A stretch of DNA of 64,000 bases from Haliotis cracherodii (taxonomy: Eukaryota), in contig NW_027266286.1 in assembly GCF_022045235.1 (NCBI RefSeq), positions 70,990,001 to 71,054,000 on the forward strand, read 5' to 3'. This document shows, one piece after another, positions 1-64,000 of the stretch; positions within the stretch are counted from its first letter, which is position 1, and each line of letters begins with the position of its first letter. The translations under genes were made by a program, and so were the position numbers. Below the pieces are notes generated by a model. The model saw nothing but the letters and a program-made list of their open reading frames with translations. It did not search any database and was not told the origin of the DNA.

Positions 1-1089
1 GATCCTCCTCGGCGAACTTAAACGTCACATAAAGAGCTAGAAATGTGTATGTGAAGTTGCCATGGCAGCCATACCCATACACATGACCCACCATCTCGTA
101 TTCAGTGTATGAAAACAAAATAGTTTCATAGTCTTTAGTAAACAATGACTGGCATATAGCACCGTCTTAGTTACTACCTTCTGTAACAAATCAGATCAAA
201 GGGGCGTGAAAAGGATCCATATAAACCCTGACTTTTTTGCACTGTTTTCATGAAGCGAACACAACTAAGGGGGCCACCATTAGGTATTCTAGCAGAGGCT
301 GTGGCCTTCGGTATCAACAAATGCCATATGTTCTGAAAATAATATATCGCCATAATTTTTATAACGCATGCTTGTAAGATATATGTTTCGTTTTACAATT
401 GCACTAAATATAAAATGTCAACGCCAGAGAATATTGGTCTTGATTATCTGCCCAAACAGATTCCATTGGTCGAAAAGTCGAAATAGCAGTGAAAATTATA
501 TGAAAAAATCACTGAAAATCAGTGATGACACCAGGTGTTTGCGAAGAGGGTGAGCATGCCCTGCCCTATCGGCAGCACCCGCCACTCACACAATGTGCAT
601 AACAAAGTAAGTGTGTTTTGTTGCCTGGCTCCTCCTTTGAGGGGAAACAATTTTATGTCTTCAACACCTGACGGAAGTAAAGTTTGCCGCAAACAAAAAT
701 GCCAGCTCCTAGAAGGAATACTAAATGGTCGATCCTTAAATCAATCACAATTTCTACTTACCTTCTTACACGTCCCTTGGATCTGACCCATAACACCTCC
801 TCAGTTCGGGTAGTAATTAAAACTAGTAAAACCACCTGCCTATACGCACTGTGTATCATGTCACAATACCACCACGGAGAAATGAAATACAATCTTATTT
901 CATTGCAGGTTTGTACATATGATTAAGGAACGAGTGAGATACCTTGCCAGAAATACCTAACGACCCCCTAATCTTGTCTTTATCAAAGCGTGTCAACAAT
1001 CGGGACCTCCCGTCCAACTCCACAAGTCTACTTGTACGACTCATGGCAAACGCCTTCATAAATGAAATGACTGCTCACAGAACAACACA
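1..1089 (+). repeat. Direct duplication, copy 1 (partner 3935-4954)
   Basis: Near-identical sequence with small indels; extends off the left window edge. Confidence 0.95.
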
Positions 1090-2757
1090 TTTTGACCAAA
1101 GGCAAGGATCATTCGTAAACAATGCGGTACAAAACAATATCATTATATTAGGTACAATTGTACTAGAAAGGTATGTCAACAGCAATGTTCGTCATATTAA
1201 GCACAATACATTGCTGACTACACTGTAAGCCAGATGTGCTATTACTAGAGTAATTCTACAGAATTACAATGCCAGCAAGCCAGAAGCTTTGTATCCTGTA
1301 CAATTGTTGAGAAAGTGAAAGGCAAGTATGTGCCATTTGATCCCCGAGAAGGCCTGGCAAGGGCTATTTATCTCGATAATGTCGCTGTCATGTCATGCGG
1401 GACCTTGTACAATGCATCCAGGTCTGACGTTTGTCACCTTGCCACCTTGCCACCTTGCCATATGGCATGTAGGTAGATTGGGGTAGAGCTGTACCAATTG
1501 GAATCATGTCTACTCACAGTAATGGCGTACGGAGGGTAGACAGACAGACGGACATACACAGACAGACATTTAATCAAACAAGTATGAAACGTCAACGTCA
1601 GGGAATAACAAGCCTCGAATATTTGCTCAAACAGATCCATTGGGAGCAAAAGGCACAATAGCGGTGAACATTATATAAATGATCACTGAGGGTCAGCGAT
1701 GCCACCAGGTGTTCAGAAAAAGGGTAAACATGTCCTGCCCTATCGATACCTGAAGGCCAACTGCCAATACTACATACAAAGATATGACGGATATACCAAT
1801 GTGCATGCTGAGATATATCTATGTATTATGGGTTTCCGTCATACAAATACTTTATCTGAAAATAAGCCAAAATTCTATAGTTCATGACTATGAGTAGATT
1901 CCATGAGCTTTGGTTAATAATATGCTTAACACGATGAATTAACTGATATAATTGAAGCGTGTTTCCGTTGAACTACTAGCCTTCTCGTGACAATCATTAG
2001 CTGAAATATCCTGAAATAACCATAGGCTGTAACTTTAACAGATAATATGCAAATCCGTGTACTTCGAGTTACGTTTATAACAAACCATATGAAACATAAC
2101 AATATATCTGACTGCATCCGTTTTAATCACAACTGTCTAATTCATGTGCCATCAAGAAATATTTAGTACAACGGCACGCATCTATTCACATCGAAATACG
2201 GCGCCTGAAATTAGACAATGGTCCCCTAAAATTGCATCGTATCATGTTTCATATCACGACAGTAATATCGAGATTGGCATGATATAAGTGTATTATCACA
2301 GTCCTACCCCTAGGTCAGTATAACAAGGGACCCATGACCTACAGCTCTGGTATGTTATCGTTATATTCCACAACAATGCTGTACATTGTGCCCAGGATAT
2401 CAACTGTCAGTGAGGGTGCTATTGTTATCAGCACAGCTAGAGCCGTGACCAGCGAACACTAAAGGAGATAGCCGGCAGTACTGAACAAACATTGGTTTTG
2501 ATATAATATCCTACAATGTCACAGAATTACACGTAATCGCGATACATATGTAGGAGGTATTGTGATAGAATCTGTCTTGTCAACATGGAAAAGAAAATAT
2601 ATGTAATATATATATATATCACCGTTTAGTTGATGTAGGTTTATGTAAAGGTTTAAATATATTCTTAATATCAACAAATCGTTGATGAATCCTTCATAAT
2701 TTGATCTACCTTCCTGTCCACACAGCTGCTGAGTTTCATATTGGACGAATGCAAGTA

Positions 2758-2926
2758 GAGAGTGAGTTGGTATTATTTTACGCCGCTTTTAGCAATATTC
2801 CAGCAATATCACGGCGGGGAACACCAGAAATGGGCTTCACACATTGTACCCATGTGGGGAATCGAACCCGGGTCTTTGGTGTGACGAGCGAACGCTTTTA
2901 ACCACTAGGCTATCCCACCGCCCCGC
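2758..2926 (-). mobile_element. tRNA-derived SINE family 1 (~160 bp, (ACTC)n tail)
   Basis: A box TAGCCTAGTGG, B box GGTTCGATTCC; TSD AATGCAAGTA. Confidence 0.9.
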
Positions 2927-3934
2927 AATGCAAGTAATCCGCAAGTGCATATGCGCTGTACAATATGCAACCGCATCAATGAAATGATGCACATTAAATA
3001 CTAAACTCTGCATCTTTGCTGCCATAATATATAACTGAATTCTAACCATGCATTAAACTTGCCCCAGATAAGCTGCGTAAAATCCATATTGATATTAAAT
3101 TACCAAATTAATTTTGAGTTGCTTGTGGCCATAAATCCGCATAAATGATTTTAAAAAACCCCAAAACAAATAGCACTACAACACTGCATAATTAACCAAT
3201 GGCCCTTTCAGCTTGCGTGCCTGTATTTCCTTATAGATCCTTTTTTACTGGTCGAATGCAGGTATCACATTCATGGACTACACAGCAGCGAAAAATGCAC
3301 AAAGACGTCTTGCTGAGCGTAACATATATCGTGTTATGAGCTTATGTCACTTACACACTTAGGGCAGCAGATGAACAGATACAAATTAGAAGTCGTCTGA
3401 AACAGCATTTCAAGCAGAATTGTTTGGAATTTATCGTTGATTTAAAATACCCAACACACTGACCCAAGGAAGCAAAAATATATTGAATACGAGATGAAAA
3501 TATCAATACCCAATGTGAATGTTTATATGAGCGTATTTATTCAATGGGCCCAAACAGTACCTGGATCACTGCATGCATGGTACATAACAACAGAGTGCCC
3601 GTGTAATCCAATCTACGTTAAGTACTTCTCTCCTGGGTTCCCTTGAACGTTAGTGTTATCGTCTTTACATTCTATCCACAGTTGCCATGTATAGATCCTG
3701 ACAATACAGAGTACTGTTGCATACTAATATATGAGACACTGTGTACAGAAGCAAAACCCTTACTCCTGACTTACATATAGCGATGATCCCTTGTCAAACA
3801 CACAATGGGCATACGCAGGACGAAAATCCTTGTTTATATTTATAGGCATAATTAGTGTCACAACCAAAACTTAGAACTGCACTTAAATTATTCACAACAA
3901 TGTTTCCTATTTACATTGGGTAATGACGCAGCAA

Positions 3935-4954
3935 GATCCTCCTCGGCGAACTTAAACGTCACATAAAGAGCTAGAAATGTGTATGTGAAGTTGCCATGGC
4001 AGCCATACCCATACACATGACCCACCATCTCGTATTCAGTGTATGAAAACAAAATAGTTTCATAGTCTTTAGTAAACAATGACTGGCATATAGCACCGTC
4101 TTAGTTACTACCTTTTGTAACAAATCAGATCAAACGGGCGTGAAAAGGATCCATGTAAACCCAGACTTTTTTGCACTGTTTTCAAGAAGGGGGCCACCAT
4201 TAGGTATTCTAGCAGAGCCATTTTTATAACGCATGCTTGTAAGATATATGTTTTGTTTTACAATTGCACTAAATATAAAATAACAACGCCAGAGAATATT
4301 GGTCTTGATTATCTGCCCAAACAGATTGCATTGGTCGCAAAAGTCAAAATAGCAGTGAAAATTATATGAAAAAATCACTGAAAATCAGTGATGACACCAG
4401 GTGTTTGCGAAAAGGGTGAGCATGTTCTGCACCACCGGCAGCACCCGCCACTCACACAATGTGCATAACAAAGTAAGTGTGTTTTGTTGCCTGGCTCCTC
4501 CTTTGAGGGGAAACAATTTTATGTCTTCAACACCTGACGGAAGTAAAGTTTGCCGCAAACAAAAATGCCAGCTCCTAGAAGGAGTACTAAATGGTCGATC
4601 CTTAAATCAATCACAATTTCTACTTACCTTGTTACACGTCCCTTGGTTTGACCCATAACACCTCCTCAGTTCGGGTAGTAATTATAACCAGTAAAACCAC
4701 CTGCCTATACGCACTGTGTATCATGTCACAATACCACCACGGAGAAATGAAATACAATCCTATTTCATTGCAGGTTTGTACATATGATTAAGGAACGAGT
4801 GAGATACCTTGCCAGAAATACCTAACGACCCCCTAATCTTGTCTTTATCAAAGCGTGTCAACAATCGGGACCTCCCGTCCAACTCCACAAGTCTACTTGT
4901 ACGACTCATGGCAAACGCCTTCATAAATGAAATGACTGCTCACAGAACAACACA
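3935..4954 (+). repeat. Direct duplication, copy 2
   Basis: Same ORF fragments appear twice in the track (e.g. MPEIPNDPLILSLSK). Confidence 0.95.
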
Positions 4955-5289
4955 CATATGCCCTGACCGACTACTCTTCCTTGACTTGGATAGCCAAGGC
5001 TATAGACGCGTACTATGTGTAAAGAATATGGATACAAAGTGTAAATGGACGTATTCAGGGAGTAGCTATAGTGGCAATACAGCACAGAAACGACCTTTCG
5101 TGTTAGAAATGAATAGGGCAAAGAGACCAACCTTGCCTTACTCAAGTAGAAATTTCACTTACGTTACTCCAATAATACCCGGTGAACTTTAAATAGGCAA
5201 TAAACCTACCTGTTAATATACTTGTGATTCGTAGGTCTTATGAAAGACATTAAGAGTACTAAAGAGTATTCTAACATCACCGCATATGG

Positions 5290-5580
5290 CATCACAACGA
5301 TTTCTTAAAGGGGGGTTCAAATCTTGAAATGGTACAATACTGTATTTCCAAAGACTTATTGGTATTCATTATCAGGTCCGAATAAACCTTTCTATCCCAG
5401 TCTGAATGTTGTTCGACAGTATTGACCTGACTTTGTGTATCTGGACTCTTAATCGCGAAACGACGGTAAATGGGCATGACTTATTTTGAGCAGCGATGTC
5501 TTGGACTATATTTATTCACTGGATGTTACCATCCAACACACTGTATTGTGTAAACAACACCGCATTTCTTGCAAGGTGGT
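5290..5580 (-). mobile_element. Possible decayed GIY-YIG endonuclease remnant (Penelope-like element)
   Basis: Minus-strand translation CKKCGVVYTIQCVG..., then DI....PI..F and V..VE. Resembles Penelope-type GIY-YIG but is broken by stops and indels. Confidence 0.35.
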
Positions 5581-5760
5581 ACTTATGTTTTCGTCGACAG
5601 CATAGCTATGTCAATTAAAGCCCTGTATGGATTCCGAGATAGAAAAGATCCCAGTGGCCAATGCTTGTCGTAAGAACTGTCCACAGAGAATGGGTGGTTT
5701 AAATGTGTAACCCGTGTTATATTGCACCGATGGCTTGGGTCGTTCCTTTTGCTATGCGAT

Positions 5761-5925
5761 GGGGCAGCTTTGTGATTAAAGCGTTCGCTGGTCATGCCGA
5801 AGGTCCAGGTTCGATTCCCCACATTGGTACAATGAGTGAAGCCAATTTTCTGGTGTCCCCCGCCGTGATATATATTAATCGATATTCCCGAACAATACTA
5901 AAAGCGGCGTCAAACCAAACTCACT
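5761..5925 (+). mobile_element. SINE family 1
   Basis: Diverged copy with B box and ACTC tail. Confidence 0.8.
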
Positions 5926-5989
5926 TTTGCTATCGATATGAACCACTGGTTTGTCCGGCCACACTTGAGTATTAAGTGTTTGCCGTGAT

Positions 5990-6148
5990 TTTTGAGTATG
6001 GTTTTACGCCACTTTTAGCAATATACCAGCAATATCACGGCGGGGGACACCAGAAATGGGCTTCACATATTGTACCCATGTCGGGAATCGAACCCGGGTC
6101 TTCGGCGTGACGAGCGAACGCTTTAACCACTAGGCTACCCGACCGCCC
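5990..6148 (-). mobile_element. SINE family 1
   Basis: Full copy; TSD TGCCGTGAT. Confidence 0.9.
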
Positions 6149-6707
6149 TGCCGTGATATGTCGTGAATACTGCAGACAACATCGTAAAACAAACATCTAC
6201 ACTGCCACTATACGGTTTGAGGTATTACAAGTCGTGTCTAATCACTTTGATATTGAATATGTGTCAACAATGACATAGCCTAATCAAGCGTGTAGGGCAT
6301 GCAGGATTTATCCATTAGGTTCCATAAACCTCCTACTCCCAGCTGTCGTAATTAAATGTTTTGTAAACACAATGTGTGCTCTGAGCATGTATACCGGATG
6401 ATGTTTATGCTAATGACTACTCAACCTGTGTGTGCTAAATGATATATCCCCACACGTATAACATGAATATGTGTTAAAAGGCTTATCAGCAGGTCTTATC
6501 GTTTCTGGTCAATAAAATCTTTACCGTTATATTGGCACACCATTCAATGTTTATGTGCTTTGGTTGTAGCTCCTTGGTACGTATATGCCATATTTTCTCG
6601 GTAGAAGTATACGTACTCCGCCATCACACTACACTGAGTAAGTAGCTCTCTGCTTAATGGTATGCCTTACTTGACTTACGCCCCTTGTGGATTCCATGTC
6701 AGAGTAA

Positions 6708-6868
6708 GGGCGGTCACGTAGCCTAGTGATTAAAGAGTTCGCTCGTCACGCCGAAGACCCGGGTTCTATTCCCGACATGGGCACAATGTGAGAAGCCCAT
6801 TTCTGGTGTCCCCCGCCATGGTATTACTGAAATATTGCTAAAAGCGGTGTAAAATCATACTTACTCAC
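6708..6868 (+). mobile_element. SINE family 1, nested in an older family-4 element
   Basis: Full copy; TSD CCATGTCAGAGTA. Confidence 0.9.
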
Positions 6869-7116
6869 CCATGTCAGAGTAGGCCCCAGCAACTAAATGG
6901 ATCGGGTTGGTGACTTAGTTTATTGCGTGTCATCGTATCCCTATAACGTTGAACGTTGCACATAATACCAATCACTGATTTATCTGGTCGGGATTATATT
7001 CTTTTCTGTCAGCCGTCCTACCTGGACTATTGCTGAGTACGACGGTAAAAGACAAGCAAATAGACGGGCTTGATTGGCCTGTTTAATAACTTCCTGAAGG
7101 GACATTTCAAGCAATT

Positions 7117-7277
7117 GTGGGTGAGTATGGTTTTACGCCGCTTTTAGCAATATTCCAGCAATATCACGGCGGGGGACACCAATAATGGGCTTCAAACATT
7201 GTACCCATGTCGCAGAACGAACCCGGGTCTTAGGTGTGACGGGCGAACGCTTTAACCACTAGGCTACCCGACCGCCC
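7117..7277 (-). mobile_element. SINE family 1
   Basis: Full copy; TSD AAGCAATT. Confidence 0.9.
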
Positions 7278-7385
7278 AAGCAATTATGGACTTAAACATT
7301 GCTTGATGTATAGAATGGTAGGGTCTTGCTGGTTTGCAGCCCGAAAAAGCTGCATATAATCCTGTCCATCAAGAGGGCCTTTCGG

Positions 7386-7483
7386 AGTGAACGAGTGAGT
7401 ATGGTTTACCCATGTCGGTTATCGAACCCGGGTCTTCGGCGTGACGAGCGAACGCTTTAACCACTAGGCTACCCGAACACCCC
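7386..7483 (-). mobile_element. SINE family 1, internally deleted
   Basis: Head and tail fused; TSD AGGGCCTTTCGG. Confidence 0.85.
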
Positions 7484-7889
7484 AGGGCCTTTCGGGATGC
7501 CTGGTTCCATTTCATTTTTTTATGAAAGGATTATCTAATCAGGATTAGTGTCTCAAGATCTCAACAGTAAATTCAGACTTTCTGGACGTCCGCATCACCT
7601 ATAAGGTAATTAGGTCTAAAGTTGTTGTTGCTCCGGTTACGCATCGACACAGAACATTAGTCAAAAAAAATTTCATTGAGTGTATGGCAATTATGAATCT
7701 AATCTGTTTTAAGGTTGTATTTTGAAAATGATATTTGTTAAACAGTTAGTTTGTCAACCAATCGACACACATGGATTTGAAATCCATGTAATCGAATTGA
7801 CAACATGAAGCCTCAGGATTTGTTCAGTTAAGCGATTCTTCAAACAGTTACCTAACACGAATGTTTAGTGATGTCGACCAGCAGCTAAG

Positions 7890-8216
7890 TGCTGAAGCGT
7901 GAGATCATGTATCGATATCGTAGCGTTAGATAATTTATCGATATCTTAGGGTTAGATAATTTATCGATATCGCATCGCGTACACCGTACGTCAAAAAAGG
8001 ACAATTTTCCGTATGAAAATAAACTGTAAAATTGTAGTCTATCACATTTTAAAGGTATTAAACTAACATTAATGGTAATGTCTTTAACATACCATTGATA
8101 CCATACCATATACATACTATTGATTCAAGTTACAACTTCTGATGTATGGAATATCTTATAGCGATCTTACTATCGCGATACATTTCGTATCGTGACAAAA
8201 TGTATCGTACAGCCCT
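7890..8216. mobile_element. Probable non-autonomous DNA element with ATCG/CGAT-rich ends
   Basis: Clusters of TATCGAT/ATCGCGATAC motifs at both ends; right terminus GTATCGTACAGCCCT. Confidence 0.4.
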
Positions 8217-11084
8217 TTACAAAATCCTTCATTACAATTCCATGTAACGGTGTTAACAAAACGTGCTCGGCGTACTCAATAATGTACTCATTAAGGTCAA
8301 TTTGAACTATTCAGCTGAATTGCTGCTGAAAAGAAAAGCTGCTTGAAGTTATCCGTCACAACTAACCACAAGTTAATGCGGATAAATCTATCACCGTCAA
8401 ATCCCCTATGATTAGGAATTAGTAACCTACCTGTGGTACACGTCTTAACGCTGATACACATATCAGATTAATCAGAAATAAAGCACTAAGCTACTCAGAT
8501 AATGTCTTGGCTTCCGACCCAAATCTGTTGATATGACATGTGTGTGGACGGGGTTAGTGACTGTGGATCAGAGTTTGACAGAAATGGGTTTAGAACCTGG
8601 TTATCTGGCGAGTAACTGGACTCTGGAAACTGGAAACTCTGATTTATGCACAGAGTACATGAATGTTCATAATATTTGTTTCCATTTTTACTCCATAGCG
8701 ATACATCACTGAGCTTTGGTCAAAAGTTAATAACATGATCAACGATCCACAGAATGAGACCGAAATACCATTACACCCCGTTACATCATAGTGTGATCCA
8801 GATATGGGGTCCAGGTGGTCCGGACCACCCCATTTTAAAAATCAAATGTAGTGTGTTGTAGGCAGTAAAATTGACAGAGAGAGGATTTTGATATTTTGGA
8901 CCCCTCCCTTTAAAAATGCTAGATTCGCCCTTGTACAGTGTTAAAACCTGTTTATTGACTGTATTTGATAATTATCGAAAATAGCCCACACACAACAAAC
9001 CCATACAACTTAAACACGTTTCCGGTGAAATAAATGTTTATACAAAGACGGGGGGTAAATAAAAGCGTCAAAATCCTTTCCATAATCTCAGAAATCTCTG
9101 CTAAAGCAGTGTCGACTTACCATTTGGACTAATTCATGCACAAGCGTTAACGAATCACTATCAAATGGTGATGTTACCAGGTGTTTGAAATAATTCATCA
9201 TAAAACGGTCCCTAAAAATCCATTTTGACCATTGAGTCAAACTGAATATGAAATCGTTTATGATGAACAAATGCTGTTGACGTATTCACATTCATCGTCT
9301 GAGGTTAACTTCAATTGTTTGAATCAGTCTTCACGCCATGTGAAGTGAGAATCAGTTGTCTCTTTGTCAACCAAATGCAAATATCATGTTTTTAAACTGA
9401 ACAAATGGAACAATCCCATCGTTTGCATATACACACCTCTCGTATTGCTCCCTGTTTATACTACTAATGCCCTGACATAATCAGTGAAAAATATACTTAC
9501 TTTTCAGAGTCAACAGACCAACGAGTCAACCCGTCTCATGTCCGGGTGTAAAAGCAGACGACATTTCGGTTGAGAATATGCTCGCGTATTTCCAACCCGT
9601 CAAACCACTACCGCGATAAACAATCTTACTCTGCTCCACGAAACGGGCGACAGGCATCAACACTGGCCAATCTTCCGCCCGACTGATCGTCAATAAATGC
9701 CGGATCAAGTCAACCCCACATGGCCATAACGAGCAGGCCCGGCAACGACAAGGGGAGTAACTCGCACTGACAACAATGTCGTAATGAAGGTTGTGTGAAG
9801 TTATGCATCGGCATGATCGATACAAGCACTCTGTTGAATGGGGTTGTTTTTATTTGTGATTTTATGGATTAAGTGGGTCTATTGTTAGGGGAGAGTATTG
9901 AGATTTGTTTGAGTGCTCAATCTAGTGCGTTTCTGCCTTTCTACTTAAGAAATCTATTAATGTTGTGATTAAACAGCATTCAGTCTTCACAAATTACATC
10001 GTCATTAAAGGGCCACCCATAACTACATCATATGGCTGTATTAAGCTACAGTAATTTAAAAATAATGATGATGATGATGATGATGATGATAATGATGAGT
10101 GCCCTCTGTCAATTATAAGCCCATGCTTGGTGTCTCTCACTGGAATACGACTGGAATATTGTTAAAAGCAGCGAAAAACCTTACTCTCTCTCGCGTCTTC
10201 CTCAGCCAAGCTTTAACGTTGTGTGTAATTCACTTTATGAAGTAAACATCACAACTTAGACTGTCCGTGTCGGGATAACGCATAGTCAGCCATGTCAGAC
10301 ATTGTAGCCACCCGATCCCCATAACCATGGGATCTATTTAGCCCGCCTTCTCCACGGGGATCACACCCCTTTAAGTTCCACGCAGTTCCCGCTGCAAGCT
10401 GTGACCTCTGTAAGGTTACACCGACCTCATCACAAATCCTAATCACATTATGCTATATTAAGGCCTTTATTTATGCATCATGTCCTTTTATACATGGGGA
10501 GATTCAAACACCCGATAATCACGATATGAATGGGCGGTTATATAAAATGTTTGCGGTTAGGTAAATGTATATCCTTTTATTATCGCAGGGGATATTGCAA
10601 GATATGTCTAAAACTTACTGGTTATGTGATTGTGAACCTTCCTACGCCTCACAGGCAGCTTGGGTTGTATACTCCCCAGGGAGCTGAGAATTAACACTCA
10701 TCCATTGACCGGGGTAATAATAATAATAATAATAATAATGTAGGGCCATAAGCATGCACTTGGTGAATGGCGCATAATAATGGACTTATATATTATTACT
10801 ATTATCATTATTATTATTGTGAGTAGAAGTAGTAGTAGTATTTGTAGTAGTAGTGGTAGTAGTATGTAGCAGGAATATCGCTGTCTGCGGGATACAACTA
10901 CAGTCATTTACATCCACAAGGGGAGGCCGTACAGTGGAATTATACCCCAATAGTTGATATGTCAGTGACATAAAAACGGAAAGGAATCCAACACCCTTCT
11001 GCTGTATCCGTCTCTCCCGTACAAACCTCTCGTTCCAAACATTCATACACTTACTCAGTGAGATAATAAATGTGTTTTCACAAT

Positions 11085-11323
11085 GTGAGTGTGTTGGGTT
11101 TAACGCTGCTTTTAACAGCAATCAGCTTAATGTGTGAGGAAAGCCCGAAGTGATGCAGGTCTCAGACGTTTAACCCACGAGCACGGGTATGGTGCTTGCA
11201 AACCTAGAAACATAATCGGGGCGAGCCGGATTCGAACCCATAATCATAGTTTTCTGGCGTGCCCAAGGAGACGCAACTCTGCACAGCGAATCGCGGCGCC
11301 TTAGACGACTGGGCCACCCGTCC
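11085..11323 (-). mobile_element. SINE family 2
   Basis: Reverse complement of the 47131 element, with internal deletions. Confidence 0.85.
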
Positions 11324-11815
11324 TATTTTAATGTTGTCTTATCACGTAGGGCGGTTATTTCATGTTTATTGAAAAAGAGTATGCATTGTGTATATTGGTG
11401 CAATGTAGTCCCTATAATGGAAGTTGACAATTGAGTTCATTGGATAATGATAGAGAACAATGCCAATTTTGAATCTACATCTCTTTCAAAGCCTAAGTGA
11501 AACCATCTATTGAATGATCTGACATATTACTACATGAATAAATGTTTAGCGCAGTCCGAATCTACATCAGCCATCATCTGTGCTTCGTACATTTATACTA
11601 CGACCGTGCGGACATACGCCTTGTATTATCAACACTAAGCAAGGTCAGACTATTTTTGAACAACGGGAAAAGTAATAAGTTAACGCTTTCGTAAACTGAT
11701 TATTCGTGATACAAGATCAATTGTAAAAAAGAATATCGCTTTATTGACGAATATAGAATTACGCTTTCTAAGGAATAGGTAATACTTGTTCTTCGACACG
11801 TTGTGTTTCCGAAAC

Positions 11816-12480
11816 ATACTGTAGGCTCCAATACGACAGCCTTACCATACTGTATCCATATGGTAGGGCTGTCGTATTGGAGCCTTCAGTATGGTAGGGC
11901 TGTCGTATTGGAGCCTTCAGTATGGTAGGGCTGTCGTATTGGAGCCTTCAGTATGGCAAGGCTTTCGTATTGTAGCCTCCAGTATGGCAAGGCTTTCGTA
12001 TTAGAGCCTACAGTATAAGGAGCTAACAGTATATGGGGTGTCGTACTGGAGCCTACAGTATAGGGGGGTGTTGTATTGGAGCCTACAGTATAGGGGGGTG
12101 TTGTATTGGAGCCTACAGTATACAGGGTGTCGTATTGGAGCCTACTGTATATGGGTGTGGTATTGAAGCATATAGTATACTGTAGGCTCCAATACGACAC
12201 CCCGTATACTGTAGGCTCCAGTACGACACCCCGTATACTGTAGGCTCCAATACGACATCCCGTATACTCTAGGCTCCAATACGACACCCTCTATACTGTA
12301 GGCGCCAATACGACACCCCGTATACTGTAGGCTCCAATACGACACCCCGTATACTTTTGGTTTCAGTGCGACACCCCTACCATACTGTAGGCTCCAATAC
12401 GACACCCCGTATACTGTTGGCTCCAGTGCGACACCCCCTTTACTGTAGGCTCCATTACTACCCCACCCCTCTATACTGTC
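11816..12480. repeat. 29-bp minisatellite with two internal inversions
   Basis: Unit CTGTAGGCTCCAATACGACACCCCGTATA; orientation flips at ~11855 and ~12172. Confidence 0.92.
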
Positions 12481-14065
12481 CGCCCCCAGGTCGGACTACA
12501 CAGTACTTCAAGTTGTGAATTTCAGGAATGGCAGTAACAGTTTCAGTAATGTTTATCCAACACTTGCGTTTTGATAAGAGGGCAGTTTAGTTAGACACTA
12601 GAAACCATCCATGGGAAGGTAGGTAAAGGTTTAATGTCTCTGGCATTATTGCCACCGCATATTTGCCGAAATCATATATCAGTAGTGTTTACATGCTCTA
12701 GTGACGCTGTCGTTTATGTCCATGCCCTCGTCCACATATATGGATGTTCTATAAATCTCCCAGTGGTGTATGGAAGACGCATCAATTCGCTGTTCAGAGT
12801 TGGGTCCCTTAGCAGTGCTAGGATCCACTGACCGAATGTTCGAGCCCTAGATTCAGACTGATTCCGACCTATGGTATGTCAGTACCATTCCTGTGCTCAA
12901 GGGTTTCAAGTACTGCGACACGTGCCTCCGCCAACACACGGTTACGTAACTGAAATGATGTTCACGCGAACTTAACCCTGAAATAATAAAGTCATATTGG
13001 TGAAAACAAATGTCATGTGTTGTGTTCTAAATTCATTGCAAATGCGATACAGTTAAAAAGTTTTGAAAGGTTTTAGGTTGCTGTTTTATTTCTTAAATTT
13101 ACGCTTGAATCGAGCGCTTGCACGTTCAATGTGTTTATTTCTAATTATGAAACATCTTTAACTGGGTTTGTTGCGATTAATGTACACTCGTCTCCTATTA
13201 TCTTTTATTTTTTATCGAATGTTGAGATGTCGCCTATATTTGTTATAAGAGAATACCGAATATTCATTGTCATGACTCCAGTGATTTGACGGGCGCTTCT
13301 AAAGATTAGTGAGTGTAAATATTTTTAGAGTTTCCGATGGATTAGTCTGACTGACTGAGGTTGGGGATTTTCCGACTACAAGCGTATGTCGCACACGGAG
13401 ATCAGTCAATGATGGATGTTTTCCTGAAACGTTAAACGTTGATAGTTTGTTTTTCATTGATTAGACCAAGTGTATTAGGCCAGAACTATAAGTGACCAGC
13501 AGAAGTGGACCACACAAACAGTCTGAGGAACCGAGTATGCCATTTATCTGTGTTTTGTGAGGCCCTGTACTGTGAAAGGTTTCCTAGAAACTATGAATAT
13601 TATTCTACCCAGTACACAAATGTCAGAAGTGAAACCCTATTAGTCGGGAAACCTCATGCTCTGGACGTTCATATTTGGAAACATCTTTAAATATACAATG
13701 TGCATTACTCCAATACAGGATTTGTTAATCCAGATTCTTTAAAACTCTAGATTGAACTGAGAACGGTGCCGCCGGGATCAACGAAGCCGCGCTGTATATT
13801 ATGAAGCTGTAGGTCTGCCCGAAACAAGAAAAGCTTTGAGGTTGAACTTAATTTTTTAACTCATAATTTATTTTGTAGGAAGGCTAATGTTTATTTCTTT
13901 CTATTTCTTGGTATTTTATCTGCAGTGAAACAAACGGTACTGCGAAAATCAAATATATTTATATAAACGTAATTAAAAGTCTTGCATTACATTAATGATT
14001 GATTAACCTGTATTGTCTATTATGGACTATTATTAGTGGAAGTTAAAAATATCTCTCTCTCTCTT

Positions 14066-27228: not shown

Positions 27229-27428
27229 GAGCGCCTCCGTGGTCTAGTGGTATAGCATCCGGCTGAGCGCGAAAGGTCCGGGTTTCGATCCCCGACCGTG
27301 TCATACCAAAAGACGTTAAAAGACGGTAAGTGTTGTCACCCTGTCTGGCGATAGGCATTAAGTTGCTAAAACAGCTCGTCGGCTCGGAGTCAGTATATTG
27401 TTATACTCATGTTAAACAAACAGCGCCC

Positions 27429-27459
<31 letters not shown>

Positions 27460-27518
27460 ACACACACACGTCGCTATATAAGTTCAATCATCTTGTACGC
27501 GATTATTTCACCTCACCC
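27229..27518 (+). mobile_element. SINE family 3
   Basis: A box TGGTCTAGTGG, B box, TCATACCAAAAGACGTTAAAA motif. Other copies at 19650-19990(-), 37350-37518(+), 43995-44296(+), 51958-52340(+), 53030-53315(-) and 63143-63520(+). Confidence 0.8.
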
Positions 27519-30119
27519 CTTATCGAACTCATCGCAATGTTTACACACTCGTTTCTCTCTTGATCTGTTGAAATTATGGAAAATGTTAATAGTTTTAGAA
27601 TTGTGATATAGACATTTCTGAGCAACACTGCAGAACATTATGAATATGCTGACTGCGCACATATGTCATTAACGCTACACCACATTAGCCATTGCAACTC
27701 TTGTCGGGATGGGCATCGCAGATTACCTAACACCTAAACCCTCTGTCTGAATAACACAATAGACTCGGTAACAATAAACACAGCCTTTGTCAACACTGCT
27801 CTGATATACAACAGTACATGGCGTGGTTGTGTAAACCAACCTTTGGAGACAGTTGATAGCGGATTTTATGCTCTGTCCGGTCCATAAATATCTTGAAATT
27901 TCCACTTAAGTGTGTATACAATGTGAAGTCACTTTATATGCCCTTGACAAGTCCTAACAAACCAGTCGGTCCTCCCTCGACACGTCTACACCGTTGGACA
28001 CGATGACAAAGAAACAGCCAGGTGTTACAATGTAACAACTCGATCCTCATTTCAGTCAGTTCTTACCACCAACAGAGGTTCTGAGTAACTGAGTGTTTGT
28101 CAATTAAAATTGTTTGGGAATCTTTGTAAATTTGAATTTGAAGCTCGGAAATGTTCTATTCACTGCATATGAACACCTTTCCATTTGTGATAGTCATCGA
28201 TACTTTCGTTGCATGAATTTTATGACCAGAGAGAAAGAGAGCAAGAAAGAAGAGTATTTGTTTGTTTGTTGTTTAACGCCACACTCAACAATAATCCAGC
28301 TATATGACGGTGGTATGTTTATAATCGTGTCTGGACCAGACAATCCAGCTATTGATGCCATGAGCATCGCTCAACGCAATTGGGATACGATGACATGCAT
28401 CAACCAAGTCAGCGAGCCTGAACACCCGATCCCGTTAGTCGTCTTTTACGACAAGCATAGTCACCCTTTACGACAAGCATGTTGGGTTGCTGAAGACCTA
28501 TTCTAACCCGGATCGATTAGGAAAGGAGCTTATATGTAGCTCATCATGTCCAGCTTCTACCTCCATCCTCATTTGTAACTTCCACTGATTCAAGTCCATA
28601 ACAGACAATACAGGTAAATCAATAATTAATGTACCATCATGTAAATTTGAATAATGTTGATTTCATTAATGTGTCAGTAAGTGTAATCTTAAACACAATT
28701 ACATGTAGATATAATACCCCATAAGTATTAATGTATCAGTTATTACAAAGAAATACTGGAATAGCCCTAGCTACCACTTTGGTGAAACCAACGAACAAGT
28801 GCATGGCGCAGGCAACCCAGAAACTTTATCGGGGCGAACCGGGATTCGAACCTACAAGCATAGGTTACTGGCGTGCCCAAGGGACGCAACTCTGCAAAGC
28901 GATTTGTATCGCCTAAGACGACTGAACCAAAGGCCCCCACTAGCTGTTGATTATGTACCCGCAATCACATTATCCCGTCACAACCACACCGTTTTGCGTC
29001 AGATGTTGTGGCCGTAGCTCTATTTCACGTAATATCCTTTTAAGCTTCAGATCAACGTTTATCGTTCTCTGATCTTAATGCAGCAGTAAATCAGCTGTAC
29101 GACCGCTATGATGTTCTCTATGACGCTGTATGGGATTAATATCCGGAGGTTTGTCGTCCGCGTCCGCCACCCCACGTTATGAATACAGAGAAGGGTTAGT
29201 TACCTGGATATGGGGTGATCAATAATCGGTAAATCAGCAAATATTGATTTCATACACAAACATATCAGCTGTAACGTAACGTTGCTTGTAGGAACCGTCG
29301 ATTACACACCGAGAAAGTGAACCATTGTAAACGCCTGTTGGATTATGAATATATTTCTGTGGCAAAACATGGCTGCCCTAGCGTTACCGTGTTCTAGAAG
29401 AGAACTACGACAAATACTATGTCTTAAAATCATCCGTTTCAATATATTCCCTTTAAGGCTTCAAAATCCGTTGGGGCCTTTATAAAAAATGTTATTCACT
29501 AAATGTTTGTAATGTATAATTTCTTTTGTATTTTAGACGATTTGCACAGTTCGAGATTTACAAAGAGATGATGACGACTTGACTAAAACTTGGAGAAGTG
29601 ATTCTAATATCCTAGTAGACACATATTTGCCGTGTTCTTGGACATAAAATAGTACTTTGTCAGCTCATATATGGTATCGAATCCAAGTGATTTTCTAAAT
29701 TTGTGTCTGAATATTCCACTTGTTCGCATTATTATTTACAGGTTCCGAAATTCGTATTGTGTATCCTATGACGACATAAAGTGTAGACACTAGAAGTTAC
29801 ACATAGTCGAGCATCTGTCGAGAAACCCGAATTCGAGACATCGGTATGCAACTGATACATTATTAAGTTAGGGACAATAACGAAGGCCTCCTAAACCTGC
29901 CTTCTAAATACTGTATGTATATATGTCCAGAACATAAGATCGAGAAAACGCAATTACAAATATATTTCTACATTTTCGAATTCCAAATGTAGAAGAAAAG
30001 GACGTGAAAAAAATAGAAAGCATATAGATGATATAGGAATAAATATTCATTTTAATATATCTAACCCTCCACTATATAACCATAATGTCTTATTGTACAA
30101 AACACTCCGATATTAGTCA

Positions 30120-30750
30120 CCCTCGTTTCATATACATGTATAACCTTAGTGTGGTTGGACTCCGAAATAGCAGATCTCCCTCGTTTCATATAAAACCTTA
30201 GTGTGGATGGACTCCGAAACAGCAGATCTCCCTCGTTTCATATATAACCTTAGTGTGGATGGACTCCGAAATAGCAGATCTCCCTCGTTTCATATATAAC
30301 ATTGGTGTGGTTGGACTCCGAAATAGCAGATCTCCCACGTTTCATATATAACATTTGTGTGGTTAGACTCCGAAATAGCAGATCTCCCTCATTTCATATA
30401 TAACATTAGTGTGGTTGGAATCCGAAATAGCAGATCTCCCTCGTTTCATATATAACATTAGTGTGGTTGGACTCCGAAATAGCAGATCTCCCTCATTTCA
30501 TATATAACATTAGTGTGGCTGGACTCCGAAATAGCAGATCTCCCTCATTTCATATATAACATTAGTGTGGCTGGACTCCGAAATAGCAGATCTCCCTCAT
30601 TTCATATATAACATTAGTGTGGTTGGACTCCGAAACAGCAGATCTCCCTCGTTCGTTTCATATATAACGTTAATGTGGTTGGACTCCGAAATACCATTTC
30701 TCCCTCGTTTCATATATAACCTTAATGTGGTTGGACTCCGTTTCATACAC
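30120..30750. repeat. 52-bp tandem repeat (~12 copies)
   Basis: Unit ATATAACATTAGTGTGGTTGGACTCCGAAATAGCAGATCTCCCTCGTTTCAT. Confidence 0.95.
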
Positions 30751-31896
30751 GTCCTTAATGTAAACCGGAGAAATTTTAAAAAATTGCGTTGTTTTTAATT
30801 TCGATTATATTTCTCAACCATAAAGCAATAACTATGTTATGACCTGATAGTGCTATATATGAAGGGGATACCTAACTTTAGCTGCCCCGTGCGTTATTCA
30901 CAGCGACCTGTCTAGAACGCTGTCATTATGCAGAGACATGTGTCTTTGGCGTTGATAGAGATCGGGATAAGGTACATGGTTCATTTGACACGTTACCCGC
31001 TCATAGTTAAGATTATATAGGTATTTATAGTTATGCCATGTTTTATACACAACGAAACCCCATACCCCTGACATATGTAATGTATTTTTTAAATCTCAAC
31101 CGCTTGCAGCGATGTGTGTATTGTCATAAAACGTGACACACTGTGTTTGGTCGTATATACATCTGTGTTAAGAATGTGATCATTAATGCTAAATATGTAA
31201 TTAACTGATTAGGCCATACATATAAAACGTAATGCTGAGCCTAATACTCAATCGCCAAGTGATTGCTCATGGCGCTAGACTTAGAGCACCAGGCTTTACT
31301 ACCCCAGATAACGGATCCGTACGCATTCCGATTGCATTCTCAGCTCCATGGGGAGTATACAATCCAAGCTGGGTGTTGGAAAGTTTTTGCATTCAAAATA
31401 CCGATACCACTAGTTTCCGATTTAAAATCCACCTAAATTATAATGACATTATCATGACATTATCATGACATTTGTCCTTTCCTTGTTTGCAATGTTTTTG
31501 AAAATCTTATATTTGGTTAACACACATAATTGTTTACATTATTAATATTATTGACTTATACACACTGAAGTATTTGAAACAAACATAGAGCGTTATACGA
31601 ACATATAGGATGAAGAGTTATACTTACAGCGTGATGGACATGACATCCTGAATCTTAACATCAGCATTCTATCCTGATCAGACCCTCTCACGCACCTGTA
31701 TATTACCTGAACACAACATTGTAACTCCCGGGTGTATTTGATCAACACAACATTAGGAAACCGAGGTGTATTAACTAAACACGTTATAACAGAGGACTAA
31801 GTGACGATACCATCGCCGAACATATATCTACCTCTCGTATCAGAGAAGACCCATGATAACATCGGTTGAAGACTCGTGTCAGGTTTGTCTACTTAC

Positions 31897-31998
31897 AGGT
31901 GCACTTCGACTCACAACTCCCATGAACCTCCTGGGGGTTATCGATCCCGTCCGGATATTGATTCCACGGCCGTTGATCTCTAATAGTCTCGTATCCAT
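31897..31998 (-). CDS. Candidate first coding exon (MDTRLLEINGRGINIRTGSITPRRFMGVVSRSAP), possibly of the 387-aa gene
   Basis: ACAATGG start context, 102 nt open, CCT|GTAAGT donor; phase 0, compatible with the acceptor at 19585. Confidence 0.3.
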
Positions 31999-32523
31999 TG
32001 TCAATCAGTTGATCAACTCCAAGATCACTGGGCGGGGGAAAATCAATTCACAAACGAACAAAACGGTTTCTATACAAACTCATTCCAGTCACGCTTGTGG
32101 AGACATTACGTTAGAAAGAAACCACAAACTAGGCTAGTAATGAACTTGTCCCGTCAACAGAAATATCACACTAACATCGAACCGGTGAACAATGGGTAGA
32201 CCGAGTGAGATATTTGTACCAGCTTGTGACGAAAACGGGATTTACATGCACTAGACTGGCATTCTTTAACTGGGTGTAAAGTTCCCTGCTAAAACCTAAT
32301 CACGCCGCCACGCCTCACCCCATGCTGCTCATTGTAATACGCATTAGATCAAGGCAGATTTTGTTCGCTCAGGGGCAGGTAGCTAATGCGGGTATTTTAA
32401 GGTATATACTCCAACCTTGAGCTTATGCGCTTGTGGAATGGGAGTTAGGGCCTCCTAATACCCCGTTGTATAATCATACAGGGTGCTTCTCCTCTTTGGT
32501 AATGAGTTTGGTGATTGTAATTG

Positions 32524-32677
32524 NNNNNNNNNNNNNNNNNNNNNNNNNNNNNNNNNNNNNNNNNNNNNNNNNNNNNNNNNNNNNNNNNNNNNNNNNNNNN
32601 NNNNNNNNNNNNNNNNNNNNNNNNNNNNNNNNNNNNNNNNNNNNNNNNNNNNNNNNNNNNNNNNNNNNNNNNNNNNN
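32524..32677. other. Assembly gap (N)
   Basis: 154 N. Confidence 1.
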
Positions 32678-32721
32678 GCGTCAAATGCCACTCAAATAAA
32701 TGCTGATGACGGATGGTACTA

Positions 32722-32860
32722 CATAACTATTACCCGGGGCGATGGATCAGTGTGCGCTCAATTTTCATTCTCAGCTTCCTGGGGAGTATACAATCCAATA
32801 TGTCTGTGGGGAAGATAGTCCCATTACCATCACATCCTTCTGCTGACTGGTATCAAATAT
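32722..32860 (-). mobile_element. Old CORE-like SINE fragment (family 5)
   Basis: Motif GTATACTCCCCAGG.AGCTGAGAAT recurs at ~10665-10715, ~31330-31375, ~47915-47970 and ~59510-59570. Confidence 0.5.
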
Positions 32861-33269
32861 ACTTTATTTATAAACTGTTTTCTCAAATATAGTATGTCTT
32901 GATGTTTTGATTCAGCATTCTATTTCTGTCCTCTGTTTTGGTATAAACGTTTTCCGAATTGCATAAAGATGTGTTTATACATCTTAAGGATTGATTTTGG
33001 CAGCTAATTATTGAAATTGACATTTTTTTAATTTGTGAGTGAGTACGTGCTTGCGTCAGTGAGTGAGTGGGTGAGTGGGTGAGTTGGTGAGTGAGTGAGT
33101 CAGTCAGTCAGTAATAATAATTGTGTGTCTCACTCACCAAAATAACAACATTCATCACCACCATCGAGCTTAAGTTTACTTTATTTTCATGATAGTTCAA
33201 TACAGAGCCCTATAATTTGAGATTTTACATGATAAAAAAAATCAATCGGTCTGATTTCTCATTTATAAT

Positions 33270-34634
33270 CTAACAGTAGTTATCCTTGAGGAGGAACAGC
33301 CTGACATAGGCATTCTGGTCGACAGGACTGGCGGAACATGCCGAATTGCCACCGAAGAAAGACGAAAATATGATGCCGTCGATTTGAACATCAGCAGCAT
33401 TCCTCATAGTGACCCCAGTGACGTCAAACAGCTTACCGAGGCCGTTCGCCGAGAGCCTGATGTAGCCGTCAGCCTGCCCGGGGGTGTTCAGTCGGACGGT
33501 CATCAACAAGGTGTACCACGTATTGTAGTCGAAATAGAAGCTGTTTCCACCAGTCTTGTGTCCCCAGTCTTGATTACAATCGACATCAGGTGAGCTACAG
33601 AATCCTCCCTGCTGGGTGACATCAGGGGCAAAGAGACTGATCCCTCCCATGCCCGCTGTTCTCCAGATGAGGCGGGAGGTGAAGCAGTCCTTGCCGGGGT
33701 CACCCCCAGCCGTACAGTTGACCCCACCCCCGTACAGACCCGGCAACTTTCCACCGTAGGCGAAGTCGAACCCTGTTGGAAACAGGACCTTGTATTGGAG
33801 GGTGACGCATTCCCTGGGTGCCACTGGGCTGGCGTAGAACTGTAGGCCGCTGTTCGGACCTGTCATGGCGTATGAACCTTGGGAGAAGGAGATGTCGTAA
33901 ACTTTGTTGTTGCTGCCATCGGGGTTGGGAGATACGGAAACTGATTCGCCCCCGATGTAAGTGTCTTGGTGTATATTCCATCCGTTTCGCCACATGTTGT
34001 CAATCAGTGGGTTTCCTGAGCTCCAGAACTTTACTGCAGCTGAGGATGTATAAAGTTTCGTTTGTTTTATGTATTAATCCATTAATGTTGTTTGAGAACA
34101 TGACAACGCTAAATTATTTTGGTCAATATTTCAAGATGCAGTTGGCCGAGAAACCAGATATTGTCAGGGATGATTTGAGGTTTTTGTTCCAAACGAACTC
34201 ATGAAATCAAACTTTTAAAAAGTATCACTTTAAAAAATACTTTGTAGCAAAATCATTCTAAAAATCAAAATAATTGTCTGGCTCAAATAAAAGTATTGTG
34301 AAGTAGGTAGAATCGAACAAATTGACTGTATTGACTAGGGTTGTAATCTGTTCTGACCGCATTTCATTTATGTATTTTCTCTACTGAATGAGTGAGTTCA
34401 TGTTTTTGCCCCTATTAGAAATTTTACAGAAATATCATTGTCGTTTGCACCAGAAAATGGCTTCACACATTGTACCCATGTGGGGAATAGAACCCGAGCC
34501 TTCAGTGTGACGAGCGGACGCTTTCATCGCTAGGCCACCGCACCGCCCCCGTGTGATGCGTGATGAGGTCACTGACCTGTGGTTGAGATACAGCACCCCA
34601 GCAGCTGAAGCGTCAGCGTCAGCATCATCGTCAT
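33270..34634 (-). CDS. PL14-like secreted protein A1 (275 aa); coding exons 34634-34577 and 34039-33270; non-coding exon 1 ~36797-36767
   Basis: Exon 3 has the PL14 motifs FDFxxGGKLPGLYGG, CFTSRLIWR, VRLNTPGQADG and IDGIIFSSFFGG. The 58-nt exon 2 (MTMMLTLTLQLLGCCISTT, signal-peptide-like) joins in frame (phase 1) via CAG|GTCAGT and CCTCAG|, giving AAVKFWSSGNPLIDNMWRNG. AATAAA lies ~85 nt after the stop. Confidence 0.92.
34389..34550 (-). mobile_element. SINE family 1 in A1 intron 2 (orthologous copy at 42095-42245 in A2)
   Basis: Same position in both paralogues, so it predates the A1/A2 duplication. Confidence 0.8.
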
Positions 34635-35185
34635 GGTATCTTGACAAGAGAAAAAGGGTTTTCATTCATGAGATCATCATTCAACACACAGAGGCAACGA
34701 TAGGACGTTGCACACTCAGTGTATATACATTGGGAACCTTGTCGTCATAGGCGACTAAATGGATCGGGTGGTTAGGCTCGGTAACTTCGATGATGCATGT
34801 CATCCAATCCCATAGATCAATGTTCAGTCACTGGATTGCCTGGTCCACACTAGATAATTTGTTGACCACCGCCATATAATGGAATATTGCTGAGAGCGGT
34901 GTCAAACAACAAACAAACACCGTCACAAATCATGCCGTTTTGAACAACGATTCGGTTATACCGCGATATGTCAGCTTAAATAGAAAATAGGATCTTACCA
35001 ATTACAATACCACCAACGATCTAAATATAAGTACTCGTATCTGTTGGCAAATGTCTCAGGAAGTGAATCATGTTTCATTTGTCGTTTGATTGCAACTGTG
35101 CTTCTCGAATAAACCATAGTGACATCTATAACAACAATTAAAGGCGGATTCTGCCCGGGCAAAGTGTCTCTCTATTTCTACCTGG

Positions 35186-35188
<3 letters not shown>

Positions 35189-35240
<52 letters not shown>
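35189..35240. repeat. (TAA)n microsatellite
   Basis: Direct reading; abuts the R4/Dong-like element. Confidence 0.95.
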
Positions 35241-35244
<4 letters not shown>

Positions 35245-36586
35245 GCAAAATAAAGTAATACTTATGCTGTACCCGTCCTGTCATATTATTCTTTTGGTAT
35301 TGTTGATTGGACGAAATAAGAAATTCAGAGTATTGACACCTTCACAATCATATCAGACAATAGATCCCACCACCCTCCCTCTTCCCTCAATCGCATATAT
35401 TTACCAATCATTATGGGGGGACGTGATTTGATTAACGTTGGGGCTCTTCATGATAGAATTGTTTTGTGCACCTTTGCATACATTTTTTTGTCTGATGATC
35501 CTCTTGTGAAGCACGTCAAGACTCATGATGAAAACAAGGCATTCCACAGTTTTCTGAAACGAGCCAGGGATGTGGGACATAATCTCAATGTCGGTGTTGA
35601 TTTTGTTGACGGTTCTGTACTGCTGGACGGTACAGAATTGAGTGTCAAACAAGCGAAGTGCCATATTAAGTCGCCCAGGAGAGGCTATCTGAACGACCAC
35701 TGCATCGAGTTTATGTGCAGTGTGTTGAGAAGATCAACATTCCTGCAGAGTCCTTTGCTTGGATGAAGTCGTCTGGCCTCAAAAGTGAAACAGAAGGCTT
35801 TCCGTTTGCTGCTCAGGACCAGTCACTTCCAACTCGAAACCGTCAATGTGTGATTTTGCATCAAAATGTAAATAGGACATGTAGATTATGTAATGAATTC
35901 AATGAGACTGTCCAACACATTGTCAGTGGATGCCCAGCTTTGGCACAAACACAGTATCTTAAGCGACGTGATGGTGAAGCTCGATCATTTTATTACCGTC
36001 TTCGCCATGCCTGTGGTTTTGACACGGAGGTCCACCCATGGTTCGACCCGGAATATGTAGAGGCCGTCATGGAAAATGATAAATACAAAATTCTTTGGAA
36101 TAGGCCCATTTAAGCCTCAGATGTAGCCAGGCCAACAAACCTGATCTTGTCCTTTTTGATAAATCCAATAAAATCATTTATATCATTGAATTTTCTGTCC
36201 CCTTTGACACCAATGTGATTGACAAGATTGAGGAAAAACATGGCAAATATGCAGACCTCGCTTTCGAAATGTCACGCTTGCATCCCAAGTACCAAGTTGT
36301 CCGACTCCCCATTGTTCTCGGTGCCTTATGTTTGGTACCTCCCAATCTGTTGACTGACCTTGGGAGAGTACCTGGGTTTGCTACCAGGAATACAGCCCTT
36401 CTGACAATCTGGATAATGCAGAAGGCTGCAGTGTTGGGAGTTTTCATATTCTCCGAAACGTTCTGGGTGGGTTTGACAAGGCAGCGCTTCCTGTGAGAAG
36501 TCCCATTCGCTGTCTGGGCTGCGTGTAGAGGAGGCAAGGGCCCTGAGCTGATGATGAGCCTAACCTGACCTTAATAATAATAATAA
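35241..36586 (+). mobile_element. 5'-truncated, degenerate R4/Dong-like non-LTR retrotransposon (RT C-terminus, CCHC knuckle, restriction-like endonuclease) in intron 1 of A1
   Basis: TYAVPVLS..FGIVDW; ETEGF.FAAQDQSLPTRN; CRLCNEFNETVQHIVSGC; KPDLVL..IIEFSVPFD..KYADLAFE; contains frameshifts; flanked by (TAA)n on both sides. Confidence 0.88.
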
Positions 36587-36766
36587 TCTATCATAGACAT
36601 TTGTTTACGCATCACTATGAAATAGTGATAATACCAGGTGTTCACGAAAACATGAGCGTATCATGCCTGACCAGTGGGACCCGTCACAAACACATGCAAA
36701 GGCTAAACTAAACTGTCATGTTAACAAGCAATTCCTCACAGGAATAGTGATATTCACACAACCTAC

Positions 36767-36846
36767 CTTGTTTCTGTTGTCAGCGAGGGAGAAGAGTGAC
36801 AACACCAGACTACTGATGGTATAAATATACACAACCCATATTATCT
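36767..36846 (-). promoter_or_regulatory. A1 core promoter (AGATAA, TATA-like, TCACTC Inr) plus 31-nt exon 1
   Basis: AGATAA 36846-36841, TATATTTATA ~36829-36820, Inr A at 36797, AAG|GTAGGT donor. Same spacing in the four paralogues. Confidence 0.6.
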
Positions 36847-37639
36847 GTAGATCAAATTACCTGACTTTAACATAGAAAGGAAGGAAATGATTTCTGTTGT
36901 AGCCTAAAGGCGTGCATATTGTGACACCAAGTAATGGAGGGACAGTTGTTGCGCGTGTCGCTTGACAAAAGCATCACACTCCAGAACTGCGGTACACATG
37001 ACCTTGGATATATACATCTAGTCATCAAAGCCAGGTCGCGTGTCTTCATATGCCTTTAGGAACATAAAGTTTATGCCTCTTTAACCGCACCTGAACTGAC
37101 CAATGGTATCTTGAAATCTTTCAATATTCCACTGCCACTGTTGTTTTATAGCGTAGATATTATGGCTTTGACCTCCACGTGTCTCTGTTTGTCTAATTAT
37201 ACTGCCTCAACCAATTCAGATGATGCTTCAGCGTTGATGAAGCTGCAAGTCTGTGCATTATATTCCAGCAATACTGTCTCTAAACGTTGCTCGACGAAAT
37301 CAAAAGGCTCCATGAAGACTGCCTAATGGGCCATTTACACCCATCCGTATTTTCTTACCCGTATCTGTCTGACGCTCGGTATTAAGGGGCTGAAACAAGG
37401 ACTGGTCGGCTCGGAGTCACTATACTGTGTCTGAGTGGGGTATTCATGTTAAGCTACGGCACGGTATCTCAGTTGGCTAGCACTATAAATCGGCATCAGT
37501 CCGGACTAGTACAAGCACGAAGATGCTGAAGATGAGTAAATATCACTCGATAAAACTAAAAATAACTAAAGAATGTACAAAGAATATACAAGACATGTTT
37601 AGGAACGTGTTTCAACCAACCAACCAACCAACCAACCAG

Positions 37640-37669
<30 letters not shown>

Positions 37670-37671
<2 letters not shown>

Positions 37672-38105
37672 GAGAAGGCCAAAGGCCTACAGTACATGAA
37701 TACAAAGAAGTGGAGGGTACATTTATACAATAGAATATACATCAATGGCCATGATAACTGTTATATTGCCTCAAGTCGTGGAGTTAATGCATGCTTTCTG
37801 AGAAAATGAACATTGATATGAATATCTTCGCGATATATTTTGTCTGCATTTGTAAGTAAAGATTATAAAAGCGAGGATCCTTGAAAAAATGATCATTAAT
37901 GAATAAGTAAATATTGATATTTTTATCTTCTATATTATTACAATTACACAGTTGACATATTCTGTCGTCTCTTTGAATGCTGCAGTGCCTACCTGATTTA
38001 TTAAGGAGGCCATGAGAGCTGCATCTAAATCGGGCTAACGCCACTCGGAACTTCTTTAAATCTATTTCAAACAAATAGTGCTCTCTATTGAAGTTTCTTT
38101 TGATA
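37670..38105 (-). mobile_element. 3' fragment of a CR1/L2-like LINE
   Basis: EHYL....RVALARFRCSSHGL...GR....RICQLCNCNNIED matches the C-terminal LINE ORF2 motif; followed by a (TTGA)n/(TTGG)n tail at 37670-37612. Confidence 0.7.
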
Positions 38106-39396
38106 TCAATTTGCCAATCAATAGCGTGTGTGTCCACCTCTGGTTGCGATGCAAGCAACACATCTTCGTCTCATGGAATGGACCAGGCGTCGCACAAAGT
38201 CCTGTGGGATATCTGTACATATTTGCTGGAGCATGTTTCGAAGTCCCCGGAGTGTCTGTTGAACACGTGGTTGACGTCGAAGGCGCCGATCCATCTCATG
38301 CCACATGTGCTCGATTGGTGAGAGATCAGGGGAGCGAGCCGGCCAGGGGATGACATTCACGTTGTTTTGTTGAAGAGAATCCTGAACAAGTCGAGCAATA
38401 TGAGGCCGGGCGTTGTCATGTTGAAAGGTAATGCCTGGGCCATGACGACGCAAAAACGGTAGAACAAGAGGGCCGATAATCTCGTCGCGTTAGCGCTGTC
38501 CATTGAGATTTCCCTCTACCACTATCAAACAGGCCCTCTGTCTTGCTGTAATCCCACCCCATACCATAACGCTGCCGACCCCGAACCGATCTTCTTCCAT
38601 GGCACAAAGATTGACGTAGCGTTCACCTCGACGTCGGTACACTCGAATCCGTCCATCGCTGTGGCTGAGGTGAAAACGAGACTCGTCAGTGAATAGAACT
38701 GTCTGCACCACTGAAGACGTGCTTGACGGTGGTTTCCTGTCAAAATGGGACGTCTGGAGGGTCTTCTGGCGACAATCCCTGCACATCTGAGGCGGCGACG
38801 TACGGTTTGTGAAGATATTCGTCGAAGACCAGGGATGCTTCTTTGCAGTCACTGTTGCTGGCTGGAATCGATTTCGTAGGTGTGTTGTTCGAATCCAGTT
38901 GTCTTGTCGATTATTGGTTACGCGTGGCCTGCCACTCCGAGGATGGTCTCTGACTGCATTCGTCTGTTGCCAACGTTGCCATAACCACCAAATAGTGTTT
39001 CTGTGGACGTTAAATTGTCTTGCAACATCACGTTGACTCGATCCTGCTTCAAGCATACCAATGGCGCGCACACGCTCATTTCCGGACAGGCGTGGCATTT
39101 CGTAATGTTGAATAATTGCGTAATTTTGTTGTTTTTCTGAGTGGTTGTTGTCTGCACGATGCTGAACAATGCATATGGAATCCCGTAAACGCACATGTTT
39201 TTATACCGATTCTTGGTTAGTGAAATGCATGGGGCTTGCATAAAAGTCAACTTTTGCATGGAATGCATGCTTTTCTGTAGCGGTTGCGTTTTTGTGACTT
39301 GATTCCATACATGTACTACAACATTGAAAACCAAACTTTATTTGTTTGAAAAATACACTAAAATATTGGTGTCACGGGAACTTTTGTTGTTGAGTA
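38106..39396 (-). mobile_element. Degenerate Tc1/mariner transposon (one TIR retained)
   Basis: MPRLS..RAIGML HTH; RSGRPRVT; VLFTDESRF; VMVWGGI; FQHDNARPH; WPARSPDLSPIEHMW; GGHTRY; frameshifted. Right end TACTCAACAACAAAAG plus TA at 39396. Confidence 0.93.
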
Positions 39397-39642
39397 TATA
39401 TTGAAATTATATGTGCAAATCAGATTGACAGGTACTTGCATAACACATATACCACAGCACTAACAACGAACTTTGTACAATATTAACATAAACATGTACA
39501 TATTTACCAAGCTGATGGTGACAAGAACAATTCACGGAAGTAACTACGGATAAGTGGTAACGTAAGTACAGATACGTGTCATTGATACGGGCATGAAGAC
39601 GACATAACGGACAGGTGTGATCCTGGCTTAAGATTGTTCGTG

Positions 39643-40570
39643 TGCTGCCTGTAGGTTACGCGTAGAGTGCTTGGAGACTGTCTGAAGACTTCCTTTAGAC
39701 GGCCTGTAGAATGTTTGTAACCTCTGTAAAGACTACGCACAGGTTTCTGCTAGATGACTGCCCGTAGACGCCTCTAGACTGTCCGTAGACTGTCCGCATA
39801 CTGCCTGTAGCTGCCCATCTAGCTGCCTGTAGACTGCCTGTGTATCTTGCTGCCTGTAGACTGTCTGTTTATCTTGCTGCCTGTAGACTGTCTGTGTATC
39901 TTGCTGTCTGTAGACTGTCTGTGTATCTTGCTGCCTGTAGACTGTCTGTACATCTAGCTGCCTGTATATTGTCTGTATATCTAGCTACCTGTAGACTATC
40001 TGTGCATGAAGCTGCCGGTAGACTGTCTGTATATATTGCTACCTGTAGGCTGTCTGTGGATCTAGCGACCAGTGGAATGTCTGTGCATTACGCTGCCTGT
40101 AGACTGTGTTTGTATCTTGCTGCCTGTATACTGTAACTGCCCGTATATTGACTGTGCATCTAGCTGCCTTTATATTATCTGTATATCTAGGACTAGTGGA
40201 ATGCCTGTGCATAAATCTAGCTACATGTAGACTGTCTGTGTATCTTGCTGTCTGTGGACTGTACATCTTGCTGCCTGTATACTGTCTGTGTATCTTGCTG
40301 CCTGTAGACTGTCTGTATATCTAGCGACCAGTGGAATGTCTTTGTATCTTGCTGCCTGTAGACTCTCTGTGTATCTTGCTGTCTGTAGACTGTCTGCGCA
40401 TCAAGCTGCCCGGATATTGTCTGTGTATCTAGCTGCCTGTATTTTGTCTGTATACCTAGCAATCAGTGGAATGTCTGTGAAGCTGATAGACGGTCTGTGC
40501 ATAAAGCTACCTGTAGACTTTCATTGTATCTAGCTGCCAATGGAATGGTTGTGCATCTAGCAGCCTGTCT
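39643..40570. repeat. Degenerate 11-bp/27-bp satellite (CTGCCTGTAGA core)
   Basis: 11-bp periodicity grades into the 27-bp unit CTGCCTGTAGACTGTCTGTGTATCTTG. Confidence 0.9.
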
Positions 40571-40988
40571 TATCACGACGCACCAGCATTTTTGGATATC
40601 CCATGCTCACATGGCTTGTATACCTTTTCGGAGAAAAGTATAAGCAGGGTGCTGACAAACCAAGGATCTTAATCGGAGAGAGCCTGTCAATCGACCCATC
40701 ACCAGCAGCCAAGGGACATAATCCTAAACAACAAATTCCGAGTGCATTGGGCTACCAGTGTGCCCAACACGAAGAGACTACCAGATAGCATAGTTATGGT
40801 GACTTCGGTGGCACCTCTTCTGAAGTCCAATGTGTTCCTCTAAAGATTACGTGTCGCTCCATAATAACAACATTCATCACCACCATCGAACTTAGTTAAC
40901 TTTATTCATGATAGTTAAATACAGAGTCCTACAACTTGAGATTTTACATTACACAATAAATCAATCGGTCTGACGTATAATATATATT

Positions 40989-42326
40989 TTAACAGTAGTT
41001 ATCCTTGAGTTGGAAGCTCCTGAAAAAGGCATTCTGGTCGACAGGACTGGCGGAACATGCCGAATTGCCTCCGAAGAAAGACGAAAATATGATGCCGTCG
41101 ATTTGAACATCAGCAGCATTCCTCATGGTGACCCCAGTGACGTCAAACAGCTTACCGAGGCCGTTCGCCGAGAGCCTGATGTAGCCGTCAGCCTGCCCGG
41201 GGGTGTTCAGTCGGACGGTCATCAACAAGGTGTACCACGTATTGTAGTCGAAATAGAAGCTGTTTCCACCAGTCTTGTGTCCCCAGTCTTGATTACAATC
41301 GACATCAGGTGAGCTACAGAATCCTCCCTGCTGGGTGACATCAGGGGCAAAGAGACTGATCCCTCCCATGCCCGCTGTTCTCCAGATGAGGCGGGAGGTG
41401 AAGCAGTCCTTGCCGGGGTCACCCCCAGCCGTACAGTTGACCCCACCCCCGTACAGACCCGGCAACTTTCCACCGTAGGCGAAGTCGAACCCTGTTGGAA
41501 ACAGGACCTTGTATTGGAGGGTGACGCATTCCCTGGGTGCCACTGGGCTGGCGTAGAACTGTAGGCCGCTGTTTGGACCTGTCATGGCGTATGACCCTTG
41601 GGAGAAGGAGATGTCGTGAACTTTGTTGTTGCTGCCATCGGGGTTGGGAGATATGGAAGCTGAATCGCCCCCGATGTAAGTGTCTTGGTGTATATTCCAT
41701 CCGTTTCGCCACATGTTGTTATTCTGCGGGTTGGCTGAGTTCCAGAACTTTACTGCAGCTGAGGATGTATAAATTATTATATTATTATTATATAAAGGAT
41801 GTCTAGTGTATTAATTCATAACGTTGTTTGAGAGTATGACCACGTTGAATATTTTAGGTCAGTATTCCAAGATGCAGTAGGCCCAGAAACCAGATAGGGA
41901 TAATATGAGTTTTTTGTCCTTAATGAACTTTTAATAAGCATTACTTTTAAAGAATATTTCATTGCAAAATCATTCTAAAAACCAGAATAATTAACTGGCT
42001 CAAATAAAAATATAGTGAAGTAGGTCGAATCAAACACATTGCCTGTATTGACGAGGGTTGTAATTTGTTTCATTCATGTATTTCCTGTACTGAATTAGTG
42101 AGTACAGATTTGCGCCCTTACTTGCAATTTTACAGAAATATGATTGTCGTTGGCAATAGAAAATGGCTTCACACATGTGGGAATAGAACCCGAGCCTTCA
42201 GTGTGACGAGCGAATGCTTTAATCGCTAGGCCACCACACCGACCCTTTGTGTAATGCATGATGAGGTCACTGACCTGTGGAGGAGATACAGCATCCCAGC
42301 AGCAGCAGCGTCAACATCATCGTCAT
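40989..42326 (-). CDS. PL14-like secreted protein A2 (273 aa); coding exons 42326-42275 and 41758-40989; non-coding exon 1 ~43575-43545
   Basis: Paralogue of A1. Exon 2 encodes MTMMLTLLLLGCCISST; GT-AG phase-1 intron; same PL14 motifs; AATAAA at 40906-40901. Confidence 0.92.
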
Positions 42327-42965
42327 GTTATCTGGACAACAGAGAAAACGGCTTTCTTTTTAGGGTTCAGCATCCTGCACATGAAAGCAACGATGAAACT
42401 CTGCTCACTCTGTATATTCTCTAGGAACCTTGTCATAGGCGACTAAATGTCAGGGAAGCTAGGGTCTTGCCAGTGACAATGCCATCAACCTTATCAAAAT
42501 GCGTTTTGTTTGTCTGCCAACTCTGATTATTTATTAGATATTTCAAAATTATACAGTCAATTATGATTATAGTGAAGAAATAAAGACAGCTTCTCAGTTT
42601 GAGACATGGCACACATGATATCATCTTGCCCTAGGCGGGCAATGGGATCCATATCAGGGAGCAGGGCCCCTTCAGTGCGGAAACAATCTCCAAGTGACGC
42701 AGGTCGTAGACGTTTACCTCTTTGGTGATGCCCACGACCGCAGGCATGGTCGTGCCACACCGAGGCACTAGTTAGAACGAATCTTGGATTCGATTCAAGA
42801 CGAACGGAACCTAGCACGCCTTTTTCTCGAAGATACAGGCTATGTAGTTGACCATAGCTTTACTTCCGGGTGAATGCACGGACATTTACACCGATGCTTC
42901 TCGAATAACCATAGTGACATTCATAACAACAACTGATGCCTGGCATCTCAGCAAAGTCTTTCCAA

Positions 42966-43280
42966 CACGACCGCCTTCGTCTCGGAGAGCGGAAGGTCCG
43001 GGGTTCGATCCCGGCCGCGTCATGCGTTAAAAGATTATACTAGTTGTTACCCTGCGCTCGGCATTGAGGAACTAAAACAAAGACTGGTCAGCTCGGAGTC
43101 AGTATACTGTGTCTGAGTGGGATGTTCATGTTAAACTGCGGCATGGTATTTCATGGGCTAGCACTGTAAATCGACATCAGTCTGGACTAGAACAAGCAGC
43201 CACACACACGTGCATGCACGACGCTATATAAGTGCAATACTCTTGTACGCGGCGTTAAACCCTATTTCACCTCACCTCAC
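42966..43280 (+). mobile_element. SINE family 3 (Meta-domain-like), in A2 intron 1
   Basis: B box GGTTCGATCCC; conserved GCTCGGCATT..GGTCGGCTCGGAGTCAG core; (CACCT)n tail; TSD CTTTCCAA. Confidence 0.8.
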
Positions 43281-43544
43281 CTTTCCAAAACCACATTAAC
43301 TGTCCATTTTGTTTACAGAAACCATGCGCAATGTTTCCATAATCAAATGTAACCCATTATACAATTCCGACTATATCATAAGCATATGTTTATGAATCAC
43401 TATTAAATAGTGTTTCCAGATGTTCGCGAAATGGCGAGCATACTCCACTGGTGGCACCCGTCACAAACACATGCAAAGGCATAAGCTAACCTGGCATGTT
43501 GACAAACAATGCTGTACAGGAGCAGTCACATTCACACAGCCTAC

Positions 43545-43622
43545 CTTGTCTCGGTTGTCAGCAAGGGAGAACAGTGAAAACACAAGGCCATTTGAAGTGG
43601 ATATATACTGCCCATATTATCT
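43545..43622 (-). promoter_or_regulatory. A2 core promoter plus 31-nt exon 1
   Basis: AGATAA 43622-43617, TATATA 43607-43602, TCACTG Inr at 43575, AAG|GTAGGC donor. Confidence 0.6.
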
Positions 43623-45095
43623 ATAGATCAAATTAACTGACGTTAACACAGAAAATTACTTCCGTTATGGCCTGAAGGTGATCATAGTGTGACATCCAGA
43701 AAAGGAGATTTGGTTGTTACGTGTCAAAGTCAGGTCGCGTGTCTTAGTAAGCCCTTAGGAACATTCAATTTAGGCCTCTTTTAGCTCACCTGATCTGACC
43801 AATGTTACCTAAAATTTCGGTATTCCGATCTGATTTTAAACATGCCACTGAAGGCGGCTATATCGAAAATGTCATTTAAAACATAACTAAGTCATCATGC
43901 AGAAACTTTATTGTATGCGTGAAAACATATATGGTATATTTCTGTGGCGTATATGTGCTTTGACTCTCACGGGGCCCTGTGTTGGTGATCGACTCAGTAC
44001 TAGTGGTCTAGTGGAAGAGCGTCCGCCAATGAGACGTTAAAAGATGGTTCTTGTTGTTACCCTGTCTGGCGCTCGGCATTAAGGGGCTAAAACAAGTCGG
44101 CTCGAAATCAGTTTACTGTGTGGGGTATTCATGTTAAACTGCGGCATGGTATCTCAGTGGGCTAGCGCTATGAATCGGCAACAGTCCTGACTAGTACAAG
44201 CAGCCACACAAACAAACACACATGTGCATGCACTTCGCTATATAAGTGCAATAATCTTGGACGCGACGTTAAACCCCATTTCACCTCACTTCACCCTGTG
44301 TTGGTGAAGCTGCAATTCCGTGTATTTGTGGCTCTGTTTTTTACTGTCTCTCCCAATTGTAATGATGCTTCGGCGTTGATAAAGTTGCAATTCCATGTAT
44401 ATGATCCCAGCAATATTGCTCAAAACGTTCGCTGAATCCCGATTCAATATTAAACATGGCCACCAAGGCAGCCATTTTAAACATGTCATTTCCCATCACA
44501 CAGACATTTCTTAATGTTTTGATGAAACTGGGATATGAATAACACGTGTTGCATTATGTTATGTGTTATGATATTTGTCACAGCCTCAACATGTATTTAT
44601 GTTCATCCCCATTTATTCAGGGGCATGGTTTGCCCTGTTGTCTAAGGTGCCGCAATTCGCTTTTCAGAGTTGCCTATCTTGGAAATCTAATAATATGATC
44701 GTGGGTTCGAATCCAGATTCGCCCCAATTATGTTTTTAGGTTGGTCAGTACCGTACCGATGCCCGTTGAACAGCCTGGTGTTTATTTAGCCGTTTGGCAT
44801 TTCATATGTGATGATATTGCATATAGAACACTATTGGTGCATTAACATCCTGTCGCTTTTAACAGCCACGACGTCCACAGTGCACATAATGTTATACTCT
44901 GTTATTGAAGATGGAAGTCTAATCCTGTAATCCATGAGTAAGGACAGAGAAATGTATTAGGCCTAACTGTACAAGGCTTGAAGTTGACTGTTGTTACATG
45001 GCGATTTTTAAATCAAAGCGCAATGCGCAATGGTTACCAAATCAAAGCGCAATGGTTACCAAATCGGGAAGATTTAATTGACCACACAAAATCAA

Positions 45096-45600
45096 CCGCC
45101 TATTGACTGCCAGTATACTGCCCGTAAACTGCCTATAGACCGCCCGTAAACCGCCTATTGACTGCCAGTATACTGCCCGTAAACTGCCTATTAACTGCCT
45201 GTAGACTGTTTGTAAACAGCCTATTGACTGCCTGTAGACTGACCGTAAACCGCCTATTGACTGCCAGTATACTGCCCGTAAACTGCCTATTGACTGCACG
45301 TAGACCGCCCGTAAACTGCCTATTGTCTGCCTGTAGACCGCCCATAAACCGCCTATTGACTGCCAGTATACTGCCCGTAAACTGCCTTTTGACTACCTGT
45401 AGACTGAGCGTAAACCGCCTATTGACTGCCCGTAAACTGCCCGTAAACTGCCTATAGACCGCCCATAAACCGCCTGTTGACTGCTTGTAAAATGTGCATC
45501 TAGCCTCCTGCAGACTGCCAGAAGCTTACTATAGCTGTCTGGAGGGTGTAGCTGCAGTAGCCGTAGGCTGTCAGTAGACGTCCTTTAGCTGCCCTTTTAA
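45096..45600. repeat. 11-bp-based satellite with higher-order units
   Basis: Monomers CCGCCTATTGA, CTGCCAGTATA, CTGCCCGTAAA and CTGCCTGTAGA. Confidence 0.9.
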
Positions 45601-45710
45601 GTTATCCAGTCATGAAATGTTTTTAAAACCGTAGATTGCCTGTAGGTTAAATATGATGCTGAAAACACTATGACATAAAAACAAAACAATTCTGGACTCT
45701 TCTATTTATA

Positions 45711-47074
45711 TTCTCTTCAAAAAAGGAAACGCAAAGACAGATTTGTGTGAGGTAGGAAAATATATTTAAACGAGGAACCGTAGAAGGTATTGAGCCAAAA
45801 TGATGTGGAGAGAACACTTGGTTCAAAAGGTGAACATCAGCTACCATCAATAACGCGTATGTCTCCCGTTGGAATCGATAGCGGCCTGACATGTCCTCCC
45901 CATGGAAGAGACGAGTATACGAATCACATCCTGGGGAATGTTAGCCCCATCGGCCTGCAAAAGCCAACTGCTTCAACGTCTTGGGTTGTGGTTGACGTTG
46001 GCGTAGCCGTCTATCCAATAAATCAAACAGGTGCTCTATCGGGTTCAAGTTCGGGGATCTGGAGCGCCAGGGGAGAACATCAACGTTGTTATTGTATAGA
46101 CAGGGTCGAGCGTTGTCCTGCTGGAATACACCGTTGGCTGCAATTGGGAGGACATGTGGATGGAGAATTTCGTTGATGTATCGTTGAGCCATAACATTGC
46201 CCTGGATTTGGACCAAACCTGTTCTGCCATGATGAGAGATAGCCACCCACATCATAACACTACCCCAAAAAACCTGTCCACTTCCTGTACGCAGTTTCCG
46301 GCATAACGGTCTCCCCGACGTCTTCGGTCCCCTCGAAGGAGGAGAAATCTTGATTCGTTACTGAACCAGACATCTCTCCATCGCAGTTGAGGCCATACCC
46401 TGTGTTGTCGACTCAATATGACGCGTCGAACAGGACGTCTTGCTCATAGACCTGCTGCTCTTAAACGGTTTCGTACAGTCTGGTCGGAGATTCTGTGCAG
46501 TCCGGGTATTTGGGATGCGGTTGAGGTGGCTGTGGTCATCCTTTTACGTAGGTGGCGCAGTCGGACGTAGCGATCTAGGCGGGGATGGGTACTCTTGGTC
46601 GTCCCGACCTTGGCCGATCACGTGTTGACCCATGCTGTTGAAACCGATCCCATAGCTTTGTGATGGTGCTGGGCGCTACATTGATAACCCTGGCAACAGC
46701 TGATCGGGATTCACCGGTCTATGACGTTGTTTCTTTGCACTTCTGTTAATCTTGGCATGTTGTTGAACTGTCACTGTTTGATTGACGCAGATGCCAGGCA
46801 GACACATCCCTGCACTTTGATACCGTTCATACTGCTGCTGCACGTGCAGTACGTGCAGCTCCGTGGCCCTTTTGTTAATGGACTAGGTGCGTTTTTTTCC
46901 GAATCGTACGTGTTTCCCGACTAATGGTTTGCATGTCCTTGTGATCATTATGATCTTGGAAATTTGTCACTGAAACTATAACACATTAAACCTCCTCATT
47001 TTGCACCTCTTGGTCCACTAATTTTGCTTTTATGGCCCAAAATAGCCGTATTGCGTTTCTTCTTTTTAAGAGTA
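45711..47074 (-). mobile_element. Degenerate Tc1/mariner transposon with both TIRs
   Basis: FSNESRF, VMMWVAIS, FQQDNARP, WRSRSPNLNPIEHLF; TIRs T(T/A)CTCTT.AAAAA.GAAACGCAA flanked by TA. Confidence 0.9.
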
Positions 47075-47130
47075 TATATTTGGTATATTTGAGATGACAA
47101 GAACTAGTTCTTTAATTACAAATAAAAAAG

Positions 47131-47410
47131 GGGGGCACGGGTGGCCCAGTCGTCTAAGGAGCCGCGATTCGCTGTGCAGAGTTGCGTCCCTTGGGCACGC
47201 CAGAAACCTATGATAGTGGGTTCGAATCCCGGTTCGCCCCAATTATGTTTCTAGGTTTGTCAGCACCATACCCGTGCTCGTGGGTTTCACCGAAGTGGTA
47301 ACCGTCTGAGACCTGCTTCACTTCAGGCTTTCCTCCCACATTAAGCTGACACACCGTGATATAACTGGAATACTGTTAAAAGCGGCGTTAAACCAAACTC
47401 ACTCACTCAC
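47131..47410 (+). mobile_element. tRNA-Leu-like SINE family 2 (~280 bp)
   Basis: GGTGGCCCAGTCGTCTAAGG...GTGGGTTCGAATCCC head, (ACTC)n tail, 14-bp TSD TACAAATAAAAAAG. Confidence 0.9.
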
Positions 47411-48226
47411 TACAAATAAAAAAGCGCCTGTAAAAAAATATATGTTATTCACAATAGCATAATATTTGTTGTTTTTATCTTTATTTTACAATGTCTACAT
47501 GCCATGGGGATATAACTGAATTATATTGTTGACTGCGGCGTTAAGCAACATACACTTACTTATTTGCATATGTAGCGGGAAAAGCCGAATGGTCATGGTG
47601 ACAAATGCACAAGAAACAGGAGATTGTTAAGAAACCACAGAAGCGTCTGTAAAATACACATATTGCATTTCATTTGTATGCCAGAACGTTATTTATTATA
47701 GACAAGTCACGCTGCAAGCTTTTTATTGATTTTAACGGTGTTTGCCGTGTATATCAGATCATATAAGTCCATTGATAATGCTTCAGATTCTGTTCACCAA
47801 GTGAATGTTCATAGCCATTACATTGTCTGGGTCTTCAAGGGTTTAGGTCGAAAGAAAGCCTTTCTTCACCCAGCAGTGAGTGGGTACCCGGTAGGGTCAT
47901 ATCATATCGCAGCTTGGTGTATACTCCCAATGGGAATGAGAGTGAAATTTGAGTGCACACTGATCCATCAACATCAAACAAAGTCACTTGCTAAGGGATA
48001 CTCAACATGTTTGGGCGCAGGGCGCCTGAAAAAATCTCTTGAGACAAGTTTCGAAATATGAATATGTAAAACAAAAACAGAAAGTGTGTTTCACTGTTTA
48101 TTTAAATTCAAATAACATCTGGTATACTTTGATTATGTTCACATGATGCCCATTTATTATATTTATAATGACGATGATGAGGATGTGGAAACTTCGAAGT
48201 TGAGAGAAAACACAATTGGGCAGGTT

Positions 48227-49513
48227 TTAGCAGACGTTGTCCTTGAGGACGAAATACCGGAAGTAGACATGAGTATCGACAGGACTTCCGGAACATGACG
48301 ATGTCCCGCCGAAATAATTGGAAAAAAGAATGCCGTCGACTTTCACATCCGAGGATTCTCTGATTACAACGTTACTGACATCGTACACTTTACCGACACC
48401 CCCAACAACGATTCGAACGTAGCCATCTGTCTGGCCGGGTGTGTTAAGGCGAACAGTTTGCTGGATTGTGTACCAGGTTCCGGTCTGGAACTGGAAACTT
48501 CCGCTGCCCAGTCGGTGCCCCCAAGCATCATTACACTCCACCCCTTCAGTGGTACAGAACTCGGGTGTCTGCTGTGATGTGGTGAAGAGTGCCACTCCAC
48601 CCATGCCTCCTGTTCTCCAGATGAAGCGGGATGTGAAACAATCCTTGCCTGGGTCACCTCCAGCAGTACAGTTGACCCCGCCACCGTACAGACCAGGCAA
48701 CTTTCCACCGTAGGCGAAGTCGAAGTTGTCATCGAACCACACTTTGTAGGAGTGTCAGGCACTCCCTGGGCTCTAGAGGAGTGGAGTAGAACTCAGCTCC
48801 ACTGTAGAGATCGGTGAGGCCGTAGGAGCCCTGGGAGAGAAAGATGGCGCTGACTTTGTAGTTACTGCCGTCGGGGTTTGGTTCAGCAGACACCGACTCC
48901 TGACCCCTGTATGTGGAGGTATCCAGGTTCCAGTTCCCGCGCCATATTGTCTTGCTTCTTGGGGTCTTAGAGTTCCAGAGTTTAATCCCATCTAGTCAGA
49001 ATATAGTTGATATAACAATTGTAGGTAATATGCCATTAATATGTTGTAATTAAGGGAAAACAAAGCATAATAATGTGTGTATGTAAATTTAGTCCAAGCT
49101 GGAGGGAGGAAAACATAAAGTTTGTTTAAATATAATATTAAATTCATAAACGTGCTGTGGAGTGTCATGTTTACAGTTTAAATCATTGTTTTGCTTTATA
49201 TAAATGGTTTCAAAATCAATGTTAAAATTTTCGCGCCTCAAATACCCATATTACTCACGTCACAATCGGAAAACACATAATTTTTACCTCGCATTAAGGG
49301 ACACATACTGGCCTCTGAACATTACATTCAGTGAAACACAATCAAGACCGGTTCCTTCCGGTCACATTTTGTAACAGAAATACAAGAATGAGTGTCGTAT
49401 ATACTTAATACCTACATGGGCTTATACTGTCTACCTGTACGGGGGTCAGTTATCTTACCTGTGAAATGGCTGAGGGTGACAGCGGCCAGGAGCAGGTATC
49501 GGAGCTGAGACAT
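48227..49513 (-). pseudogene. PL14-like gene B1 with 2-bp frameshift; exons 49513-49459 and 48991-48227; non-coding exon 1 ~50123-50094
   Basis: Nearly identical to B3, but exon 3 is 765 nt versus 767 nt. gtaggagagtg has become gtaggagtg at ~48750, giving ...ECLTLLQSVVR* before the GGKLPG motif. Could also be an assembly error. Confidence 0.75.
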
Positions 49514-49685
49514 CGTCCTGTAACACTGACGTACCCCAAATATATGGAAGAACACAACACAACACGTGAAGGACCTACCAAGGACGTATCAGAAACATGG
49601 ATATTACAAATATATGGACATATGGACAATAACGGACATAAAACACATAGACATTAAAAGAATAATACCTTTGTGACATAAACGA

Positions 49686-49842
49686 AGTGAGTATAGTTTT
49701 ACGCCGCTTTTCGCAATATTCCAGCTATATCACGGCGGGGGAAACCAGAAATGGGCTTCACACAATGTCCTCATGTGGAGAATCGAACCGGGTCTTCAGC
49801 GTACGAGCGAACGCATTAACCACTAGGCTACCTATCGCCCCC
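49686..49842 (-). mobile_element. SINE family 1 in B1 intron 1 (orthologous copy at 61298-61448 in B3)
   Basis: A/B boxes and tail match the family. Confidence 0.85.
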
Positions 49843-50093
49843 TCATATACGAAGCATAAGACATTGAATATATATGACAAATTAGAACCGTAAATATAAT
49901 TCAGATACAAAACATTTACAAACGAGCGTATGCTCATATTCCAGTCACAGAATCGGAATAAGTGTTGTTGTTATCGAAATCTCACTCAATCATAATAGTT
50001 ATGTTCACTTAGAGAATCGCCGAAGATGACGGTTAGTTGGGCAACATGCGTTATTTAATATAAAGTGACACTATTCGACTGTGGGTAACATAC

Positions 50094-50294
50094 CTGTCCA
50101 ACGCTGTTCCGCTGACGTGGAGTGACGATTCTTCGGATGTGCTGTGCTTATAAACGGGTATTTCTTATCGTCGGATCATTTTGTTTGTGTTGATAGATAG
50201 GATACTTGTACCATTTTTAATTCACATTTAATTACTTTATCAACGAGTATTATACAATTCATTATTTCCGCGTTCCCTCAGGTCACGGTGACCT
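50094..50294 (-). promoter_or_regulatory. B1 promoter: IR3 palindrome, GATAA, TATA, Inr, exon 1
   Basis: AGGTCAcggTGACCT 50280-50294; CGATAAG ~50170-50164; TTTATAAG 50154-50147; TCACTC Inr at 50123; CAG|GTATGT donor. Confidence 0.6.
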
Positions 50295-50900
50295 AGCGAA
50301 AGACCACCTGCAGATAAATGTGTAGGCGCGATGATGTCACAAGTGTTCTCCACGTACATTGACACAGTCTCGGGTTGCTATAGCAATGTAGTCAATGTTA
50401 TATCATAAAGTACTGCTAGATTGAGTCACTGTACTTACGAAATAACGTTTACCCTACCCCTGTAAGTAGTGCTACAAAGTATCGTTTTGCCATGAGCTAT
50501 TATAACGTCAAATTTCATGTTGACGTTTACGTTCATAGTCCACGGCAAAACCATACCGTATTACATACACATGGTGTTAGCGCAAGCTTTACTACTTTTC
50601 TAAGATGCTGAGTTTACGACTAACCTGGTGTATTTTTTAGTATATGGTTAAATATGTCCCATTATATTATCCGTTCAGTGTATGACTGTTCACAATCCCA
50701 TGTAAATAAGACTTAAATCTTAGTTTCTTAATATATAAATTTGCTTCAGTTTAATCACATGATTCGAAACATTCCAGAGTGCATTGAATGATGTCTGCTG
50801 ATGTCCTGTGTCGCTTGTTAGTGTGAGTTTACGTGTTTTCTGTCGTAAGAAAATCACATTTGATGTAAGCAGACTGACTAAATGCAGCGATGGCATTGTT

Positions 50901-51034
50901 NNNNNNNNNNNNNNNNNNNNNNNNNNNNNNNNNNNNNNNNNNNNNNNNNNNNNNNNNNNNNNNNNNNNNNNNNNNNNNNNNNNNNNNNNNNNNNNNNNNN
51001 NNNNNNNNNNNNNNNNNNNNNNNNNNNNNNNNNN
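50901..51034. other. Assembly gap (N)
   Basis: 134 N. Confidence 1.
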
Positions 51035-51570
51035 NCAGTGGCCGAAAAACACACTCAGGCCTTAAATACTGTTTATACATCTTGTAGAAGCATCAACAGT
51101 AATATCAGGACGAAGACATTCCACAACACTTCAACATCTGTAGTTTCAGAATAAACACCACATACAAATTACTAAACTTTGCGTGTAATATTCGAGAATA
51201 CAACCAGTAAGAACACCACAAACACCATAACTAGAACTAATCTATTTTGGGGGGACTACAGTTTTGCCTGGACCACCTCATAGCAACAATGTATTTTCAG
51301 AGGTATGCTTTAACAAAAACTGCAGTGTGTAGAAAGCGAGTCGGTACGGCTCAGTGATTACAAATATTAGGTACCACTCTGGGTTCGGTGTTAATTAGAT
51401 GATGAGATGATGAGAGATTTTATTAGGTGGGGACATGAGGTAGTCGGGTACACGCCAGGCAGATTCTGGGGATGTATCCTGAAGGAAGGTAAGGCTGCCT
51501 GATTGAGTTGCACCTGGCGAAGAATGACCAGTCGGAGACTCTCAAATATCCTCGTAACTTCTGGCACGTG

Positions 51571-51602
<32 letters not shown>

Positions 51603-53385
51603 TGTGTATGTGTGTGTGTATGTGTGCTGGGTGTTTGAATGTAGATCATTATCAGCAACATAAGACAATATGTGCGTGACATCACGTTCTCATCTGTCTC
51701 AGCTGTCTTTAATGTGTGTTTGTGTTTTGTTCCCTAAAAACATTTAACTTGACAATCCATGGAAACTTCAAATATTTCAAGATCGTCGAATCATCTAGGG
51801 TTACTACTTTTTGAGATGTGTGCGAAACAAATTATTACTATTTCATGAACTGTTATTTTGGTGGAAAATGTTAAAATACTGGAGTATATTATACAAAGGT
51901 AAATTTTCTGTCGGATAATCAGCAGCATATTATGTCAGTTCTCAAAGGCAAGGCAAGGGCCGCCTCTTGGGCCTAGTGGATAGAGCGGCTAAGACGAGAA
52001 CGGAAGGTCGGTGGTCCGATGCCCGCTCGCATCATACAAAAAGACTTTAAAAGATGTTACCTGCAGTTGTTACCCTGTCTGGCGCTCGGTATTAAGGGGA
52101 CAAAACAAGGAATAGTCCGGTCGGAGTCAGTATACTGTGTCTGAATGGGGTAACCGCGGTACGGTAGCTCAGTGGGTTAGTATTATAAAACCGGCATGAG
52201 ACCGTACTAGTACGTATACAAGCAGCCACATACACACACGCGCGCATGCGCGCGCGCGCACGCACGCAAGCACACACACACACGTGTATGCACGTCGCTA
52301 TATGAGTGCAATAATCTTGAAATCCCTTTTAAACCCCTTTTTTGAATCATTTAATGTCACAGCGGGGTTTACAAGGTATAATACGTGGTTGTGTTAGGTT
52401 TTTCTGGGTTTGTTTGACACATTTTGAAGGGTTTTCTAGATTTAGAGGATAAAACAACACTTGATCGATTTGGAGTTACTTTCACGTGTGTGAGTGAGGT
52501 ACCCATGTTAATCTTCAGCGTGGTATCTCAGTATGCTAGTTCTATCATACCATCATTATCCCGGACTAGTACACATGCCCACACGCACATCCGCATACAC
52601 ACGCACACACACACAAACATACACACACGCACACACGTGTTTAAACTTTATTTTCCCCTAACCATTGGTATTTACATTTAAACTTGAACCAATAATATGA
52701 GGAATAATGTTTTTGTCATCCCGATTCTGAAAAATGTTCTTACCACTGCCTTCTTGAAACGACATTAAAAAACATCATGAATGGACTCACTCGTGGAATA
52801 ATAGTGTAATATATCTATTCTGAAACCAATTTGGATTATACACTATCTAGAATGTTGATGGTGTACTCTAGCCTAAAATATATTGCTCAGCACAAATTAC
52901 ACCATTGAGAAACAATGTTTTAGAAAACGTCAAAATGTGCACAATAAATCCGGACGAACCTCACACAACCATGCCCATCTTGTACTCCCCGCATTGACAT
53001 TATGTGCGATGATGGGGTTTACGTCTCACTCATATAGCAACGTGCATGTTTTTAGTGTGTGGTTGAGACTAGTGCCGGTTTTTAGTGCCAGCCAAATGAA
53101 TTACCAAGCCGCAATTTAACATGGATACCCCACTCAGACACAGTATACTGACTCCGAGCCGACCAGTCCTTGGTTTAGCCCTTTAATGCCAAGCGTCAGA
53201 CAGGGTAACAATAGTACCATCTTAAAAACGTCTTTTTGTATTCGCGGGCGGGGATCCAAATCATGAAATCCGAAATCCTGACAGACGCTCTTGCTCACCA
53301 GACCACGGAGGCGCGATGACATAATATGTCAGACTGAGCAGGTGCATGTGAACTCTTCATGACGTCGCCATACATGTGGTCTTTC

Positions 53386-53588
53386 AGGTCACCGTGGCCT
53401 GTGGGAAACTGAATCAATGCACCCTCTTTAATAAAGTAATGAAAAATAGATAACACGGAGTTCACTTATCGCATCTCACAAAACAAATAAAACGATCCTA
53501 CGATAAGGTGTAGTCCTTAATAAGCAGGTCACATACGTTGAATCTTCACTCCACACGGCGTCAACAGAACAGAACAAAACAAACCAAG
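53386..53588 (+). promoter_or_regulatory. B2 promoter: IR3 palindrome, GATAA, TATA-like, Inr, exon 1
   Basis: AGGTCAccgTGGCCT 53386-53400; CGATAAG at 53501; TTAATAAG at 53517; TCACTC Inr at 53548; AAG|GTATGT donor. Inverted homologue of the B1 promoter. Confidence 0.6.
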
Positions 53589-53598
53589 GTATGTTATA

Positions 53599-53771
53599 CT
53601 GTCAACTACTGTTATACGAACTCAAAGGGACCACTAATTTGAATTCGTTATAACCGTAGTTCGTTATTAGCACATGTACAACGTATATACAGAAAATGGA
53701 CGGGACCAATAAACAGTTTGTTTTATTCGGAAGTTCGTTGAAGGCGTGTTCGTTATAAACGTAGTTTACTA
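53599..53771. mobile_element. Longer copy of the same MITE family, 10 nt downstream of the B2 exon-1 donor
   Basis: Same terminal motifs (GTTCGTTATAA.CGTAGTTTACT) and TA flanks; absent from the B1 and B3 introns. Confidence 0.75.
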
Positions 53772-54444
53772 TATATGGTTGTATTTCAAGATGTTGTACA
53801 ATGATACGTGACGCCTGATTATATGCCAAACTAATCGCCGTTTTTGGATGTCGGCTAGAACTGACTTACTGAGTGAAGACATTTGTTTTATATATGGAAA
53901 CTACAGCAATGACACGTTCATATGATTATTGAATATATAAACAATTCCGATATAAGTCATTAGTGCCGATAGAGCTATTGCAATAAACTTGTCTATGTTA
54001 GTGTTTCTGTCAGTGTTCTATTTCTTATGGGGGCACAGGTGGCCCAGCCGTCTTAGGCATGTGTAGTAGCTCAAATGGCTGTATAGTAGCGTCATTTAGT
54101 GTACCAGAGACCTTTGATCGTGGGTACGAACAAGATTCGCCAGTATTATGTTTCAAGGTTTGTCAGCACCATAACCGTGTGCATGGGTTTAACTAAGGTG
54201 GTCAACGTCTAAGACCTGCATCGCCTCAGGCTTTTCTCCCACATTTAGCTGACACGCCGCGATATAGCCGAAAATGATATTCACTGCGACGTTAGATCAA
54301 CTCTATTTGATGTAAACTCCTTCATCCATGTTATCTCCAATGTTTCAGTCAATATCCATGTTCGTAGTATGTCCTATGTTGTGGTCGCGCCCATGTTCCT
54401 GGAACGTCCGTGTTTTTGCTTGGTCCACGATCCTCGACTGAAGG

Positions 54445-56000
54445 TCCACGTTCCTATAATGTGCATGTTTCTACAATGTCAATGTTTCTAAAATGTCCAC
54501 ATTTCTACAATGTGCATGTTTCTACAATGTCCATGTTTCTACAATGTCAATGTTTCTACAATGTTCACGTTTCTACAATGTCCACGTTTCTACAATGTCC
54601 ACGTTTCTACAATGTCCACGTTTCTACAATGTCCATGTTTCTACAATGTCCACGTCTCTACAATGTCCACGTTTCTACAATGTCCACGTTTCTACAATGT
54701 CAATGTTTCTACAATGTTCACGTTTCTACAATGTCCACGTTTCTACAATGTCCACGTTTCTACAATGTCCACGTCTCTACAATGTCCACGTTTCTACAAT
54801 GTCCACGTTTCTACAATGTCCACGTTTCTACAATGTCCATGTTTCTACAATGTCCACGTTTCTACAATGTCCACGTCTCTACAATGTCCACATTTCTACA
54901 ATGTCCATGTCTCTACAATGTCCACGTTTCTACAATGTCAATGTTTCTACAATGTTCACGTTTCTACAATGTCCACGTTTCTACAATGTCCATGTTTCTA
55001 CAATGTCCATGTTTCTACAATGTCCATGTCTCTACAATGTCCATGTTTCTACAATGTCCATGTTTCTACAATGTCCATGTTTCTACAATGTCCATGTTTC
55101 TACAATGTCCATGTTTCTACAATGTCCACGTTTCTACAATGTCCATGTTTCTACAATGTTCACGTTTCTACAATGTCAATGTTTCTACAATGTCCATGTT
55201 TCTACAATGTCAATGTTTCTACAATGTTCACGTTTCTACAATGTTCATGTTTCTACAATGTCCACGTTTCTACAATGTCCATGTTTCTACAATGTCAATG
55301 TTTCTACAATGTTCACGTTTCTACAATGTCCACGTTTCTACAATGTCAATGTTTCTACAATGTCCATGTTTCTACAATGTTCACGTTTCTACAATGTCAA
55401 TGTTTCTACAATGTCCACGTTTCTACAATGTCCACGTTTCTACAATGTCCATGTTTCTACAATGTCCACGTTTCTACAATGTCCACGTTTCTACAATGTC
55501 CACGTTTCTACAATGTCCACGTTTCTACAATGTCCATGTTTCTACAATGTCCATGTTTCTACAATGTCAATGTTTCTACAATGTTCACGTTTCTACAATG
55601 TCCATGTTTCTACAATGTCCATGTTTCTACAATGTCCATGTTTCTACAATGTCAATGTTTCTACAATGTTCACGTTTCTACAATGTCCATGTTTCTACAA
55701 TGTCCACGTTTCTACAATGTCCACGTTTCTACAATGTCCACGTTTCTACAATGTCCATGTTTCTACAATGTCCATGTTTCTACAATGTCCATGTTTCTAC
55801 AATGTCCATGTTTCTACAATGTTCACGTTTCTACAATGTCCACGTTTCTACAATGTCCACGTTTCTACAATGTCCACGTTTCTACAATGTCCATGTTTCT
55901 ACAATGTCCATTTCTCTACAATGTCCACGTTTCTACAATGTCCATGTCTCTACAATGTCCACGTTTTACAATGTCCATGTTTCTACAATGTCAATGTTTC
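54445..56000. repeat. 17-bp minisatellite (TTTCTACAATGTCCAYG)n in B2 intron 1
   Basis: About 90 units; stop-free in all three + frames. Confidence 0.97.
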
Positions 56001-56012
56001 TGTTTCAGAACG

Positions 56013-57431
56013 ATGTCTCAGCTTCTATGCTTCATCCTGGCTGCTGTCACTCTCAGTCATTCTACAGGTAAGATCGCTCACTCCAGACAGGTAGACCAAT
56101 TAGTCCGTGTGGTTCCGTTTGAAGAATTTACTAAACTGACTTTCTATCAATAGCTGTATTACTGATATTGACCAAAAAAGGGGTGGGATAATGTTTGCGA
56201 GAGGCAATATAAATGCACATGTTGTATTTGGTGTCTATTTTATACCTCTTAATAACAGTCCACAACTACTCAGACGATTATCAGAAATATTTCTATTTCT
56301 CAATCGTTTACTTCTGCAGTGAGTGGGTAAGTATGGTTTTACGCCGCTTTTAGCACTTTTCCAGCAATATCACGGCGGGGAAACAAGAATGGGCTTCACA
56401 CATGGAACTCATGTGGAGAATCGAAGCCGGGCCTTGGGCGTGACGAGCGAACGCTTTAACCACTAGGCTACCCGACTGCCTCTTATTTCTGTATTGATTA
56501 CTTGATATTATAACACCACAATGGCATGATTCTTGTTTATATCACACTCCTGCTATTTCTCCGTCTTCATGAAATGCATGACGTTATATATGTGACTTTT
56601 CACTACAGCACGTTAATGCTTTATGACATTACATCTGAAAGCTCTTTATTTTTTCTCCATCCAGTTGGTATTAAACTCTGGAACTCTAAGACCCCAAGAA
56701 GCAAGACAATATGGCGCGGGAACTGGAACCTGGATACCTCCACATACAGGGGTCAGGAGTCGGTGTCTGCTGAACCAAACCCCGACGGCAGTAACTACAA
56801 AGTCAGCGCCATCTTTCTCTCCCAGGGATCCTACGGCCTCACCGATCTCTACAGTGGAGCTGAGTTCTACTCCACTCCTCTAGAGCCCAGGGAGTGCCTG
56901 ACACTCTCCTACAAAGTGTGGTTCGATGACAACTTCGACTTCGCCTACGGTGGAAAGTTGCCTGGTCTGTACGGTGGCGGGGTCAACTGTACTGCTGGAG
57001 GTGACCCAGGCAAGGACTGTTTCACATCCCGCTTTATCTGGAGAACAGGAGGCGTGGGTGGAGTGGCACTCTTCACCACATCTCAGCAGACACCCGAGTT
57101 CTGTACCACTGAAGGGGTGGAGTGTAATGATGCTTGGGGGCACCGACTGGGCAGCGGAAGTTTCCAGTTCCAGACCGGAACCTGGTACACAATCCAGCAA
57201 ACTGTCCGCCTTAACACACTCGGCCAGGCTGATGGCTACGTTCGAATCGTTGTTGGGGGTGTCGGTAAAGTGTATGACGTCAGTAACGTCGTAATTAGAG
57301 AATCCCTGGATGTGAAAGTCGACGGCATTCTGTTTTCCAATTATTTCGGCGGGACATCGTCATGTTCCGGAAGTCCTGTTGATACTAATGTCTACTTCCG
57401 GTATTTCGTCCTCAAGGACAACTTCTGCTAG
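56013..57431 (+). CDS. PL14-like secreted protein B2 (273 aa); coding exons 56013-56067 and 56665-57431; non-coding exon 1 ~53548-53588
   Basis: Exon 2 encodes MSQLLCFILAAVTLSHST, with tttcag| acceptor and CAG|GTAAG donor. The acceptor ccatccag| at 56664 gives VGIKLWNSKTPR... in frame. PL14 motifs intact; AATAAA at 57503. Confidence 0.92.
56319..56481 (-). mobile_element. SINE family 1 in B2 intron 2
   Basis: Matches the family consensus. Confidence 0.85.
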
Positions 57432-57571
57432 AAATATCTCAATATGCATGTGTTTAAACAACCACAGTGTAACCTCTGTTCTGTTCATGTTCTTGTTGTT
57501 TAAATAAAGAGCATAAACATTGGTCATTCTCATGTCATGATATGGGTTTATTTACACCTTCAACACAGATT

Positions 57572-57841
57572 GACCAAGTCGTCTAAGGCGCCGCGATTTG
57601 CTGTGCAGAGTTGCGTCCCTTGGGAACGCCAGAAACCTTTGATTGTGGGTTCGAATCCCGGTTCGCCCCGATTATGTTTCTAGGTTTGTCAGCACCATAC
57701 GCGTGCTCGTAGGCTTCACCGAGGTGGTTAACATCTGAGACCTGCATCATTCCGGGCTTTCCTCCCACATTAAGCTGACACGCCGCAATATAACTTGACT
57801 ACTTTTAAAGGGGGCGTTTAACCAAATTAACTCACTTACTC
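57572..57841 (+). mobile_element. SINE family 2
   Basis: TSD CAACACAGATT. Further degenerate copies at 28770-28937(-), 40578-40745(-), 44620-44765(+) and 54029-54305(+). Confidence 0.85.
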
Positions 57842-57984
57842 CAACACAGATTTACAATGCCGTAATGTTTCTTTAAAAAAGTAGAATAATTGTGCTGTCC
57901 GTTTTCGTAGAATTTATATTAACATAATAATTTTAGATTGCAAGTGCTGGAAGTCACGATATTACACACACACACACACACACA

Positions 57985-58016
<32 letters not shown>

Positions 58017-59827
58017 CACACACACAGAGACAAGCACACATCAAAGATATTCAGAGAAATATCTCACTTAATGCTGTATTTACAGATGTTCAAAGGTTAT
58101 CACGGATTCGTTTCCGTACTTTTGTGTATCTACGCATTTCGTCCAACGGGCTGTGAAATAAACTTAACTTCGCCGTATTTGTTTGATGTTCCTGATATGC
58201 AACATGACAGCTTGCCTATTTGAAAACTAAGTGATAAAGATAAACTGGACCCTGCCGTCTTTTGGGTATATTATGATTGAGAATCAAAATTCAATTTCAA
58301 ACACATCCACTTGAAACAGAAATAGCGAAGTACATCATTTGAAACTAAGCCTCAGTAAAGATGGCGACTATACTTAACCGTCGTAATTAATTTTGTATGG
58401 ACTAAAGTAGCGAAAACGGTGTTGTGGTAAAACATCGGGCAATCTCATTTAAGACGAATGCTACAAATTGGTCTGCGAGAATTGTGTTTTAATGAATATG
58501 TTAGCCATGTAAAATATTGCCTCATTGAGAAACTCACTGGCCTGAGATTATTTCTATAACTGACGCTGTTGCCGCGAATAGCTGCAATACTGCTAATCCG
58601 GCTTTAGGCAATATTCACTCACTCACTGACGGTGATATTTTGTTTCGAGCTTCCGGACAATTTTATTGAATATTTGTACAAAATTTCTTTTGTTAAATTA
58701 TAGTGAGCATGTTGAGGGTTTTAAAGTACATAGGAAAGTGTAACATCTGGAGAGGACTGTTATCAACAAAGGACCTTGTGTATGTAAATTAGATAGCATT
58801 TTCAAGCTCAAGTCATATGTTTGCTAAATGCTACTTGGAGCATGAAGAGCATTAGAGAAGCATGACCACAGGACTAATACGGAGCGCATGCGACTTGACC
58901 TTATAATATTACGCATGCGCACGGACAGTGTCTAAAACGCGAGAACAAGAGAACGCGAGGTCGTGAGAAAATAAAATGGCGCATTCTCGCGTTCTGGCGA
59001 TTTCGTGTTTTTGTGGCCTACTTTGACAAGTTGAGATTGCGAAGTTTTGCATCATGTCAAAAAGGCTCATTCCCGCGTTGGCGACTTTTGACAAAAAGTA
59101 CTATGTTGACTGAGGCGTTAAGCAGCATACACTTACTCATTTGCATTTGCAGCGGGACAAGTCGAATGGTCATGGTGACAAATGCACTTAGTCTAGAAAC
59201 AGGAGATTGTTTAGAAAAACCACAGAAGCGTCTATGAAATACACAAATTGCATTTTATTTGTATGCCAGAACGTTATTTTTACAGGCAAGTCACGCTGCA
59301 AGCTTTTTATTGATTTTAAAGGTGTTTCCCGTGTATATCAGAACATATAAGGCCATTAATAATGCTTCAGATTCAGTTCGGCAAGTGAATGTTCATAGCC
59401 ATTACATTGTCTGGGTCTTCAAGGGTTTCGGTCACCCAGCAGAAGAAGCCTTCCTTCACCCAGCAGTGAGTGGGTACCCGGTAGGATGAAACTGTAATAT
59501 GACTAAACCTTGGTGTATACTCCCAATGGGATTGAGAGTGAAATTTGAGTGCACACTGATCCATCAACATCAAACAAAGTCACTTGCCAAAAGATACACA
59601 ACATGTTGGGGGGCAGGGCGCCTGAAAAAATCTCTTGAGACAAGTTTCGATATTTGAATATGTAAAACATTAACAAAAACAGAAAGCGTGTTTCACTGTT
59701 TATTAAAATTCAAATAACATCTGGTATACTTTGATTATGTTCACATGATGCCCATTTATTATATTTTAATGAAGATGATGAGGATGTGGAAACTTCGAAG
59801 TTGAGAGAAAACACAATTGGGCAGGTT

Positions 59828-61111
59828 TTAGCAGACGTTGTCCTTGAGGACGAAATACCGGAAGTAGACATGAGTATCAACAGGACTTCCGGAACATGAC
59901 GATGTCCCGCCGAAATAATTGGAAAAAAGAATGCCGTCGACTTTCACATACGAGGATTCTCTAATTACAACGTTACTGACATCGTACACTTTACCGACAC
60001 CCCCAACAACGATTCGAACGTAGCCATCTGCCTGGCCGGGTGTGTTAAGGCGAACAGTTTGCTGGATTGTGTACCAGGTTCCGGTCTGGAACTGGAAACT
60101 TCCGCTGCCCAGTCGGTGCCCCCAAGCATCGTTACACTCCACCCCTTCAGTGGTACAGAACTCGGGTGTCTGCTGTGATGTGGTGAAGAGTGCCACTCCA
60201 CCCATGCCTCCTGTTCTCCAGATAAAGCGGGATGTGAAACAGTCCTTGCCTGGGTCACCTCCAGCAGTACAGTTGACCCCGCCACCGTACAGACCAGGCA
60301 ACTTTCCACCGTGGGCGAAGTCGAAGTTGTCTTCGAACCACACTTTGTAGGAGAGTGTCAGGCACTCCCTGGGCTCTAGAGGAGTGGAGTAGAACTCAGC
60401 TCCACTGTAGAGATCGGTGAGGCCGTAGGATCCCTGGGAGAGAAAGATGGCGCTGACTTTGTAGTTACTGCCGTCGGGGTTTGGTTCAGCAGACACCGAC
60501 TCCTGACCCCTGTATGTGGAGGTATCCAGGTTCCAGTTCCCGCGCCAAATTGTGTTGCGTCTTGGGGTCTTAGAGTTCCAGAGTTTAATCCCATCTAGTC
60601 AGAATATAGTTGATATAACAATTGTAGGTAATATGCCATTAGTATGTTGTAATTAAGGGAAATCAAAGCATAATAATGTGTGTATTTAAATTTAGTCCGA
60701 GCTGGAGGAAGGAAAACATAAAGTTTGTTTAAATATAATATTAAATTCTTATACGTGATGTGAAGTGTCATGTTTACAGTTCAAATCATCGTTTTGCTTT
60801 ATATAAATGGTTTCAAAATCAATGTTACAATTTTCGCGCCTCAAATACCCATAATACCCACAATCGGGAAACACATAATTTTTACCTCGCATTAAGGGAT
60901 ACATAATGTCCTCTGAACATTACATTCAGTGAAACACAATCCAGACCGGTTCCTTCCGGTCACATTTTGGAACAGAAATACAAGAATGAGTGTCGTATAT
61001 ACTTAATACCTACATGGGCTTATACTATATACCTGTATGGGGGTCAGTTATCTTACCTGTGAAATGGCTGAGGGTGACAGCGGCCAGGAGCAGGTATCGG
61101 AGCTGAGACAT
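59828..61111 (-). CDS. PL14-like secreted protein B3 (273 aa); coding exons 61111-61057 and 60594-59828; non-coding exon 1 ~61730-61701
   Basis: Exon 2 encodes MSQLRYLLLAAVTLSHFT; phase-1 GT-AG intron; DGIKLWNSKTPRRNTIWRG continues in frame into the 222-aa ORF with PL14 motifs. Confidence 0.92.
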
Positions 61112-61700
61112 CGTCCTGTAACACTGACGTACCCCAAATATGTGGAACATTATCGGAGTGAAGAACACAACACAACACGTGAAGGACCTACCAAGGACGT
61201 ATCAGAAACATGGATATTACAAATATATGGACATATGGACAATAACGGACATAAAACACATAGACATTAAAAGAATAATACCTTTGTGACATAAATGAAG
61301 TGAGTATAGTTTTAAGCCGCAATATTCCAGCTATATCACGGCGGGGGAAACCAGAAATGGGCTTCACACAATGTCCCCTTGTGGGGAATCGAACCGGGTC
61401 TTCGGCGTACGAGCGAAAGCATTAACCACTAGTTTACCCACCGCCCCCTCATATACGAAGCATAAGACATTGAATATATAGGACAAATTAGAACCTTCAG
61501 TGTACTTCAGATACAAAACATTTACAAACGAGCGTAATATTCCAGTCACAGAATCGGAATAAATGTTGCTGTTATCGAAATATCACTCACTCATATCAGT
61601 TAGGTTCACTTAGAGAATCACCGTCATAGAAGCTGAAGGTTAGTTGGGCAACATGTGTTATTTAATAAAAAGTGACACTATTCGACTGTGGGTAACATAC

Positions 61701-61899
61701 CTGTCCAACGCTGTTCCGCTGACGTGGAGTGACGATTCTTCGGATGTGCTGTGCTTATAAACGGGTATTTCTTATCGTCGGATCATTTTGTTTGTGGTGA
61801 TAGATAGGATACTTGTACCATTTAATTCACATTTAATTACTTTATCAACGAATATTATAACATTCATTATTTACGCATTCCCTCGGGTCACGGTGACCT
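61701..61899 (-). promoter_or_regulatory. B3 promoter: IR3 palindrome, GATAA, TATA, Inr, exon 1
   Basis: GGGTCAcggTGACCT 61885-61899; core promoter nearly identical to B1. Confidence 0.6.
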
Positions 61900-62743
61900 A
61901 GGAAAAGACCGCCTGCAGATAAATGTGTAGGCGCGATGATGTCACAGGAGTTCTCTACGTACATTGACATAGTCTCGGGTTGCTAAAGCAATGTAGTCAA
62001 TGTTATATCAGAAAGTACTGCTAGATTGAGTCACTGTACTTACGAAATAACGTGTACCCTACCCCCGTAAGTAGTGCTACAAAGTATCGTTTTGCCATGA
62101 GCTATTATAACGTCAAGCTTCATGTTGACGTTTACGTTCATAGTCCACGGCAAAACCATACAGTATTACATACACATGGTGTTAGCGCAAGAGAGAGAGA
62201 GAGATCAGTGTTTTCCTTGGAGCAGTGGCAGAAGAAGCACACTCAGGCCTTAAATACTGTTTATACGTCTAGTAGAAGCATCAACGGAAATATCAGGACG
62301 AAGACATTCCACAACACTTCAACATCTGTAGTTTCAGAATAAACACCACATACAAATTACTAAACTTTGCGTGTAATGTTCGAGAATGCAACCAGTAAGA
62401 ACACCATAACTAGAACTAATCTATTTTTGGGGGACTACAGTTTTGTCTGAACCGCCTCATACTAACAATGAAGAGAAAACTTTAACAAAGACTGCAGTGT
62501 GTAGAAAGCAAGTCGGTACGGCTCAGTGATTACAAATATTAGGTACCACTCTGGGTTCGGTGTTAATTAGATGATGAGATGATGAGAGATTTTATTAGGT
62601 GGGGACATGAGGTAGTCGGGTACACGCCAGGCAGATACCGGGGATGTAGCCTGAAGGAAGGTAAGGCTGCCTGATTGAGTTGCACCTGGCGGAGAATGAC
62701 CAGTCTGAGACTCTCAAAATATCCTCGTAACTTCTGGCACGTG

Positions 62744-62810
<67 letters not shown>

Positions 62811-64000
62811 GATGTTTGAATGTAGATCATTATCAGCAACATAAGACAATATGTGCGTGACATCACGTTCTCAGCTGTCTCAGCTGTCTTTTATGTGTGT
62901 TTGGGTTTTGTTCCCTAAAATTTTTTAACTTGACAATCCCATGGAAACTTCAAATATTTCAAGATCATTGAATCATCTATGGTTACTACTTTTTGAGATG
63001 TGTGCGAAACAAATTATTACTTTTTCATGAACTGTCATTTTTGTGGAAAATGTTAAAATACTGGAGTATATTATACAAAGGTAAATCATTTTCTGTTGGA
63101 TAATCAGCTGCATATTATGTCAGTTCTCAAAGGCAAGGCAAGGACCGCCTCTTGGGCCTAGTGGATAGAGCGGCTGCGACGAAAACGGAAGGTCGGTGGT
63201 CCGATGCCCGCTCGCATCATACAAAAAGACTTTAAAAGATGTTACCTGCAGTTGTTACCCTGTCTGGCGCTCGGTATTAAGGGGACAAAACAAGGAATAG
63301 TCCGGTCGGAGTCAGTAAACTGTGTCTGAATGGGGTAACCGCGGTACGGTAGCTCAGTGGGTTAGTACTATAAAACCGGCCTGAGACCGTTCTAGTACGT
63401 ATACAAGCAGCCACATACACACACGCGCGCATGCGCGCACGCACGCACGCAAGCACACACACACACGTGCATGCACGTCGCTATATGAGTGCAATAATCT
63501 TGAACGCCCTTTTAAACCCCTTTTTGAATCAGTTTATGTCACAGCGAGGTTTACAAGATATAGCACGTGGTTGTGTTAGTTTTTTCTGGGTTTGTTTGAC
63601 ACATTTTGAAGGGTTTCTTAGATTTAGAGGATAAAACAACAACTGGTCGATTTGGAGTTACTTTCACGTGTGTGAGTGAGGTATCCACGTTAATCTTCAG
63701 CGTGGTATCTCAGTATGCTAGTTCTATCATACCAACATTAGCCCGGACTAGTACACATGCCCGCACGCACACTCGCACACACACACACACACACGCACAT
63801 ACACACACGCACACACGTGTTTAAACCTTATTTTCACCTCACCTTGGGTATTTACATTTAAACTTGAAACATCAATATGAGGAGTAATGTTTTTGTCATT
63901 CCGATTCTGAAAAATGTTCTTACCACTGCCTTCTTGAAATGACATTAAAAAACATCATGAATGGACCCACTCGTGGAATAATAGTGTAATATATCTATTC

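Follow-up and report, generated by a model that had tools for sequence, protein, structure and literature searches.

Haliotis PL14 proteins without the conserved active-site tyrosine pair: a tandemly amplified clade of candidate glycan-binding proteins derived from polysaccharide lyases

Polysaccharide lyase family 14 (PL14) is the main alginate-lyase family of animals, and its catalytic acid/base is debated, with a tyrosine and a lysine as the candidates. In AkAly30, a polyM lyase from the sea hare Aplysia kurodai (structure 5gmt), the mutations Y140F and Y142F reportedly abolish activity. A preliminary description of the locus reported here had taken Tyr140 as the catalyst, a premise that is weakened by the proposal of the equivalent lysine of family PL36 (the last residue of a GGK motif) as both acid and base and by the status of the PL14 mechanism, which a 2026 review calls still unresolved while listing Lys197 and Ser219 as essential in vAL-1, a chlorovirus glucuronan/alginate lyase (3a0n) of PL14 (PMC8286568, PMC13709232). 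PL36 is a sister jelly-roll family, whose bacterial alginate lyase Aly36B (6kcw) illustrates a lysine-centred mechanism, as proposed, within the superfamily: its Lys143 may serve as acid and base, but its active centre also holds a conserved pair of tyrosines, Tyr185 and Tyr187, the first of which has been linked to proton transfer (PMC8286568).

The window analysed here, a stretch of 64,000 nucleotides of Haliotis cracherodii contig NW_027266286.1 (positions 70,990,001 to 71,054,000), contains five two-exon PL14 units, A1, A2, B1, B2 and B3, four of which are intact and encode proteins of 273-275 aa with a signal peptide. The five units had been described as a five-gene cluster; a genome scan extends it to 11 copies on the contig (nine intact, two frameshifted), six of them beyond the window end, arranged in a regular ~9-10 kb unit with a convergent pair. 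Splice-aware models reproduced the earlier outer coordinates of A1, A2, B2 and B3 exactly. A1 (minus strand, 34634-34577 + 34039-33270, 275 aa) comprises exon 1 with the start codon, signal peptide and a phase-1 GT donor (34577..34634) and exon 2 with the PL14 domain and stop codon (33270..34039; PF21294, E 1.3e-52), and once spliced it encodes a protein that matches the H. cracherodii database protein P0001 at 100% identity over 275 aa. The other three intact genes each yield a spliced product of 273 aa: A2 (minus strand; signal-peptide exon 42275..42326, from sequence and gene model; PL14 exon 40989..41758, E 1.6e-53), B2 (plus strand; signal-peptide exon 56013..56067; PL14 exon 56665..57431, E 3.2e-52) and B3 (minus strand; signal-peptide exon 61057..61111; PL14 exon 59828..60594, acceptor ctag before AT, E 5.6e-54). 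The claim that all five units encode secreted proteins of this size fails for B1 (minus strand, 49513-48227), in which a modelled signal-peptide exon (49459..49513) precedes a disrupted second exon (48227..48991): the dinucleotide CT is missing between 48753 and 48752, causing a frameshift and a stop after 105 aa, inside the PL14 match of the genome scan. B1 is either a pseudogene or the product of an assembly indel.

The expansion as a whole might be an artefact of haplotypes collapsed or duplicated around gaps, a reading to which two N gaps within or beside the region and the identical proteins of copies B4 and B6 could lend some weight. The gap in the window (50901..51035) is intergenic between B1 and B2, on the upstream side of the B1 start codon at a distance of 1.4 kb, with 3.4 kb separating it from the repeat that precedes B2; it lies outside all gene models, introns included. 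B4 and B6 differ at six synonymous and no non-synonymous sites and have introns of 600 and 527 nt; the ~9-10 kb units are regular, each with its convergent pair; A-type and B-type proteins diverge by 40%; and other Haliotis assemblies carry several A and B genes each. An artefact is consequently very hard to credit. The repeat in question is a 17-bp tandem repeat of ~92 copies (54444..56001, plus strand) in the 5' flank or UTR of B2, ending 12 bp before its start codon; the reading of the repeat unit corresponds to an N-terminal extension in P0003, a B-type model from H. asinina.

The large exons of all five units match the Pfam family PF21294 (Polysacc_lyase_14; E 1e-46 to 1e-54) with 158-184 bits, against a curated cut-off of 27 bits, and the intact cluster copies score 171-185 bits in the genome scan. 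An AF2 model (pLDDT 91) adopts a beta-jelly roll. AkAly30 is the best match both in sequence (phmmer E 4.7e-32) and in structure (5gmt_A; TM 0.83/0.86, Z 34.7, rmsd 1.7 A over 248 residues); it is likewise a secreted mollusc protein of equal size and has in common with the cluster proteins the GGK lysine, the arginine and the C...C clamp of the active-site loop. The two differ in overall sequence (~30% identity), in the clamped loop, which reads C-S-G-G in AkAly30 and C-T-A-G-G-D, one residue longer, in the cluster, and in the acidic pI of the latter. The mature cluster proteins (~255 aa, with an odd number of cysteines, seven) have a pI of 5.0-5.9, versus 7-9 in eight of the nine other PL14 paralogues of the genome. 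vAL-1 has the same fold (Z 28; the PL14 structure 3gne gives Z 28.1), and its Lys, Ser/Thr and Arg columns align, but it is only ~20% identical and bears a D-Y-I-Y motif. Within the same genome, the tyrosine-bearing HdAly/HdAlex-type paralogues on contigs 20, 15 and 1 are of similar length and also tandemly arranged; unlike the cluster proteins they keep the Y-x-Y pair (with Cys in first place in L009) and score 240-258 bits to PF21294, compared with 179-185 bits for the tyrosine-less proteins.

HMMER aligns the active-site region to AkAly30 and vAL-1 without gaps, as had been claimed, and equates K99 of AkAly30 with Lys, S126 with Thr, R128 with Arg, E138 with Gly, Y140 with Ser or Ala and Y142 with Phe. 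These positions correspond to K117, T140, R142, G152, S154 and F156 in A1 and to K116, T139, R141, G151, A153 and F155 in B2. The Y-x-Y pair (Y140/Y142 in AkAly30, Y233/Y235 in vAL-1) is thus S-L-F in the A type (codons 33638-33630) and A-L-F in the B type (57066-57074), exactly where the preliminary description had placed them, and A-L-Y in the H. asinina B type, the sole exception in the group with a tyrosine at the Y142 position. Among 258 PL14 domains outside the cluster, which served as the reference for conservation, Y140 is conserved in 98%, Y142 in 99.6% and E138 in 95%; none of the 258 lacks both tyrosines, a state confined to the Haliotis clade, and the nine other PL14 paralogues of the genome retain the pair, apart from the Cys at the Y140 position of L009. 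The Ser and Arg of the S-x-G-R-G loop (93% and 93% conserved) are replaced by Lys/Arg and Gly/Ser, respectively, and the alignment bears out the reported changes of CSGGR to CTAGGD and of GYSMGRG to GHKTGGN/GHRLGSG. The reported change of FDFRRGGK to FDFA(Y/H)GGK is accurate for its end point, while the 'RR' is limited to HdAly-type paralogues and V-K occupies this place in most of the family. Retention of the lysine and arginine, also part of the original claim, is borne out: the GGK lysine (K99 in AkAly30, K197 in vAL-1) and the arginine (R128/R221) are 100% conserved in the family and kept in the clade, together with the C-F-T-S-R motif that holds the arginine, the W-R pair and the disulfide-clamped loop. 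The S126/S219 column holds Thr in all clade members. The histidine of the WGH motif (H180 in A1, H178 in B2), put forward earlier as a new catalytic candidate, is not supported in that role: the same G-H occurs in tyrosine-bearing relatives (chiton, annelid and the abalone contig-1 paralogues) and is therefore ancestral.

These substitutions leave two main readings, and the clade proteins are probably either sugar-binding former enzymes or re-tooled enzymes. According to the latter, they would still act as PL14 lyases or as other glycan-active enzymes, with the GGK lysine as acid/base in the manner suggested for Aly36B of PL36, Arg and Thr neutralising the carboxylate, and a substrate or pH optimum different from that of the paralogues with tyrosines; the Tyr/His three residues before the lysine (FDFA-Y/H-GGK) could contribute. 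The invariant lysine and arginine agree with this, as does the mild change of S126 to Thr, which is seen in 13 of the 258 other members. The model also matches Aly36B (Z ~24.7 to ~24.8), whose K143 falls on the GGK lysine in the profile alignment, the K143A mutant chain showing GGA there, and the possible dual role of this lysine in PL36 (PMC8286568), the essential Lys and Ser of vAL-1 and the unsettled PL14 mechanism (PMC13709232) leave room for such chemistry, while a family of 11 copies would be in keeping with enzymes used in digestion. Against it, five highly conserved polar cleft residues (Y, Y, E, S, R) have gone together, PL36 itself has both tyrosines in its active centre, no other PL14 domain of the reference set dispenses with the pair, the acidic pI is ill-suited to polyanionic substrates, and the Y/H position varies among very recent B copies, which is uncharacteristic of a catalytic residue. 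On this sequence-level balance continued catalysis appears rather doubtful.

In the phylogeny, the proteins form the distinct, expanded subfamily proposed earlier, a monophyletic clade (support 100/100) on a stem branch of 0.72, a length that fits a functional shift. The clade is not nested in the HdAly-type, contig-15 or contig-1 groups, and its deeper position is a polytomy; the AU test (p 0.27) does not reject its union with the contig-1 group, and this group alone shares with it the cysteine of P-R-x-C-L-T-L and the terminal cysteine. The ancestor would be a mollusc PL14 polysaccharide lyase, possibly from the contig-1 paralogue group of the same genome. Both A and B types have orthologues in H. 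asinina, H. rubra and H. rufescens, giving four Haliotis species in all; identity to H. asinina is 73-75% for the A type and 88% for the B type.

Purifying selection rather than decay, as suggested initially, is evident from dN/dS values of 0.20-0.27 between A and B types and 0.13-0.49 within B. The near-synonymous divergence of the two types across FDFAYGGK...WRT likewise stands (nine synonymous versus one or two non-synonymous differences), and the cleft strands are the best-conserved region of the protein, with 100% A/B identity over ~35 residues, a pattern that counts in favour of an active enzyme but is equally compatible with catalysis and binding. The dS of the central segment is low (0.43), which may reflect old A/B gene conversion that inflates the apparent constraint. 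Transcription and splicing are supported by RNA-type contigs from two organisms and two studies in which introns are absent: contigs of runs X1, X2 and X4 skip the B2 intron (56068-56664, GT..AG), joining its exons, and those of runs X1, X2 and X3 skip the B3 intron (60595-61056). The combination that defines a pseudoenzyme, loss of catalytic residues in a gene that is selected and expressed, is therefore found here (dN/dS 0.13-0.5, four species, spliced transcripts). The same data bear on the proposal that the family was recruited to a role outside glycan chemistry (protein binding, a structural or mucus component, a lyase inhibitor or regulator) or is drifting to loss. Frameshifts in two of the 11 copies, the fairly fast divergence of the A type relative to the B type and the seven cysteines, which would permit covalent partners, are in line with this proposal; it is nevertheless improbable in view of dN/dS values far below 1 in all comparisons, the survival of both types since H. 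asinina and H. cracherodii diverged, the spliced transcripts, and a retained Lys/Arg/Trp cleft that is the best-conserved part and suggests a ligand that is small and anionic or a glycan, more than the use of a new surface.

The reading we favour, by a modest preponderance of the sequence evidence, is that the clade consists of non-catalytic proteins that derive from a lyase and bind anionic glycans. On this view the clade, secreted, restricted to Haliotis and tandemly amplified, descends from a mollusc PL14 polysaccharide lyase. It has preserved the jelly roll together with the central cleft strands. Where relatives have Y-x-Y, the Glu before it and the S-x-G-R-G Ser and Arg, it carries residues that are small or non-polar, and its proteins have turned acidic. 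The ancestral uronate beta-elimination would most likely have been lost, and the remaining function would be lectin-like binding of an anionic polysaccharide, probably algal or microbial. Some residual or altered lyase chemistry is conceivable, since the retained GGK lysine and arginine are homologous to K143 and R169 of Aly36B.

Enzyme-derived lectins are typically secreted proteins with a glycan-active fold whose cleft is kept and whose catalytic residues are lost, under selection and often duplicated. Jelly-roll glycanases without catalytic residues act as binders, such as the GH16-derived beta-glucan recognition proteins of arthropods; these and the GH18-like chi-lectins are analogues of the abalone clade rather than homologues, as folds or families and chemistry differ. 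We know of no lyase-derived lectin in animals, and the literature searched contained neither such an example nor a publication on tyrosine-less Haliotis PL14 proteins. We put forward, as a tentative idea with somewhat less than even prospects, that this would be the first case in animals of a lectin family derived from a polysaccharide lyase: in a lineage of alga-grazing gastropods, a digestive PL14 lyase would have been duplicated and stripped of its tyrosines to give ~11 copies, whose secreted products would bind or sense polyuronates from algae or microbes, with a role in feeding, in mucus or in immune recognition. In either case nature has supplied, and selection has maintained, a 'double Tyr knock-out' with Lys and Arg in place, and hence a ready-made test of mechanism: activity would indicate that the tyrosines are dispensable and support a PL36-like lysine mechanism, whereas binding alone would establish a lyase-derived lectin in an animal and offer potential alginate- or uronan-binding reagents. 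The clade is also the largest PL14 subgroup of the abalone genome; as 11 of its ~21 PL14 loci are tyrosine-less, domain-based counts of alginate-lyase genes would overstate digestive capacity about twofold.

Six-frame translation of the window yielded five large exons, all of which match the Pfam family Polysacc_lyase_14 (PF21294) with E-values of 1e-46 to 1e-54. They belong to two-exon genes of two sequence types, A (A1, A2) and B (B1, B2, B3), in which a short exon 1, closing with a phase-1 GT donor, carries the start codon together with a hydrophobic signal peptide and is followed by an intron of 462-597 nt and an exon 2 of about 770 nt that contains the entire PL14 domain. The minus strand carries A1 (exon 1 34634-34577, exon 2 34039-33270; 275 aa), A2 (exon 1 42326-42275, exon 2 41758-40989; 273 aa), B1 (exon 1 49513-49459, exon 2 48991-48227; frameshifted) and B3 (exon 1 61111-61057, exon 2 60594-59828; 273 aa), and the plus strand B2 (exon 1 56013-56067, exon 2 56665-57431; 273 aa). 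The outer limits of these models, 33270 and 61111, coincide with those assigned to the cluster in the preliminary description, whose count of five PL14 genes stands as far as the PF21294 match is concerned and falls short in that B1 is disrupted. Loss of 2 bp (CT) between 48753 and 48752 puts it out of frame, with a stop after 105 codons; either the gene became a pseudogene recently or the indel arose in the assembly. For modelling, the shift was bridged with NN (X in the protein). In the minus-strand B copies, the acceptor (ctag, followed by AT) leaves the frame intact, and the joint is matched by RNA contigs. Once spliced, A1 encodes a protein with 100% identity to the H. cracherodii database entry P0001 ("uncharacterized protein"); database searches were run with this entry or with exon 2, and exons were joined for translation and dN/dS. 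The N run at 50901-51035, an assembly gap, falls between the start codon of B1 (49513) and the array of repeats ahead of B2 (from 54444); since it touches no exon or intron, continuity across it is irrelevant to the gene models. Another gap (32524-32677) is found about 600 bp past the A1 stop, outside the gene.

Transcription was assessed with the contigs of four small public runs, presumed to be RNA and drawn from two organisms and two studies, placed on 55900-61200. Contigs from the runs coded X1, X2 and X4 skip exactly 56068-56664 (GT..AG), the predicted B2 intron, and those from X1, X2 and X3 skip exactly 60595-61056, the predicted B3 intron, whose CT..AC borders on the plus strand correspond to GT..AG for this minus-strand gene. 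Contig depth is roughly 100-2400 over exon 2 as against 0-7 over the non-repeat intron stretch that adjoins exon 1 (56077-56253), the remainder of the B2 intron being a high-copy repeat. The intron-skipping contigs and this contrast in depth indicate that the B-type genes are transcribed and spliced.

The fold of the encoded protein is that of a PL14 lyase. An AlphaFold2 model of A1, built from an 82-sequence alignment, reached a mean pLDDT of 91, with low confidence at residues 1-20, as expected for a signal peptide. Its best structural match is AkAly30 of Aplysia kurodai (Foldseek TM 0.83/0.86; Z 34.7; rmsd 1.7 A over 248 residues), and it also matches the chlorovirus lyase vAL-1 (Z 28) and the PL36 alginate lyase Aly36B (Z about 24.8). 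HMMER alignment of exon 2 with AkAly30 (5gmt, E 4.7e-32) and vAL-1 (3a0n) is gap-free through the active-site strands. In author numbering (PDB chain numbering being 12 higher), K99 of AkAly30 corresponds to K117 in A1 and K116 in B2, S126 to T140 and T139, R128 to R142 and R141, E138 to G152 and G151, Y140 to S154 and A153, and Y142 to F156 and F155. This reproduces the gap-free alignment proposed earlier, with Ser or Ala at Y140, Phe at Y142 and Gly at the Glu, and the codon coordinates reported for the substituted residues are those found here. The further suggestion that the histidine of the WGH motif serves as a new catalytic residue does not hold up, as this G-H also occurs where the tyrosines are kept, in proteins from a chiton, an annelid and the contig-1 group of abalone paralogues.

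The conservation of these positions was evaluated in 352 PL14 domain hits, collected from two database searches and this genome and aligned to the family HMM, with percentages counted over the 258 non-cluster domains covering the active-site region. The GGK lysine and the arginine equivalent to R128 are each conserved in 100% of these domains and are kept in the tyrosine-less Haliotis proteins (hereafter the clade). Changed in the clade are Tyr140 (98% conserved), Tyr142 (99.6%), the Glu preceding the tyrosines (95%) and both the Ser and the Arg of S-x-G-R-G (93% each). Five of the most conserved polar residues of the cleft are thus replaced together, by Gly, Ser/Ala, Phe, Lys/Arg and Gly/Ser, and the best-conserved part of the clade proteins is the central cleft strands with the Lys, the Arg, the Thr and a W-R pair. 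None of the 258 non-cluster domains has lost both tyrosines; within the clade, the H. asinina B-type retains the second one (A-L-Y). In the clade the mature proteins are acidic (pI 5.0-5.9), whereas the genome's nine other paralogues have, with one exception, a pI of 7-9. All nine keep Y-x-Y except L009 (G000:C1:15125103-15125711), a higher-scoring PL14 locus with an otherwise usual motif and Cys for the first tyrosine (G-D-G-V-V-C-A-Y-I); L020 is a fragment copy near it, and all members of the contig-1 group have Val in place of the usual Glu ahead of the tyrosines. In P0140, from a public contig, Gly and Thr occupy the Glu138 and Tyr140 positions and Tyr142 is kept. This protein groups with P0024, also from a public contig, in a clade that includes an annelid protein, and possibly represents an independent partial loss in another lineage.

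Lyases acting by beta-elimination must neutralise charge and provide a base at C5 and an acid at O4. Mutagenesis of AkAly30 and vAL-1 reportedly established that PL14 enzymes need the Lys, the Ser, the Arg and both tyrosines, and the Tyr-to-Phe mutants are said to be inactive. Pseudoenzyme offshoots in general are common. The simplest interpretation, moderately probable, is that the clade comprises lyase-derived, lectin-like proteins, in which the ancestral lyase activity would have been lost and an anion- or glycan-binding cleft retained; their genes would have been tandemly amplified like many digestive or recognition gene families. A re-tooled enzyme centred on the retained lysine is the principal alternative. 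In PL36, the homologous K143 of Aly36B has been proposed as both acid and base (PMC8286568), and in our alignment the Aly36B K143A mutant chain places GGA on the GGK motif. A 2026 review treats the PL14 mechanism as unresolved, with Lys197 and Ser219 essential in vAL-1 (PMC13709232), and glucuronan lyase is among the known PL14 activities (PMC11890756). Together, the PL36 proposal, the disputed PL14 mechanism and the glucuronan lyase activity keep a Lys-centred enzyme conceivable; however, the tyrosines are conserved in PL36 too, and no other PL14 domain in the set of 258 dispenses with both, and we consider such an enzyme less probable. A role that has nothing to do with glycans, or gradual decay, is improbable.

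Compared with the PL14 family, the clade shares sequence and fold but fails the signature formed by Y-x-Y, the Glu and the Ser/Arg pair, and its members should not be annotated as "alginate lyase". In public records they appear as "uncharacterized protein" or "PL14 domain-containing protein", the protein atlas yielded nothing on their function, and a literature search for tyrosine-less PL14 or abalone lyase-like proteins returned no relevant description. In this animal, which feeds on alginate, the clade outnumbers every other PL14 subgroup, and it offers a natural experiment on how PL14 lyases work, which is disputed.

A six-frame PF21294 scan of the whole genome gave 21 matches. Nine higher-scoring loci (240-258 bits), plus one fragment, lie on contigs 20, 15 and 1, and the remaining matches form a block on contig 23, with intact copies scoring 171-185 bits, that extends from A1 to about 22 kb past the window end. 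Beyond the window (G000:C23:71054001-71076832) are six B-type loci (L010, L011, L013, L014, L019 and L021), modelled as four further intact B genes and one frameshifted gene, of which L019 and L021 are the two pieces; the cluster is counted at 11 copies, 9 of them intact, laid out as a repeating unit of about 9-10 kb with a convergent (+/-) pair of B genes. Expansion by assembly artefact is highly improbable: B4 and B6 encode identical proteins, yet 6 synonymous sites separate them and their introns are of unequal length, which marks them as real paralogues rather than an assembly duplication.

A maximum-likelihood (ML) tree of 42 domains unites the tyrosine-less proteins in a single clade (support 100/100) with a long stem (0.72). 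An H. asinina orthologue falls within each subclade, A and B, which places the A/B duplication before that species split; orthologues of the clade also occur in H. rubra and H. rufescens. Among 1.84 billion cluster representatives scanned, no relative outside Haliotis was closer than a chytrid (40%) and a chiton (42%) protein, both of which carry Y-x-Y. The deep position of the clade is a polytomy among lophotrochozoan, bacterial and some fungal PL14s in the ML tree, and FastTree places it beside the chiton protein, within a mostly animal, lophotrochozoan-rich group. The cysteine of P-R-x-C-L-T-L together with a cysteine as last residue occurs in 15 of 264 proteins, all of them clade members or contig-1 abalone paralogues. 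This rare shared pair points to a link between the clade and the contig-1 paralogues, whose union is not rejected by the AU test (p 0.27). Transfer from fungi as a separate source, suggested by one database search whose best non-Haliotis matches were fungal, is unsupported given the animal-rich FastTree placement, the ML polytomy and the cysteine pair.

Selection was estimated as dN/dS (Nei-Gojobori) between paralogues within this genome, comparisons between species being confined to protein identities. The ratio is 0.20-0.27 between A and B, where dS is saturated (about 1.4-1.8), 0.50 for A1 against A2, and 0.13-0.49 among B copies. The near-synonymous A/B divergence noted earlier across FDFAYGGK...WRT was recovered, with 9 synonymous and 1-2 non-synonymous differences in 38 codons (dN/dS 0.03-0.05). 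Since dS in this segment is 0.43 versus >2 elsewhere, and the A-types of H. asinina and H. rubra differ from the window A-type at several residues within it, old A/B gene conversion may contribute to the identity.

Several repeats accompany the genes. A tandem array at 54444-56001, made up of about 92 copies of a 17-bp unit (92% matches), stops 12 bp short of the B2 start codon and gives rise to spurious long ORFs in three frames. When translated, the unit matches the stretch by which the H. asinina B-type model is extended at its N terminus, and the array therefore derives from the gene's own 5' leader by amplification. Segments in the B2 intron (56254-56607) and 3' flank (57493-57846) show contig depth >100,000 in all four RNA-type runs, with many loose ends, and are probably a very high-copy, SINE-like transcribed repeat, in which ARAGORN found no tRNA and a repeat finder no internal repeat. 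Between the PL14 genes, minus-strand ORFs at 38118-39194 and 45941-46255 resemble, judged from their translations, degraded Tc1/mariner-type transposase fragments, and minisatellites with 27/54-bp and 33/99-bp units occupy the spacers after A2 (39817-40568) and before B1 (45098-45489). Elsewhere in the window, a G-rich low-complexity array (20237-21922; GC 0.58, GC skew 0.71) contains ORFs of 370-560 aa in several frames with TPSP/HTTPSPR-like repeats, and an unrelated 387-aa ORF lies at 18422-19585 on the minus strand.
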